DNA of 64,000 bases, from positions 1 to 64,000 of IMG/VR virus record IMGVR_UViG_3300023296_000646, one strand, 5' to 3'. Below are positions 1 through 64,000 of the stretch, one piece after another. The stretch is from a virus. The notes below the pieces were generated by a model. The model was given only the letters and a program-made list of their open reading frames with translations. It had not been told where the DNA came from and made no database searches. Positions within the stretch are counted from its first letter, which is position 1. Every line of letters begins with the position of its first letter. A program made the translations under genes and the position numbers.

Positions 1-3000
1 GTTACTTGTCCACCCCTAGCCGCCGTTGTACTGTCTGTCTTAACGAGTATTGCGCCACTATATGCACCGTCAAAAACCATTAACTGTGGTAAGATTGTAC
101 TCGAAGTTACACCTGAATACACTTGAACGACTGCACCTGTACCGTGTGTAGCGACGCCCGTTCCTACCGCCCCCGTAGTGGTTATTGTGCCTGATCCAAG
201 TGCCAACGCTCCCGACATAGTGAGGGAGGTTATCCCTGTTACGGCTCCAACTAATGCGGTCGTGCCGACTACGTGGAGTCTACTTGTAGGCGCTGTCGTC
301 CCTATACCAACCCTGTTATTGGTCGAATTAGCAAAGAATGTATTCGTATCTACGGTTAAGTCACCCGTAACAGTAGCACTTGCAAGCGTAGCCAACCCAC
401 TCGTTTCAAGCGTTGTTATCCCTGAGAGTGCGCCAGCGAATACTGCTTGAGTCGTTCCAGTTGGAATACGTAGAACCTGAGTTCCTGCACTATTTAATAG
501 TCGTAAATCATTAGTTGATCCACTACCGTGAAGTTGTACACCATTCACTGCATCTGAATACATTGCACCTTGACCAGCAGTTGTTGCATCATAACCACCA
601 ACATCGACAATAAATGATCGTCCTGTGGTTACTGTGTTGGTAAATGTCGCGTCGCCTGTTGAGTGGTCTAAACTGAAATATGGCGTACTGGCATCAAGTC
701 CCGTTGCCTTTCCAATCGTGTAAGTATTTCCTGCTGTGTGACCGTCGTTTCCAACCAACCACTTAATAGACTCATTAGAATTATAGGCTATCCAAGCATT
801 GCTTGCGTCAGGAGCGTTAACCGATACGTAGGCAGATCCAGAGGCGGAATTTGAATGGATTTGATACGTACCGTGAACCGCTGCCGTACCTGCTGAGAAG
901 TGAGAACTCACCCCAAGTGTGCCCGACATCTCAGTGTTGCCAGAGCCATCTATTGTGAAATAATTACTATTTCCTAAATCGCTAGACTTACTGATCTTGA
1001 ACGAATCACCATCACTATTATCAATACCAGCACTCCAATTAACTGCACCTGTCAATAGAAAGTTTATACTAGCATCACCAGTACCGTCTTGCTCTACTAA
1101 TATGGCAGGAGTTGTGGTTGTTGTGTCATTAATGTAAATATCCAATGGAAACGACGGTGCGCCACCAATTCCAACGTTACCCGCAAAGGTCGCGTTTTGA
1201 GAAGTGTCAATTGTAATAGCCGCAGTGTCATTTGTATCTATATACAAATAATGCGATGTGGTCGTGCCTATATGGGCGTTGGTATCTTGAGAGTATGCTT
1301 TAAACGTGACAGTATTTGTAGTATCTGTAAGGGTTATAGTCGGAGTTGATGCATCTTCCATGCTTAGATTGTTTGCCGATACCGAACCAGCAACATTCAT
1401 TCCTTTACTAAAGTCAAAAACATCTGTGGTATCGTTAAAACTCATTGAAACGTTTACGTCACTTCCACGATCTACTTCAATACCTGCACCATCTGCAGCG
1501 GCACCGTTTGTGCTACCACTTGCTACTGTGATTATTTTGTCTTCTATGTAGAGTTCTGTTATCTGGGCTTCTATTGTCTCACCAAGAACTACTAAAGAAC
1601 CACTAATAGTTAGCGAACCGCTTACAACTTGATCTCCGTTAAGTGTTATAGATGTACCATTTAGTTTTAGTGGATATGCACCACTACCAACTACAACTAT
1701 ATCAGATGAATTGACTTTAAGTAAATCAATGTTACCACCACCAGATGCTTCACCTAAGATGCCTTTATTATTTGTGTCAAAGTATAAATCACCAGAATTC
1801 AACGCTAAATTACCAGCGTAATCTAATGACATCTTCTCAGTAATAGATCCCGCGTTTCTTGTCCAAAATTCAACGTTTGATTTTTCTGCGCCATCAGTTA
1901 CATCGGTAAATGTATAATTCAAGTAACCCATTGTGGATGTAGTTCCACCATCATCCTCAGATTGAAATGATAATCTAGTTCCTATACCGTTTGCCGCCGT
2001 TCCAGATGTGAGGTGAGTGAATGTTCCAACTGGAGTAACTGCATTCGTCGTTGCGTCTGTTACTGTTTGAGATAATACACCATCATTAATAGTAATATCA
2101 CCAGATGTAATTTCAACATCCCTAGTACCAGTTGGAATTTGTAGAACCGCTTGATTTAAATCATTTTGAATCGTAATATCATATGACGACCCTTGACCAG
2201 CCATTACAAGTCCTTGCGTAGTATTCCACCCAAATTGTGCGTTACTGGACGGTGTACCAATTGCTCCGATGGATGTCACCTTACCAGAAAATGCAGTTTC
2301 AAGTGTATCAAGATTTGAATTCCATACAACTTGACCGCCAGCCGCTCTTCTAAGTTGTATACTATCGGTACCTGTACCGAAATATGCATGAGTATATGTA
2401 CTTCCGCTTGTAGTTGCTATATAAAGTTCCTGACCATCTATTGTAATATCACCACCTACCGAAACGTCACCTACAAATGTTGCATTTTGAGATGCGTCTA
2501 ATGTGAGCGCAATCGTGTCATTCGTTATGATATTCAAATCATGGTTTGAAATCATACCCAAATATCCAGTAGACGTTGATTGGTATGCACCCATTTGGCT
2601 AGTGCTTCTAATACCCCGCCAAATATTACCACCAGCTAATGACGAATCTGTATCGAATCTGAATGATGTGGGTGTCACCGCTACCCCAATGTTGCCAACA
2701 AACGATGCGGATTGATTTGCGTCTAACGTTAGTGCTGTTGTATTATCAACACTAAAAATAATGTTTGAACTAGCTACCGCATCTGCCCTATCTGCAAAAA
2801 ATCCTAGTGAAGTGTTTGATGAAAGTATTTCAGATATGTTGCCACTTGAATCATCTACAATAGCAATTTGGTATCCTTCATCATGTATGTTAAGCGAACC
2901 AGTTATGGTAAAATCACCTTCAATTACTTGATTTGATGCTGAAACAAATGTGATTCCGTCCGTTGAATCTGGGCCGATTTGTAACAGATTTGAGCCATCA

Positions 3001-3116
3001 GCACCAATAACATCGAGTCTACCGTCAGCTTGTGCTACAAAATTGACACTTGCACTTGCAGATCCTGTGAACTGAAGTGAAGCATTCGCTGGTGTGATTA
3101 ATACATTGTTAGCCAT
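1..3116 (-). CDS. Tail fibre-like protein, truncated at window start (not in ORF track)
   Basis: ATG at 3116 (MANNVLITPANASLQFTGS...). The frame reads open over the part I translated and appears to run off the edge. It is G/S/T-rich, has GNVGIG and ALTLDxSQNATF motifs, and shares a 58-aa block with the 2981-aa fibre. Confidence 0.8.
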   Translation of the reverse strand, partial: MANNVLITPANASLQFTGSASASVNFVAQADGRLDVIGADGSNLLQIGPDSTDGITFVSASNQVIEGDFTITGSLNIHDEGYQIAIVDDSSGNISEILSSNTSLGFFADRADAVASSNIIFSVDNTTALTLDANQSASFVGNIGVAVTPTSFRFDTDSSLAGGNIWRGIRSTSQMGAYQSTSTGYLGMISNHDLNIITNDTIALTLDASQNATFVGDVSVGGDITIDGQELYIATTSGSTYTHAYFGTGTDSIQLRRAAGGQVVWNSNLDTLETAFSGKVTSIGAIGTPSSNAQFGWNTTQGLVMAGQGSSYDITIQNDLNQAVLQIPTGTRDVEITSGDITINDGVLSQTVTDATTNAVTPVGTFTHLTSGTAANGIGTRLSFQSEDDGGTTSTMGYLNYTFTDVTDGAEKSNVEFWTRNAGSITEKMSLDYAGNLALNSGDLYFDTNNKGILGEASGGGNIDLLKVNSSDIVVVGSGAYPLKLNGTSITLNGDQVVSGSLTISGSLVVLGETIEAQITELYIEDKIITVASGSTNGAAADGAGIEVDRGSDVNVSMSFNDTTDVFDFSKGMNVAGSVSANNLSMEDASTPTITLTDTTNTVTFKAYSQDTNAHIGTTTSHYLYIDTNDTAAITIDTSQNATFAGNVGIGGAPSFPLDIYINDTTTTTPAILVEQDGTGDASINFLLTGAVNWSAGIDNSDGDSFKISKSSDLGNSNYFTIDGSGNTEMSGTLGVSSHFSAGTAAVHGTYQIHSNSASGSAYVSVNAPDASNAWIAYNSNESIKWLVGNDGHTAGNTYTIGKATGLDASTPYFSLDHSTGDATFTNTVTTGRSFIVDVGGYDATTAGQGAMYSDAVNGVQLHGSGSTNDLRLLNSAGTQVLRIPTGTTQAVFAGALSGITTLETSGLATLASATVTGDLTVDTNTFFANSTNNRVGIGTTAPTSRLHVVGTTALVGAVTGITSLTMSGALALGSGTITTTGAVGTGVATHGTGAVVQVYSGVTSSTILPQLMVFDGAYSGAILVKTDSTTAARGGQV

Positions 3117-3144
3117 TTAGATCTCTATGTTATTCTTTCTCTTC

Positions 3145-3153
3145 TATAAATAT
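3145..3153 (-). promoter_or_regulatory. Candidate late promoter ATATTTATA
   Basis: Recurrent intergenic 9-mer, about 30 nt upstream of ATG 3116. Confidence 0.6.
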
Positions 3154-3213
3154 ACCTTGCTAGTGAAACCTATTGTTTTATTTGTATCTTGACTTTTGTG
3201 CGTTGTAATTTGT

Positions 3214-3957
3214 TTAGAAGTACTTGCCTTTGGTGTTGGTATAGTTCTCCAGAATTTCAGATGCTGTGAGTTGTCGGTTGTACATTTTAACAGAACCGAA
3301 ATGTCCTGCGAAATTATTTATATCATCAAGATCACGCATTAAATAATGGTAGGTATTACCTGTATTTGTTGCCCAAGATCCTACTGCGAATGGTGAACTA
3401 GTCAATACACCATCTTCATAATATGAACCAGATGCCACACCATTGGCTTCACACGTCATGGCGTAGTGTCGCCACCCACCCAGTAAGAATGTTCCAACTG
3501 CTGATGCTTGTGATCCATAAAAGCGAATAGCATTTGATGGTGGACTACTTCCGTATCCTAAATTAATTTGCATTTGTGCGCCGTTACCTGTTGCATTATC
3601 ATTCTCCGAAAATGTAGATCCACATTGCTGTGCCCCGTCTGTTGGGGTTGCCGTACCCATTGCCCAAAATTCTAAAGTAAAGTCGCCATGAATGTTTAAA
3701 TACGCCACAGAACCCGTTATCGTACCATCACTTATATTGGTGGATCTAATATATGCAGAATCTACTGAGACAGATTCACTATGAATAAGTGAGATTGCCC
3801 CAGATGCTTCCGTCAGAGTCCATCCCATCATCTCATAATTGGTACCATTACCACTTAGATCTAGCATACTGCCAGATGAATAACATCTATCAGAACTCAC
3901 ATCTAAAGCAAGAATCAGCCCGTCTGTAATTATTTTTCCACCGCCTTTAACTGCCAT
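3214..3957 (-). CDS. LamG/concanavalin-A-like lectin domain virion protein (paralogue 3)
   Basis: N-terminal IITDGLILALD..S..Y and C-terminal MYNRQLTASEILENY, typical of phage LamG proteins. Confidence 0.8.
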   Translation of the reverse strand: MAVKGGGKIITDGLILALDVSSDRCYSSGSMLDLSGNGTNYEMMGWTLTEASGAISLIHSESVSVDSAYIRSTNISDGTITGSVAYLNIHGDFTLEFWAMGTATPTDGAQQCGSTFSENDNATGNGAQMQINLGYGSSPPSNAIRFYGSQASAVGTFLLGGWRHYAMTCEANGVASGSYYEDGVLTSSPFAVGSWATNTGNTYHYLMRDLDDINNFAGHFGSVKMYNRQLTASEILENYTNTKGKYF

Positions 3958-4667
3958 TAGTCAAACCTCCCTTTAAGTACATTATAATTTTGAGTAATTT
4001 CGGCTTGGGTTAATACTCGGTCATAAATCATAAAATTTGCCATATTACCTCGTACAACTTCATCAGCAACACCTTCTCTAGCCCCAATTAAAAACGTGCC
4101 TGTACTTGGAGCAAATGTTTGATGTACCTGTGAACTCATAACACTTCCAGATGTGTTTATATATAATGATGCAGTCGTATCAGTTCTAGTAAGTGTGATC
4201 ATATTCCAATTAGATTCCAATTGAGCTACTACATTTTCTGATGTTGCCGTTAACCAACTTTGAGATACACTGCTTTGACATAAAATATCCTCCCCAGCAC
4301 CACCCCCAGTTCTTAATTGATATACTGAATATGTTGTTGATTCTTGAAGAGCGAAGAACTTTTTGTTTTCTAAAAGTCCATTACCGTAAAACCAAAACGA
4401 AACAGAGAAATCACCAGTAATAAAATCTACATTGTTACCAACTGCTAACGATATTTCTGTACCATCTACTCCATCTAGTGCCATAGTATTAATGCTAGAA
4501 CTAACAGTACCTATTGATTCTGCACTTAGTGTTCCGTCGTACCCATTCCCAGAAATATCTGTCCAAGTCGTACCGCCAACGTCGCCATCATATGATCTAG
4601 GTGATGACGCGTCCAGTGCGAGCATTAATCCGTCTGTTACTATTTGCCCACCATTTTTAAAAGCCAT
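3957..4667 (-). CDS. LamG/concanavalin-A-like lectin domain virion protein (paralogue 2)
   Basis: IVTDGLMLALDASSPRSY...TWTDISGNG...IYDRVLTQAEITQNYN. Confidence 0.85.
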   Translation of the reverse strand: MAFKNGGQIVTDGLMLALDASSPRSYDGDVGGTTWTDISGNGYDGTLSAESIGTVSSSINTMALDGVDGTEISLAVGNNVDFITGDFSVSFWFYGNGLLENKKFFALQESTTYSVYQLRTGGGAGEDILCQSSVSQSWLTATSENVVAQLESNWNMITLTRTDTTASLYINTSGSVMSSQVHQTFAPSTGTFLIGAREGVADEVVRGNMANFMIYDRVLTQAEITQNYNVLKGRFD

Positions 4668-5389
4668 TATAGGAACCTCCCTTTAGTTGCGTTGTAGTTT
4701 TGTAAGACTTCTGTAGATGTCAATTCCTTACTGTACATGTGAGTCATGGCTATATTTCCGTGAAAAAATCTATCTGGGCCAGTCATGGCACCAATATTTA
4801 ATGCTGAGCTAAAATCATCCATGGCCACATATGTCCCACTAGTAGTGTCCGTATCATCTACCTGAACACCGTTTAGGTAAATTTTAATTCCACTTTCCGA
4901 ACTACCACCATCATATGTTCCAGTTATGTTGTACCATGTATCAGTAGATAATGCTGTTGAATAATATCTACCAATAGAACCATTATTAGTCTGATCGTAC
5001 ATTAAAAATTCTACTTCACCGTTTTGTGTATCAAGTCTCCACTCAGATGTACCACTGCCGTATTTTGATACTACGTAATTGTCTTCAGTTAAAGTTTTTA
5101 CGTAAACCCATGCGTTGACTGAAAATGGTGAATCCGTTACGCCATCACCAAATGTAAATACAGGTGAATCACCCATTGTTATATAATCTGAGCTTGCAGA
5201 TTCAAATGCCATGGCATTTAAACTAGAACTGACAGTACCGACTACTTCTGCGCTTAATGTCCCATCATTTCCATTCCCGCTCAGATCTGTCCAAGTAGTG
5301 CCACTTCCTGCGTACGATCTGTCTGAACTTGCGTCTAAAGCTAAAACTAGCGAATCCGTTATTATTCCACCACCGTATAAATTTCCCAT
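4667..5389 (-). CDS. LamG/concanavalin-A-like lectin domain virion protein (paralogue 1)
   Basis: LVLALDASSDRSYAGSGTTWTDLSGNG, WYNITGTYDG, KIYLNG, YSKELTSTEVLQNYN. Confidence 0.88.
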   Translation of the reverse strand: MGNLYGGGIITDSLVLALDASSDRSYAGSGTTWTDLSGNGNDGTLSAEVVGTVSSSLNAMAFESASSDYITMGDSPVFTFGDGVTDSPFSVNAWVYVKTLTEDNYVVSKYGSGTSEWRLDTQNGEVEFLMYDQTNNGSIGRYYSTALSTDTWYNITGTYDGGSSESGIKIYLNGVQVDDTDTTSGTYVAMDDFSSALNIGAMTGPDRFFHGNIAMTHMYSKELTSTEVLQNYNATKGRFL

Positions 5390-8300
5390 TATTGATTTAC
5401 CTCTAATTTTGGAACGTCTTTTCGTTCAGCATGTATTAAATAGAAACAGTTAATAATTCCTGTTTCTGAATCTATGTACACTTTATTATTTTTTACCTTT
5501 ACAAACCAATGTAGGACAGGTCCGTTAGCTGAAGTCAATTGGACCGTTATGGAGTCCTCGTGCGTTAGCCAAGCCCACTCTTCTGGAAGTTCTATAATAT
5601 CAGTTGTAGCTTTGCCTCGATAGCTTACAGAGTGTTCCCCTGCCTCTACAGAACCATATACAAGACTTCCGCCCTTAACAGGATCTTTGATTTTGAATGA
5701 TTTTGTGAGACCTGAAATTGCTCCTGTAACATCTAGTGATCCAGTTACACCCACTGCCCCATTTGTAATATCTACAACTTCACCACCAGCCGATAGCGTC
5801 ATTTGATTCGTTCTAAATCTAACGTTGGTGTCAGTATCGCTCGTATGATATAAGAATTCTTCAATCCGAACATCTGTAGCGAGATTAACTTGACCAGTTG
5901 CAGTTAAATCATTAGCGAATGTTGCATTCTGAGAACTGTCCAGAGTGAGTGCTAGTGTAAGTGCACCAGAAGCAGGTCGAGTCATGAACTCTATAGATCC
6001 TTCGTTAGTCGCAGAATCATCATGTACAATTGCTATTCTAGCAGATGTACCACCTGATGAGTTCGTACCATCAAACTTACTAAATACTCCAGCAGTAGAA
6101 GTCATATTTCGAACTGTTAGTCCAATTGAATTAGCAGTTGCAATATGATTAGTTTGAGACCCAGAACTTTGTAATGAGAATTGAGATCCGTATGATTTAA
6201 CACCACCATTAAAATATGCTTGATCTGATTGATCGTAATAGAACGTAGTCTGAGATGGAACTCCAGCAGTGACTGCACCAAATCCAAATGCCATGATATT
6301 ATCGGTAGTACCTGATGCATTGGTGCTTGATATTGCGCCACGTCCCGAACCTACGTTTTGGAATGCAGTTACAACCCCATTCGTTGTACCAGCTTGTACC
6401 GTTACTGAGGCTTGGATTCCAGAAGGTTGTTCAACGGTTAGAGATCCAGAAACATCAAGAGATCCAGTTACTTGAGCACCAGATGTATTTACGTTTACTA
6501 TTTGAGTACCACCAGCTATAAGAGAAAGTTCATTTGCTCCAGAGTGCCCGATACCTGTATCTGCATCACCAGCGACAACAAATACAGGATTTGTACTGGA
6601 TGCTACTTCGTTCAACATTAATGGGTATCCAGCGTCATTCCTTCCAAAAAGACTTGTACCAAATTCCCACCGCGCATTGCCCCCTATAGAAACTTCTAAA
6701 ACGTCATCTGCTGATTCGTAAAATCCTGTGTCACCATCGCCAAATGCAATTGTAGGTGCCGCTGAAGTTCCGCTTCCAGAAACTGTTAGTGATCCAGTAA
6801 TTTGAGTATCATCTAAGATCTGAATTGTTGGATTCGTAGTAGTGTTACCAAGAACAACTTGCTCAGAACTATTTGTTGTGTGAACTGCGATGTACTCATT
6901 TGATCCTTGTTTTACAACAAACATATCATGTTGATTATCAACACCACTTACAGATAGTGCAGATCCTGCTGAACTGTTTATGTCAACTGATCCAGTTACA
7001 TTCACACCAGAAGAATTAATTTCCATTCTCTGGGTATCAGATATTGTTGTATGGAATGTTATACTGTTATTAGCGTGTTGCATAATCCTAAGATTATTGT
7101 TTACAACTGTTTGCCCTATAAAAATACCTTGACCAGCACCCTGATCTGTTTTTCTCATATGGATATAATTCTCACCACCAGCAACGGTTGCACCTTCAAT
7201 TTGTAGTGATGCAGTTGGAAGTGAAGTACCGATACCAACATTCCCACCAAATTCAGTCGTTCCACCATTTGTTTGGATTTTCAAGTTCCTAGCTACTGGG
7301 TTGTGATCATCGACATTCATCGAAATAAATCTACTTCCAGTAGTATTGTTAGATACCCCAGCAGATACTACCAACTTTGTGTGGGTAGTTGGCGTTGCTG
7401 AATCACCTCTAAATGTTGCTATAGATCCTGTAGTGTCTGCTGTTATACCAGTTACCCTAGTTATTAAGGATCCTGTTACTGTAGTGTCACCACCAATATT
7501 AATGGTCCCATCCGTATTCAGAACGAGTTGTTCAACCCTTGTTGATGAACCTGCCCACATATATACGTTTCCAGCGTTCGCGGCTGTAAATGAATCAACA
7601 GTGAGGTCAGTATAATTTTGACGAATTGAAAAATAATCAGATCCTACACCGTCACCATTTGAACCATCTACAAGTAGTGCCGCATCTCCTGTGCCTGTTT
7701 GCCCAACACGCATTGTGGAAATATCGGTGCTATCACGTGTGGCAACAAGGGTTCCTGTGGCTGTAATGATTCCAGATGTGCCATTATCTTGAATTCTAAA
7801 GAATTCCTGTGCATTTGATGCTTGGAATATATGATCTTCACCATTATTGGCTTTATAAACTACATCGTTAGAAGAAGACACAAACATAGTTGTTCGATTC
7901 GTACCACCAACGTCTTTCCACTGTAATACTTGGGCATTGTCAAGACCAATTTCACCAGTAGCTTTTAAAGATCCAGTTACCTGAACGTTTCCGTTAGGAA
8001 TAAACACATCCCCGTTACCTTTCACTTTAAATACAAGTGTGTCATACAATTCAGATGACATGTAACTTCCGTTACCAGAAATAACAGAGAATGAATCACT
8101 ACTGTCGTTATCACGAATACCAACGACAATACTACCATTATTTCCACCTTCTATGATCGAACCAAAATCGCTTGAAGCATTTACGCTTGCAGTAATATCA
8201 GTATCGGCTGAGTTGTACCCACGGATACGCATAGATTCATTTGCAGATCCACCATCCTTAGATACACTAAGAGATCCAGATACTTGAACATCATCTTTAA

Positions 8301-11300
8301 ATGCTATGATATTCGTGTCACGAGCAACGTGCATAATATCAGTAGTACCTTCCCGTAGATAGAAATCATTAGATTCCATCTCCAAATACCAATTGTAACT
8401 ATTGTCACTAAATTGTACTTGGGGATTGTTACCACCACCAATACCAGATGAATCGTTTATGCGAAGTTTTGTAGATTCAATAGTAACGTCACCACCAAAT
8501 GTTCCAGTAGTTGTTACACTAAGACTACCGCTCAAGTCAGTAGATCCGCTAACCGTTAATTCAGCAGTTGGAGTAGATGTTCTAATTCCAACAAAATCTG
8601 AACTATTGTCATAAATTAGATTTGTTGCACCATCCGTAGTACCTGCATTGTTATATTGCATTTGAGTATTACTACCAGCACCTGCTGCAACACCAACTGA
8701 TGCAGTTACGTTTGTCAATCCAGATCCGTCACCAACAAATGTTCCAAAGGATGCAGTTGAAGATGATGAGCCTGACAGTAAGCCGTCTGGGGTTAATCGC
8801 ATTAATTCAACCCACACTGCGTTAGCGTCAGCAACTTCAGATGTAGCAGATGACCAAACCATACCTTCACTATCTGCGTTGATATATGTTGAGAATGATG
8901 GACCAGTGCCTTTATGCTTCCATGCACCATCGTAATATGCATTCGAAAGAATATAGATTGAATCATTTGCAGTTCCTGCCATAATAGCAGATTCGAAGAA
9001 CTCAATAGCACCAAACGATGTAGACCAATTTTCAATATCAGTAGTTCCGATCCCGATAGCGTATGAATCAGATGCAATTCGCATTCGCTCCGTATCGCTC
9101 GTTGCGAAGTTTATATACGATGCTTCACTGTTCCAAATTTGACCTGCCTCATCATCATTCATACCAAACAATACACCATCTGTAGCTGTTGTTCCTGTTG
9201 TGGTATTTGTGAATTGTATTCGCCCACCACTGGTACTTGATCTATGTATGTTTACAATCCTTGCAGTATCTGCATTAACTCTAAGTACTTCATCCGCGTG
9301 ACTCGTTGCGGATGTAGTTCCAATAAGGAAATTACCGCTACTGTCAAATCTTGCAACTTCATCTGATGTAGCAATACCTGCGTTGTAGAATATAATAGGA
9401 TTTGCTACTTCATTTCCAATGGCTATACCATTCGTTCCACTTTGAGCGTCTAAAAACGCGCGGTTTTCTAATATATTTGCACTACCCGAACCACCAATTC
9501 CAAATACTGCACCAGATCCGTCTGAATTTTCAGCTTCTAAAAATGTGTTGACAGTATTATCTGTAGTTTCTTGTAATCGAAGTCTGTGAGTGGCACCAGT
9601 TCCAACTATATCTAATGTGAATGCAGGGGATGTTGTTCCTATACCTATATTACCAGATGCACTTATGTAAAGAGAATTTGCTTCTGCTTCAGCCGCAACT
9701 GTTATAATATTTAAACTATCTGATTGATTTCGTAATTTGAATACTCCTGTAGTATCAGTAAGCATTCTCCACTGCTTTTGATCTGCACTTTGAATTGATA
9801 TTGCAGTGTCACCACTACCAGAAACGTGCATTAGATCAGTTGGTGAAGAAGTTCCAATACCAACTTTACCGTCACCCTTCATTGTTAATATATCACCACC
9901 ACCTAAGTCGGTTGTGAACTTGAGTTTGTTTTCTCCACCTGCACCTGCGAAATCACCTCGGAGTTCGAATTCATCAAAATTGACACCTTCAGCAAATCCA
10001 ATAAGTACAACATCATCATCCGAGCCTACGTTGGTAAATTGTAATTTACCAGCATCTATATTTAGTCTACCTTCGGGTGCAGATGTACCAATACCAACGT
10101 TACCAGTAGTGTGCACTGCACCAAACGATCCAGTGTCACTTGTTATATCATCTAAATTTATGTCACCAATTACAGATAGGTTGCCAGAGACATATAGATC
10201 TCCTGTAAAGCTACCAGTTCCGTTTACATCAAGTTCATATTGTGCATTTGGTTTATTGATACCAATGTCGCCAGATGAAGATACGTTGAAGATTGGAACT
10301 CCAGATGAATCGTTGACTGACATTAATGTGCCTTCGAAAGTATCAACTACTTCAAATAAACTTCCAGATGTTCCTTCTACTTTGAATACTGAAGCTCCGC
10401 CGACTGAAGATGATACGTAAAGTCCACCATCAACGTTAACTGTGTACCCTGCTTCTGATGTTGATGTGCCGAACGATGCCGAATCAGCAGTAATACCCGC
10501 CGTAAATGTTGCAAGATTGGTACTGTCATCTATGTTGAGAATTGATGTTGTTTCATTATACAGATCGAAATTTCCAAACGAATCAACACCCATTTGCCAA
10601 TATTCACCACCACCCCCCGCATTCTCAAGAATTTGAATAGCGTAACCCGATCCATCACTAAATGCACGTATAAGACTGTTGGAATTTATATTTCCGTCAA
10701 ACGTAGCAGTATTAGTGGTGGTAAGTGATCCAGTTATTTGAACGTGTGTGGCAGATGTATCAATAACAATAATGTCAGATGCTGTATCACCTATAGTAAT
10801 ATCTATATTACCATCTGATTGAATTGTAAGTTTACCAGCGACATTCGTAATTTCACCAATATATGTATCTGACGCACCACCGACCCTAAATCCACTTCCA
10901 TTGTCAATTGTAATATCAGCAGATGCCGTAACGGGTCCTGTTAGTGCTGTACTACCAGCAAAAATTGCGTGTTCTGCACCAGATGCTCCAGACAATGTTA
11001 AATTCGTAATATCATTGTCACCCTTCAGAGCCGTTACCGCTCCAACCTTATTTGAACCAACTTCAAACACTGAGTTATTGTACACCCATCGCAGTTGTGC
11101 GCCAGTATTATCAGTGGGGGAACCAAATGCAATAGAAGATGCGTTTGAGTCTGGAGTTAGTATTGTTATACCCCCACTTGAACTATGCTCTATCACTAAA
11201 TCGTCTGCACCAGTATTTGCAGTAGTTGCTCCAGCATCACCAGTTCTGAAATATCCAGATCCACTTACTATTGTATTTTGGTTTAAATTAATTGTGGTAC

Positions 11301-14300
11301 TTGCATCAAGTTCCATGATGCCCGTAGCTTGATTACCCTTTATACCTTCAGTCCCACTAACCCAATGTAGTTGTCTAGCATTATCAAGTTTAATATCGCC
11401 AGAGGTTACTGTTAAATCACTTGATATTGTAGTTGCACCACCAATGGCAACTCCAGCAGTGAATGTTGCTAATTGGGATGAATCGATTGTAAGTGCAAGT
11501 GTTCCAGTGGTTGTTGTTGTTGTTACGGCTGTGTAAAATTCAAGGGCTGTTGCCGTATTTACTTCAGCGCGTCCGCCACCAATTAAAATTCTGTTACTAC
11601 CAGCGTCGATTCGTCCAGCAATTAATCCAACTGGTTGTTCTGCATTCGTATAATGTTGTGCCGCAATTCTAGTATCTTTAAGGGTGGCATCCGTTGCAGT
11701 GGATGTTACAATTATTTGTGCACCACGGGAGACTGCTGATTCTGTAACTAGAACTCCAGCGTCTAACGATGTGATTCCACTTACTGTTAGATTTTGTGAA
11801 AACGTTGCTTCGCCATTTGCTATAAAACTCAACGCAGTTCCAGTGTCGTCTGTACCAATGGTTAACGTTTCTCCGCGTAAAAATAATGGTTTATACGCAG
11901 ATGTATCCCTACTATACGCAGTAATGTAATTATTTGCTCCACCTTGAAATTCCAACCCTTGCCCATTGGCTGGTGTGAATGCACCTCGAATTGCTAATCC
12001 ATCACCAATAGTTGAATCTCCAGTCACATCAAGTGATCCAGTTATTTGAACATCGCCAGTAATATCTGTTGCGCCAGTAATTGATGTGACTAATAACGTT
12101 GTTGGTCCACTTGAAACTGTGATGCCGTTTGAGGATGTAAATCCCTGTGATGACATGTGCTTATATACGTCTACACCTTCTGATCCATTAGTCGTAACAA
12201 ATCTCATATATGGATTTGCGCCTTCTTTGATTTCAAGGGCAGCTCCGCTATTATCTATCATTAAAATATCTTTAGCAGAACCAAATTCTAAATCGGCTTC
12301 AAGCGTAACCTTTCCATTATTAACATATAATTCAGTTCCACTGGTATTGTATCCGATTAGAACACCTTCATCACCAGTATCACCATAAATGTCTGGATTC
12401 GTTGTACCAGTACTAGAACGTCTAAGTGCTATTGAATATAATCCAGATTGTGAACTACCATTCGTTGACATTCCCTTTGCAGTAATAGTTTGTGTTACAT
12501 TTAATGCACCACTTATAAATGTGCTACCAGATATAGTTAAACCTTTGTTTAAATTGAACCTGTCTTCTGGATTATCCCAAGTAAGAGCTACTGTAGAATC
12601 TGAACCTCTATCTATTTCAATACCTGCACCATCGGATGCTGATCCATTTACTGAACCACTTGCTACTGTAATTAATTTATCTTCTATATAAAGTTCGGTT
12701 ATCTGGGCTTCTATTGTTTCACCAAGAACTACCAGTGATCCACTGATTGTAAGAGATCCACTGATTACTTGTGCTTGGGTTGTTACAGTGCCAGCAAACG
12801 TAGTATTTTGAGAACTGTCGAAATGGACAGCCTCTGTTACAGATGCACCAGTGCCAATTTTTACTCCACCAGCCGATGTGCCCCAAACCCCACCTCTAAA
12901 TGTCCCTGTGACTGTTCCATCGTTTGTCCATAGGAGTGTTCTACTTTCTCGCAAGGAGTGATTTGCAGTTGAAGTGGTAGCTTGTATAGAACCACCAAAG
13001 GTAGCTACACCAGTAGATGATAACGTTCCTATAACCTCAACACCCGTAGTATCAATATCTAAAACGGAAGTGGCAAATCCATTAACACCGAACTTGAATT
13101 TACCTGAATCTGAGTAATCTGCCCCAATAAACCAATCGGTTGCCAACCCGACATCAAATGATATTCTTGCATCTGATGTCCCAGTTCCGACTAATTGTAA
13201 TCCAGTTCCAGACGCAGTAGTAATCGTAGTTGCACCACCAATGGTGACTGTACCAGATTGAAAATCGTGCTCACCTGCCCCACCTATTTGGTATCTAAGG
13301 GTAGTATCGGTGAAAAAGTCTAGTTGAGAAGATGCACCAGTATCGTTCCAGATGTAAGCAAAAGAAGCATCATCATCAGCATAGAAATACGCCTTACCCC
13401 TATTTCTAACAAAGAGACTACCGTTTACGGTAGTAGATCCAAACGTACCCGTTCCCGTAGATTCAATTGATCCAGTTACAACTAGATTCTGAGATAAATC
13501 AACATTACCAGATGTATCCATTACAAACCAATTGGCAGTTTCGCCAACGTTGGTTATTTTAAGGGCAGTTGAGTTTGCAACGTATCCAAGTTTGTGAACA
13601 GCAGTTCCTGCTGTTGCAAATTGAATCATACCAGCCCTAGAAGATGCACCACGATCTAATTTGATTGTTGCGTGGACTGCGGCATCAATATGTAAGATTG
13701 GTGAATCCCCAGTTAGTGTGACATTGCCATTTAATGCAGAATTTCCGTTAACTCCAAATGAGCCTGTGATTTCAGTTGCACCACCAATGGTTACTGTATC
13801 AGTAACCCCAATTTGACCAAATGATCCAGTTCCAGCAGAAAGCGCGCTTGAGCCAATGTCAATACTTCCAAATCCAGATGTAATAGAACCTGTGTTAACA
13901 GTTCCAACTTCTACAATAGCAGATTGAATATAGTGTTCTCCAGCAACATAGTTCGTGGTTAAATCGTGGTCAATTTGAGCAGAACCAGAAGTAGTTCCAC
14001 TTGGAAGTATGGCATCAACATTACCGCTAGTAATCGTACCTAATGCTATAATTGAAGATTGACCTACATACGTATCAAACGTAGCAGTACCACCGACGTC
14101 AAGGCTACCATCTGAAATGTATTGGCTTCCACTTATTGTTAGACTACCAGATATATTTATGGAGCCTGTTGTGAGAGAATTTGTCGTTACAATACCTTGA
14201 ACAGTATCATCACCACGTTTGAAATGCCACTTACCATCTGCAGTATTTGTTGAAAGCTCACCTAGCTCAAGTTGAGATGTAGTTGGTACTTTGCCAGCCG

Positions 14301-14334
14301 TAGCTGATCGTTTAAGTACGATAGTTTGCGACAT
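5389..14334 (-). CDS. Giant tail fibre protein (2981 aa) with probable C-terminal chaperone-type domain
   Basis: N-terminal fibre-attachment motif LKRSATAGKVPTTSQLELGEL, repeated GNVGIGT modules, C-terminal TKSFKIKDP...YGSVEAGEHSVSYRG. Confidence 0.85.
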   Translation of the reverse strand: MSQTIVLKRSATAGKVPTTSQLELGELSTNTADGKWHFKRGDDTVQGIVTTNSLTTGSINISGSLTISGSQYISDGSLDVGGTATFDTYVGQSSIIALGTITSGNVDAILPSGTTSGSAQIDHDLTTNYVAGEHYIQSAIVEVGTVNTGSITSGFGSIDIGSSALSAGTGSFGQIGVTDTVTIGGATEITGSFGVNGNSALNGNVTLTGDSPILHIDAAVHATIKLDRGASSRAGMIQFATAGTAVHKLGYVANSTALKITNVGETANWFVMDTSGNVDLSQNLVVTGSIESTGTGTFGSTTVNGSLFVRNRGKAYFYADDDASFAYIWNDTGASSQLDFFTDTTLRYQIGGAGEHDFQSGTVTIGGATTITTASGTGLQLVGTGTSDARISFDVGLATDWFIGADYSDSGKFKFGVNGFATSVLDIDTTGVEVIGTLSSTGVATFGGSIQATTSTANHSLRESRTLLWTNDGTVTGTFRGGVWGTSAGGVKIGTGASVTEAVHFDSSQNTTFAGTVTTQAQVISGSLTISGSLVVLGETIEAQITELYIEDKLITVASGSVNGSASDGAGIEIDRGSDSTVALTWDNPEDRFNLNKGLTISGSTFISGALNVTQTITAKGMSTNGSSQSGLYSIALRRSSTGTTNPDIYGDTGDEGVLIGYNTSGTELYVNNGKVTLEADLEFGSAKDILMIDNSGAALEIKEGANPYMRFVTTNGSEGVDVYKHMSSQGFTSSNGITVSSGPTTLLVTSITGATDITGDVQITGSLDVTGDSTIGDGLAIRGAFTPANGQGLEFQGGANNYITAYSRDTSAYKPLFLRGETLTIGTDDTGTALSFIANGEATFSQNLTVSGITSLDAGVLVTESAVSRGAQIIVTSTATDATLKDTRIAAQHYTNAEQPVGLIAGRIDAGSNRILIGGGRAEVNTATALEFYTAVTTTTTTGTLALTIDSSQLATFTAGVAIGGATTISSDLTVTSGDIKLDNARQLHWVSGTEGIKGNQATGIMELDASTTINLNQNTIVSGSGYFRTGDAGATTANTGADDLVIEHSSSGGITILTPDSNASSIAFGSPTDNTGAQLRWVYNNSVFEVGSNKVGAVTALKGDNDITNLTLSGASGAEHAIFAGSTALTGPVTASADITIDNGSGFRVGGASDTYIGEITNVAGKLTIQSDGNIDITIGDTASDIIVIDTSATHVQITGSLTTTNTATFDGNINSNSLIRAFSDGSGYAIQILENAGGGGEYWQMGVDSFGNFDLYNETTSILNIDDSTNLATFTAGITADSASFGTSTSEAGYTVNVDGGLYVSSSVGGASVFKVEGTSGSLFEVVDTFEGTLMSVNDSSGVPIFNVSSSGDIGINKPNAQYELDVNGTGSFTGDLYVSGNLSVIGDINLDDITSDTGSFGAVHTTGNVGIGTSAPEGRLNIDAGKLQFTNVGSDDDVVLIGFAEGVNFDEFELRGDFAGAGGENKLKFTTDLGGGDILTMKGDGKVGIGTSSPTDLMHVSGSGDTAISIQSADQKQWRMLTDTTGVFKLRNQSDSLNIITVAAEAEANSLYISASGNIGIGTTSPAFTLDIVGTGATHRLRLQETTDNTVNTFLEAENSDGSGAVFGIGGSGSANILENRAFLDAQSGTNGIAIGNEVANPIIFYNAGIATSDEVARFDSSGNFLIGTTSATSHADEVLRVNADTARIVNIHRSSTSGGRIQFTNTTTGTTATDGVLFGMNDDEAGQIWNSEASYINFATSDTERMRIASDSYAIGIGTTDIENWSTSFGAIEFFESAIMAGTANDSIYILSNAYYDGAWKHKGTGPSFSTYINADSEGMVWSSATSEVADANAVWVELMRLTPDGLLSGSSSSTASFGTFVGDGSGLTNVTASVGVAAGAGSNTQMQYNNAGTTDGATNLIYDNSSDFVGIRTSTPTAELTVSGSTDLSGSLSVTTTGTFGGDVTIESTKLRINDSSGIGGGNNPQVQFSDNSYNWYLEMESNDFYLREGTTDIMHVARDTNIIAFKDDVQVSGSLSVSKDGGSANESMRIRGYNSADTDITASVNASSDFGSIIEGGNNGSIVVGIRDNDSSDSFSVISGNGSYMSSELYDTLVFKVKGNGDVFIPNGNVQVTGSLKATGEIGLDNAQVLQWKDVGGTNRTTMFVSSSNDVVYKANNGEDHIFQASNAQEFFRIQDNGTSGIITATGTLVATRDSTDISTMRVGQTGTGDAALLVDGSNGDGVGSDYFSIRQNYTDLTVDSFTAANAGNVYMWAGSSTRVEQLVLNTDGTINIGGDTTVTGSLITRVTGITADTTGSIATFRGDSATPTTHTKLVVSAGVSNNTTGSRFISMNVDDHNPVARNLKIQTNGGTTEFGGNVGIGTSLPTASLQIEGATVAGGENYIHMRKTDQGAGQGIFIGQTVVNNNLRIMQHANNSITFHTTISDTQRMEINSSGVNVTGSVDINSSAGSALSVSGVDNQHDMFVVKQGSNEYIAVHTTNSSEQVVLGNTTTNPTIQILDDTQITGSLTVSGSGTSAAPTIAFGDGDTGFYESADDVLEVSIGGNARWEFGTSLFGRNDAGYPLMLNEVASSTNPVFVVAGDADTGIGHSGANELSLIAGGTQIVNVNTSGAQVTGSLDVSGSLTVEQPSGIQASVTVQAGTTNGVVTAFQNVGSGRGAISSTNASGTTDNIMAFGFGAVTAGVPSQTTFYYDQSDQAYFNGGVKSYGSQFSLQSSGSQTNHIATANSIGLTVRNMTSTAGVFSKFDGTNSSGGTSARIAIVHDDSATNEGSIEFMTRPASGALTLALTLDSSQNATFANDLTATGQVNLATDVRIEEFLYHTSDTDTNVRFRTNQMTLSAGGEVVDITNGAVGVTGSLDVTGAISGLTKSFKIKDPVKGGSLVYGSVEAGEHSVSYRGKATTDIIELPEEWAWLTHEDSITVQLTSANGPVLHWFVKVKNNKVYIDSETGIINCFYLIHAERKDVPKLEVNQ

Positions 14335-14414
14335 TAAATTCTCCCTTTATATAAAGGTATTCGTTCCTTATGTATATGACATTCAGGTATCTACCTTTAT
14401 ATGAATGTTTCACT

Positions 14415-14423
14415 TATAAATAT
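14415..14423 (-). promoter_or_regulatory. Candidate late promoter ATATTTATA
   Basis: Lies just downstream of a terminator, about 80 nt upstream of the fibre ATG. Confidence 0.6.
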
Positions 14424-14432
14424 CTATTAGAC

Positions 14433-14468
14433 AAAGAAAAACCCCCAATGGTCCACAGTTGGGGGTTT
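14433..14468 (-). terminator. Rho-independent terminator
   Basis: Minus strand AAACCCCCAA-ctgtggacca-TTGGGGGTTT followed by TTCTTT. Confidence 0.8.
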
Positions 14469-14515
14469 ATCGTCTCATAGGCCGATGGTATCGGTATGTG
14501 CCCTACGAATTTCTT

Positions 14516-14947
14516 TTAATACGTGCCGCCGTCAATCCATCTACTTGCCGTAATTGCAGATTGACTATACATAAGTATTTGACCATCCATATTTGGAGTT
14601 ATAAATTGCTCAATATTATTTGCGTCTAAATACATAAATTGAAGTACGCTATTTGCAGCATCATGAGTAATTGCACCTGTAAATAAACTTGCACCTGATG
14701 ATGTTAAAGATTGAACGTGTACTGCACCTCCAGATATTACCAATGATCCTGTGATTTGAAGATTATTTGTTGTTGCATAGAACGATCCAGTCTGTGCGAA
14801 TATGCCAAAATTTCCAAGAACAGCAGACGCATTGGTAAAATCAGCAACTCCACCAGATACTATAAGACCACCACTGATAATCATGCTACCAGTTCCTAGG
14901 TTAACACCTTCTGTAAAGTCAATTTGTTTTAGAGGTATTAATGCCAT
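14516..14947 (-). CDS. Small virion/fibre-associated protein
   Basis: GIFAQTGSFYATTNNLQITGSL and a terminal IDGGTY; composition resembles the fibres. Confidence 0.55.
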   Translation of the reverse strand: MALIPLKQIDFTEGVNLGTGSMIISGGLIVSGGVADFTNASAVLGNFGIFAQTGSFYATTNNLQITGSLVISGGAVHVQSLTSSGASLFTGAITHDAANSVLQFMYLDANNIEQFITPNMDGQILMYSQSAITASRWIDGGTY

Positions 14948-14948
14948 A

Positions 14949-15380
14949 TTATGAACTCGTTTTTAATCTAGCTCTTAATCTTACTACATCTGAGGTTTCA
15001 ATTATATTATTAATTAAAAATGCCTCTTTTGTAAAATCAATAGTAATGTTTGTTGGATTCACTTCTATTGTATAATATGATGAATCATAGTTTACAGTAT
15101 TAATAGTAAATTCTATGTCAGATCCAATATATGTAGATCCTGCGTGTGGGGTTCCACTAGTATCATCAAACGTATATCCTGTGAATACAAAATGTGGATA
15201 TCCAGATCCGTTAGTAGATCTAGATGTCGGTGAAATGGTTTTCATGCCGGCAATATGGGTAATTGAGTTAAATACTCTATGTCGAATTTCGTTATTTTTC
15301 GACTTAGGTGGCGTTGGAGGTAATCGTCTTGGACGAGTTGATCCTAAGCTAATTCTTTTTAATCCATCAGGTATTGCCAT
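14949..15380 (-). CDS. Hypothetical virion protein
   Basis: Tightly packed in the neck operon; C-terminal part resembles the C-terminal domain of the upstream gene. Confidence 0.5.
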   Translation of the reverse strand: MAIPDGLKRISLGSTRPRRLPPTPPKSKNNEIRHRVFNSITHIAGMKTISPTSRSTNGSGYPHFVFTGYTFDDTSGTPHAGSTYIGSDIEFTINTVNYDSSYYTIEVNPTNITIDFTKEAFLINNIIETSDVVRLRARLKTSS

Positions 15381-15382
15381 TT

Positions 15383-16558
15383 TTAAATACTCACTATTTT
15401 ACCTTTAATTACAACTTCGTCATTTGATGAAAGATCAAATCCTAATAAAGTATTGTCTAACGTAATAGTAACGTCTCTAGTACCACCACTAAGTCTTGCT
15501 GAGTTAATTAGTGAATATGTAGATGGAGTTGTTATTACGCCATTTATAAATATCTGATATTTGTCAGTTTCAGTAATTGAAGATGATAATTCTTCAGGTG
15601 TAGCAGACAGCTCAGTATCTGAAACTGAATAAACTGCGTCGCCACTTGCAACTGAGCTATTAAATGTAGATGTATATTGGTTGTTTAATGTCAAATAATC
15701 AAACAATCTTTGGTACTCTGAAATCATTGATACTTGAGGCAAATTAGTTCTTCCTAGTTTGGGACTCTTTTTATCGTTTCTATATCTGCTTAAGTTTGGA
15801 AGTCTACCAGAAAGTTCTATTTCTTGCATAAGCAAAACTCTCTTAGGAGTATATGACTTAATAGTATTCATCTTATTCGCAAATTCTTCAGGAATAATAT
15901 TTGCTTCTACTTCTAATGTGAAGGTAGCCTTTACCATTCTCTCTTGATTTTCTACTAATTCAGTAGAGGTATCAAAGTCACTGAGTTGTACTTTGAATTT
16001 ATACTTATCCTTTTTACCCCAGTATGAATCATCTGCAAAGTTAAGAGCTTCTACTATTGAATTCTGATGTTCTATGAATGATGTCCATACCATACATTCG
16101 TAAGATAGTACAATATGATCAGGGTAAACCATATTATATGTTTCATGTGTAGGCTGAACTCCATCCATTATGGAAAGCTTATCGTACTTATTCTTTTTAC
16201 TATATCTTTGAACATTTGAAATTGTAAGATATCTATTCAGAGATTTTGCTTTGTCACTCTTTCCAAATCCACTTCTTTTTATGATGATTACTGGAAGGAG
16301 TATTTGACCATTTTGATCTCTTAAATATCCGTCCTTTCTTGCAGATTTCCAACGCTCAGGATTTCCAAATAAAACAGGTACTGTAATTGTTTTTCCACCT
16401 TCAGATATCTTAGGCGCAATAACATTGTTCATATAATCAGAAATAGATTCGTCTATATTTTCTAGAGATCTAACAAAATTGGCCACATTGTCATTATCTC
16501 TTCTGACTTCTCTGGCCTTATTAAATTCGTTTGGATGTGGTTGTGGTATTCTAGCCAT
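15383..16558 (-). CDS. Tail completion/terminator protein (T4 gp15-like) with C-terminal extension
   Basis: VPVLFGNPERW...LPVIIIKR...PDHIVLSYECMVWT pattern; third gene of a gp13-gp14-gp15-like order. Confidence 0.6.
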   Translation of the reverse strand: MARIPQPHPNEFNKAREVRRDNDNVANFVRSLENIDESISDYMNNVIAPKISEGGKTITVPVLFGNPERWKSARKDGYLRDQNGQILLPVIIIKRSGFGKSDKAKSLNRYLTISNVQRYSKKNKYDKLSIMDGVQPTHETYNMVYPDHIVLSYECMVWTSFIEHQNSIVEALNFADDSYWGKKDKYKFKVQLSDFDTSTELVENQERMVKATFTLEVEANIIPEEFANKMNTIKSYTPKRVLLMQEIELSGRLPNLSRYRNDKKSPKLGRTNLPQVSMISEYQRLFDYLTLNNQYTSTFNSSVASGDAVYSVSDTELSATPEELSSSITETDKYQIFINGVITTPSTYSLINSARLSGGTRDVTITLDNTLLGFDLSSNDEVVIKGKIVSI

Positions 16559-17016
16559 TATTTAAATCTCTCTTCGATCTGCAATCTAGTTCTTCTTGTC
16601 ATATGAGTATCACATACAATTCCAACACTATAGTCAGTAAGTCCTCCAAACAGTGTATTTTCTCTTACAGCATTTATTTCAAAATATGTATCATTCCATT
16701 CTATAATATCTCCAATTTCTGGAAATATTGAAAGGTTGCTTAAGTGATCTCTATGAAAACCAAATACCGATGACTGACCAACATCAGGACCACCAATTTC
16801 AGAGTCGTTAGTTTCTTGATCTTCTGGATCTATGAACACATTAATTTCAGTTCCTGCAGAATAATCCTTTATAATAGATTCACCATAAATGTTTGTCCTA
16901 GTATTTTGAAGAGATATTTTATATAGCACAATTGCCTGTTGCATTACTGAATCTAGTAATTCATCATTAATGTGATTTACAAAATCAAATCCTTTTTGTG
17001 TTATGAATAATGACAT
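16558..17016 (-). CDS. Head closure/neck protein (T4 gp14-like)
   Basis: TNIYGES and PEIGDIIEWNDTYFEI motifs; position after the gp13-like gene. Confidence 0.65.
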   Translation of the reverse strand: MSLFITQKGFDFVNHINDELLDSVMQQAIVLYKISLQNTRTNIYGESIIKDYSAGTEINVFIDPEDQETNDSEIGGPDVGQSSVFGFHRDHLSNLSIFPEIGDIIEWNDTYFEINAVRENTLFGGLTDYSVGIVCDTHMTRRTRLQIEERFK

Positions 17017-17033
17017 TTAATATTTCTCAGTTT

Positions 17034-18179
17034 TTACATAATGTAAAATGGAAGTGGAATTTTGTTTAGCATTTCCTGGTGTTGTTCAGAAATTTCAGCT
17101 TGCTGCGCCATTTGAGCTTTAGCAGATACCTCTTCTAACGTTTCTCTTAATTGTTCTATCAGCGAATCCTTTTCCAGTTGAGCTTCACTTCTAAGTTCTG
17201 CACCATCTAGCGTAATTTCTCCAGTGGCAGTTGGAATTGATGAAAATCTTGATCTAATAGCACCAAGCAATTCTTTACACAGAGCTAACGAGTATTTTCG
17301 TATCCACTGCTTCCCAACCTCATTTATCAGATTATATGTTATAACCTGGTACGGAACATTTGAATAGTCACTAACCACTCCGGTTCTAGAGGTGTCCAGG
17401 ATTGCGTTGTCACGATCTTCTTTTACGATATAATGAAAATGCATTATATCTGTAGCAGTTGGCTTTGGAAATACTCTTAATTTATTATTTATGAGTTCAA
17501 AACTAAATGCAGATTTTCTAATCGTATCATTAAACTCTATTGCTTGTGCTCTTAATAAATCTTCGTACATTGGCATAAGAACGAATTGAACTGCCGGTGA
17601 ATAACTTCCAAATCCAAAATCGTTCAATAGGTTTTGAACTCCACCACCAGATGCGGTAGGATCAAAAAATCTAGAAACTGCAGGATCTCTTTCAAAGAAG
17701 ATTCTTTTAATTTCAATAGAAGAGCTTGCAGATTCTGATACTGCAGCAAATAATACATCTAAATCATATTGCTGGCTTCCTGATGTAATATCAATAGAAC
17801 CAGTTTTCCAATCTACAGTTCCTCCAGCTCCAGTTTCAGTTCCATACGCCTCGCTCAATCTAAGAGTGTATGGAAGATTACTTCCAACTATATCTGTTCC
17901 TGTAATATTAGATCCAGTAGATGCACCTAAGAGGTTTGTAATATTATTTCTTATATTGTACTGATTTACTTGAGCAGCATATTCAGATATTGCTTCCTCA
18001 AAGCAAGTATACATATGAGTATCTAATAACTCTACTTCTGTAATAGGGTAGCCTAATCGTCTACCAACCCATATTGCCAAATTTGGCGCATCGGTTTGAA
18101 ATGTTGAATCATCATCATATAATCCAAACGGTGTTGAGCCACTTACTGCCGAACCACTTCCTGGCCATCTAATTGCCAT
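17034..18179 (-). CDS. Neck/head-tail adaptor protein (T4 gp13-like)
   Basis: RRLGYPITEVEL...EEA, WIRKYSLALCKELLG.IR..F..IP...G.ITLDG.EL. Confidence 0.8.
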   Translation of the reverse strand: MAIRWPGSGSAVSGSTPFGLYDDDSTFQTDAPNLAIWVGRRLGYPITEVELLDTHMYTCFEEAISEYAAQVNQYNIRNNITNLLGASTGSNITGTDIVGSNLPYTLRLSEAYGTETGAGGTVDWKTGSIDITSGSQQYDLDVLFAAVSESASSSIEIKRIFFERDPAVSRFFDPTASGGGVQNLLNDFGFGSYSPAVQFVLMPMYEDLLRAQAIEFNDTIRKSAFSFELINNKLRVFPKPTATDIMHFHYIVKEDRDNAILDTSRTGVVSDYSNVPYQVITYNLINEVGKQWIRKYSLALCKELLGAIRSRFSSIPTATGEITLDGAELRSEAQLEKDSLIEQLRETLEEVSAKAQMAQQAEISEQHQEMLNKIPLPFYIM

Positions 18180-18214
18180 CTTATTTCCTCACATTTTACA
18201 TACTAGTATTCTCA

Positions 18215-18223
18215 TATAAATAT
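18215..18223 (-). promoter_or_regulatory. Candidate late promoter ATATTTATA
   Basis: About 35 nt upstream of the neck operon start. Confidence 0.6.
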
Positions 18224-18272
18224 CAAGACATTTGATTAAACTGTCGAAAGATAAATCTATTCAATATATATG

Positions 18273-18302
18273 TTGTACTTTTATGAAAGAATTTGTTATT
18301 AT
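18273..18302 (+). promoter_or_regulatory. Possible sigma70-type promoter for the plus-strand accessory genes
   Basis: TTGTAC-18 nt-TATTAT with a TG extension, upstream of ATG 18336; the AT-rich context weakens the call. Confidence 0.35.
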
Positions 18303-18335
18303 AGACATAACCAATAACACGAGTATGTTAATATC

Positions 18336-19244
18336 ATGAAACGTACAGACATTCATAGCGAATCTAATTTAATTCCATCTGATTATGAAGATGTAGGATA
18401 TTGGGATGCAAATCCTGGATATCCGCTTACTGAATGGGAATTGAAAGAACGTAGATGGTTTGTTGACTTAGTAATCAACAACAAATCTTCAATCCATGGT
18501 CTTGGACAATGTGCCCACTGTGGATCATACATTAGACATCACGTTTTATTTAAGCACATACCAACCGATACATATTTGGTAGTTGGTAACACTTGTGCAG
18601 AAAAGCGATTTGGATTTGATGATGCAGAATATGACGCATATCGAAACAGTTTATCCAATCGTCGTAAAGAAGCAGCACTCATTGGGAAACTAGAACTTTG
18701 GAAAAAATCAGATTCTAGAAACGAAGATGCGTACAATTTCATAATTGGAGAAGTTGCTGCAAATTTAATGATGAAGCATAATGGAAGTGCAAATTTTCTG
18801 TATAGTCTTCACGAGCAATTACTTTCAAAAAAGTATCTTTCAGAAAAACAAGTCGAAGCACTTCTTAAAATCAAATTTGAAAACGAAAAGTATATAAGTA
18901 GAATTGCAGAAAATGACTCTAAGTTATCTGATGTGATTGAAGGTTCTGGGATTACGCTAAACGGAATAATCAAAAAGGTAAAATTCGTTCCAGGATATAC
19001 TGTCAATAGTTTACCTACAGTAAAAATGACAGTATTAGATTCTAGAAATTTTATGGTCTTTGGATCATGCCCAACTTCAATTGTAAAAGAAGTTTGTGGA
19101 TACAATGCGTATGATAATGAAGATATAGAACCTCTAGTTGGAAAGGAACTTTCCTTTGTAGCAAATGTTACTCAATCTTCAGATCGACCAGTATTTGGAT
19201 TTTTTAAACGACCAAGAAAGGCAACACTTTCAAAAACAGCATAA
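18336..19244 (+). CDS. Hypothetical protein with Zn-finger-like motif and probable C-terminal OB-fold
   Basis: CAHCG..IRH...VGNTC; beta-rich C-terminus ending FGFFKRP. Confidence 0.5.
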   Translation: MKRTDIHSESNLIPSDYEDVGYWDANPGYPLTEWELKERRWFVDLVINNKSSIHGLGQCAHCGSYIRHHVLFKHIPTDTYLVVGNTCAEKRFGFDDAEYDAYRNSLSNRRKEAALIGKLELWKKSDSRNEDAYNFIIGEVAANLMMKHNGSANFLYSLHEQLLSKKYLSEKQVEALLKIKFENEKYISRIAENDSKLSDVIEGSGITLNGIIKKVKFVPGYTVNSLPTVKMTVLDSRNFMVFGSCPTSIVKEVCGYNAYDNEDIEPLVGKELSFVANVTQSSDRPVFGFFKRPRKATLSKTA

Positions 19245-19252
19245 ATAATAAT

Positions 19253-19366
19253 ATGGCACTAAAAATAATAGGACTCGTTCTCATGTTTGCAATTCCTGCA
19301 GTATGGGCTATTGCATATGATTCATATTCAGGAAATAAAGATAAACGTGATAAACCAAAATGGTAA
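19253..19366 (+). CDS. 37-aa single-TM membrane peptide (not in ORF track)
   Basis: MALKIIGLVLMFAIPAVWAIAYDSYSGNKDKRDKPKW fills the gap and overlaps the next start. Confidence 0.5.
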   Translation: MALKIIGLVLMFAIPAVWAIAYDSYSGNKDKRDKPKW

Positions 19367-19632
19367 ACACATTACTGTTAGGATTGTTTGGAACTGCAAT
19401 TCTTTTAGCTACAAGTAAAATGGGTATAATGTTATCTGTTAAACTGAAAACTAAGGGATTACCAGTTGTGATAGGAACAATAACACTTCAAATATTACTA
19501 ATCGGATTATATTCTGGAATTTGTCTTGCAGCTGGTGCAGATGAATTGATGTATGCGCTATCAATAGGATTTGGAATTTTTTTAGATGTAGGATACAAAA
19601 TCTATCTTGCACTGAACACAACACATAAGTAA
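19360..19632 (+). CDS. Small membrane protein (about 3 TM segments)
   Basis: Three hydrophobic stretches in 90 aa. Confidence 0.55.
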   Translation: MVNTLLLGLFGTAILLATSKMGIMLSVKLKTKGLPVVIGTITLQILLIGLYSGICLAAGADELMYALSIGFGIFLDVGYKIYLALNTTHK

Positions 19633-19638
19633 AACAAA

Positions 19639-19917
19639 ATGGGAATGAGCACGCGTGTGGAAGGCTTTAAAGCCAGAGACAAAAAGTGGGAAAAAATGGA
19701 AAAGGTCTGGGTTGCCTGCACTGATGCCGGTATTGATCTTCCTGAAGAAGTTGAAGATTTCTTTGAAGGTGTAAATCCTGTTGGAGAACCTGGGCAATCC
19801 GTTTCAATCGACGAATGCGTATCGGAATGGGGTGCAGATATGAGTCAAGGATATCAAGTTGAAATTGCAAAAATTCCAAAAGACATTACTCACATACGAT
19901 TTTCAAATAGTTGGTAA
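19639..19917 (+). CDS. Hypothetical phage protein
   Basis: Tight operon packing; plausible globular composition. Confidence 0.6.
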   Translation: MGMSTRVEGFKARDKKWEKMEKVWVACTDAGIDLPEEVEDFFEGVNPVGEPGQSVSIDECVSEWGADMSQGYQVEIAKIPKDITHIRFSNSW

Positions 19918-19923
19918 ATTTCA

Positions 19924-20151
19924 ATGGGATACGTCCTATCTTATGGTGAGTGTGGTAAATGCGACGAAGGGTTTTCGTTTAATCCCACTACTGTCCCAAT
20001 TATTCAAACCGAACGTGGTGAACGTCTGCCAATATGTAGGGAATGCATAGAACGTGCAAATATAATCTTAGAAGCTATAGGTGCAGAACCGGAATATATA
20101 AACCCGAATGCATATTCATCTATAGACCCAAATACACTAAAGAAATGGTAG
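19924..20151 (+). CDS. Small Zn-binding hypothetical protein
   Basis: CGKC...CREC. Confidence 0.55.
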   Translation: MGYVLSYGECGKCDEGFSFNPTTVPIIQTERGERLPICRECIERANIILEAIGAEPEYINPNAYSSIDPNTLKKW

Positions 20152-20462
20152 ACGATAAACCAAGGAAAAAGATTACAAGATCTAGTCTTAAAAAATCTAT
20201 GCGGTTTGCTCTTAGAAAGCACAACGATCCATCTAACGTATTAACTGAAGATGAAAGTCTTTATGTTCTGCTAGAAATTATCGATCGATATGTTGAGCAA
20301 CAATTTAAAACCCATGGTAGAGAAAATGATTTTTTGACTAAAGATCACTATAGGCCAATGGTTTTAAATGGTTTAAGAGGGGCAATACATGATCATGGTC
20401 CCATTACTCCAGATCTAATTGGATCTGCTGTCAAGCGGATTGTTGGACAGATAGTTTGCTAA
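20145..20462 (+). CDS. Hypothetical protein (probable start ATG 20145 rather than 20043)
   Basis: The start overlaps the previous stop; C-terminal AIHDHGPIT...IGSAVKRI. Confidence 0.55.
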   Translation: MVDDKPRKKITRSSLKKSMRFALRKHNDPSNVLTEDESLYVLLEIIDRYVEQQFKTHGRENDFLTKDHYRPMVLNGLRGAIHDHGPITPDLIGSAVKRIVGQIVC

Positions 20463-21255
20463 CATAATCTGTTAGTGATCTTACATAGTCTTCAATATTC
20501 ATTTCGTAAAATCCACTTGAGTTGGAACAGTTACATTCTATAATGCTGTAACCTTCATTTGTAAGAGCAATGTCCATTGTAAATACATCATGAGGTGTAT
20601 AGATCTTACACATATCTTCTATAAATTTAATCATGCTATCTGGGATATCTGTTCCCGATTTAGATAGTTCATGATTTTCTCTGTATCTGGAACTTGCAAC
20701 TACCTTTCCGTTTACAACTTGGTTTCTCCATTCCTTTTTAATGGAGTATGCTTCATTGACCATAATTTTCGTATCAGGTCCCAATCCAATAATGTCATCC
20801 TTAAGAAGATTATTGTACCAACTTTGAATATCACCAAATCTTAGTACATCTCCAGCAAATGCCTTTGAATCGTCGTCAGGTCTAATAAACCATTGTTCGT
20901 CAATTGGTCTTTTTGAATTTGAAAATTCTTTAAATGTCATAAAACGTGGGTTATCTGAAAGCATATTTTTTCTTCCCCATTTATTCGCAAAATTTTCCAT
21001 ACTGAATTCGATTGGATCGAAAAATATACCAGGAGTGTCCACCTGTTCATTCAGGATGTTTGACATTAACGTAGTAGATCCATAGTAAATGTTTATCGCA
21101 TTGTCATCTACTGTATGTTTTGGTGATGTATGAAGAAATGGAATAACCTGTACCTCTTCATATTCAATACCCAATTTTTTAAATGTAATTCGTAATTTAT
21201 CCAGATCATTATCTGAAAGTAAATTACCTTGCATTATCCATCTAACTTTATTCAT
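20431..21255 (-). CDS. ATP-grasp domain protein, R2K clade (DUF4343-like)
   Basis: WFIRPDDDSKAFAG, EWR..VVNGKVVASSRY, FTMDIA, IIECN..NSSGFY. Confidence 0.8.
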   Translation of the reverse strand: MNKVRWIMQGNLLSDNDLDKLRITFKKLGIEYEEVQVIPFLHTSPKHTVDDNAINIYYGSTTLMSNILNEQVDTPGIFFDPIEFSMENFANKWGRKNMLSDNPRFMTFKEFSNSKRPIDEQWFIRPDDDSKAFAGDVLRFGDIQSWYNNLLKDDIIGLGPDTKIMVNEAYSIKKEWRNQVVNGKVVASSRYRENHELSKSGTDIPDSMIKFIEDMCKIYTPHDVFTMDIALTNEGYSIIECNCSNSSGFYEMNIEDYVRSLTDYVSKLSVQQSA

Positions 21256-21361
21256 AATTTTTATATACAGCTAAAATATCTCGCAGTGTTCCTTTAACGC
21301 GTCTAGCATTTTCCATAACAATTGATCTTCTGTTACATTATAAAAATGCTGGTATTCTCTT

Positions 21362-21562
21362 TTAAATTTTTGTGCGTCCATTTGTCTTTGTATATTTAGC
21401 GGTTCCACATAGGCATGTCATCCCATCCTCAATTTCAACTGTTAGGTGCTCCCCACATTCTCTACATTTTATTGAAGCTGTAATACTATCAGCCAACGTA
21501 TTATTAGAAGTACCTGATTCGTCTCTAAGTCTCAAATTACGTATTAATTTTTTATATCCCAT
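21362..21562 (-). CDS. Small Zn-ribbon-like hypothetical protein
   Basis: CRECG...CLCG. Confidence 0.45.
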   Translation of the reverse strand: MGYKKLIRNLRLRDESGTSNNTLADSITASIKCRECGEHLTVEIEDGMTCLCGTAKYTKTNGRTKI

Positions 21563-21867
21563 TATTTTGTATAAAGTTTTCCATCTTGTTCCAATGTTGC
21601 TTTTACTTCCATAGATAATAACCTAGAAGTAATAGTATTCCATTCAGTTTCATTTTCCTTATCATACGTACGAATATTCAGATTTGTATTTAATAAGTCT
21701 TCGGGTCTTGGACAACTAACACTCATTGCCTTATACGCAAAACTCTTCATAGTCTCTCTACTTGGCTTAATTGAATAGTATCCAAATACTATTATTTCAT
21801 CACCATCTTCTAGTGTTAAAATGTAACTACTAATATCAATCTTTTCTGGTGTTTCTAAAATGTTCAT
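21562..21867 (-). CDS. Hypothetical protein
   Basis: Coupled ORF in the accessory operon. Confidence 0.45.
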   Translation of the reverse strand: MNILETPEKIDISSYILTLEDGDEIIVFGYYSIKPSRETMKSFAYKAMSVSCPRPEDLLNTNLNIRTYDKENETEWNTITSRLLSMEVKATLEQDGKLYTK

Positions 21868-22057
21868 TTTTTTGTTGTTCTATTTCGCTTTTCATACATT
21901 GTGTTAAATGATCTATTAGACCCTTGTATTGTCTATACATTTTAAATGCACAGATCGGCTTTGTAAACCATTCCCACCATAGAGGCATCATACCCATTTT
22001 AACTCTTAGTTCACTAGCAGTCTCAATTGTCCATGTTGCTTTCAATTCTCGTTTCAT
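21836..22057 (-). CDS. Small protein resembling a major-capsid-protein segment
   Basis: RELKATWTIETASEL versus MCP KRLKASWTPEMAQDL. Confidence 0.55.
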   Translation of the reverse strand: MKRELKATWTIETASELRVKMGMMPLWWEWFTKPICAFKMYRQYKGLIDHLTQCMKSEIEQQKNEHFRNTRKD

Positions 22058-22251
22058 ATTCTTATAAACCCTTCAATTCTAGTTTCTGCTTCTGCTATTG
22101 TATCTTCTATTGACATATCTAATAGGTGATTAGCAACCTCTAACTTTCTCATTGCATCCTTTGGCAAATCACCAGTTGTTATGGTACAATACACCATAGG
22201 TCTAATCATTTGTTTACCATAGAATGGTGGAGCTACCATGCCTACACACAT
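22054..22251 (-). CDS. Hypothetical protein
   Basis: ATGA overlap with the next gene. Confidence 0.4.
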   Translation of the reverse strand: MCVGMVAPPFYGKQMIRPMVYCTITTGDLPKDAMRKLEVANHLLDMSIEDTIAEAETRIEGFIRI

Positions 22252-22276
22252 TAATATCGTCCGTTACAAGATTTTG

Positions 22277-22513
22277 TCATCTGTGTGATCCGTGATTTAA
22301 TTGTCTAGTTGTTATTTGAACGGGGTAATGAGAAATAGATTTTAATCTTTTATCTAAAGTTTCTATTACTGCTCCCATATCTCCATCATCTGGATTTTCA
22401 GTAATCATTGAAGATATTCCATGTTCTGCTAGAGTCTTATGTATCAAATATGCTATTGATGATTTACCTTTAGCAGTATCTGTATATACATAAATTTGTG
22501 TTGTGTTTTTCAT
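22277..22513 (-). CDS. Small hypothetical protein with degenerate P-loop-like motif
   Basis: IYVYTDTAKGKSSIAYLI. Confidence 0.45.
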   Translation of the reverse strand: MKNTTQIYVYTDTAKGKSSIAYLIHKTLAEHGISSMITENPDDGDMGAVIETLDKRLKSISHYPVQITTRQLNHGSHR

Positions 22514-22517
22514 ATTG

Positions 22518-22730
22518 TTAATATCCCCATGCGTATTGAATCATAATGCGCTTTGATGGTGTAAATGTAATTGGACTTATTACAATAGGTGATGTTGTAT
22601 ATCTAGAAATATAAATAATTTCTCCACGATGATCTCTATATTCAATTGCAAGTTCTTGGGCAGTTTTAGCATATAGCTCATACTCTTCATCAATTTTACC
22701 ATGAATATCTAACATGACTTGAGGTTTCAT
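22518..22730 (-). CDS. Hypothetical protein
   Basis: ORF packing only. Confidence 0.4.
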   Translation of the reverse strand: MKPQVMLDIHGKIDEEYELYAKTAQELAIEYRDHRGEIIYISRYTTSPIVISPITFTPSKRIMIQYAWGY

Positions 22731-22768
22731 TTTTTTCCACTTTAAAATTCTAGGTTTGCCTGCTGAAT

Positions 22769-22981
22769 CTAAAATGGCTCATCAGATGCATCTACTATTT
22801 TACATGGAACCCCTTCTGCTCTGATCATTTCAACTAACCGTTCTAGATCAAGTTCGTATTCGCTAGGCTCGTATGGTGTAGGTACTGTTTTTACGTCGCT
22901 TACAGCACTATCATTACCAAGCTTAGCCAATGGTGCAATTGGAAGCAAAGCTCCCATTTTTAATATGTCTCGTCTTTTCAC
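22769..22981 (-). CDS. Small protein with twin-arginine (Tat)-like signal
   Basis: MKRRDILKMGALLPIAPLA; GTG start preceded by AGGT. Confidence 0.5.
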   Translation of the reverse strand: MKRRDILKMGALLPIAPLAKLGNDSAVSDVKTVPTPYEPSEYELDLERLVEMIRAEGVPCKIVDASDEPF

Positions 22982-23040
22982 TGATTTACCTATTATGAAT
23001 TATATGTAACTAACGATATGTGGGTAAGTTTCAACAAAAC

Positions 23041-23070
23041 AAAAAAAGGGAGACCCGTTAGGATCTCCCT
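23041..23070 (-). terminator. Rho-independent terminator after major capsid gene
   Basis: Minus strand GGGAGATCC-TAAC-GGGTCTCCC-TTTTTTT. Confidence 0.9.
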
Positions 23071-23104
23071 CTTAATCTTTAAGTATTTATCTAATCAATT
23101 AAGA

Positions 23105-24715
23105 TTAAACTTGGTCCATATCACCAACGTATACTTTCCCGTAAAACTCTGGGCGAATCATTTTTTTAGCGTAACGGGTCATAACTCCCCTACGTGGTGT
23201 GAAGTTGGTCGGATCCAGAACAACAGGTGTTTGGATAAGTGGTACGTATGGAGCGTACACTGCACCTGTTTCCATGAATGAAGCGCCTTTATATCCCATA
23301 AGGATTACGTTTTCAACCATGTAAGGATTCTTGTAAACCGTATAACGGTTTCTAATTGTTCCTACAGCTTCAACACCAGCAGCAAACTGTGCTGAGTTTC
23401 CATCCGTATTAACATTGAATCCTGGAACTGATTCTAGAATCGTTGCTACATCCGGAGATGTTACAAGGAAGTTAGCCCCACCCTTCATCGTTAGACGATG
23501 GATGATATTAGATACCTTGTGCAATTTGATTCCTAGAGTGGCAAACCAAGTATTTTTCTGGTATGCTGACGCTGATGCTGAACTAGAATCCGCGACGAAT
23601 GCCGTTTGATCCGAATTGATTTCATAGCCAACCTTAGCTGACCAATATTCAACAGTCTGTGCACCCTTGATAAGCATATCAAGAATTTCTAGATCGATTT
23701 CTCTAGAGATATGATCACTAAGCAATGTAGTAAGCTCTGCTTCTGCGTCGATTGAGTGATACGCGTTCAAGTCTTGTGCCATTTCTGGTGTCCAACTTGC
23801 CTTCAACCTTTTGGTTTTCGCAACAATCTGCTCGCTACGTAGTTCCATATCAACCTGTGGAATTCCAAGGTCAGTAATAGTTCCAGTACCGTCTGATTGA
23901 TCTTCAAAGTCGCCACGGGTTGAATCCGTAGGCTGCACATGGTAATCAACAACTACTTGCGTAATTGGTGCTGATCCGGATACAATAAAGTAAACGTTTG
24001 TAGCGTCTACAGTAGTATATCGTGGATAGTAACTCTGAGCAGCAGCAAAATTTGATCCTGAGATTTCAAAAGCACGAATGCCTTCTAAGTCTGGACGTGT
24101 ATATCCTGATAGAGCTGAGGTAACTTTATGAAGTCTACCTGCTGCAGCAGAAGCTGAAAGATCTGCATCAAAGTTTACATCTTTCCAAGACGCCGTAGTG
24201 TCTGTAGGAGATGCAACCATTGTTACCTGTGAGTTGTTCGATGTATATCCGAAACGACCTGCATCATATAGACCACCAGTAGCAGTCTGTGTACGATTTT
24301 CTGCAAGACCTGTTCCACCGAATAGTGACGAGCCAGAATATGCAGGCTTACCTGCTTGGTTTGTCGCATACTTATAATCTAGATAAAAGATTAGTCCGGA
24401 TGGAAGATTCATTGGCTGTACTGATACAAATTCTTTTGCAGCAATTTCACCAAAGACGCGACGAACAAGCGGAAGAGCTACACCATTCCATTGTTCAGCG
24501 CCGTTGGAATTACCAACGTTTGTGGTTTCGTCAATCAATTGACGTGCTTGGTTTTCCAGAAGTACGGCCATACCACGAGCTTCGTAATCTGTTTTAAAGC
24601 CTTCTAGAAGTCCAGTTGGTTCCCATTTAGCCTTCAATCCGCGAGTTGCCTCTAGAATTTGTTGCTGAATGTTATTTGAACTTTCTAATAGTCCTTGAAT
24701 ATCTTGTGTATTCAT
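23105..24715 (-). CDS. gp23: Major capsid protein, T4 gp23 family
   Basis: LPLVRRVF, VSVQPMNLPSGLIFYL, LKASWTPEMAQDLNAYHSIDAEAEL, GAVYAPYVPL, PRRGVMTRYA. Confidence 0.97.
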   Translation of the reverse strand: MNTQDIQGLLESSNNIQQQILEATRGLKAKWEPTGLLEGFKTDYEARGMAVLLENQARQLIDETTNVGNSNGAEQWNGVALPLVRRVFGEIAAKEFVSVQPMNLPSGLIFYLDYKYATNQAGKPAYSGSSLFGGTGLAENRTQTATGGLYDAGRFGYTSNNSQVTMVASPTDTTASWKDVNFDADLSASAAAGRLHKVTSALSGYTRPDLEGIRAFEISGSNFAAAQSYYPRYTTVDATNVYFIVSGSAPITQVVVDYHVQPTDSTRGDFEDQSDGTGTITDLGIPQVDMELRSEQIVAKTKRLKASWTPEMAQDLNAYHSIDAEAELTTLLSDHISREIDLEILDMLIKGAQTVEYWSAKVGYEINSDQTAFVADSSSASASAYQKNTWFATLGIKLHKVSNIIHRLTMKGGANFLVTSPDVATILESVPGFNVNTDGNSAQFAAGVEAVGTIRNRYTVYKNPYMVENVILMGYKGASFMETGAVYAPYVPLIQTPVVLDPTNFTPRRGVMTRYAKKMIRPEFYGKVYVGDMDQV

Positions 24716-24728
24716 TGTTATTTCCTCT

Positions 24729-25739
24729 TTATGATTTAATGTTAGCTAATTCTTGGAATCTCGTACGCATGTTAACTTCTGAGATAATTTCTTTGTCTAC
24801 AGCTTTGGGTTTAGTCGATGCTATAGTCTTAGAACTTGATCCTTCAGAAATCTTAACGCGTTTGGCTACCGAATTAGGAAATGCTTTTGCTAAGGTTGCA
24901 TATACAAGCTTAACTTCACGTGTTGAATTCGCTCTGTCAAGAGTTTCAATAACTTGTGATTTTTGTGCATTGTCCATATCGAAAGCACGGAACAATTTAT
25001 TTGAGAATAAAAGTTTCGAATTTAAAAGATTCACTTCGTTGATTTTATCCTTAAGGAATATTACAACGTCACGATGTTCTTTTAAAGAAGCTTGAAGTTC
25101 TACCCTTTCGGTACGCAGTGTTTCAAGCTCTCGTGTTGAATCTTCTTTTTCTTCTAATTCTTCCGCTTCGTCTAGAGCACGTAAGATTTCGTCTAAGTCA
25201 AGGTCTTCATCATCTTCATCATCTTCATCATCTTCGTCTGCATCATCACTTTCGTCAACGGTATCGTCTTCCTCATCGTATTCGACTTCGTCGTCTTCAT
25301 CGCCATCGTTGTGATCTTCATTTACAGATTCATCTGATTCCAATTCTGCTATGATTTCGTCAAGATCAAGACCATCGTCATCATCTTCTTCGTCATCATC
25401 CCCAGCTTCGTCTTCGTCTTCGTTCTCTACTACTGCTTCATCTTCGTCAATCGATTCGCCTTCGTCGTCTGATTCTTCATCATCAACTACTTCACCATTT
25501 TCGGCTTTAGTCTCGTTTGCATTTTCTGATTTAGCTTCGTCTACTTCATCTCCATCCTCTTCATCATCACTTTCGTAATCATCATCATCCATATCATCCA
25601 TTTCAGCCTGTAGCTTTCTAGATAACATTGATTGGAGTTTTGGAGTAAAAGCTTCTTCTAATACCAGTTTGGCATTTTCAAGGGCTGTCTCGCGAACTAA
25701 CTTCGCTTCTGCAACAGCTTCCTTAAGCAAGTCACTCAT
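24729..25739 (-). CDS. Prohead scaffolding/core protein (probable start ATG 25739)
   Basis: Immediately upstream of MCP; long D/E low-complexity tract, coiled coil, C-terminal RFQELANIK. Confidence 0.8.
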   Translation of the reverse strand: MSDLLKEAVAEAKLVRETALENAKLVLEEAFTPKLQSMLSRKLQAEMDDMDDDDYESDDEEDGDEVDEAKSENANETKAENGEVVDDEESDDEGESIDEDEAVVENEDEDEAGDDDEEDDDDGLDLDEIIAELESDESVNEDHNDGDEDDEVEYDEEDDTVDESDDADEDDEDDEDDEDLDLDEILRALDEAEELEEKEDSTRELETLRTERVELQASLKEHRDVVIFLKDKINEVNLLNSKLLFSNKLFRAFDMDNAQKSQVIETLDRANSTREVKLVYATLAKAFPNSVAKRVKISEGSSSKTIASTKPKAVDKEIISEVNMRTRFQELANIKS

Positions 25740-25824
25740 TTGTTTCTCTTTTTCTCTGAAGCAATTAAGTGACTTCAATATAGATTTGTGTCGTGTTACA
25801 CTATAGTAATAGGTATTCGTTAGT

Positions 25825-25833
25825 TATAAGTAT
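25825..25833 (-). promoter_or_regulatory. Candidate late promoter ATACTTATA
   Basis: Upstream of the scaffold-MCP pair. Confidence 0.55.
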
Positions 25834-25864
25834 ACACGATATTAACAGAAAATTAAAATACTTT

Positions 25865-26086
25865 TTAATATTTTAGATTATTTGAATATTTTTTTGAACG
25901 CAGCTTGGAGATCGATCGCTCCTTGCGCTTCTTATCAGACGGTTTCTGAAATTCCATTCTCTGTTTGTATTCTAAGAGAATTTTGGAATTTTTTACTTTC
26001 TTCTTAAAAATAGATAGTGCTATGTCTAATCTACCATTTCTAACGGTCACACCAACACCGTTTCCTTTACTATAATGCTTTCCCAT
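25865..26086 (-). CDS. rpsU: Phage-encoded ribosomal protein bS21
   Basis: V.VRNGRLDIALSIFKKKV...ILLEYKQRMEFQKPSDKKRK matches the S21 pattern; basic, 73 aa. Confidence 0.88.
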   Translation of the reverse strand: MGKHYSKGNGVGVTVRNGRLDIALSIFKKKVKNSKILLEYKQRMEFQKPSDKKRKERSISKLRSKKYSNNLKY

Positions 26087-26131
26087 ATTACTTAACCTTT
26101 ACGTCCATTTATAAAACCTTCCAACTAATTG

Positions 26132-26461
26132 TTATTTATTTTTTCCAGTGAATACACTATCTTTAGATGCGGCTACGATATAACGTAACTTATAATACTT
26201 CTTTTCACCAGGAGTTAGAAGTTTGTTCATGCGTTTCATCTTAGCTTGGGCATCAGCATACTCTTCAAAGATATTTTCTCCATCAGGAACTTTTATTCCA
26301 GTAAGATCTCTTACGTTACGTATATTCTTCTCACCGATTGAACCTCCTGATAAGACTACTGCGAATTTCGTAACTGAGTCTACTGCTTCATTTAGCGATC
26401 CTAATTTCATTCCAGATGCTATCTGTTCTGATAGAAGTTCTATTGTTGTTTTAGTTTTCAT
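26132..26461 (-). CDS. Putative capsid-internal protein, leader type A
   Basis: N-terminal MKTKTTIELLSEQIASGMKLGSLNE shared with 26534..26848. Confidence 0.6.
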   Translation of the reverse strand: MKTKTTIELLSEQIASGMKLGSLNEAVDSVTKFAVVLSGGSIGEKNIRNVRDLTGIKVPDGENIFEEYADAQAKMKRMNKLLTPGEKKYYKLRYIVAASKDSVFTGKNK

Positions 26462-26852
26462 ATTATTTAATATACGATTTAATTACTTTTACGATACCAT
26501 CCGTAAGATCTAGGAAATCTATGTAATCTAGCATTAGTACTCGTTCATTATCAATCGAAAGAATTCTTCAGAAAGATTACTTTCGTTAAATTTTGCATTT
26601 GGTCTGGTAGGGTGATCATTAGATAAAGTTATCTGGTACCAAACTGTACTAGAAGTATTACCATTAGAATGGTACACAATTAGTATTTTAGTAACTTTGA
26701 ATGTACCACCTAGTGAAGTCTTACCCTTGTCACCTACAGTAATTTCTCTAGGTACTCCTTTAGGGTATGCAGCTTCGTTAAACGATGTTAATCTCATACC
26801 ACCTGAAATTTGCTCTGATAGAAGTTCTATTGATGTTTTAGTTTTCATATTA
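26385..26852. repeat. Two copies of an 81-nt direct repeat (26385-26465 and 26772-26852) encoding leader A
   Basis: tctgatagaagttctattg[ta]tgttttagttttcatatta is present in both copies. Confidence 0.85.
26534..26848 (-). CDS. Putative capsid-internal protein, leader type A
   Basis: MKTKTSIELLSEQISGGMRLTSFNE; payload resembles that of 52246..52542. Confidence 0.6.
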   Translation of the reverse strand: MKTKTSIELLSEQISGGMRLTSFNEAAYPKGVPREITVGDKGKTSLGGTFKVTKILIVYHSNGNTSSTVWYQITLSNDHPTRPNAKFNESNLSEEFFRLIMNEY

Positions 26853-27521
26853 CTTGATTACCCAATCTTTTGTTTTACCATCAAAGATCACATTGAAATT
26901 TCTGAAATGTGATTTGAATTGTTTTATCTTTGAATGTGATATTACATCCCATTCGTCTTCTCCACCGTCATCTGTATAATATACTAGCACGTCACCAAAT
27001 TTAGATGCCATTCCAAGTAGATTTTTAAACCACGCAGTTTTTGCTAATTTCTTCACATATGCTACATTTATTTCTGATATTCGTTCAGGACCACCATGAA
27101 TAATTCTTGCTTCTTCTAACGCATCTGCATGTTCAGACAAATCCTTAATTTCAAAATACCTTCCTAGAACATGTCCCATATCATCAAACAGGGCGTTCAT
27201 TCTATTTTCCAATTTGATTGCATCCTGAGATGTTTTAATGAATTCCTCGTTGAACTTCTTAAGTTCCTTCATATTTCTTTTTATTGTAACTTGATCAAAC
27301 CAATCATCGGCCTCGTTCATTGTAAACGCTTCTGCCGCATTTGCAACTGTTCCAAGTTCTTTTGCAATTTCAGATAATGAATGGCTGCGTTCTAATCTTT
27401 TACCATATTCTGCATATGTTGCAACTAGACGTAAAAAGCCGTTTTTAGCTTCTTCGCTAAGTACTGGGCCTTCTATATCCTTTAGTTGGGCTTCTGTTAA
27501 AAAGAAATCTTTTAAGTTCAT
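26850..27521 (-). CDS. Head-associated hypothetical protein (probable start MNLKDFFLTE)
   Basis: Follows the protease; helical core plus a C-terminal extension after LSE/LEE/ISE sites. Confidence 0.55.
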   Translation of the reverse strand: MNLKDFFLTEAQLKDIEGPVLSEEAKNGFLRLVATYAEYGKRLERSHSLSEIAKELGTVANAAEAFTMNEADDWFDQVTIKRNMKELKKFNEEFIKTSQDAIKLENRMNALFDDMGHVLGRYFEIKDLSEHADALEEARIIHGGPERISEINVAYVKKLAKTAWFKNLLGMASKFGDVLVYYTDDGGEDEWDVISHSKIKQFKSHFRNFNVIFDGKTKDWVIK

Positions 27522-27538
27522 CTTAGTTTCTCTAATTG

Positions 27539-28153
27539 TTATTGTAGTTCCATTAAGATATTTCTCATAATATCTTGTGATCTGCAATATTCGTTACACA
27601 TATATCGTTCTTCATCAGTGATTCCAACAGATTCATTTACCGGGGTTAGAAACGCCCCATGCGTGCTTGGATTTGATACGAAATCAAATGCAATTAGTTC
27701 AAAGTCGTCCTGAACTTCTAGTGTTCCTTCACCTAGTGGGCGTACTGATCCCATTCCCCTGCTACTAATACCCAATGTGATATTACTTTCAAACAATTTC
27801 TTAAGAATGTTTCCGCTTGGGGTTGGGAGAACCTCAATGGTACCAATAACATCATCACCTTTAAAATGAATCTCCTTTACGTTATGTGATACGTTTTTTA
27901 AGTTTACAACAGATGATTCCGGATGATCTAATTCACCAAGCGCATTTCTGTTAGATACAAAATTTTGGTGATACTTACGTACCTCTCTTACGAGAATATC
28001 TTTTGGATATATTCTTCCATTTTGATTTTTTGCGTCTGCTCTTTGAAGAACTCCGTTTACAATAAACATTCCATTACCATCTTCAGTAATAGCTTCATTC
28101 ATTGACTGAACTTCAAATTGAAACGGCATATATTCTAATAGTAGTTTTTTCAT
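27539..28153 (-). CDS. gp21: Prohead core protease, T4 gp21 family
   Basis: GVLQRADAKNQNGRIYP, ALGELDHP, VSH, LGISSRGMGS, DFVSNPSTHGA. Confidence 0.95.
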   Translation of the reverse strand: MKKLLLEYMPFQFEVQSMNEAITEDGNGMFIVNGVLQRADAKNQNGRIYPKDILVREVRKYHQNFVSNRNALGELDHPESSVVNLKNVSHNVKEIHFKGDDVIGTIEVLPTPSGNILKKLFESNITLGISSRGMGSVRPLGEGTLEVQDDFELIAFDFVSNPSTHGAFLTPVNESVGITDEERYMCNEYCRSQDIMRNILMELQ

Positions 28154-28157
28154 AGTG

Positions 28158-28331
28158 TTAAACCCATGTCCCCCTTTTCTTAAACAAATCGAAAAATATT
28201 GCTGCTATCTCCTTCCTAATAAACTTACGAAGTACTTCAAAATCAGCTGAGTCTAATTCCTCATTCAATAGTGAGTTACTAGATAGTTCTTCTCTAACTA
28301 ATTGTTCTATTTGAGTTTTAGTTATTTTCAT
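28158..28331 (-). CDS. 57-aa head-associated protein (not in ORF track)
   Basis: MKITKTQIEQLVREELSSNSLLNEELDSADFEVLRKFIRKEIAAIFFDLFKKRGTWV fills the gap exactly. Confidence 0.7.
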   Translation of the reverse strand: MKITKTQIEQLVREELSSNSLLNEELDSADFEVLRKFIRKEIAAIFFDLFKKRGTWV

Positions 28332-29217
28332 GTGGATCTATTGTTGCTAATTTATCGTAATATTCTGGATCTTCAACTAAATGATCTAACGCAATTTCTG
28401 CAGCTATATTTAAATTAGGAGTATGTTCTAATTCTACTTTAGTGCCAATTTTAAGTTGGCTGTGAATTTGATCTAAAGAAACACCATGCATATCTGCAAT
28501 TTCTTGTGGATTTTTTCCACTTGAAACTCCACCAGGAATTTCTTCTTCAGTTACAACTTCTGACAATTTAATAGAATGTCCAGATCTTACATAAATTTTA
28601 CGATCTTCATCATCAGTTCCAAGCGTTTTAATCACCTTAGATAAATTTTGCAATTCCTTTCTAATTGCAACTAAAGGTTTTACAATTTTACCAACTCCTT
28701 TAAGTTTTGTATCTGCAGATCCGTTTTGACCCCTGACTCCGGCTAATATGTCATCAATTACAATACTAAGATCATTTCTAAGTTTTCCAAGATCTTTATA
28801 TGTTGCACCTTCGTTTAGTTCTGAAGATTCATTTAAATTTTTATCTAATTTGTCATCCCAGTCTATATCCTGTTGGTAGATAAACTTACCATTACTAGCT
28901 TCATACTTTTCTCTAGGTTTAACTATTTTACTTATCGTATATGTTTTAATTCTTCCAGATCTTATAGATCTAACTTTAACCTTATCTCCAACCTTTCTAG
29001 CCTTACCTACCTTGTATGATTCGCTTAGTTTTGAAGATTCCTTTTTAGAATTCCAACGTTCGTCTATATCTGTAAATAGCTTCTGTTGTGAGCTTTCTGG
29101 CATATTATTAAATTTATCAGATCCAACCTTATCTAAAATTTGCATAATAAAATTATGATAATCAGATTGTTCGTTTGCAATTTCTTTAACTATTTGCTTT
29201 AATTTGCCTTTATTCAT
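28318..29217 (-). CDS. Multi-segment putative capsid-internal protein with C-terminal DUF5661-like domain
   Basis: Segments separated by LSE/LNE; C-terminal QLKIGTKVELEHT...AAEIALDHLVEDPEYYDKL. Confidence 0.6.
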   Translation of the reverse strand: MNKGKLKQIVKEIANEQSDYHNFIMQILDKVGSDKFNNMPESSQQKLFTDIDERWNSKKESSKLSESYKVGKARKVGDKVKVRSIRSGRIKTYTISKIVKPREKYEASNGKFIYQQDIDWDDKLDKNLNESSELNEGATYKDLGKLRNDLSIVIDDILAGVRGQNGSADTKLKGVGKIVKPLVAIRKELQNLSKVIKTLGTDDEDRKIYVRSGHSIKLSEVVTEEEIPGGVSSGKNPQEIADMHGVSLDQIHSQLKIGTKVELEHTPNLNIAAEIALDHLVEDPEYYDKLATIDPHENN

Positions 29218-30011
29218 TATTTCATCTCCCTTAGATTTCTAGCTAGTTTAAGAATACGCTCACTAATCTTATTCATTTTAACATGAGTAGATTTCCAATA
29301 AGTATCTGGAGTTACTCCTGTTTCTGTTTTTAATTTTTTCAATTGTTTTACTGCGCGTTCTATTCTATATAACTTACCACTAATTTCCTTAATAGTCTTT
29401 CCAATTTTTTGTCTAGGAGATCGTGTTTCATCATTCTTAAGGGCTCTATACGAAACCTCGTTTAATTTAGATTTATTTTTCTTAGTTTGAGTTCCTATAA
29501 TTTTTTTTACGGCTCTGTATTCATCTACCATATCATTAAATCTGCGATATGATGATTTATCAATTACGTCCAATAACTTAAGGTCTATGATATTAGTTTG
29601 AAGCGCAAACATTGCGTTTGTTACCTTGCTGAAGTTATTGATATAATCTATATTACCTTTAGCTTCATTAATATTGTCTGCCTTGCCATGAATCTGCTTA
29701 GACACCGTTCCGTGAGCAATTCTAGCATCATCTGAATCTTTCTTTTTGCGACTCTTCTTTCCAGAAAATGCACCAGGAACATTATATCCTGCTACTGAAG
29801 CCTGAGCTGTCATTTCATCAACAGTTTCTTCATCAGTATCTTCTAATTGTCTTCTGACCATATACTTTGAAGTAATATCCTTTGCAGATTTTTCGTTTAA
29901 CCCAATAGATGCAAATAAACTCTCTACTGATTCTACAGTAGGAGTTTTTAATTTGGTATCTACCATTGAAAAAATCTTTTCTAGATTTTCCTTATTTACC
30001 TTTTGCGACAT
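29217..30011 (-). CDS. Head-associated hypothetical protein
   Basis: VDE/INE/LNE-delimited segments and a basic helical C-terminus. Confidence 0.55.
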   Translation of the reverse strand: MSQKVNKENLEKIFSMVDTKLKTPTVESVESLFASIGLNEKSAKDITSKYMVRRQLEDTDEETVDEMTAQASVAGYNVPGAFSGKKSRKKKDSDDARIAHGTVSKQIHGKADNINEAKGNIDYINNFSKVTNAMFALQTNIIDLKLLDVIDKSSYRRFNDMVDEYRAVKKIIGTQTKKNKSKLNEVSYRALKNDETRSPRQKIGKTIKEISGKLYRIERAVKQLKKLKTETGVTPDTYWKSTHVKMNKISERILKLARNLREMK

Positions 30012-30861
30012 GCTCTAACTCCTTTATAAGTTCATAAGCCATCATAACTGCGGTTACATGATTATCTTTAACAATTCTCCCGTGAGATGCAGTCTGTAGT
30101 TGCTTAATAGTTTCTTCTAATTTTATTATAGTTACACTATCATCAATCCTCTTTGATATAGCCTTTAAAACTAATTGAATTTTTGGAACTTCTGATTTTA
30201 TGTACTCACTTAACGAATTAGTATTTGATACGTTATTGATGTATTCCCTAAGAAGTTTCTTCTGACGACTGTCAAATGATTTGTATTTATCGTTGAATTT
30301 TTTAAGAAATACATACTGAGATAATTTTCTAGTATCAGCATCTTCTTTTGAAAACGCTTCCATAAGTGGATCTATTTTTGTCACCTTAGCAGACGAATCA
30401 CTTATAATAGATTCTATAATAGTTGTCTTAGATACAAATACATCCTTAGGTCTATATAATTTTGTACTAGTTGCGTTTTCAAACAACTTGTAAATTGATG
30501 CTAGCACTTTATATGAGGTAACCTGAGATCTAAAGAATTTATCAATATCATACGTATTCTTTATTTCCTTAATCAGTTCAAATTTTTCTAATCCTAATCT
30601 ACGTTCACTAAGTCTTTTACGAGCTCCTAGAACTGCATCTAAAATTCGTTCTGCCTTGATTTCAGATATAACTCGCTTTGAAAGAATCAAGTGATACATT
30701 TGAAGTTCTTTCCCAAGCTCAGTGCCTTTACCAAAATACTTAGATAAAATACCTTCTGCCAATGATTCTCTTCCACCAATTATATCTGCAGTAATTTGGC
30801 GCACAATCATTTCATACAAAAAACCAGTATTTTTATATTTTGAATGTCTTAGTTTTCTCAT
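29992..30861 (-). CDS. Hypothetical protein between portal and protease
   Basis: HSKYKNTGFLYE N-terminus, helical, with its own upstream promoter motif. Confidence 0.6.
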   Translation of the reverse strand: MRKLRHSKYKNTGFLYEMIVRQITADIIGGRESLAEGILSKYFGKGTELGKELQMYHLILSKRVISEIKAERILDAVLGARKRLSERRLGLEKFELIKEIKNTYDIDKFFRSQVTSYKVLASIYKLFENATSTKLYRPKDVFVSKTTIIESIISDSSAKVTKIDPLMEAFSKEDADTRKLSQYVFLKKFNDKYKSFDSRQKKLLREYINNVSNTNSLSEYIKSEVPKIQLVLKAISKRIDDSVTIIKLEETIKQLQTASHGRIVKDNHVTAVMMAYELIKELEHVAKGK

Positions 30862-30894
30862 AATTGTTTCTTACTTAATGCGTGCTAATTCTTT

Positions 30895-30903
30895 AATAAA
30901 TAT
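30895..30903 (-). promoter_or_regulatory. Candidate late promoter variant ATATTTATT
   Basis: About 34 nt upstream of ATG 30861. Confidence 0.5.
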
Positions 30904-30926
30904 CACCTTTGTTTCGATTACGATTA

Positions 30927-32711
30927 TTATATAATATTGCTCTCATCTAATAGTCCTTTAGAATTAAGATTAGCGCTATTCATTCCACCAATCAATCTTT
31001 TAATTTCATTCATTGAAATTGAATTTCTACCTATAGGGTCTCTTCCTAGTACATGCTTATCTGTAGCATACTTAGTTTGATTTCCTCTAGGTCTTCCACC
31101 CTGTTTATATTTTTCATCGTTTTCAAAATCTTCTGCATCTTCATCTTCTCCGGAGAATCCAGATACATCATCGCTATCTTCATCTTCTCCGTTAAATGGA
31201 TCTATTGCCTGACCACCAACTACATGTTGACCAGATTTTGCAGGATCATTTCCATCAGAATCTATCTGATCCAATCTATATTTGAATTTTGCATCGTTCA
31301 CTAATCTCAATCGTTCTCTAACAATATCGTCTTCAGATAGTTTGAAAATAGTTTCATAAATCCAATCTACTGACAACAGCTGTCCGGATTTAATATCATC
31401 ACCAAGTCGAACCTTTTCTTGCCAAATTCTAATTTGCTCCTGTTCGTACACGGTAGAAGACATCGCTAATTCCAATGAGAAGTCTATTAACTCCTTATCC
31501 GTGTATCCGTTTGCATATAAATGAACTATTGCTATTTTTGAAAGTTCAGATACAACAATTCTCTGAACCTTTCTAATACTTCTAGCAAATCTCATATCCT
31601 CTTGAGCTAATGTACCCTTTCCACTTGTATCTTCTTCATAGCCAAGATATGCTCTAGGAATTTTAAGACCTGCAAATAATTTCTTTTGTAGGTATTCAAT
31701 ATCCTCTACTGTTTGATATTCCAATCCAGGAAGATTTTCAATTGATGTGCCATCCTTAGTACCACGAACTGGAAGGTAGAAATCTTCTAACAGGTTTTGA
31801 ATGTTAAATTTTAAATTGTATTCACCTGTATTGGGATCCATCAGCGATGCCTTTTTAGTCTTTTGCATAAGACGCTGCATATATCCTTCTACATCCTTAG
31901 GAGGAATATTACCAATATCTACTTTATACATTCTACGTTCAGGAGCTCTAACGATTCTATGAACCATCATTGCGTCTTCCATAAGTTTTATTTGTTTCCA
32001 AATTCTACGTATGTTTTCAACAATAGCCTTTCCGTATGGAAGGAAATTTGAATCTGTACCCAATCTAAAATGGGCCATTTCGTAATCATCGTATGTAGTT
32101 GCTTGATTACTTGAATATGTTGTTGCTCCTGATATATCATGAATAAATCTAACAGCCTTAGGATCTTCTATATCGTATCCTTCTTCTCGTATTATCTCGT
32201 ATACTGAAAGTGGAATTACATCTATAACTCCAATTCCTTCTTCTATTTCTAGTTTTAAAAACAGATCACCATACTTACATAAATTTCTAATCCATGCAGA
32301 TAAATTGAAATTGATGTTTAGAATATCATAAAATAGATTATGAAGAATTTGCTTCACATCGTTATTAGATGTGGTAATTTTTAAGATTTGACCAAACTCA
32401 TCTTCCAATGAAGATTCTTCTGCATACATATCTATTGCTGATGCAATAATTGGATCAGCATCCATTCCTTCATAATCCCTGAATAGGTGGTATCTGGTTG
32501 CTTGAAATACTCCAGTTTGATCCCTACCTTGGGCGCCAGGAGTTCTATATATGGATGCATGTCTTTGCTTCCAACTACCCTTAGGCATTAGCTGACTACT
32601 ATTTGCGTCAAATACTTTTATTCCCTTTCCACTGCCCTTGCTTACTACACGAACTACAGATCCGTTTGAGAATAATCTTTTTAATCTTGCATTAAAGCTT
32701 TTGTTTGCCAT
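30927..32711 (-). CDS. gp20: Portal protein, T4 gp20 family
   Basis: QIKLMEDAMMVHRIVRAPERRMYKVDIGNIP, EDFYLPVRG, IENLPG, DIEYLQKKLFAGLKIP. Confidence 0.95.
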   Translation of the reverse strand: MANKSFNARLKRLFSNGSVVRVVSKGSGKGIKVFDANSSQLMPKGSWKQRHASIYRTPGAQGRDQTGVFQATRYHLFRDYEGMDADPIIASAIDMYAEESSLEDEFGQILKITTSNNDVKQILHNLFYDILNINFNLSAWIRNLCKYGDLFLKLEIEEGIGVIDVIPLSVYEIIREEGYDIEDPKAVRFIHDISGATTYSSNQATTYDDYEMAHFRLGTDSNFLPYGKAIVENIRRIWKQIKLMEDAMMVHRIVRAPERRMYKVDIGNIPPKDVEGYMQRLMQKTKKASLMDPNTGEYNLKFNIQNLLEDFYLPVRGTKDGTSIENLPGLEYQTVEDIEYLQKKLFAGLKIPRAYLGYEEDTSGKGTLAQEDMRFARSIRKVQRIVVSELSKIAIVHLYANGYTDKELIDFSLELAMSSTVYEQEQIRIWQEKVRLGDDIKSGQLLSVDWIYETIFKLSEDDIVRERLRLVNDAKFKYRLDQIDSDGNDPAKSGQHVVGGQAIDPFNGEDEDSDDVSGFSGEDEDAEDFENDEKYKQGGRPRGNQTKYATDKHVLGRDPIGRNSISMNEIKRLIGGMNSANLNSKGLLDESNII

Positions 32712-32736
32712 TGTAATACTAGGTTGTTTGTCAGTT

Positions 32737-32745
32737 TATAAATAT
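32737..32745 (-). promoter_or_regulatory. Candidate late promoter ATATTTATA
   Basis: About 26 nt upstream of the portal ATG. Confidence 0.6.
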
Positions 32746-32771
32746 ATGCACAAGTTAATTAGCCTAAAATA

Positions 32772-34400
32772 CTACCCTAATAGCCAGCGCAAATCTTCCT
32801 CGTCACCATTACCTACGTCCATTTTGTATGGATCACTACCACCAGTAGAGTCTAAACTGTTATACATTCCATCATATGGACGTTTAACTGATATTGAACT
32901 AATTGCTGCTGCCGTCAAATCTATTCCTTCTTGTTTAAGTTTTATTGCAGTATCTCTTACCCATAATCCTATGCCCAATGGCATTACCAAATCATCATTA
33001 TATCCTCTAAGGGCTTGTGCCTTTCCATTAAGCCAATTAAAGGTAAATAATTCTTCTATAGTTCGTATTGATTTAATCGTTACTGCTTTATCTCTGAAGT
33101 ATTCATCTAACTTAGAAATGATAAGTGGTCTAGTTCTTGCAGATGTAGTAAATCCTGCTACCATTTTGGTATCAGGATCATACTTATTAATATTCATTTG
33201 GTGTTCTACGTCTACATACTTTAAATCGTTAGACATATAAAATAGATTTGGGTATCCTCTATCTATTACAACCTGAATCGCATGCCAACCTACTGTTGCG
33301 TTTTCTACTACAAGAAGGGCATCATTATATTCTGTTGCTATTGACAGTAACATATTTCCAAAGATTTTGGTAGTAACCTTACCTTTAAATTCTGCTACCT
33401 GCGTCATTGTCTCTAGATCGAAAACATGATATGCAGAATAATCTGCACCATCACCCCTTGCAACGTCAGCCACAACTAGATATCCCATTTTTCTGTTATA
33501 ATCTACAGGTTCCCAAACCCATAAATTGGATCCCATTCCTCGTCTCTCTAATGGCTCTTCTACATATGTGTCTTTATAAAATTGAATTACTTCACCAGGA
33601 ATTACAGTATGACCAGACGCAATGAAATCGCAGTCACATTCCTGAGCTGATCCCTTTTCTCCCAACAATTCAGTCTGCTGATCTCTCCAGTCTTGATCAC
33701 GTTCTGGATGGAGTGACCAATGAATATTAATTGGGTTCCATGTAATAACGTTATTCTTAGTTTCTATTTTTTCTTTAGCCAGTGCCTTTTGCCATGTTTG
33801 ATGGAACCAATTTCCCATTCCGTTTGGAGTAGATACAGCGATTGCAGTTCCACCCGTTGCTAAAGTCGAAGACGATGCTTTCCAAATTTCATCAATCTTA
33901 TCAATAAACGCTGCCTCATCGAATATAAGAAGAGATAGCGCTTCAGAACGTCCTGCTTCTCCTGATGATGAAATTGCCTTTATTTGAGAACCATTTGCAA
34001 ATCGCAATGACAATTTATTATCCTCTAGTGCCTTTCCCTTTAGCCATACTGGAAGATTTGAATGCATATGTCTAACCTTCGTAACTAGGTTTTTCGCAGT
34101 GTCTTGTTTTGTTGCAATCACTAATACATTCTTATCATCATGAAACAGAATCAACCAGAGCGCATAAGCTGCAGTTAGTGTTGATATCCCAGTTTGTCGA
34201 CTCTTAAGAATTGCATTGAACCTGTGATTTTGGAAGTCCTTTAGTGCATCTTCCTGAAATGGAAACATTTTAAATAAAATGCTACCTCGAATAGGATGTT
34301 GAATTTTGCAATACTTCCTTACAAAATGGGCAGGATCTATCATGCAGTTTTTATATTCCTGCTTTATTATATCCTGTAATGATTGTTGTTTTTCTGCCAT
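32772..34400 (-). CDS. terL: Terminase large subunit, T4 gp17-like
   Basis: Walker A KSRQTGIST, Walker B LLIFDEAAF, STPNG, nuclease ADVARGDGADYS and DDLVM. Confidence 0.95.
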   Translation of the reverse strand: MAEKQQSLQDIIKQEYKNCMIDPAHFVRKYCKIQHPIRGSILFKMFPFQEDALKDFQNHRFNAILKSRQTGISTLTAAYALWLILFHDDKNVLVIATKQDTAKNLVTKVRHMHSNLPVWLKGKALEDNKLSLRFANGSQIKAISSSGEAGRSEALSLLIFDEAAFIDKIDEIWKASSSTLATGGTAIAVSTPNGMGNWFHQTWQKALAKEKIETKNNVITWNPINIHWSLHPERDQDWRDQQTELLGEKGSAQECDCDFIASGHTVIPGEVIQFYKDTYVEEPLERRGMGSNLWVWEPVDYNRKMGYLVVADVARGDGADYSAYHVFDLETMTQVAEFKGKVTTKIFGNMLLSIATEYNDALLVVENATVGWHAIQVVIDRGYPNLFYMSNDLKYVDVEHQMNINKYDPDTKMVAGFTTSARTRPLIISKLDEYFRDKAVTIKSIRTIEELFTFNWLNGKAQALRGYNDDLVMPLGIGLWVRDTAIKLKQEGIDLTAAAISSISVKRPYDGMYNSLDSTGGSDPYKMDVGNGDEEDLRWLLG

Positions 34401-34813
34401 TAGTTTCCTCCTGAACTATTAATGTTCTGTAACACTATAGAGGATACCAGTATGGTAGCTGCACCGTTTAAAAACCACAATACCTTGCTTTGTCTCCAAC
34501 CTCTCTTCTCTAGATGTGTTATATAATCAGTATGTGATTGTATTTCGTCTTCTAGCAGCCGAATACGTTGATCCTTAAATCCTAGTAGTAGACTATCCTG
34601 TTCTACAATAAACTCTAATTTTCTAATTTCTAATTTCTTAAAACCAAGTAGAGTTCGTAAATCTGCATTATCAGTTTGCAGCGAATCTACTTGAGTAAAA
34701 AACGCTTGAAGTTCTGTTTTAGGAATTGTTACCGTATCTGTGCTATCCTGGGCCTGTACATTTTGAACTCCTAGCATTAAAACAAACAGCAATGCTAATA
34801 GAATCTTTTTCAT
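34400..34813 (-). CDS. Secreted coiled-coil protein with C-terminal hydrophobic anchor (possible spanin-like component)
   Basis: Sec signal MKKILLALLFVLMLGVQNVQA|Q, coiled coil, VLWFLNGAATILVSSIVL. Confidence 0.5.
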   Translation of the reverse strand: MKKILLALLFVLMLGVQNVQAQDSTDTVTIPKTELQAFFTQVDSLQTDNADLRTLLGFKKLEIRKLEFIVEQDSLLLGFKDQRIRLLEDEIQSHTDYITHLEKRGWRQSKVLWFLNGAATILVSSIVLQNINSSGGN

Positions 34814-34814
34814 A

Positions 34815-35135
34815 TTATTCATTACCATACTTTCTTTGAAAATCATCAATTGCGTTTCCAGTCTTATCTGGAGTTCTAGAGTTTATCCTATCTTCAATAA
34901 TCTTAGCCTTGTTTTGAATATCCTTCAACTCTGACTTTGCCTTTGCCTTATTGGCTGCAGTCTCTACTTCTCGTTCGTATAGGGCGTCGCGTCGACCTCT
35001 ATTTTTATTTACCATTTCTTGATACTTTTCCTTAACTGCATCTGCGTCTCCTCTAGTTAAATACAAAAACGCAACTATTAGAAATAGTATTCCACTACCG
35101 ATTAGTACTATATTGTTCCACAATTTTTTCATCAT
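34815..35135 (-). CDS. N-terminal TM plus coiled-coil protein (i-spanin-like topology)
   Basis: IVLIGSGILFLIVAFLYL followed by a charged helix. Confidence 0.5.
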   Translation of the reverse strand: MMKKLWNNIVLIGSGILFLIVAFLYLTRGDADAVKEKYQEMVNKNRGRRDALYEREVETAANKAKAKSELKDIQNKAKIIEDRINSRTPDKTGNAIDDFQRKYGNE

Positions 35136-35742
35136 CTTTGATCACCAATTCTTGTCGCATGCGGTTTAATTCTTTATTAGCTTCTGGTAGTATATATACG
35201 ATATCATCCAATTCGGTCTGAATTCCATCTCTTATGGCTTCCCAATTGCCTGCAAATTCAAATCCTGTTATAATACCGTTAGCTGATACTAATTCTGATT
35301 TAGAATCTGAGTCTTCAGATAGTGCTTCTGTAAATTGTACCTTTAACTCAGTTAAAATTGAAATTTCGTTTTCAAAAACTTTAATACGTTCCCATAGTGG
35401 ATACAATCCAGTAACCCTAAGTTTGTGTTCAAAATCTTGTTGACATGTGAAACAATGTCCAGTTCTATAGTAGAATTTGGTATCAAATTTGTTCTTCATA
35501 TGCTGATTACATTTAGGACAAAAAGAAGGTACTCTAAACTCTTTAAAAATTTCAGATTTAGCTCTTCTATTTTCTTCTTCTCTGCTCAATCGCTCTTGGC
35601 GATCATCTTGAGATTCGGTCCATCCAAATGTGTCCTTTCTGTAATCGCCATTCATTACATCTAGAATTTTACGACGCGACTTATGCATCTTATTTCTAGA
35701 ATCTGTCTTATTGTACGTACCGTCCTTTACCTTTATTAACAT
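35095..35742 (-). CDS. Zn-finger hypothetical protein
   Basis: CPKC...HCFTC and a C-terminal coiled coil. Confidence 0.55.
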   Translation of the reverse strand: MLIKVKDGTYNKTDSRNKMHKSRRKILDVMNGDYRKDTFGWTESQDDRQERLSREEENRRAKSEIFKEFRVPSFCPKCNQHMKNKFDTKFYYRTGHCFTCQQDFEHKLRVTGLYPLWERIKVFENEISILTELKVQFTEALSEDSDSKSELVSANGIITGFEFAGNWEAIRDGIQTELDDIVYILPEANKELNRMRQELVIKDDEKIVEQYSTNR

Positions 35743-35756
35743 AACCTATAACCTTT

Positions 35757-38171
35757 TTATTGCTGCTCTATTGTCATTTTTTTGTCGTATGCGTCTTTTT
35801 TCATATCGACAATTTGTTGAATGAATGGCGATCTTCGTAAAGCTTTAAATGCAAGATTTTCTACAGATAATTCCCCACCAGATTCTAATCCGCTTTGTCT
35901 CATTCTTTTTAACTTATCTTGAATATCTTCAATTGCACTAATTACCTTATCATATTTAGCGTCATTCATATAACCTTCTAAAATTGGAATCATTCTCATA
36001 AAATTATCTGCCTTGCTGACTACATCATCTATATCAATAGTAGACACGTCTTTGTTAGGAACACTGATCCAATTATCCTTTACTATGGAATATAGACCAG
36101 ACGCTATATGAGTTTCTCCAATGTTTTCTACAAATACTTCTACAGGAAACCCATGAATCTTAATATCGTGCTTTGTATTCCATACAGTCTTCTTAGCCAA
36201 TACTAAATTGCGAACTAAATCTTCGTTTTCGTCTATATCAGAAAATTTAATTCTAATATGAAGATCTATGTCAGAAAATTTAGACCAATTGAAATTTGAA
36301 ATACTTCCAGTAAGTGTAATGTCTTGTATTTTTACACCTTCATTAAATTCTAATCCTTCAAAAAATTCTTCTGCTATTATTAGCAGTTTGGTGCGAACAT
36401 CTGATTTTAGTTTGCTATCATTCCAAATTTTAGGATTTAGTGAATCCTGAGTTTTGAAGCTGTTCAATACGTCTGAAGGAATATCTTCATTTATACCAAG
36501 TCTGTTACGAGTCTGAGCCGGTGTTTCTCCACGTCTAGCACCTCTAATTGGTTTTTCAGAACCCAATTTACCTTGAATCTTCTTTTTCTTTTTAATCATA
36601 GGAGATTTTCCATGATCAATATCTATTCCCTTAGCAGTATTACTTCCAGTATACTCAGAAGGTTTTATAATTCTAGTTCCCTTTTCATCCTTTCCTGCTG
36701 TCTTCTTTCCAAGATATATTTCTAATTTGTATTTATTGCCAATAATTTTAATTTTCAATTGACGTTCAATTGATTTTAGTATTTTTAATAATACTGACTT
36801 ATTTGGTGGATATTTCCAAAATGATATTACCTTACGTCTTATCCAAATTCTACCTGGATATTCCCAATCATCTCTATCGGTTGGTAGTAAATCAAACTCA
36901 TCTTCATCTATAAAATCTTCATCCAATAAATGCATTGATAATTCATCATGATATGTATCATGATTTCTTGCAACATACGTTTTTCCCTTATATGAGCTAA
37001 AGGCTCTTGCATCTCGCTCATCATATTGAACTAAACTACCAACCCAATCTGGATTTTCGTTTAGTTTAGCCTTTCTAAATGTTACAACCTTTCTTCCGTT
37101 TATTGTTGGCATTCCATGCTCATCTGTTCCAATGGCCTTTACTATAGTTTTCTTATTTTTAAATTTGCCAGTTAATATCGTATCACCAATTTTTACGTCT
37201 ATACTAATTGCTTCATTTAGATATATGTTCTTTTCTGAAACCTTCTTAAATTTGGTTATGATATCCCCAGCTAGCGCATGTGCTTCTGTTTCTAATGGAT
37301 CTGTTTGATCTATTGCCCATTTACTTCCGTCTTCTGCAATAGCCCCAAGTCTACCATCTTCATTCTGCTTATGATGAACTAACTCATGAACTACTGATCT
37401 TAGATAATCTGCTAGCGCTCTTCCTTTGGTATAAATTTTAATGTCAAATGACATTGGATTATAATAAGCAGTAGTAGAAATATCTTCTCTGCTATCTGTT
37501 AATTTTATCGGAGGTCGTTCTCTAATGCTAAGTTCTTTAATGGCAAACTGAATTAAATCTTCTGTAATTGCCTTATCACCATCTTCAGATTCATATTCAA
37601 ATAATGTAACTGATTCTGAAATTTGTGGCTTTTCTTTTGCATCTGCTTTAGATTGCTTACTTGTTATACGTTTTTCTGCTGCAGTATTTATTCTAGTTTC
37701 TCTGCTTTTTACCAATTCATACCCAACCATAGCAGCTCGCCTGGTAACATGAGTAAACCACTTATTCCATGCTTCACTACCAACTAAATCTTGCTGATTT
37801 GTTGGCGTTTTTTTTCCTGCATCACCTGCAGGGAAAAATGATACAGAATCTACTGGCCCATTTGGATATATTGGTGGGTTGTCATCATCATCAGATGCAC
37901 CATCTATAATATAGTTGATAACAGACCATCCAATCTGCTCTGCTCTTTCTTTTGTAACTCTCTTATAAATAGAATGATTTTTGTAATGATAGTTTGGACC
38001 ATCATCAACTGCTAACAATCCACCGCCTACGCTAGTATTTGTCAATTCGTCTAAAACATTTTTAAATGAATCAGTTTGCACATACTCTAGTATTTCTTCT
38101 TCAGTTGGAAGGAGTTCTAATACGTCGTCTACTAAAAATAAGTCTGCTAATTGTATAGAAAGTTCGTTCAT
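35757..38171 (-). CDS. Multidomain protein: HExxH domain, small beta domain(s), C-terminal Pol-beta-type nucleotidyltransferase
   Basis: VVHELVHHKQ...ETEA; LTGSISNFNWSKFSDIDLHI...PVEVFVE. Confidence 0.7.
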   Translation of the reverse strand: MNELSIQLADLFLVDDVLELLPTEEEILEYVQTDSFKNVLDELTNTSVGGGLLAVDDGPNYHYKNHSIYKRVTKERAEQIGWSVINYIIDGASDDDDNPPIYPNGPVDSVSFFPAGDAGKKTPTNQQDLVGSEAWNKWFTHVTRRAAMVGYELVKSRETRINTAAEKRITSKQSKADAKEKPQISESVTLFEYESEDGDKAITEDLIQFAIKELSIRERPPIKLTDSREDISTTAYYNPMSFDIKIYTKGRALADYLRSVVHELVHHKQNEDGRLGAIAEDGSKWAIDQTDPLETEAHALAGDIITKFKKVSEKNIYLNEAISIDVKIGDTILTGKFKNKKTIVKAIGTDEHGMPTINGRKVVTFRKAKLNENPDWVGSLVQYDERDARAFSSYKGKTYVARNHDTYHDELSMHLLDEDFIDEDEFDLLPTDRDDWEYPGRIWIRRKVISFWKYPPNKSVLLKILKSIERQLKIKIIGNKYKLEIYLGKKTAGKDEKGTRIIKPSEYTGSNTAKGIDIDHGKSPMIKKKKKIQGKLGSEKPIRGARRGETPAQTRNRLGINEDIPSDVLNSFKTQDSLNPKIWNDSKLKSDVRTKLLIIAEEFFEGLEFNEGVKIQDITLTGSISNFNWSKFSDIDLHIRIKFSDIDENEDLVRNLVLAKKTVWNTKHDIKIHGFPVEVFVENIGETHIASGLYSIVKDNWISVPNKDVSTIDIDDVVSKADNFMRMIPILEGYMNDAKYDKVISAIEDIQDKLKRMRQSGLESGGELSVENLAFKALRRSPFIQQIVDMKKDAYDKKMTIEQQ

Positions 38172-38192
38172 TTTATGTACTCTCGTTTCTCA

Positions 38193-38201
38193 TATAAATA
38201 T
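38193..38201 (-). promoter_or_regulatory. Candidate late promoter ATATTTATA
   Basis: About 22 nt upstream of ATG 38171. Confidence 0.6.
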
Positions 38202-38212
38202 ACGTGTAACTA

Positions 38213-41200
38213 TTATTCAATAATTTTCTCACGTTCTACACCATTCCAGTACTTGATAGCTGCTTCATCCTTTCTAGTTGCTATTACCAATACATTATAT
38301 TCACCGTCAGTGTCTGCGTATACCCTCACTGCGTTTTTGTCTGGTGTTATTTTACCGTATGCTCTACCAAAATGATCAACAGCATTTACCCATATTTGTA
38401 CATCAGTGTTTAAGTAATGGAAATAATCTGGTATGAGGGTCCAGCCAGATCCATCATACACATCAACTGTGAATCTATAAATGTTGTCACCAGCTGTTGG
38501 AGACTCAACAAACGAATGCCATAGAGTATGTGTATCCGTTTTTTCTGGATCTGGATGATCAATCATAAATGATCCAGCGGTTTTACTTAATGTACCTGCT
38601 ACGTGGAGCGACGGTTCTACCACCCACCGAACATTAGTCCAGTCGTAATAAATTTCACTACCGAAGTTTAAAGATCCACTATAAACTGGGGCAATGTATA
38701 CTTTGTTTGCTGCCAATCCAGAACCAGATACTGCAGCAATTGCCAATCCAGTACTATTGGAAGTTCCTTCAGAATCCCGTAGTAAAAACTGAGCAAGTAC
38801 GTTATTTGATCCATTAACCAATGCGTTAATTGATTCTTCAGATGTTATAGATCCCCTTGCTACTATCTTATTAGATGTTGATGCTCCAAATGAATGACCA
38901 GAACCTACCGTCAGATGATCCGTAGTTGTTAACCCACCAACAGTAAGATCTGTTGATATTTCTTGACTACCAGTTACCGAAAGTTGACCAACTACCAATA
39001 CTGCTGGTGTTGAATCTTGAACTCGTAAGTATGCGTCTGCGGCGGCTACTGCTTGAAATCCACCACCATTAATGGTTGTTTTTGCCAATTCCAACGTTGC
39101 ACTTATAGTTTCTCCAGCCAAATTAAACGATGAATCTGGGACTGTTGACAGCGGTTTTGCAGAAAACCACCCACCACTCTCTTCAATGTGCCATTGCGCT
39201 GTATATGTTGTAATACCCGATGTTAAGTCAGCATCTACTGTGAATTTATGTGAAGTCCAACTTACTGTAGTATTCCAACCTTGATCTACTGAATATGATG
39301 TTATGGTTCTAGTACCACTTTCAGCTATCAACGTGGTACCATTAAAAATTTGTAACTTAACCGTTGCCGACGCTATACCATTACCGTCAAATGCAGAATC
39401 ACCACAATATACAGTCCTACTTGCATGTGCTCCAAGTGTAGCTGATACTGTGTACGTACCAGTTAATGTGGGTGCTGGGGAGAACGTTACTGGGTGGACA
39501 TAAATTGATGATGATATTCCAGTATTAGCCCAAGAAACTGCGTGCGTTGTTGTGGTTGAAGTTTCAGTTAGAGTTTCACCCGCAGTTGGATCTGGTAGTG
39601 TCAATGCAGTATTTGCTAAGAATCTAGCCGCTCCATTTGAATCTCTAACACTTATAGAATCATTACTACCGTCAAGCGTAATTTTACCACCCACAGACGT
39701 TAATGCAGTACCCGAAAGTGTAAATCCACCAACCTCACCGCTACTTGCACTAACAAATCCAGTGAAACTAGCGTTTTTTGCAACAAGTGATCCAGATGAA
39801 TCTAAACTGAAGTTTGGTGCCTGTATCGAATCATTATATACGGCTACACCACCAATTGTACCACCTATGGCGTATATTGTACCAGATACTGCCAATACGT
39901 TTGTACCCGAATTCCACGATAAGCCGTTACCAGATCCACCAGTTCCATTTAAATAAAAGTTACCATCGTTGTTCATGTATGTTGTCCATGTACTTCCAAC
40001 ATGGAACCCAAGTTCGGTTGCAGTCAGAGACAATCCAGTACCTGTTGGTGCTGCATCTCGCCATACGAACCCCTGATTCGTTGTGAATATTGACAATGAT
40101 GCACTTGTCAAATCTCCAGCCAACGACGATGAATATGCAGAAGACGATGCATATGAATTTGTAACATCATCTGCTAGAGATCCAGAAACTTCATCAAATG
40201 CTCCAGAAACATTATTTGAACCCGAAGTGATATTATCTGCGAGTGATGATGAATATAAAGAAGATGATGCATATGAATCAGTAATACCACCCGCCAATGA
40301 TCCAGAAACGGCATCAAACGCCCCAGAAACATTATTTGAACCCGAAGTGATATTATCTGCGAGTGATGACGAATATAAAGAAGACGATGCATATGAATCA
40401 GTAATACCAGTTTCATTCAGAGTAATTGAAATTCCTTGAGCGGTAACAGTTGTTGCAGCAGATGATGAATATGCAGATGAAGATGCAAATGAATCTGTAA
40501 TTGAAATTCCTTGAGCTGTGATCGACGTCGCAGCAGATGATGAATACGCAGATGAAGATGCATATGAATTCGTTATTGAAATTCCTTGAGCTGTGATGTC
40601 AGTTGAAAATGACGACGAATATCCAGAAGAAGAAGCAAACGAATCAGTAATTGAAATTCCTTGAGCTGTTATATCGGTTGATAACGATTGAGAATACGCA
40701 GATGAAGATGCATATGAATTCGTTATTGAAATTCCTTGAGCTGTAATCGATGTGGCCAATGACGAAGAAGTTCCATCAAATGCACCAGATACATTATTAG
40801 CGTTGGCTGTAATAGTAATTCCTTGAGCTGTGATCGACGTCGCAGCAGATGATGAATATGCAGATGAAGATGCGTATGAATTCGTTATTGAAATTCCTTG
40901 AGCGGTTATATCTGTCTGAAACGATTGAGAATATCCTTCATTAGACTGTGATACCGAAGTTAATGTCAATCCCTGAGCAGTTAAATCTGCTTGAAATGAT
41001 TGAGAGTATCCAGAAGAAGAAGCAAACGAATCAGTAATTGAAATTCCTTGTGCCGTAATATCAGTTGAAAATGACTGAGAATAAGCTGACGACGACGCAT
41101 ACGAATTTGTTATTGAAATTCCTTGATCTGTTATTGATGTTGCGAATGATTGAGAAACCGTATCGAATGCCCCAGATATCGATGATGTTGTTGGGACATT

Positions 41201-44200
41201 TCCGCCAGTTACAGTAATCGCACCCTTCACCGATAAGTTGGAACCATTCCAAATCATATGACCGTTTGATCCTGACAATGACATTTTTAATGTTTCACCA
41301 CTAACTGATCCGGATCCTAAATAAAATCCAGACTGTGCGTAATTTTGGACAGATTGTCCTAACGAAATATATGGACTATCAATACCACCGTTTAATGCAA
41401 TGTTAGCCTCACCAGATACTTCGTTTGTACCAATGTTTAAAACCTTTCCAATATATGCGTCCTGTGCAAGTAAAATATCAGTAGCAACTGCTGCGAAATT
41501 TGTAAAAGTTCCCCAATAATCAGTAGTATTAGAACCTGTTGGATGCCCGTTATTTGAGCTAATTGTAGATTTTAAATCTCCGTCAGATCCAGTATAATAA
41601 TAATACGTACTACCGTGGGTAACAATATCTCTTCTAACATCGTCGTTTTGAAGTGGCCAATTTGCAAGTAAATCATCATAGTCACCTATATAAACTACTC
41701 CTGGACCCTGACGACCCTGATAGGCCTTTGTCACTGTAAATGAACCCTGAAGTGTCGTTGTATAATCACTATATGCCTTAGATGCAGTTACAGATACTAA
41801 TGCAGTTTCTAGTGTGCTAGGTGTAAATGAATCTACTGCTATTGTTTCTTTATCTGTTGCGACTAGAGCTGACATATTTGCAGAACTACTGGCCCATGTC
41901 CATGTAGTATAATCGGTCTCAAGTTCTCCGTCTACATAGAGATATACATCTACAGTATTTGGCAAACCGGATATAACATCTCCAGTAGGTCCTGCTGGGA
42001 CTACAAAGCTTTCTGGAGAAAATGATAGACCAAACGCATTACGAGGTTCTGATACTATTGTAAATTGTTCCTTTATTGTAATAGATGCGCTAGTGAACGC
42101 GATAGTCATATTGCTAGTGCCGCCGCCATCTACATCAATAGATACGTTTGCCCAATCATCGGTTCTAAGACCAGTATTTTCTGATCCAGTTTGAAGATTC
42201 GTTCCGCTAATAGTTATGGGCCAACCTCTAGTCGCAGTTACAGTATCACCTATGTAAAACGATGCAGTAATTCCATTTGTAACATCGGTAGGTGTATAAA
42301 CTCCAGTATTAGGGCTGTATTGCCAAACTCTGTTATTATCATCAAGGTTTAATATTCCGCTAGGTGCTGCTATTCCATCTGTTCCATCAGATACAACATG
42401 AAACGTTTCCTCTGTTGTGAGCGAAGTTCCGTATGTAGGATCTACATATGTAAACGTTACACTTAAATCCTTTGTATTTGCGTATGAATCTTCTGATACT
42501 GAATTGCCATCAACATCACTCACAGTGACAGCAATATCAGTAGATCCACCAGGTTCATAACTCCAGCTCATCTGATCAACTGTACCTGTCCAATTTGGAT
42601 CTATTCCTACATATCTACTATACACTACACCCGTTCCGTCGCTCTGGTTCGGTATATAAAAACTACCGGTAATTCCCAATGTAGATGGGGTGTACTCATT
42701 GCTTCCGCTTCGAATTAACGTGCGACCTGAATCTGTGGAAATATATCCAGCAGGTTTTCCGTCTTGCAAATCTGCAAGGGTAATTGTATCAGCAACTACT
42801 GATCCAGATTTTGCAATAATAGTTAAAGATCCAGTTATTGCAGAACCACTAATTTGTGCGTGATATGGAAGAATTCCAGATCCGTTATACGGAGAGCCTG
42901 TTGCTGTACCTGCTGAAATACCATTCATCGATCCTACTAATTCTACAGATGCAGAATAGAGTTTTATATCTCCTGAATTTAAAATATATTCCTGGGATCC
43001 TGATACCTTTACTAGTTGAATTTCTAAATTTCCTGCGTTACTTGGATCACCACCGTCTTTGTTTTTTAAGACAGTCCCAAAGAATGGTCTGATTAAATAT
43101 GATACAGAATTAGTACCATCAGTAATATCAGATACTGAAATTGTATCTACTACTGCTAGAGCTGATCCAGAATACCATTCAAATACTTCTAATGAATCAA
43201 TATCATCTTTAGTAATTCGATATACTGTTCCTCCAGGAAGAGATGCAGTAATATTTGAGTTATCACTCTGTTTACGCAGATATGATGTAGAACCAGATAT
43301 AATATCTGTAACAGATCCACTTGTTGTAGTTTGGGTTTTAAATTCTAAATATGCAGGCTGGTGTAATCCGGAATTTGGATTTGTACTGAAATATGTGCCA
43401 CTTATTGGAAGAATTGTGTGAGCTAACGTGTCTATGCTTCCAGAACCATCTAAACCTTCTACGGTTATGTAGAATGTCTCTTCTGTGGTCATCGTGTTTG
43501 CATATGTAGGATCAGTATACGTAAATGTTAAACTTAAATCAGTAGTAGTTGCATATGCGTCTTCTGAAACAGATCCACCGTCTAAGTCGTTTCCTATAAC
43601 CTCAATATCAGAAGTTCCTCCTGTATCATAGCTCCAACTCATTTGATCTGCAGATCCATTCCAATTTGGATCTATGGATACATACCTATTATATGTAGTA
43701 CCTGATCCATCGGATTTGTTTGGTATATAAAAACTACCAGTTAATCCTATTGAATTAATATTATATGTAGATGTATTTGGATCTCTCTTAAAAACTCTAG
43801 TATTTGCAGTGACATATCCTGCAGGAAGTCCATCTTGTAAATCTGCTAGAGTTATTGAATCCCATAAGATTCCAGATCCAGTATCCTCTGCAGTCAGTAA
43901 TAATGATCCAGTAATAGCAGATCCGCTTATTTGTGCATTGTATCTAACATCTGCCAATCTGGTGCCATCACCTATTCCATTAAAGCTAGTATTCAGTTCA
44001 ACACTTGCTGAATATAATCTTACATTTCCAAGGGCTACAGATGAACTTACTAATCTACCATCTACAAACTTTACAATTTCTATTTCAAGATTTCCTGTGT
44101 TATCTGGATCTCCACCATCTTTGTTTTTTAAAACAGTTCCAAATACTGGGCGTATGAACACCTGCTTACCAGATAAGCCGTCGGTTGAGGTGTTTATTGA

Positions 44201-47200
44201 CACAGCATCATATTTACCTTCCGAAGATGCAGTAATTTCAACATTCCCAACAGTATATCCATTATCAGATCCTGTGAAATTGGCAACAGTCATTGTTCCA
44301 CCAGAATCAGTTAAATCAGTCATTGTTCCTGGATAAACATCTGCTCCAAATGTAGAGAATAAATAGCATGTATCTGTAATAGAATCCCTATTAACCGACG
44401 CAGTAAGTGGAAAGTCTGATCTCTGAAGTGTTAATGAACTAGTATTATTTCCATAAAAAGATGATGTGAATGTTTGGTTACCAGTTCCACCAACTACGGA
44501 TCCCACTAACGACGATGTTGTAATATTAGTACCATCGTTTTTCTTGACAGTAAAGTCTCCAGATATAATAGTACCAGATAAACTTTCTTGCTGTATAGTA
44601 AAGGTGACAGTGTCCGATGTTGGAATTGTAGACCCAGATTCTTGATATTCAATTGGACTAGGAGACGCAAACATTATTAGCTTTTCAGATCCACCTGATT
44701 TGTCCTTAGATACTGTGAACGTGTGCTCATACAGCATATCCGCTATGCTAGCGCTTAGAGTTACTGTTCCACTATCAGTATCATCATGAAGAGATGCAGT
44801 ATACAATCCAGTTGAATCTATACTAGCTGTTACTCCGGCAGATGAACCAGATAATGTAAATGTTGTCCCAGATGATACGTTATCATTTGCGCTAAAGACA
44901 AAGAAACTTCCAGTAGTTCCTAGATAGTTACCACCTGTGCCATTTGCTTCAGTTGCCACGCTATGGGTAGCATTTGAAAGAAATGTTACATATGACGATG
45001 TTTCGTATGATGCAGATGGGATTAAAGAACCAGAATCATCGAACGCCTGAGATGCATAAGTTATTGATCCTGTTACTAAACCTCTAGTAGACGTAGTAAA
45101 TGTTATAGCCTGGGCTATTGGATTTGCAGTCAATACGAAACTACCTGAAATATCTGGCGTATTGAATGTAAAGCTAGGTCTGTTTGCGCTAAAGTTTACC
45201 GATTTTCCAAACAGACTACCACCATAGAAACTTTGCTTATCTGATACTACAGTTATGTCGATTAGGTTAGAGTTGACATCAAAAAATTCTGATTTGAATT
45301 CATACGTTTGGTCATTTATCGTAGTCGGTATTTGAATCGTTGTTACAAATTGATTTGGACTAAAATTGGTTTCATGATATTCCTTTAGACTAACATCACC
45401 TATGTACCATTCTGCACCTCTTATTACAAAATTAAGTACCCCAGTTCCATTATATGTTGGTTCAAAGTTTTCAGAAAAATCTAATGTAGTTCTAACACCA
45501 CCAACCTTTACGGATCCTATAAGTTGACCATACGAATGATTGTCATCTATTATTCCCAATGATCCTGTAGTATTGTTAAATGATGAACCGCTAAGAAATA
45601 CTTCCAATGATCCTTCACCCAATCCTATTGTGGAAAACGATACATTATATTCTGATCCTGTTACGTATGGTGTTTCAACTGAATTGTTAAATCCATATTC
45701 GTTTTTTACAGATGAACTATATGCATATGTACTTCCAGTATATTGACTAGTGCCTGCTAAGGAACTAGATACTTCTGCTAATATGAATATTGTATTATCA
45801 GATCCATTATTGGCAATAAAGCTTGGGGTTGAAATTTCAGTAGATGCAGATACATAAAAGCTTTGTGTAGCGCCAGAAGATATAGATTCGCTTTCGTAAT
45901 AAACAGATCCAGTAAATGTACCAGTTCCTGCGTGTGATCTAGATTCATACGTTAAAATTTGAGTTAAAAATTCTGATGCCGATGATGTTGTGAACGTATA
46001 AGTAGCAGGAAATGTTGTTGATCCTGAAGTAAATTCTTTAACGGTTGCAGATGATGTTAGATGTACAGACTGGAATAATGTTGAATCATTATTTGATGCA
46101 GTTATAAAAAATGAAGACGTATTCCAATAGCTATCAATTGTTGCCTGAGTTCTAAATGTCCCAGTTCTGTATTCTGTGCCAGTTTTAGAATCGTCCTTTA
46201 ATTCTTCCCTAGCTTCAATTACTTGATCTTGGACTAATTCGTAATCAGTTTCAACTGTACTGCCTATTGGTCTTCTATATAGTTTAATCCTATGAACATC
46301 ACCAGAAAATGTTTCTAAGTTTGTAATAGTAACCGTTGCAAATGATGCAGTACCGTCGTTTGATGGATCTGTTTCAAATGATTCTGATGTATACGCAGAA
46401 ATGAAACTGACATCGCTAAAATCTGCAATGACTTCTTTGTATGAGCTGGCGTGTATAGAATTGGACGATGTAATAAAATACGGAGTGGTTGCTAACGCCT
46501 CAGTATCACTTAGTATCTTTTTTAACTTAGTCGTGTACGTTTGATTTAGTGACGATACCGTTATTATGCCCTCGCTAGGAACCATTAGTTCGCTAAATGT
46601 AGATCCAGATATTGTTAATTTATATTCAGTATTACCGTTGAATCTACTCCAATCATGTCCTGCCTTTGGAAATCCTGCAGATCCACTTAAACTACCAGAA
46701 TTTTGAATTATTGTTGGAACTCTCTTTTTGAGATTAACAATGTTTTCTGTGACTGAAATTATTGGTCTAGAAGTAAATCTTACCCTAGTTTCGTTTGGTA
46801 ATGATTTGTTAATGAATATTGGATATTCCCACCTAACATTATAATTGTCTTTCCATTCGTCAGGAATATCTATCAAATCTCCAGATTCATTTCTATACTT
46901 TCTAAGCTCACCTAGAATTGTAATTTTACCTTGACCAATTGGAGTATCGTCATATACCCACACAGAAACTACCTTAGATCTTCCTTCGTAATATTGTGGC
47001 CGTCCTTGGGCCACTTCATAGTAAACTGGGTTTCCATCAACATCTGTAATTTCAACCTTAACGGTAGTTCCTAATTCTAATTCACGTGTTCCTGTAATTA
47101 GAAATCCGTTCTTTCCACCAGTCAGAGTTTGAGGTAGATCCGTTACTGCAAAATATCTAGAACCAACACTCCTGTCTTCTTTAAAGACTACGTATTGATC

Positions 47201-47239
47201 TAAATTTTGCTTTTCTACTATTCTCTTAATTCTTGGCAT
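38213..47239 (-). CDS. Giant tail fibre/spike protein (3008 aa)
   Basis: Repeated beta domains, coiled-coil repeat stalk, C-terminal SKTAGSFMIDHPDP...HSFVESP chaperone-type domain. Confidence 0.75.
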   Translation of the reverse strand: MPRIKRIVEKQNLDQYVVFKEDRSVGSRYFAVTDLPQTLTGGKNGFLITGTRELELGTTVKVEITDVDGNPVYYEVAQGRPQYYEGRSKVVSVWVYDDTPIGQGKITILGELRKYRNESGDLIDIPDEWKDNYNVRWEYPIFINKSLPNETRVRFTSRPIISVTENIVNLKKRVPTIIQNSGSLSGSAGFPKAGHDWSRFNGNTEYKLTISGSTFSELMVPSEGIITVSSLNQTYTTKLKKILSDTEALATTPYFITSSNSIHASSYKEVIADFSDVSFISAYTSESFETDPSNDGTASFATVTITNLETFSGDVHRIKLYRRPIGSTVETDYELVQDQVIEAREELKDDSKTGTEYRTGTFRTQATIDSYWNTSSFFITASNNDSTLFQSVHLTSSATVKEFTSGSTTFPATYTFTTSSASEFLTQILTYESRSHAGTGTFTGSVYYESESISSGATQSFYVSASTEISTPSFIANNGSDNTIFILAEVSSSLAGTSQYTGSTYAYSSSVKNEYGFNNSVETPYVTGSEYNVSFSTIGLGEGSLEVFLSGSSFNNTTGSLGIIDDNHSYGQLIGSVKVGGVRTTLDFSENFEPTYNGTGVLNFVIRGAEWYIGDVSLKEYHETNFSPNQFVTTIQIPTTINDQTYEFKSEFFDVNSNLIDITVVSDKQSFYGGSLFGKSVNFSANRPSFTFNTPDISGSFVLTANPIAQAITFTTSTRGLVTGSITYASQAFDDSGSLIPSASYETSSYVTFLSNATHSVATEANGTGGNYLGTTGSFFVFSANDNVSSGTTFTLSGSSAGVTASIDSTGLYTASLHDDTDSGTVTLSASIADMLYEHTFTVSKDKSGGSEKLIMFASPSPIEYQESGSTIPTSDTVTFTIQQESLSGTIISGDFTVKKNDGTNITTSSLVGSVVGGTGNQTFTSSFYGNNTSSLTLQRSDFPLTASVNRDSITDTCYLFSTFGADVYPGTMTDLTDSGGTMTVANFTGSDNGYTVGNVEITASSEGKYDAVSINTSTDGLSGKQVFIRPVFGTVLKNKDGGDPDNTGNLEIEIVKFVDGRLVSSSVALGNVRLYSASVELNTSFNGIGDGTRLADVRYNAQISGSAITGSLLLTAEDTGSGILWDSITLADLQDGLPAGYVTANTRVFKRDPNTSTYNINSIGLTGSFYIPNKSDGSGTTYNRYVSIDPNWNGSADQMSWSYDTGGTSDIEVIGNDLDGGSVSEDAYATTTDLSLTFTYTDPTYANTMTTEETFYITVEGLDGSGSIDTLAHTILPISGTYFSTNPNSGLHQPAYLEFKTQTTTSGSVTDIISGSTSYLRKQSDNSNITASLPGGTVYRITKDDIDSLEVFEWYSGSALAVVDTISVSDITDGTNSVSYLIRPFFGTVLKNKDGGDPSNAGNLEIQLVKVSGSQEYILNSGDIKLYSASVELVGSMNGISAGTATGSPYNGSGILPYHAQISGSAITGSLTIIAKSGSVVADTITLADLQDGKPAGYISTDSGRTLIRSGSNEYTPSTLGITGSFYIPNQSDGTGVVYSRYVGIDPNWTGTVDQMSWSYEPGGSTDIAVTVSDVDGNSVSEDSYANTKDLSVTFTYVDPTYGTSLTTEETFHVVSDGTDGIAAPSGILNLDDNNRVWQYSPNTGVYTPTDVTNGITASFYIGDTVTATRGWPITISGTNLQTGSENTGLRTDDWANVSIDVDGGGTSNMTIAFTSASITIKEQFTIVSEPRNAFGLSFSPESFVVPAGPTGDVISGLPNTVDVYLYVDGELETDYTTWTWASSSANMSALVATDKETIAVDSFTPSTLETALVSVTASKAYSDYTTTLQGSFTVTKAYQGRQGPGVVYIGDYDDLLANWPLQNDDVRRDIVTHGSTYYYYTGSDGDLKSTISSNNGHPTGSNTTDYWGTFTNFAAVATDILLAQDAYIGKVLNIGTNEVSGEANIALNGGIDSPYISLGQSVQNYAQSGFYLGSGSVSGETLKMSLSGSNGHMIWNGSNLSVKGAITVTGGNVPTTSSISGAFDTVSQSFATSITDQGISITNSYASSSAYSQSFSTDITAQGISITDSFASSSGYSQSFQADLTAQGLTLTSVSQSNEGYSQSFQTDITAQGISITNSYASSSAYSSSAATSITAQGITITANANNVSGAFDGTSSSLATSITAQGISITNSYASSSAYSQSLSTDITAQGISITDSFASSSGYSSSFSTDITAQGISITNSYASSSAYSSSAATSITAQGISITDSFASSSAYSSSAATTVTAQGISITLNETGITDSYASSSLYSSSLADNITSGSNNVSGAFDAVSGSLAGGITDSYASSSLYSSSLADNITSGSNNVSGAFDEVSGSLADDVTNSYASSSAYSSSLAGDLTSASLSIFTTNQGFVWRDAAPTGTGLSLTATELGFHVGSTWTTYMNNDGNFYLNGTGGSGNGLSWNSGTNVLAVSGTIYAIGGTIGGVAVYNDSIQAPNFSLDSSGSLVAKNASFTGFVSASSGEVGGFTLSGTALTSVGGKITLDGSNDSISVRDSNGAARFLANTALTLPDPTAGETLTETSTTTTHAVSWANTGISSSIYVHPVTFSPAPTLTGTYTVSATLGAHASRTVYCGDSAFDGNGIASATVKLQIFNGTTLIAESGTRTITSYSVDQGWNTTVSWTSHKFTVDADLTSGITTYTAQWHIEESGGWFSAKPLSTVPDSSFNLAGETISATLELAKTTINGGGFQAVAAADAYLRVQDSTPAVLVVGQLSVTGSQEISTDLTVGGLTTTDHLTVGSGHSFGASTSNKIVARGSITSEESINALVNGSNNVLAQFLLRDSEGTSNSTGLAIAAVSGSGLAANKVYIAPVYSGSLNFGSEIYYDWTNVRWVVEPSLHVAGTLSKTAGSFMIDHPDPEKTDTHTLWHSFVESPTAGDNIYRFTVDVYDGSGWTLIPDYFHYLNTDVQIWVNAVDHFGRAYGKITPDKNAVRVYADTDGEYNVLVIATRKDEAAIKYWNGVEREKIIE
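40110..41180 (-). repeat. Coding tandem repeats: 75-nt (25-aa) and 120-nt (40-aa) units
   Basis: ITAQGISITNSYASSSAYSQSFSTD units; SGSNNVSGAFD..SGSLA units at a 120-nt period. Confidence 0.9.
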
Positions 47240-47285
47240 ATAAAAACTCCGGACTGTTACAGTTAAATATGCACAGCTCGGAGTT
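47240..47285 (-). promoter_or_regulatory. Hairpin covering the RBS of the 3008-aa gene, with a promoter-like motif in its loop; also terminator-like
   Basis: Minus strand AACTCCG-ag-CTGT-gcATATTTAACtgta-ACAG-tc-CGGAGTT-tttat-ATG. Confidence 0.55.
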
Positions 47286-47324
47286 ATTATTTTTGAGTAT
47301 TTTAATAAATTTTACATTATTTCA

Positions 47325-47333
47325 ATACTTATA
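47325..47333 (+). promoter_or_regulatory. Candidate late promoter ATACTTATA on plus strand
   Basis: 18 nt before ATG 47352; same motif as for the minus-strand genes, in flipped orientation. Confidence 0.6.
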
Positions 47334-47351
47334 AGAAATAGGTTATTACAT

Positions 47352-47525
47352 ATGTCTAGAAATACAGATTACAAAATGCTTCAGATACCACTAGAAGCAC
47401 ATTCAGTTCTAAAACGATATTGTTCAGAAAACGACTACAAAATGGGAAAGTTTGTTGGTAAACTAATTGTTAGGGAATTGGGAAAATTAAAGCCAGATGG
47501 AAAGATGTTACCTACGGGTAATTGA
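47352..47525 (+). CDS. 57-aa ribbon-helix-helix-like DNA-binding protein (not in ORF track)
   Basis: MSRNTDYKMLQIPLEAHSVLKRYCSENDYKMGKFVGKLIVRELGKLKPDGKMLPTGN; strand-helix-helix pattern; AGGT upstream. Confidence 0.65.
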   Translation: MSRNTDYKMLQIPLEAHSVLKRYCSENDYKMGKFVGKLIVRELGKLKPDGKMLPTGN

Positions 47526-50500
47526 TGTAACTAAATCCATCTTCCTTTTTTATCTCAATTAATTTATCTACCACATCTCTCATAACATCTAAGTGGGATA
47601 TTACGATTACAAATTCGAACTGACTTCTTAGATATTCAAACATCGTAAACATTGATGTAAGATTTTCTGAATCTAAATTTCCAAATCCTTCATCAACTAC
47701 TAGGAAGTTTGACCTAGGTAAGCTACACACATTCATTGTAGCCACTCTCATACACAAATCAATAATGAACTGTTCCATTCCACTAGATAGTTCCACTAGC
47801 CAACTTGATCCATCTTCATTGATTTTACCAACAATATCCTTTCCGTCAACCTCTAATGATATTGTAAATTCTTGGGTTTGTCCTAATATGTTGTTTACTT
47901 CGTTTTCAATTGCAGGAAGAGTTTTAGCAATCAGCTCAGATGGAATTCCGTCTCGCTTAGTTGCAGTTAAATAATATTCGTAAACTGCATATTCATTTTC
48001 TAATTCTCTAAGCTGCTCAATTTGTTCTAACGTAGATTCAATTCTAGTTTCTAATGCTCGCAGATTACCAATTGCAGAAGTGTGAACTCTATATTTAGAA
48101 TCATATGTTTCAGATAATGCTGAAAGTTCTTTGTTCAATAACGAAAGTTCAAGTTCAATTTTTGTATTTTTATCAATTTGATCTTTATTATCCTTGAATC
48201 TTTGTATGTTTTCAGCTATAGGTAATAATCTATTTTGTCTATTTTGAATTTCACCACTTAGTCTAGCAACCCTATTTTCTGATTCTGATTTCGCTAATTC
48301 TAGTTTTGATACTTCACGAACTAATCTAATTGCGTTTGTGTACTCTACATAAATTGTGTTATCAACATTCAATTCTGACATTTCCTTATTGATAATTCTA
48401 GCAGATTCAATTAGCGACTTCATATTTGATTTGTCGTTAGATATTTCTTCCTCTAATTGAGATACTAATTTAATATGACCTTTTGCGTTGAAAACGCAAA
48501 ATCCACAATCTTCATCATAGTCGTATTCATCCTTTACTGAAGACAATCTTGCCTTTTTAGAAATGATAGCAGTTTTTAATTCAACTGCCTTTCCCTTTAT
48601 TGTTCTAACCTTAGTTGATAATTCCTCATTTCTATCATGTCTAAACGTAATTTCATCTACATCAACTTTATCTAATTTTTTAGATTTCCTTTTGAATTGT
48701 TTTGTATGTTCAGATAGTTTAGAATTTAATCCTTCTAAATCTATTTCAAGTTTAGATATTTCATATTCAAATGTAGCTAGCGTATCTTCTAATTTTTCTA
48801 AATCATTTCCATGTACATCTACCTTTACCATTGATGCTTCCTTAGTAGAAATTTTATCTCTAAGTTTTATGACATCCTTTTCAATTGCTTTAACTTCTAC
48901 CTTAGTGGTATCAAACTCTGATTGAACACCGTCTAACTCTTCATCCAACTCAGTTAAAATTTCATCATGATCTACCTTCTTAAGCAATTTTACTTGAGCA
49001 GCTCGTTCTTTAGTATCTGTAGAAGCTAATTTATTAAGTCTATCATAAATGCCAATTCCCATAAACTGAGACAAGAGATCTTTACGCTGAGACTGTTTCT
49101 TTTTAATAAATGTAGAATTATTACCCTGAAGTGATATTGTTGTTGCTATGAAATCATCATACGTTCCAATATGGTTTCGTATGTTAGCATTGGTACCATT
49201 TCTATCAGCTCCATTTAGAGGAATTCTAACCCCATCTTCCAACTTATAAAAACTCACAGGAACCCGTAACGATTTTGCACCTTGAGTTGCTACCCTTTCA
49301 ATAACATATTCAGTATCTGCAATTTGAAATTTAAATTCACATTCAAATCCATCAGATTTTCTGTTTTTAATATGATCTGCTTTAAATGTCTTAGATGATT
49401 TATCAAACAGACAAAATAACATCACATCCAATACAGATGATTTACCACTTCTATTTGGCGCAAACAGTCCATATAATCCAGCTAAATCCGTAAACTCTAA
49501 TGAATTTCCAAGACCATATGAAAACATATTATCGAATTTTAACGATATCGGTTTCCATACAACATTTCGAATAATCTCTTCTTCTGAAAGTCTACTATTT
49601 AAATCTGCGTTAATTTTAGCAATCTCAGAAACGGTATCCATATCTAATGAAAATTTTCTATCCAAATAATCTTTTAGTAACTCTAGCTGATATTCCACGT
49701 TAGTAACATCTCCGAATGTCAATGTGTTATCAGTTTTACCGTCTCTAGAAAATACGTCTAGCCTATTTATCGTATATGACTTTATGTTATGCTTCTTTCG
49801 AAATTCAACTAACGCTAATTTTAAATCTGCAGATGTTGTGTTTTGAACTTGAATCCTAAGTCTAGGATTCTTAGGCATATCGTCTACATTTGGAATTACA
49901 CCATTATTAATTTCTAACGTATAATACCCATAGTCGTTTACAATATCTTGAAAATCTGCATCTTCTAATTTGCCATCTGTAAAGTTCCATTGCATAAATC
50001 CATGGCCATCTAATGCCTCACCATGATTTTGCTGAACTAGAGATCCTGCATATGCAATTAGTGGGTTATCTGATTCTGGAATAATTTGACGCTTATGAAT
50101 ATCTCCACATAAAACTAGTGGACATCCTTCAAATGTTTCCGGAGTTGTATCCGTATCATATAATACGAATCCGGTATCCGTTTCAGATGCATCTACTGGA
50201 CCATGAAATAATCCTATATTATATCTACCGTCGTCTGGGGGCGTTGGCCAATCCTTTGGATCTTCAAAAATGCCATAATGAACCAAATTGATATCTGCTA
50301 ACCTATATACTCCTGAATCCTTCAAATAATGAATATTTGGATTATTCATGTTATCAATTATGGGAGATAGCGCATCTAGTCGATTGGCGTTATTTTGATT
50401 GCAATCATGGTTGCCTGGTATTAATACAGTTGGGTATCTACTTGAACATTCAGATAAAAAATTAGAGATCATCTGGATCAATTCTGGTGACATCTCAGTT

Positions 50501-50697
50501 TTTGCGTGAGCAATATCACCAGCTATATAAATAATTGACTTTTTAGACGCCCGTTCTGGCTGATCAATCTCTTCTAGAAAGTTTTTAAATACTTGCCTAT
50601 ATTCTTCATGTCTCTTAACATTTCGAATATGTAAATCTGCTATGTGAAAAATTCTGTGTAGTTTCTTAAATCCTACATCAATGGTTTCATAATTCAT
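47512..50697 (-). CDS. Fused Mre11/SbcD nuclease - Rad50/SbcC ATPase (gp47-gp46-like)
   Basis: ADLH, AGD, GNHD, FHG, GDIH, then NRSGKSS, coiled coil with CGFC hook, LSSGME, VVDEGFGNLD, ISH. Confidence 0.93.
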   Translation of the reverse strand: MNYETIDVGFKKLHRIFHIADLHIRNVKRHEEYRQVFKNFLEEIDQPERASKKSIIYIAGDIAHAKTEMSPELIQMISNFLSECSSRYPTVLIPGNHDCNQNNANRLDALSPIIDNMNNPNIHYLKDSGVYRLADINLVHYGIFEDPKDWPTPPDDGRYNIGLFHGPVDASETDTGFVLYDTDTTPETFEGCPLVLCGDIHKRQIIPESDNPLIAYAGSLVQQNHGEALDGHGFMQWNFTDGKLEDADFQDIVNDYGYYTLEINNGVIPNVDDMPKNPRLRIQVQNTTSADLKLALVEFRKKHNIKSYTINRLDVFSRDGKTDNTLTFGDVTNVEYQLELLKDYLDRKFSLDMDTVSEIAKINADLNSRLSEEEIIRNVVWKPISLKFDNMFSYGLGNSLEFTDLAGLYGLFAPNRSGKSSVLDVMLFCLFDKSSKTFKADHIKNRKSDGFECEFKFQIADTEYVIERVATQGAKSLRVPVSFYKLEDGVRIPLNGADRNGTNANIRNHIGTYDDFIATTISLQGNNSTFIKKKQSQRKDLLSQFMGIGIYDRLNKLASTDTKERAAQVKLLKKVDHDEILTELDEELDGVQSEFDTTKVEVKAIEKDVIKLRDKISTKEASMVKVDVHGNDLEKLEDTLATFEYEISKLEIDLEGLNSKLSEHTKQFKRKSKKLDKVDVDEITFRHDRNEELSTKVRTIKGKAVELKTAIISKKARLSSVKDEYDYDEDCGFCVFNAKGHIKLVSQLEEEISNDKSNMKSLIESARIINKEMSELNVDNTIYVEYTNAIRLVREVSKLELAKSESENRVARLSGEIQNRQNRLLPIAENIQRFKDNKDQIDKNTKIELELSLLNKELSALSETYDSKYRVHTSAIGNLRALETRIESTLEQIEQLRELENEYAVYEYYLTATKRDGIPSELIAKTLPAIENEVNNILGQTQEFTISLEVDGKDIVGKINEDGSSWLVELSSGMEQFIIDLCMRVATMNVCSLPRSNFLVVDEGFGNLDSENLTSMFTMFEYLRSQFEFVIVISHLDVMRDVVDKLIEIKKEDGFSYINYP

Positions 50698-51622
50698 ATG
50701 CTATACGTTGCTTCAATAATGTTTCAAATCCCATTTCAATTGAGTCAGTCTCTAATATTCCGCTGAATCCCAATTCACTTGGATCCTTTCCCTGAATATC
50801 TAACAGTCTTACACTTATGCCCTGACTCATGTATTTCTTTGCTATCTTTAGAGCATCTGCTCTTCCATCTAAATCTAGCGCTATGTTTATTCTAGAAACC
50901 CTATTACCCATAATTTTACTATGAAGGGAGTTAGATATAAATTTACCCAATAGCGGAATTGCATTGGACTTAATTGCCAACGCATCAAACACGCCTTCTA
51001 CTAATGTAATGGGCTCATTCCAATTTATATGGAGATCAAATAGAATTGTATCTCGTTCTGCTGGTGGATTTTTGTATGCAATAGGATCATCTTTGTAATA
51101 TGCCCTTGCTACAAAATAATTTAAACTAGCAGAATCATCGTACGACGGAACTATCAATCTATTTGAATATCTTCCTTCTGCACAATAACCAATGTTATGT
51201 TTAATAACATCTTCTCTAGTTATTCCTCTTAACTTTGCATAATGTAATGCATTTCTAAATTCTATTGAGTCTTCAAATTTGAGTAGAGATTTAAATTCCT
51301 TTGGAAGACGAAGGATTGGAATTTCCTTATCGTTCTTATCCTTCTTTCTATACGTTATGTATTCAGGATCTCTAGTTAAATCGGATACTAGTTTTATCGT
51401 ATGAGAATCTGCATTTGCCTTCTTAACCAATGAGTATAAACTCTTTCCTCTAGAATTACATACCCAACAATGCCATACTCCTCTATCAATAGAGACCTGC
51501 AATTTCAACTTTCTATGGTTACAAAACGGACATTTAAAGGATTCTTCGTTATCTGCTTTACTGTGTCTGCTAGGACCTAATACAGAATTTAGAATTCTTA
51601 ATAACTCACTTACGTTTCTCAT
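50687..51622 (-). CDS. DNA primase (Zn finger plus Toprim)
   Basis: CPFC...WHCWVC, LVEGVFDA, ALDLDG, KDPSE. Confidence 0.88.
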   Translation of the reverse strand: MRNVSELLRILNSVLGPSRHSKADNEESFKCPFCNHRKLKLQVSIDRGVWHCWVCNSRGKSLYSLVKKANADSHTIKLVSDLTRDPEYITYRKKDKNDKEIPILRLPKEFKSLLKFEDSIEFRNALHYAKLRGITREDVIKHNIGYCAEGRYSNRLIVPSYDDSASLNYFVARAYYKDDPIAYKNPPAERDTILFDLHINWNEPITLVEGVFDALAIKSNAIPLLGKFISNSLHSKIMGNRVSRINIALDLDGRADALKIAKKYMSQGISVRLLDIQGKDPSELGFSGILETDSIEMGFETLLKQRIAYEL

Positions 51623-52025
51623 TTATCCAATCGATCGGAATTGTTCCTTGAGCCCATTGAAAACCGTTCTTCTCAGCCCACATTGCGTAAGTAGTTTTGC
51701 TACTCTTGCTTATTGTGTTTTTTGCTCTTTGGAAGACGAATCTTATATCTTTAGTTGGGTTTTGTTCCCTAACTAAAATCATTTTTTTACGATCTGCTGC
51801 CTTTAATCGACCCTTTGCTTCTATAACAATACCATTTGGAAGAATGAAATCTGGTGTATATGTGTGTGGTATTGCAGGAGTTATGTACGCTAACTTAATA
51901 GTTTCGTATTCAATTGGAATTCGAATAACTTTTAAATTTTCTGCAATTGTACGTTCAAAATTACTACGGTACGGATCCGTCTTTACCCTTTTTGATCTTT
52001 TAAAAGCCAAATGAAATTCCACCAC
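51606..52025 (-). CDS. T7 endonuclease I-like Holliday junction resolvase
   Basis: YRSNFE, YE, YTPDFILPNGIVIEAKG, DRKKM, DIRFVFQ, YAMWAEKNGF. Confidence 0.9.
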   Translation of the reverse strand: MVEFHLAFKRSKRVKTDPYRSNFERTIAENLKVIRIPIEYETIKLAYITPAIPHTYTPDFILPNGIVIEAKGRLKAADRKKMILVREQNPTKDIRFVFQRAKNTISKSSKTTYAMWAEKNGFQWAQGTIPIDWINEKRK

Positions 52026-52233
52026 CTAAAGATCCACGATTGTTACGTGCTCTTAAATTTAATGTTGCCCTACCTCTTGATCTTCTGCCTCCACTACTAA
52101 ACGCAGATAGTCTAATATTGGCACTAGATCCTCTACCTCTTCTAGAAAGACTTGTACGAATAGATCCATTTCTGCTTCTTGAAGAAAATGTTCCACTTAT
52201 ACTTAATCGCGTTCTGCGTCTTCTGTGTGACAT
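52000..52233 (-). CDS. 77-aa Arg/Ser/Gly-rich basic protein
   Basis: 19 Arg and no D, E or K; upstream TAGAGAACACTA also precedes the neighbouring gene. Confidence 0.6.
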   Translation of the reverse strand: MSHRRRRTRLSISGTFSSRSRNGSIRTSLSRRGRGSSANIRLSAFSSGGRRSRGRATLNLRARNNRGSLGGGISFGF

Positions 52234-52245
52234 TAGTGTTCTCTA

Positions 52246-52542
52246 TTAGTATGTATCTCTAATCAAATCAAGGAATGTTTGCCCTGCGTTTGATTCTTTA
52301 AATTTGACGCCGTCCTTTAATACGATTTCATAAGTAACCGATATTCCAACTCCTTCACGACCTTGTCTATAAAAATTAGATTTTAAAATTTTAACTTTAC
52401 CACCCTTTCCGGTAGGGTATGTTTTGCCAACTTCATATTGATCGTATCCTGCATCTTTAGCTTCTGAAAGATTATTGCGCTTAAATTTGGCACTTTCATT
52501 TAAATCATTCATTAGCGTTCTTAATTTCATTGCATCTGTCAT
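52246..52542 (-). CDS. Putative capsid-internal protein, leader type B
   Basis: MTDAMKLRTLMNDLNES...LSEAK. Confidence 0.6.
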   Translation of the reverse strand: MTDAMKLRTLMNDLNESAKFKRNNLSEAKDAGYDQYEVGKTYPTGKGGKVKILKSNFYRQGREGVGISVTYEIVLKDGVKFKESNAGQTFLDLIRDTY

Positions 52543-52550
52543 AGTGTTCT

Positions 52551-52820
52551 CTAGTATAATTTACCGTATATGCCACGGATTTCACTTTCAACTTTTTTCG
52601 CTTGTGCTATTGCCGCAATGAGAGCCTTTTCTGATTTAGAATTGCCGTCTCCATAATCATCTTCAATACCGCTTATTAATTTTGTAAGTAAACTAATTTG
52701 TGTTTCTACAAGACTTTTAAATCTTTTTAGATTTGCAGAACCTTTTGCTTCGTCTAATGTAGGCTTAACGCTTTCATTTAAACCATCCATTAATTTTCGC
52801 ATTTTATGTGCATCTGTCAT
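52551..52820 (-). CDS. Putative capsid-internal protein, leader type B
   Basis: MTDAHKMRKLMDGLNES...LDEAK with a helical payload. Confidence 0.6.
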   Translation of the reverse strand: MTDAHKMRKLMDGLNESVKPTLDEAKGSANLKRFKSLVETQISLLTKLISGIEDDYGDGNSKSEKALIAAIAQAKKVESEIRGIYGKLY

Positions 52821-52837
52821 ATTGTTCTCCTATTTCT

Positions 52838-52846
52838 TATAAATAT
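52838..52846 (-). promoter_or_regulatory. Candidate late promoter ATATTTATA
   Basis: About 18 nt upstream of ATG 52820, which has an AGGAG RBS. Confidence 0.6.
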
Positions 52847-52849
52847 ACG

Positions 52850-53767
52850 TTAGGTGTCAAACCTGATAATAAAGTTGATTGGATAATCTGGCAATGATTT
52901 TACAGGTTTTGCCAACTTAGCAACTGCTACACAATTTAGATCATCGTCATAGAATGCCAGATTAGTAATGTATGGCGCTAAATATGATCCAGTAGGATCT
53001 ACTGAAGATGAATATTCATAATCACCAAACCCACCACCCATTGAACTGCTAAATGATGACGTAAAATTCTTATCGTAATAAACTTCACCTTCTCCTGGAA
53101 TATCATGGTATCCAGTCTTTCGTATGTAACCATAAAATGAAGATCCAGTATCATCGCTGATATATGACGTTGGATTTTGAGATACATTGAATTCTCCTTC
53201 ACCAATTTCTACAAATATTTCGTTTTCATAAATAGTAGTAGTGCTTCTAAAATCCAATGTAAAATCTGCGGCAAATGATTCTGAATAGAATGACGATGTG
53301 CTAGTTGCAATAATTATTCCATGTGGATATATTACGTTTCCCAATTGAACAGACTGAGTTGCATTGTCTACTAAATTTCCCTTTCCATCGTCTATATACG
53401 TTCGTCCAGTTGTATCGTCTGTAATAGATACAGATCCTGAAAGAATCTCTTCACCAAAATACCTAGTAGGAATGCTAATGACGTTACAGTGAGTATTGAT
53501 CACCCTAATATTATCTTCAAATTGCCCCTTCATACCAACCATCTTTATGGGCGTTTGGTTTTGATAGTACATTTGATTGATCTGATTATAAATCGATCGC
53601 TTAGGAACTAAATTACTAGTTGCTTCAGAAGCTGAGATAAAATTACTTCCAGTTATCTGTTCACCCCTGTAAACTAATATACCGTCCGACGCTTGGTCTA
53701 ATGACCATAATTTGTACGCCTTAAACGGTCGTACATTATAATGCTTTGGATCTATAGTTTTGAACAT
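52850..53767 (-). CDS. Baseplate/tail structural protein
   Basis: C-terminal YITNLAFYDD..NCVAVAKL.KP domain paralogous to the upstream gene. Confidence 0.6.
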   Translation of the reverse strand: MFKTIDPKHYNVRPFKAYKLWSLDQASDGILVYRGEQITGSNFISASEATSNLVPKRSIYNQINQMYYQNQTPIKMVGMKGQFEDNIRVINTHCNVISIPTRYFGEEILSGSVSITDDTTGRTYIDDGKGNLVDNATQSVQLGNVIYPHGIIIATSTSSFYSESFAADFTLDFRSTTTIYENEIFVEIGEGEFNVSQNPTSYISDDTGSSFYGYIRKTGYHDIPGEGEVYYDKNFTSSFSSSMGGGFGDYEYSSSVDPTGSYLAPYITNLAFYDDDLNCVAVAKLAKPVKSLPDYPINFIIRFDT

Positions 53768-53776
53768 ATCTCATTC

Positions 53777-54970
53777 TTAAAAGTCGAGTTTTACTCTAAC
53801 ACTTAATTCACGATCAAACGATTTCTTATTTGGCTGAGATAGTTTAGCTACTGCTAAACATTCATTGGCTTCATTATATAATCCAATTGTTGTTGGGAAT
53901 GTTTTAGGATCTCCCTCAAATGTAGTATTCCTAAATTTACCAACTGAGCCTGTTATGAATGTTGGATTGTTAGAGAAATTAAACTCTCTATTGTTCAATC
54001 TTACGAAATAGTGGTTTGATGTAATATTTTCTGTAGATCTTGCTTGGAAATCGTTACCGTCATCTATAGCAACAAGAAGCTTTCGCTGATTATATTGATA
54101 TGCTGAAAGAGATTTGTTTGGAGTTAGCGTTGTACCTAGTGATGATGATAGTGCGCTTGGATTAAGAATGAATATTCCTGCGTCAGGATACATAAGTCCA
54201 AATCCTTGTCCGTTCGATGCAGATGTTGCGTATACAGATGAACTAACTTGTCCAAGTTGAAGAGCTCCAGATGCAATATTAAATATTCTACCAGCCTTTC
54301 CAACATTATCTGTAATTTTCTTACCACTATCATCAATTAGTGTAATTGTAGATCCACCTGCAGTTAGTGTCAATGACCAGTTACCTGGATCTATTTTTTC
54401 TTTAAATCTGTTTCTAGCAACGTTGATCACGTAAATATCATCTATATCAGCAGTACCTGCAGCGGATCCAGTTACAACAGTAAATTTAGTATCGTTTGGT
54501 TCTAACAAAAGATTTTTATATTGATTGTAAGTTGCCCTTGTTGCAAGGTTAGATGTATCCAATTGTTCTAACGATGGAGCCCCTGCCCCAGATACGTGAC
54601 CGTATGCGATAGAGAATTGAATTTCAGAACTTGTAGAAGATGTTGCAGCATTGTAGACATCTACATAATACTTGCCACTATCTAAAACAGTATCTTGATT
54701 TGAACTTGTGAAGAATGTTGTAAGACTTCCAGTATTTCCTGCCCACAATCCAGTGGTAACAACTTCGTTTTTACCAAGAACCATTTCATTTGGTCCTAAT
54801 CGCTTATAAATACCGTCAGTTATCCCAGTATCTACGGTAGTCACTCTACTTTCTGCTGGGAGAAATGCATTAAGTACGGATACAATATTATTTGTATCCA
54901 GCGCATTTCCTGAACTATTAATAAGTTCTTGAAGCTGTCTTGCTAATTGTCCTGTTGGTTCTATTGGCAT
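53777..54970 (-). CDS. Baseplate/tail structural protein
   Basis: EFNFSNNPTF...TTIGLYNE.NECLAVAKLSQP, a tail-collar-like C-terminus. Confidence 0.6.
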   Translation of the reverse strand: MPIEPTGQLARQLQELINSSGNALDTNNIVSVLNAFLPAESRVTTVDTGITDGIYKRLGPNEMVLGKNEVVTTGLWAGNTGSLTTFFTSSNQDTVLDSGKYYVDVYNAATSSTSSEIQFSIAYGHVSGAGAPSLEQLDTSNLATRATYNQYKNLLLEPNDTKFTVVTGSAAGTADIDDIYVINVARNRFKEKIDPGNWSLTLTAGGSTITLIDDSGKKITDNVGKAGRIFNIASGALQLGQVSSSVYATSASNGQGFGLMYPDAGIFILNPSALSSSLGTTLTPNKSLSAYQYNQRKLLVAIDDGNDFQARSTENITSNHYFVRLNNREFNFSNNPTFITGSVGKFRNTTFEGDPKTFPTTIGLYNEANECLAVAKLSQPNKKSFDRELSVRVKLDF

Positions 54971-54988
54971 TTTCTATTCTCTATAATT

Positions 54989-55621
54989 TTAAGTAGATGT
55001 AGGTGCGGTTATTGTTACTGGGATTACTACAGTTCCACCAGTTTCATTTCCTACAATAGTAATCTTAGTAGTAATGTCTGTCGTAATTTGTGAATTAGGA
55101 ACAAATTCAAATGTTATTCCACTTGCAACTTGAGCAGTAGCTGCAGTAGCATCTCCTAGATAAAATGGTACAGAACCAACTTTAACGTTTTCCAATCCAA
55201 ACGCCAACACTTCCCCAGCTCGTCTGTTATGCAGAATTGCTGTATATCCTAATCTAGAATTTCCACCACCATCTGTAGATGGAGAAACTGCAACAACTCC
55301 TTGGTTGTATGCGCTAGATATGGATGGAATACCTGCAACTACTTGAGGAATTCTTGTTACTGTTTTTGGCAGAGTAACTAATTTGTATCTCATAACTTGA
55401 GTTTCATCAGGAGTTGCCTCTGTTACCGGTAATGATGTAATTGCATCATCATAGTATGCAGATCCCAATGGATGAGCGGCGTCATATAGGCCGTAATCAA
55501 TCTCATCATCAGCTGCTGCGAATTTAGTTACATTAAGTCCATTACCTGAAGAGAGTATTTGTCTACCCTTTTTAGTTAAAATCGCTTGAACTGTAATGGT
55601 TGTATTATTCAAATATGCCAT
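54989..55621 (-). CDS. Baseplate/tail-collar-like structural protein
   Basis: AILTKKGRQIL...TKFA..DDEIDY. Confidence 0.55.
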   Translation of the reverse strand: MAYLNNTTITVQAILTKKGRQILSSGNGLNVTKFAAADDEIDYGLYDAAHPLGSAYYDDAITSLPVTEATPDETQVMRYKLVTLPKTVTRIPQVVAGIPSISSAYNQGVVAVSPSTDGGGNSRLGYTAILHNRRAGEVLAFGLENVKVGSVPFYLGDATAATAQVASGITFEFVPNSQITTDITTKITIVGNETGGTVVIPVTITAPTST

Positions 55622-55657
55622 ATGTGTTGCTCTAATTTATTTGCTCTACTATCTGTG

Positions 55658-55666
55658 TATAAGTAT
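55658..55666 (-). promoter_or_regulatory. Candidate late promoter ATACTTATA
   Basis: About 37 nt upstream of ATG 55621. Confidence 0.55.
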
Positions 55667-55686
55667 GTCTTTATCTTCGTTTTTTA

Positions 55687-58600
55687 TTATTCTACATTTA
55701 AAATAGGTTCATCATTGCTCCTATCGCTTTTATTAACTTTAATGGTTCCTACATTTGAAATAAATACTTCAATAGGTGGTGCACCATCAATTGTAGTTTC
55801 TTCCGTCAAATCTACTCCTTTATAAAACGAATTTCTAAGACCAGTAGATATATTTTGAGTTTTGGATGTATGAAACGGTAAATGTCCATGAACCTTAGTT
55901 CCTCCTGCTGTAAATGAAGCAGATGAATGGAGTACGTTTAAATGCTGAATAGATTCTGTTACTATTACATTGTGGTAAGCACCTTCTTGACTATCAGTAT
56001 TTCCGTCTATTAATTGACTTACTGTTTTGTAGCTATCAATATCTATAAGTTCCAGTTTAACTCTCTTTCTACCTTCTACTCCATCCTTAAGATAAATAAT
56101 TTCAGCATCACCCTCAATTGCATAAATTCCAAATATACTTTGAGGCATTCCAAATGATGTGTAGTTATAGCTAGCAGATGCAAAATTTGGCCCGCTGTGA
56201 TTAGGTACTTTGTAATTTTCATAGTATCCAACCATTATTGCCTTAGATTCTTGGTTAAAATCAATTGCAGTAGATCCAGATAAAATTGAACCAACATCTC
56301 CATCGTATGTAGTATGATCTCCTGTCATAAAAATAGATTCTGTTGTAAATACAGATCCAGAATATGAAGTTTGATCTCCTGTCATTAAAATAGATTCTGT
56401 TACGAATAATGTTGTACTGTATGATGTTACTATACCTGACGCCATTGATCCAGTATCTATTGCGTTAATTGTACCTTCTGCAGAATATTCTAATAGAGAT
56501 GGCTTTTTGAACGCTATCTTATTTCTTTCCAACATGTGAGGTTCAAAAAGAATACCCTTGGATAGTTTAGCTCTAATAGGAGTCATATCTTCTACATACT
56601 CAAAAACTGTTTTATCAAATTGACGAATTAGAGTGATATAATCATATATGTTCATTGAAGATGAATTTCTTTCCCAATAATGCTCATTGATTGCAGATAG
56701 ATCTGCATATGAAGAAGAATATCTTGCATCTGGGTCACCAATTTCATTCATGAAATCATGTCCACCAAACGCTCTAATCATATCTCTATTTATTTCAGTA
56801 GTTGGTGAAAAGAATACTCCTAATCTATTTGAATCAATAGGAGATTGATCAAATGATTTTTTAGTAATTCTACTGTTGCGTTCTAGTTGCTTACCATCTA
56901 AGAATGATTGAGATTCAAATCGTATTTTATCTGATTCATATCTAAATCCAAGTGTTGGCACTTCAAACGAAGAATCTTGTTCTATTCTAGTAAATTGAAA
57001 TGGATCGCTTACAACCGTTGTAAAGTTTGATGCGGTAGCATGTGATACACCATATCCATTAGATCCAGTATACGCAAAGTTTGGAAGTAAAGTTGAAGTT
57101 GCTAAGTTTTGTGGTCTATCAAACGTTAATCTGACCAGTAAATCTTGTACTGACGAAGTATAGTTGTTACCCCTAATAGATTCATGCCATCTGACATGGT
57201 GATCAAATGATGTTTCAGTAAGAGGAACTTTCCATACGCTGAATTCGTCAACCGATCCACTAAATTCGTTTCCTATAATAATGTCAGTAACATCTTCCCA
57301 AGAAGAGGTAGCAACGTTTACAGATGCAGAAGATGCATGAGTAATTTTTGTGTATAAACTTTTCTTAACGTAAAGATCAAAATTATCTGTAACAGATCCG
57401 CTAGTTCTAGTTACCATCATTGTAAATGAATCTCCGTCAAATAGTGGAAGTTTAGATGATGAAATTTGACTAATACCAGTAGATGAAGATATAGCCAATC
57501 TCACTCTACCGTTATATGATGATGAAGGTTCAGAATCGATAAATACGTTAATTGTGTCAGTAGAACCTGATTTTCCAGTTAATAGATTCCATGATCCGGA
57601 TATTGCAGGAGAATTAAACTCTGGAATATTTGTTGTTCTAAAACTAATTTCAAGTGAATCTGGCTTCCTAGACAAATCAGAGTCTACCCAATCTATTTCT
57701 ATCTGTTCAGAGCCAGACAATTTCAGTTCTGCAATTGGATCATCAAATGTATAATAGATGTTCTTACGAGTCATCAGGGTAGGCCCACCAAACTCTCGTA
57801 TTTGAACAAACCCGTCAGGAATACCATAAATATGGAATATAGCCCTAATTGATGCTCTAGTTCCCTTTGTCTTTAGTAAGAACGGAAGATTATTTAAGAA
57901 TCTTCTAAGAAGAAGTTCTTCTCTCTTTTTAGCAGTAGATGATGATAAGTTAGATCCATCTAGGTTTTTACCTAGTATATAATCCGTTAATTCCCTATCT
58001 GATCCAGATGTTCTAATTTGCCATCCAAACGCTTCAAGTACAGGCTTTAAAAGTTCGGTAGGAGTTCCACTTCCAGATGTATGTGTTCTCACATATACAT
58101 TGCTCATGGAATCGATGTGAGATTTTATGATATCAAAATGTTGCCCTAGCATTGTTGTAAACAATACAAAATCTACGTTAGCCGAATCTCGTATAATGTG
58201 CTCTGGCAATAAATTGGCCAAACTATCAAAATTGCTATCGTCATATGTTTGAGCAATTGTAGATTGACTTGCAAAATATGCTATTGAATTAGAACCAGAA
58301 GTATGAATAACTGATCCATTAGATTTTGGCCAAGAACTATTGCCCTCGTCAAGGTATAAGAAATTTTCATAACCGTCGAAACTTGTTTTAATTCTATTTA
58401 TGTTAGAGCTCAGCTTTCCTAATTCTCTATTTACTAATATACTTCCTGTAACTGCTCCACCATCATTGATATTATTTATCTTTAGCTGATCTGCTTCTAT
58501 TAACTGAAGTTTGTATTTGAAATTAGTTAATCTTTCGTCAGCTGAACTATAAAATACGAAATTACTAAACGATGTGTAATCAATATCTAGATTGGCATCT

Positions 58601-60189
58601 GTAATGAAATTACTTCCACCTAATACAGAATTCATAATGTCAGTAGTTGCCGAACCTGAAGAAATATATCCATATCCGGTCAAATCATCGTCTGATATTG
58701 TATTATGCTCAGCATCTGTTTTGTAATTGAGCAAATCGTCTGCCCTATACATAGCAGTTCCGTTCCTAGTGTCAGCTCCTACAATTTCGTTATTGGAAAT
58801 AGGTAATCCCAAATCCATAGAATCATCAATATCAAAATTAGGACCACGCAACTCATTACGTACGACTACAGATCCTCTTTCAAATTTGAGATTAACAATG
58901 GATGAATCCATAACCTCATATGCTATGAAAAATGAATCTAAATTTGTTGATTCAGTAGGTTCGTATAATTTAGCCACTATTGAATCATTAACATCTGTGA
59001 CGTATGAAAACATCAATTGTTCTGTTCCGTCGTCTGATACTAGAATATTTCTAAGTACCTTCTTATCGTTTATGATGTGATTAATATTTAATGGAATTTC
59101 TACATCACCACAAATGCCTATAAATAACTGATCTGTCAATTCGCTTATTGTTAGAGAACTCTTAGCTATTCCTGGCTGAATTGTCAATAGAGAATTTATA
59201 TAAACTCTAGTATCTCCAACATCATCATATCTTACAGCAGATTCAATAAACACTCTATATGTGCCCAGTGGAACTCCACTATGAACTTTGATATCTCTTA
59301 TTCTGCTTTCTAATGGCCTAGTGTCTAGTACATATTGAATTTCAATATTCTCATAGCTCTGAAGACCTACAATAACATCAGGTATTACAAATCCACCTGC
59401 TGCACCGTCATCTATAAAGAATCTTTCTGTATTTCTAGGTACATATGATACTATAATATCCTGTTCAGAAAATATAGCCTGTTTATTAATCTTAGGATCA
59501 CTAAATATTGCTTCGCCTTCTGCAACGTCAAATGATTTAAATTCAATCTTTATTGGTTCAGTTTTACTTCTACCATTTAAATTTAATGCAGATACTAATA
59601 ATGATTTACGTCCAAATTGATTATCAAAAAATGTAAATGGAAAGAATTTCTTAAGTGTAGCAGGGGTTGTAGAATTTTCTACATCTAGTGTAACAGAATT
59701 TCCAGTATTAAATAGTGTGTTAGGTCCACCTATTATAACTATGCTATCTGCGTTTGCATATGTTATAGAAATTACAGGTGCATCTGAAGGTGATTCATTT
59801 TGCTTTGTAATCACTAAGCTATGATTTACAGATGCAGTAAGCTCAATTGGAATTCCCACTAGAAAATGATACGTGTTGCGCCTGTCACTATTCGTTGAAA
59901 CTGAAAGCCATCCATCGCCTATAGAAGTATTGGTGATAACATATGATACTACAACGTCGCTACCGTCTAATTTTAGTGGAGTGTTATTTACCGCACTTAG
60001 ATTACTAGATGTGTCAACATTAAACGTGATATTGTCGACAGAACCGACACCGATCAATTTAATTTCAATCACATATGTCCTATTCAACTCAATAAAACTT
60101 GAATTGAATGATGTAGTTTTATTTAAGTCTACAGATCCCTCTGGGCTTAATGATGCTACCATATCATATATAGTTGAATTATTCACCAA
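55687..60189 (-). CDS. Large baseplate wedge-like protein (1500 aa) with LamG-like domain
   Basis: LANLLPEHI, RFLNNLPFLLKTKGTRASIRAIF..YG (wedge KGT motif), FSGSVDEFSVWKVPL. Confidence 0.6.
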   Translation of the reverse strand: MVNNSTIYDMVASLSPEGSVDLNKTTSFNSSFIELNRTYVIEIKLIGVGSVDNITFNVDTSSNLSAVNNTPLKLDGSDVVVSYVITNTSIGDGWLSVSTNSDRRNTYHFLVGIPIELTASVNHSLVITKQNESPSDAPVISITYANADSIVIIGGPNTLFNTGNSVTLDVENSTTPATLKKFFPFTFFDNQFGRKSLLVSALNLNGRSKTEPIKIEFKSFDVAEGEAIFSDPKINKQAIFSEQDIIVSYVPRNTERFFIDDGAAGGFVIPDVIVGLQSYENIEIQYVLDTRPLESRIRDIKVHSGVPLGTYRVFIESAVRYDDVGDTRVYINSLLTIQPGIAKSSLTISELTDQLFIGICGDVEIPLNINHIINDKKVLRNILVSDDGTEQLMFSYVTDVNDSIVAKLYEPTESTNLDSFFIAYEVMDSSIVNLKFERGSVVVRNELRGPNFDIDDSMDLGLPISNNEIVGADTRNGTAMYRADDLLNYKTDAEHNTISDDDLTGYGYISSGSATTDIMNSVLGGSNFITDANLDIDYTSFSNFVFYSSADERLTNFKYKLQLIEADQLKINNINDGGAVTGSILVNRELGKLSSNINRIKTSFDGYENFLYLDEGNSSWPKSNGSVIHTSGSNSIAYFASQSTIAQTYDDSNFDSLANLLPEHIIRDSANVDFVLFTTMLGQHFDIIKSHIDSMSNVYVRTHTSGSGTPTELLKPVLEAFGWQIRTSGSDRELTDYILGKNLDGSNLSSSTAKKREELLLRRFLNNLPFLLKTKGTRASIRAIFHIYGIPDGFVQIREFGGPTLMTRKNIYYTFDDPIAELKLSGSEQIEIDWVDSDLSRKPDSLEISFRTTNIPEFNSPAISGSWNLLTGKSGSTDTINVFIDSEPSSSYNGRVRLAISSSTGISQISSSKLPLFDGDSFTMMVTRTSGSVTDNFDLYVKKSLYTKITHASSASVNVATSSWEDVTDIIIGNEFSGSVDEFSVWKVPLTETSFDHHVRWHESIRGNNYTSSVQDLLVRLTFDRPQNLATSTLLPNFAYTGSNGYGVSHATASNFTTVVSDPFQFTRIEQDSSFEVPTLGFRYESDKIRFESQSFLDGKQLERNSRITKKSFDQSPIDSNRLGVFFSPTTEINRDMIRAFGGHDFMNEIGDPDARYSSSYADLSAINEHYWERNSSSMNIYDYITLIRQFDKTVFEYVEDMTPIRAKLSKGILFEPHMLERNKIAFKKPSLLEYSAEGTINAIDTGSMASGIVTSYSTTLFVTESILMTGDQTSYSGSVFTTESIFMTGDHTTYDGDVGSILSGSTAIDFNQESKAIMVGYYENYKVPNHSGPNFASASYNYTSFGMPQSIFGIYAIEGDAEIIYLKDGVEGRKRVKLELIDIDSYKTVSQLIDGNTDSQEGAYHNVIVTESIQHLNVLHSSASFTAGGTKVHGHLPFHTSKTQNISTGLRNSFYKGVDLTEETTIDGAPPIEVFISNVGTIKVNKSDRSNDEPILNVE

Positions 60190-60943
60190 ATGCTACTCGT
60201 ATGTTATTTTTAAATTCTGTTTTAAGTATTTCTTTAAATTCCGTTTGATCTGATATTCCGTTAAGGCGTATAAATTCAAACGTACTTTGTCTAGTGTTAC
60301 TAATTATCAAATCCAATTTGTTTGGAAGAACATATGAAAAATACGCGCCCATTTCGATAGGAGATGCACTTCCGTGTCTATCAAACTTAAATAGTTCTTC
60401 CTTGAAGTTTTGAGTTAAATTTTCTGATATTATTTGTTCAGGAATAAACCCAGTAAATGGGTATGCTTCAGTTGGAGGCTTAAAGATATAATCTAACATT
60501 TTATTTATTTCTGCGTCAGATAGGCTAGCATTTGCAAATCTCTTAAATCTATCTTCATTTCCCTTAGTAGGTAATAATCTAACTTCAGTTTTTGATGGTG
60601 AAATTTCGCTTATGTATACTCCAGGAGAATCTACATCTCCAACCAAAATTCTCCAAAAATTGTATATAATTTTAAATTCCCCACTACTAAATCCGAATTC
60701 AGTAATATCTAATTCCGGATCTACTGATATTTTGCCCTTATCATATGCAGGAATATCAGTAGATATTATAGAATTAATCAAAAAATCATTTCTATCATAT
60801 AGTCTCTTAACAATAACATCCGTTGGCCCACCACCGAACCTATCTACTATTGAATTTATAGAACCTATAAAAAATTCTGCATCTCCACCAGATATTCTGT
60901 TCTGTGTGATTACGTTTATGCTATTTGTATCTATTTTTGCCAT
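60179..60943 (-). CDS. Hypothetical baseplate-region protein
   Basis: YISEISPSKTEVRL; operon position. Confidence 0.5.
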   Translation of the reverse strand: MAKIDTNSINVITQNRISGGDAEFFIGSINSIVDRFGGGPTDVIVKRLYDRNDFLINSIISTDIPAYDKGKISVDPELDITEFGFSSGEFKIIYNFWRILVGDVDSPGVYISEISPSKTEVRLLPTKGNEDRFKRFANASLSDAEINKMLDYIFKPPTEAYPFTGFIPEQIISENLTQNFKEELFKFDRHGSASPIEMGAYFSYVLPNKLDLIISNTRQSTFEFIRLNGISDQTEFKEILKTEFKNNIRVAFGE

Positions 60944-60950
60944 TTAAATT

Positions 60951-61898
60951 TTATCTAAAATCGTCCTGTCTAGTTGAATAAAACACATCATCAAGTAATT
61001 GCTCTAACCTATCTATGTCTATTCGTAATTTTTCAAGCTGACGTCGATTCATTTCTGCAAATATTGTGTCGAATGCATCATGTATATCTGACATTACTGT
61101 AGATGACCGTATGATAGCAATTTCACTGACAAGTTGTCTAGTATTGCTAGTACTCATATCGGAAATTACAGTTCGAGCAATACGTCTAATTTCATCAATA
61201 GGTCTGACTACAACAACATTGCCATCTCCATCTAGTTCAACACCACCATCACGTCCACCTCTATTGCCATCATCATCGCTATTCAAACTTCCACCTAATC
61301 TAATTACTTCGCTTCTAAGCGCAGCGTTTTCAAAAGATAATTTTTTGTTTTCTATGCTCAACTGTTGAACTGCGTCATCTCTAGTAGTTGCTGCACGTTC
61401 TAGGGAACTATTGCACTCTCGTAGTACTTCTATTGCAGTTACTAGCTCTTCAAAATCATTAGTTAATGATTCTAATTCAGATCTCAATTCGAATATGGTT
61501 CTATTTAGTTCTGATTGATCTGTGAGCTGTAACGTTAATCGTTCAATTTCTGCTTTTAATTTTTCAACTAAGATAGAAAGTGCATCCTTAGATTCTAATT
61601 CTACTGAACATAAAGTTCCAAATACATCGTCAGATAACACAAATGATCTGGCACCTCCAGTTAATTCTCCTATGGTAACATCAATAGATTTTATCATTTG
61701 ACCGTAATCTACTTGTGCTTGAGTAGATTCTAAACTAATAGTATTGATATTCAGTTGAGGCTGACCTTCACTGTCGGTTAAAATTACTTCGCCAGTAGGA
61801 TCAAGCATATCATACTGTAGATCTACCGTTTCTCCAGTAGTCGGGTCTATATTAAAAGTTTGTATGCCTACGTTTTGTATGTTTACAATTCTAGTCAA
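60951..61898 (-). CDS. Coiled-coil hypothetical protein
   Basis: Long heptad region; TTG start. Confidence 0.5.
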   Translation of the reverse strand: MTRIVNIQNVGIQTFNIDPTTGETVDLQYDMLDPTGEVILTDSEGQPQLNINTISLESTQAQVDYGQMIKSIDVTIGELTGGARSFVLSDDVFGTLCSVELESKDALSILVEKLKAEIERLTLQLTDQSELNRTIFELRSELESLTNDFEELVTAIEVLRECNSSLERAATTRDDAVQQLSIENKKLSFENAALRSEVIRLGGSLNSDDDGNRGGRDGGVELDGDGNVVVVRPIDEIRRIARTVISDMSTSNTRQLVSEIAIIRSSTVMSDIHDAFDTIFAEMNRRQLEKLRIDIDRLEQLLDDVFYSTRQDDFR

Positions 61899-61900
61899 TG

Positions 61901-62992
61901 TTATCTCACAACCTTAAATACGTTATCTTCATCATAATAGTCTACTAGACTGTTACGCTCTATTTTAAGTACAACTCTGTAAACGCGCTCAGGCTGAAAG
62001 CCGCTAAACCACTGATCGAAATAGCTACCATTAGAATCTATACTTAATTTTGTGTTATCGCTAAATGGTATAATAACATCCTCTGTTACTGCATCCTGAA
62101 TTGAATAGTAAGATGAAGTTGGTAAGAAATTGTTTATATCGTATTGACTACCAGTAGTAAATGTTTTTGAAGGATATCTTGCCCTTGAAAAATACCGTAT
62201 ACGAGCTTTAGAATTTCTCTTATACTCACTACGTAAATCTTTAAGGTATACTACTCTATCAGAATCTGTTGACTCTGATAGTGATCCTGTTGACACTGAA
62301 GAGTCATCCCATGCCACTTCTAATGTTGGTGGATAAATTGTGTTCGTGTCCATTGAAAAGAACGCCAATGTTCCATAATCTTGAATGTCAGTTTCAACTG
62401 CCTCAGTATGTTTAACTATAAAACCATGATTAGGAATACTTCCACTTAACCACTGTCTCATAATTACAGAAACATCCATTCTGATATTTGAAGATTCGTT
62501 TGAAAACGATTGGGATGCAGCAGATGATGTATACCAAGTTCCCCCACCAGATCCGTCAACAGATCCACTTGTATTTGCTGCTAATGATCCAGTTGCAGTA
62601 GTTGATCCTGATACCCACAGCGATGCAGAATCTGCAGAATTTTTGTAAAGCCAAGATGCTCCAGTAGTTGTTACTCCATCATATTTAGTACCAACTCCCA
62701 TTTGCCAGCTCTGAGATACTGGATATGCGTATAGTGTATATTCCAATGGAATTTGCTTAGCATCTGCTATTGTCATATTAAGATAATATGAAGCTCCTGC
62801 TGCAATTGTACCACTGACGATAGAATTTGAAATTGGAGTGATATCGAAACTAACTAAACCTCTAGCGTTTTCTCTAAGAGTACCATTATAAAAGCTTTTT
62901 TCCACTTCTATGATTTCATCAATACCCGTATTTTGGGTCGACTGCTGCATATAAAGGGTAGTGTCTTTATTTGGAAAAATGAAATGATGCAT
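61901..62992 (-). CDS. Virion structural protein with DNRLRE-like beta-sandwich domain
   Basis: KDTTLY...NTGIDEIIE, R.L..FD, YPVSQSW..G, W.SGSIPNHGFIVK, YPPTLEV.WDD. Confidence 0.55.
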   Translation of the reverse strand: MHHFIFPNKDTTLYMQQSTQNTGIDEIIEVEKSFYNGTLRENARGLVSFDITPISNSIVSGTIAAGASYYLNMTIADAKQIPLEYTLYAYPVSQSWQMGVGTKYDGVTTTGASWLYKNSADSASLWVSGSTTATGSLAANTSGSVDGSGGGTWYTSSAASQSFSNESSNIRMDVSVIMRQWLSGSIPNHGFIVKHTEAVETDIQDYGTLAFFSMDTNTIYPPTLEVAWDDSSVSTGSLSESTDSDRVVYLKDLRSEYKRNSKARIRYFSRARYPSKTFTTGSQYDINNFLPTSSYYSIQDAVTEDVIIPFSDNTKLSIDSNGSYFDQWFSGFQPERVYRVVLKIERNSLVDYYDEDNVFKVVR

Positions 62993-64000
62993 TATAGTAC
63001 TCTGCCTCTTATGTCTTTAGATGGATATTTCACCTCAAAAATACTGGGGTCTAAACTAGGATAGATTATTTTTCCAAGTTCTGTAGATCCGTCTACTGCC
63101 GAAGTGTTTCGTCTTGCTCTTTTGATATTATATGAGAAGTCTGAATATAAACCTCCTGATAAATTTCGTACAACTATGTTTTGAACTGATGAAACTCCCT
63201 TTACTGAAGCTAAATCTAATTCTAATTCTGAAAGATTTATTGGTTGGTTAAATGTCCAATTGTCTATATTAAAAAATTCTTTTGCCTTTTCTATCGCCCT
63301 CAATAATACTTCTTTTTTGTTTTCAGATCTAAATGCAGTAATCGAAAAATCAACTCCTATGTTAACTACAAATCCGTTTATGAGATTTACACCATCAGTT
63401 ACCATTCTGTATTCACTTAGATAGGTTTTTAAATTTTCCTTTACTGCGTCGTTTATGTTTACTAATTTTTTGTTTGCGTCGTATCCTAATGCATACATAT
63501 TGATTGCAAATGGATTATGCTTTTCTTGCTCATCATTTACTGATACATCACCGTGTGCATCTTGTGAAACTACAACCTTAGCTATGCTACCAAATCTAGG
63601 TGGCATAGACAATGCTCTAATTTCGTAGTCGCGTTTAGTAACTGCTCTTTGTTGTGATGCAAAATATGCAATAGCATTATTCCTAATATTTTCCAATGGT
63701 TCTTCATCTCTACCACCTGTTCCTGGAACTGTATTAGTCACAGATAAACTCTGTTTCAATTCAGATACCGTTATTGATTGTGCTGAGGTAAATGTTTCAT
63801 CTTCAGTTTCAAATTCAATTTTGCGAATGCTAGTAAGATCATTAACAGATACGTTTGAAGATAGGCCACCACCTTCAACATACTTAACAGTTAGTGTAGT
63901 ATTTGCTGGAACTTGTCCATATGTTCTAGTTGAAAAGAAATTCTGAGGATCAATCGGATCAGATAATGATTTTGCATTATTTCCAAGTCCAATATCCTTA
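62992..64000 (-). CDS. Baseplate wedge protein (T4 gp6/baseplate J-like), start lies beyond the window end
   Basis: The frame is open from 63999; GGRDEE.LENIRNNA...ASQQRAVTKRDY. Confidence 0.85.
   Translation of the reverse strand, partial: KDIGLGNNAKSLSDPIDPQNFFSTRTYGQVPANTTLTVKYVEGGGLSSNVSVNDLTSIRKIEFETEDETFTSAQSITVSELKQSLSVTNTVPGTGGRDEEPLENIRNNAIAYFASQQRAVTKRDYEIRALSMPPRFGSIAKVVVSQDAHGDVSVNDEQEKHNPFAINMYALGYDANKKLVNINDAVKENLKTYLSEYRMVTDGVNLINGFVVNIGVDFSITAFRSENKKEVLLRAIEKAKEFFNIDNWTFNQPINLSELELDLASVKGVSSVQNIVVRNLSGGLYSDFSYNIKRARRNTSAVDGSTELGKIIYPSLDPSIFEVKYPSKDIRGRVL

What the first reader, a model, noticed from the sequence alone, without database searches (positions are those of the whole stretch)
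26132..52820. Interchangeable leader plus payload cassettes: candidate modular capsid-cargo delivery system
Seen: two leader families. Leader A (MKTKT.IELLSEQI..GM.L.S[LF]NE|A, an 81-nt DNA duplicate) heads 26132..26461 and 26534..26848. Leader B (MTDA.K.R.LM..LNES...L[SD]E|AK) heads 52246..52542 and 52551..52820. Within each pair the similarity stops at the xNE/xSE site and the payloads differ. Yet the payload of 26534..26848 (VG..KT..GG.FKV.K...V.YQITL...KFNESN..EEF..LI..EY) aligns by eye with that of 52246..52542 (VG..PT..GG.VKI.K...V.YEIVL...KFKESN..QTF..LI..TY), so one payload occurs behind both leaders, 26 kb apart. Established: T4 internal proteins carry an N-terminal capsid-targeting sequence removed by gp21, which cleaves after Glu in L/I-X-E contexts, and they are injected (IPI blocks GmrSD). 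Inference: the leaders are portable packaging tags recombined onto variable injected effectors, possibly anti-defence proteins.
Basis: partly seen in the sequence, partly recalled or inferred. Interest (0 to 1): 0.85.

Follow-up and report, generated by a model that had tools for sequence, protein, structure and literature searches.

The report
T4-style capsid-cargo leaders on small proteins
An uncultured salt-lake phage related to T4 puts two kinds of short, probably cleavable N-terminal tags on four small basic proteins, much as T4 does with the internal proteins it loads into its capsid; this is a new example of a known trick, and neither packaging nor cleavage has been tested.

Summary
A1/A2 share only a 25-aa leader (z=18). 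B1/B2 share only a 24-27-aa leader (z=11.5). The A2 and B1 payloads are homologous (SW 66 against 24±4.5 in shuffles, 0/5000). No other pair of payloads is alike.

The window is a distant T4-like phage with a gp23 capsid protein, an S77 gp21-type protease and an acidic scaffold. The A pair lies in the variable slot between protease and scaffold. The B pair is a lineage-specific insertion behind a late-promoter-like motif.

All leaders end in h-x-E|A, T4's gp21 motif, in a predicted disordered linker. They are under purifying selection (pN/pS about 0.35). The mature parts are 65-84 aa and basic (pI 9.1-9.7), like T4 IPI*/IPII*.

Comparison supports modularity. A1's payload family occurs behind at least 8 different leaders, all ending in h-x-E. 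It also occurs inside large head proteins and fused to a protease. A close relative carries leader B on an A2-like payload. In relatives, one other leader heads 14 payload clusters.

Best reading: capsid-targeting propeptides on internal head proteins, the known T4 CTS/IP principle. Packaging, cleavage, injection and anti-defence function are untested, and the payload folds match nothing. The scan has noted similar leaders on other T4-like phage DNA. Verdict: a new member of a known kind, of moderate interest.

The parts
26132..26461 (-). A1: a 109-aa protein. Leader A is codons 1-25 (nt 26387-26461) and ends LNE|A. The payload is 84 aa, basic (pI 9.7), with the GGSIGEK...PGEKKYY domain.
   Evidence: Homologs with other leaders. 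AF2 model: helix 6-18, disordered 21-28, folded alpha/beta domain.
26534..26848 (-). A2: a 104-aa protein. Leader A is codons 1-25 (nt 26774-26848) and ends FNE|A. The payload is 79 aa, a beta-sheet plus a C-terminal helix, pI 9.1.
   Evidence: Payload relatives found: only B1 and P0003.
52246..52542 (-). B1: a 98-aa protein. Leader B is codons 1-27 (nt 52462-52542), with LNE|S at residue 16 and LSE|A at residue 27. The 71-aa payload is homologous to that of A2.
   Evidence: A 99% identical copy (P0002) lies on another contig.
52551..52820 (-). B2: an 89-aa protein. Leader B is codons 1-24 (nt 52749-52820), with LNE|S at residue 16 and LDE|A at residue 24. The 65-aa payload is an orphan that looks helical by eye, pI 9.3.
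52838..52847 (-). TATATTTATA (GTATATTTATA with the preceding G at 52848), a late-promoter-like motif 17 nt upstream of the B2 start.
   Evidence: The same motif lies 17-28 nt upstream of the portal gene (start 32711), the 804-aa gene (38171), the 1038-aa gene (3116) and two genes beyond the window. All copies are on the minus strand in the gaps between the minus-strand genes.
27539..28153 (-). Prohead protease of the gp21 type, the presumed processing enzyme.
   Evidence: Pfam Peptidase_S77, E=9.9e-28.
24729..25739 (-). Acidic scaffold protein, gp22-like. The real start is probably MSDLLKE. It is the presumed docking partner of the leaders.
   Evidence: Position, composition and the conserved N-terminus KDLLKEAIADAK in relatives. 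No family hit.
23105..24715 (-). Major capsid protein of the gp23 family. The predicted maturation site QLIDE|T after residue 63 aligns with T4 gp23 LTE|A after residue 65.
   Evidence: Pfam Gp23, E=5e-76. Alignment with T4 gp23 and 20 relatives.
26850..27521 (-). A 223-aa conserved head-module protein with a short T4-CTS-like leader, MNLKDFFLTE|A.
   Evidence: Its homologs in relatives carry other short leaders ending in h-x-E.
28158..28331 (-). A 57-aa protein just upstream of the protease, in the position of T4 gp67/gp68. Its N-terminus MKITKTQIEQLVREELSSNSLLNE|E weakly resembles leader A.
   Evidence: similarity z of about 3.

Best explanation
A1, A2, B1 and B2 are small basic internal head proteins of a distant T4-like phage. 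Each is made with an N-terminal propeptide of 24-27 residues: an amphipathic helix, then a flexible linker that ends in h-x-E|A.

By analogy with the T4 capsid-targeting sequence, the propeptide docks the protein onto the scaffold core while the prohead assembles. The gp21-type protease (27539-28153) then cuts after the Glu, possibly at both h-x-E sites. This leaves 65-84-residue basic proteins in the head, to leave with the DNA.

The tag and the payload evolve as separable modules. Recombination at or near the cleavage site puts the same tag on unrelated payloads and different tags on the same payload. The genes sit in two variable slots: between protease and scaffold, and in a lineage-specific insertion after a structural gene.

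Shown: the mosaic structure, the T4-type head module, the motif, selection on the leader and modularity across relatives. Inferred: docking, cleavage, presence in the virion and ejection. What the payloads do is unknown; DNA-associated filler or anti-defence inhibitor are both guesses.
For: - Head module: Gp23 capsid protein and S77 protease, with T4-like relatives. The capsid maturation site h-x-E aligns with T4's known LTE|A site across 20 relatives.
- Mosaic: the statistics are, and DNA identity falls from 81% to random at the junction. With pS=0.39 in the leader, divergence in place could not have erased the payload DNA similarity. The payloads were therefore replaced.
- Selection on the leader peptide: pN/pS is 0.13/0.39 for A and 0.24/0.67 for B.
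- All five leaders, P0003 included, end in [LF]-x-E|A. AF2 places this site in a low-confidence linker between a helix and a folded domain.
- A1 payload family: the stand-alone homologs carry at least 8 different N-terminal extensions. Of 22 distinct members with upstream sequence, 19 have h-x-E within 14 residues of the domain start, against a background of 34%. The domain also lies inside large proteins between portal and protease, and is fused to the C-terminus of a protease (L098).
- P0003, from a near-identical relative (its B1 is 99% identical), has leader B joined to a payload 46% identical to A2.
- Relatives: leader C heads 24 proteins in 14 payload clusters. A payload 76-84% identical occurs behind either leader C or a short MKIADLILE leader.
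- T4 control: IPI, IPII and IPIII share only their leaders. IPI's leader is 19 aa ending ITE|A, and IPII has two candidate sites by motif.
- The mature parts have pI 9.1-9.7, like IPI*/IPII*, and no leader has a hydrophobic run longer than 3 residues.
- The B cassette is missing at the same junction in L107 and L109 and lies behind a late-promoter-like motif.
- T4 facts come from PMC9026906, PMC3012670 and PMC5694885.
Against: - There is no experimental datum for this phage or any close relative. No cultured relative carries these proteins, and no proteome was found.
- The leaders are not homologous to the T4 CTS and are more than twice as long as its 10 residues.
- h-x-E is a short motif, present in 34% of random 16-residue windows.
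- The payloads have further internal h-x-E sites.
- Basic charge is weak evidence: 32% of the small ORFs here have pI above 9.
- B2 is an orphan known only from this phage.
- The motif in front of A1 lies only 3 nt from its ATG, so no promoter of its own is evident for the A pair.
Confidence: 0.65

Rival explanations
1. The proteins are packaged but are not cargo. They would be expendable prohead-core or scaffold accessory proteins, like T4 gp67/gp68, that help build or size the core and are then degraded and expelled. In that case nothing is delivered to the host.
For: The A pair lies inside the head operon beside the protease and scaffold. Leader A weakly resembles the N-terminus of the 57-aa protein in the gp67/68 position. 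The payloads contain further h-x-E sites. The A1 domain is fused to a protease and embedded in large head-module proteins in other phages.
Against: The mature parts are basic and predicted to fold, like T4 IPs. T4's core protein gp67 has an acidic Asp/Glu-rich tail and several L/I-x-E motifs, and reviews report that gp67 and gp68 are cut into fragments. The genes are missing from most close relatives, which does not fit a needed assembly part.
Confidence: 0.15
2. There is no tag function. The pairs are ordinary tandem duplicates whose 5' ends stay alike for reasons at the DNA or RNA level (translation start region, regulatory RNA, gene conversion). A2 and B1 are simply old full-length paralogs.
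For: The first 39 nt of A1/A2, counted from -4, are 97% identical. B1 and B2 share the GAGAAC ribosome-site region. Leaders A and B share about 35% identity and one layout, so A2, B1 and P0003 may be collinear homologs.
Against: Synonymous changes outnumber non-synonymous ones per site about threefold in both leaders, so the peptide is what is kept. Unrelated leaders on A1-family homologs all end in h-x-E just before the domain, which an RNA-level explanation does not predict. The payload DNA is at random identity while leader pS is only 0.39.
Confidence: 0.08
3. The leaders address some other machine than the prohead: a recognition sequence for a modifying enzyme (as in RiPP precursors or radical-SAM tags), a secretion or membrane signal, or an oligomerisation helix.
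For: A conserved leader with a variable core is also the hallmark of RiPP precursors.
Against: No radical-SAM gene lies on the contig, which is only about 51% complete. The payloads are 65-84-residue predicted folded domains, not short Cys/Ser/Thr-rich cores. The leaders have no hydrophobic stretch longer than 3 residues. The context is the head module.
Confidence: 0.07

Closest known systems
Phage T4 internal proteins IPI, IPII and IPIII (and Alt), with the capsid-targeting sequence processed by gp21 (Mullaney & Black 1996, as cited in PMC9026906; polymorphic IP genes, Repoila et al. 1994, as cited in PMC3012670)
   Same: Both are T4-type head modules with an S77 protease. In both, several small basic proteins (T4 IPI* is 76 aa with pI 9.0; here 65-84 aa with pI 9.1-9.7) share only an N-terminal leader that ends in L/I-x-E|A. 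In both there is a tandem pair plus a distant locus carrying a diverged leader. In both the payloads are unrelated and poorly conserved between related phages. IPI's 19-aa leader and IPII's two candidate sites (by motif) match the longer two-site layout seen here.
   Different: The leaders here are 24-27 aa and show no sequence homology to MKTYQEFIAE beyond the first residues MKT. The payloads are new families. One locus lies inside the head operon. Nothing has been tested by experiment.
Propeptides of phiKZ, 201phi2-1 and SPN3US inner-head and ejection proteins (PMC5694885)
   Same: These too have propeptides with several cleavage sites after Glu, N-termini conserved between otherwise diverged paralogs (SPN3US gp53/gp54), and a gp21-related protease.
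   Different: Those propeptides are often longer than 100 residues, the proteins are large, and the phages are jumbo phages with an inner body. Here the proteins are about 100 aa in a T4-like genome.
CTS-like leaders that this scan noted earlier on other uncultured marine T4-like phages (for example the MIKLKDLLKE tag, e1-3862018; also e1-5862810, e1-6033753)
   Same: The logic is the same: a lineage-specific leader ending in h-x-E on many unrelated head-cluster proteins, with modules swapped at the motif. The MIKLK.LL.E leader also turns up in loci L006-L008 fetched here.
   Different: Leaders A and B are longer, have two sites, and are so far confined to this phage and one near-identical relative. 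Those notes are unpublished AI notes, not independent evidence.

Membership tests
T4-type CTS / internal protein system | The phage has a T4-type prohead: gp23-family capsid protein, gp21-family (S77) protease and a scaffold core | tested here: met
   Pfam Gp23 E=5e-76 and Peptidase_S77 E=1e-27. An acidic gp22-like ORF lies next to the capsid gene.
T4-type CTS / internal protein system | A short N-terminal propeptide shared by otherwise unrelated proteins of one phage | tested here: met
   Leader pairs z=18 and z=11.5; their payloads z below 1.1. The T4 control shows the same pattern.
T4-type CTS / internal protein system | The propeptide ends in the gp21 motif L/I-x-E, often at a Glu-Ala bond | tested here: met
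   LNE|A, FNE|A, LSE|A and LDE|A, plus LNE|A in P0003. This is the motif only; cutting was not tested.
T4-type CTS / internal protein system | Sequence homology of the leader to the T4 CTS MKTYQEFIAE | tested here: not met
   By eye, against the T4 leaders, only the first residues (MKT) and the hydrophobic-x-Glu ending agree. Length is 24-27 aa against 10-19 aa. No alignment statistic was run against the T4 CTS.
T4-type CTS / internal protein system | Proteolytic removal of the leader by the prohead protease | not testable with these tools
   Indirect only: the site lies in a predicted disordered linker, and the capsid protein's site is conserved at T4's position.
T4-type CTS / internal protein system | Presence in the virion and ejection with the DNA | not testable with these tools
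   No cultured relative and no proteome.
T4-type CTS / internal protein system | Payloads variable between related phages while the head core genes are conserved | tested here: met
   None of the four occurs in 80 loci whose protease is 50-65% identical. The protease-scaffold slot differs from locus to locus. The B cassette is absent in L107 and L109.
T4-type CTS / internal protein system | Late expression together with the structural genes | tested here: inconclusive
   B2 lies behind the same GTATATTTATA motif as the portal gene. The A pair lies inside the head gene run. There are no RNA data.
RiPP-type precursor (conserved leader, variable core) | A short modified core peptide and a neighbouring modifying enzyme | tested here: not met
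   The payloads are 65-84-aa predicted folded domains. No radical-SAM gene is on the contig, but the contig is only about half complete.
Sec/Tat signal peptide | A hydrophobic core of about 10 or more residues after a charged N-region | tested here: not met
   The longest hydrophobic run in any leader is 3 residues, and GRAVY is -0.2 to -0.9.

The most novel reading that the evidence does not exclude
Leaders A and B may not be redundant copies of one tag but two different addresses within one phage. They could differ in timing (inside the head operon against an own late promoter), in docking partner or in copy number, so that the phage could dose or place different cargo separately. The cargo (A1 domain, A2/B1 beta domain, B2 helical hairpin) would then be injected inhibitors of host defence, swapped between strains as cassettes. 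P0003 would be a live example of re-addressing a payload.
Probability: 0.15. Interest if true: 0.65.

Novelty: new member of a known kind. Interest (0 to 1): 0.4.

Why it matters
If the leaders are capsid-targeting propeptides, they mark which proteins of uncultured T4-like phages are carried in the virion and delivered with the DNA. That gives a sequence-only way to list candidate first-minute effectors, anti-defence proteins included.

The comparison also shows how such cargo evolves. Tag and payload recombine at the protease site. The same domain can stand alone behind a tag, be strung into large head proteins, or be fused to the protease.

For T4 biology this extends a principle described for T-even phages to a lineage whose capsid protein is only about 25% identical to T4's. 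The principle itself is not new, and the payload functions remain unknown.

Tried and rejected
- **Family and fold searches.** Pfam and PHROGs gave nothing for the four proteins. Foldseek and VIA-align on the AF2 models of A2 (pLDDT 68) and A1 (pLDDT 74) gave no match better than E=0.07 or Z=3.9. T4 IPI* did not appear in the rows shown. The ESM Atlas gave no lead for A1.
- **Homolog searches.** tblastn of A2 and B1 against 50,697 phage records found nothing. A word-based search with A2 found only A2 itself. A leader-B profile found only B1, B2 and P0003.
- **Weak repeat-protein hits.** The weaker hits of the payload profile to large proteins (9 listed in all; the two read, P0004 and P0007, are repeat proteins) were judged to be beta-strand composition matches and were not pursued.
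- **Sequencing runs.** Laying four salt-lake runs on the B locus showed almost only low-depth fragments identical to the window, with no replaced cassette. One contig diverges at 52797, inside leader B2, and remains unexplained. The half shares of words in those runs reflect low coverage, not a variant.
- **A1 domain in close relatives.** It was sought in the 80 protease-centred loci and is absent there.
- **Motif upstream of A1.** The variant lies 3 nt from the ATG and was not accepted as a promoter.
- **Papers.** Repoila 1994 and Rifat 2008 are not held in the library. They are cited only through the reviews.
Full report
**What the window is.** All genes in the region lie on the minus strand. 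Pfam finds a gp23-family major capsid protein (23105-24715, E=5e-76) and a gp21-type S77 prohead protease (27539-28153, E=1e-27). The capsid protein's best matches among sequenced phages are about 50% identical: an uncultured phage, Microcystis phage Mel-JY01 and Flavobacterium phage immuto. T4-group phages are about 25% identical.

The gene order along the direction of transcription is terminase, portal, three unknown genes, a 57-aa gene, protease, a 223-aa gene, A2, A1, a bS21 homolog, an acidic scaffold-like gene, then the capsid gene. The contig is 94,980 bp, about half complete, and comes from a salt-lake metagenome.

- A1 and A2 match only over residues 1-26 (20/26 identical, E=1e-11).
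- B1 and B2 match only over residues 1-29/26 (E=8e-7).
- In shuffle tests the leader pairs score z=18.4 and z=11.5.
- The A2 and B1 payloads score SW 66 against 24.0±4.5 (z=9.4, 0 of 5000 shuffles).
- The other five payload pairs are at chance.
- At DNA level leader A is 63/78 identical, and the next 26 codons are 22/78 identical, which is random. The "81-nt duplicate" is therefore a diverged copy, not an exact one.

**The junction is a recombination joint, and the peptide is under selection.** Synonymous divergence within leader A is 0.39 per site, against 0.13 non-synonymous. For leader B the figures are 0.67 and 0.24. This has two consequences:
- The amino-acid sequence of the leaders is being kept, which argues against a purely DNA- or RNA-level reason for the likeness.
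- At that modest synonymous distance, a payload that merely drifted would still show DNA similarity. It shows none, so the payloads were exchanged.

**The leaders look like T4-type propeptides.**
- All end in [LF]-x-E|A: LNE|A, FNE|A, LSE|A and LDE|A. Each has an earlier h-x-E at residue 12 or 16.
- T4 gp21 cuts after Glu in L/I-x-E, and a Glu-Ala bond was the first site described. Propeptides with several sites are known from the jumbo phages phiKZ and SPN3US (PMC9026906, PMC5694885).
- I fetched the T4 proteins as a control. IPI starts MKTFKEFTSTTTPVSTITE|A, IPII MKTYQEFIAE|ARVGAGKLE|A and IPIII MKTYQEFIAE|A, and beyond the leaders the three are unrelated.
- The capsid protein's N-terminus aligns with T4 gp23 so that T4's known LTE|A site falls on QLIDE|T here and on [IV]-x-E in 20 relatives. 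The specificity of the protease is therefore probably retained.
- AF2 models put a helix at residues 6-13 (A2) or 6-18 (A1), then a low-confidence linker that holds the site, then a folded domain.
- The leaders have no hydrophobic run longer than 3 residues, so they are not signal peptides.
- The mature parts would be 65-84 aa with pI 9.1-9.7, close to T4 IPI* (76 aa, pI 9.0) and IPII* (90 aa, pI 9.6). This is mild support only, since 32% of small ORFs on this contig also have pI above 9.

**Same payload behind many leaders.**
- A1's payload (GGSIGEK...KRMNKLLSPGEKKYY) has homologs at 44-57% identity in other metagenomes. Their N-termini differ: MKNFTELIDE|A, MKRFTQYIEE|A, MRIINE|A, MRIIKE|S, a long MIRMKHVKLFEAFINE|AMNPSVAE|TAVNE|A, or none.
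- Twenty-four IMG/VR loci add further leaders.
- Of 22 distinct members with sequence upstream of the domain, 19 have h-x-E within 14 residues of the domain start, against 34% of random windows. The members are not independent, but all 12 stand-alone proteins with an N-terminal extension show it.
- The same domain also sits inside 324-864-aa proteins beside the portal and protease genes. In L098 it is fused to the C-terminus of the protease itself, after an LLE|G site.
- It is absent from the 80 loci closest to this phage, so its distribution is patchy.

**Same leader on many payloads.** The four proteins have no homologs in 80 loci whose protease is 50-65% identical. The slot between protease and scaffold differs from locus to locus, yet the same logic recurs there:
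- A leader M..NF[DN]L[KR]KFLTE|NKLT.NSR.L.E| heads 24 proteins in 15 loci. These fall into 14 payload clusters at BLASTP 1e-3.
- Locus L006 has four proteins with MKLSEFK.LIRE|E... and different payloads.
- One payload, 76-84% identical across loci, sits behind the long leader in L069/L076 and behind a 9-aa MKIADLILE| leader in L053 and others.
- A payload 95% identical to a stand-alone tagged protein (L055) forms the C-terminal domain of a 676-aa protein just upstream of the protease in L039.

**The A2/B1 payload and P0003.** A profile of the two payloads, scored against 1.84 billion representative proteins, finds only three credible members: A2, a 99% identical copy of B1 (P0002) and one new protein, P0003. 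P0003 and P0002 each lie on an ENA contig of 82,066 bp, probably the same contig of a near-identical phage.

P0003 carries leader B (75-89% identical to B2 and B1). Its payload is closer to A2 (46% identity, SW 159, with the same DHPxxP insertion) than to B1 (SW 77). So either a leader or a payload has been exchanged between close relatives. I could not obtain the contig, so I cannot say which.

A caution applies here. Leaders A and B share about 35% identity in a collinear alignment, weak but non-random similarity (z=2.6-3.6), and one layout. A2 and B1 may therefore be old full-length paralogs. The A1/A2 pair, the B1/B2 pair, the A1 family and the leader-C cases carry that argument.

**The B locus is an insertion.**
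- In L109 the homolog of the 305-aa structural-looking protein is followed after 26 nt by endonuclease I, primase and Mre11-Rad50, as here but without B2, B1 or the Arg-rich ORF.
- In L107 a GIY-YIG-like ORF (by its sequence motif, not a family search) takes that place.
- B2 is preceded at 17 nt by GTATATTTATA. The same motif stands 17-28 nt before the portal gene, two large virion-type genes and two genes beyond the window, always on the minus strand in the gaps between the minus-strand genes. This looks like a late promoter, as T4's TATAAATA is, but there are no RNA data.

**What is not shown.**
- Packaging, cleavage and ejection are inferred from T4.
- No payload has a family or fold match, so "anti-defence" is a guess.
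- A real rival is that these are expendable core proteins like gp67/gp68.
- No radical-SAM or other modifying enzyme was seen, but the contig is incomplete.

[quoted passage not shown] The finding is that principle in a distant, uncultured lineage, with longer lineage-specific two-site leaders and new payload families.

Earlier notes of this scan report similar leaders on other marine T4-like phage DNA. These are unchecked notes, but they show that the pattern is common. I rate the finding a new member of a known kind, with interest 0.4.

Noticed in passing
window 25865-26086 (-): A 73-aa homolog of ribosomal protein bS21 (phrog_21469, E=3e-5) sits inside the head operon between the cargo genes and the scaffold gene. 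ORFs that look similar by eye occupy the same slot in several relatives (for example L005 12338-12595, L016 11185-11415). In L084 a tblastn match to the window's bS21 lies next to an A1-type gene.
   Followed up: partly
window 52000-52233 (-): A 77-aa ORF very rich in Arg and Ser, protamine-like, lies directly after B1 and overlaps the start of the endonuclease I gene. It belongs to the same lineage-specific insertion and is absent in L107 and L109. It might be another DNA-binding internal protein, or it might not be a gene.
   Followed up: partly
window 52838-52848, 38193-38203, 32737-32746, 3145-3155 (all -); also 68590 and 89748 on the contig: GTATATTTATA (ATATATTTATA before the portal gene) lies 17-28 nt upstream of the starts of B2, the 804-aa gene, the portal gene, the 1038-aa gene and two genes beyond the window. 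It is a candidate late promoter, comparable to T4's TATAAATA.
   Followed up: partly
L098 5323-6231 (+): In an IMG/VR contig the A1-type domain (GGQVGQK...PGEKKYY) is fused in frame to the C-terminus of the S77 prohead protease, after an LLE|G site.
   Followed up: partly
L039 7957-9987; L055 4683-5090; L059 3223-3630: A payload 95% identical occurs both as a stand-alone leader-tagged 135-aa protein and as the C-terminal domain of a 676-aa protein just upstream of the protease. Modules therefore move between tagged small proteins and large multi-domain head proteins.
   Followed up: partly
window 52797 (inside leader B2): One contig of run X4 stops matching the window at 52797 and runs on for about 255 letters of unlike sequence. 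It may come from a variant with a different 5' end of this gene. Not resolved.
   Followed up: no
window 52850-53767 and 53777-54970 (-): Two adjacent Ser/Thr/Gly-rich proteins share a C-terminal motif (LAVAKL..P.K......V..LDF or a variant) and have no family match. They are probably paralogous structural proteins.
   Followed up: no
window 3214-5389 (-): Three tandem paralogs of about 240 aa share the N-terminus M...GGG.I.TDGL.LALD.SS and are alike along their whole length. They are ordinary paralogs, unlike the leader-only pairs.
   Followed up: no
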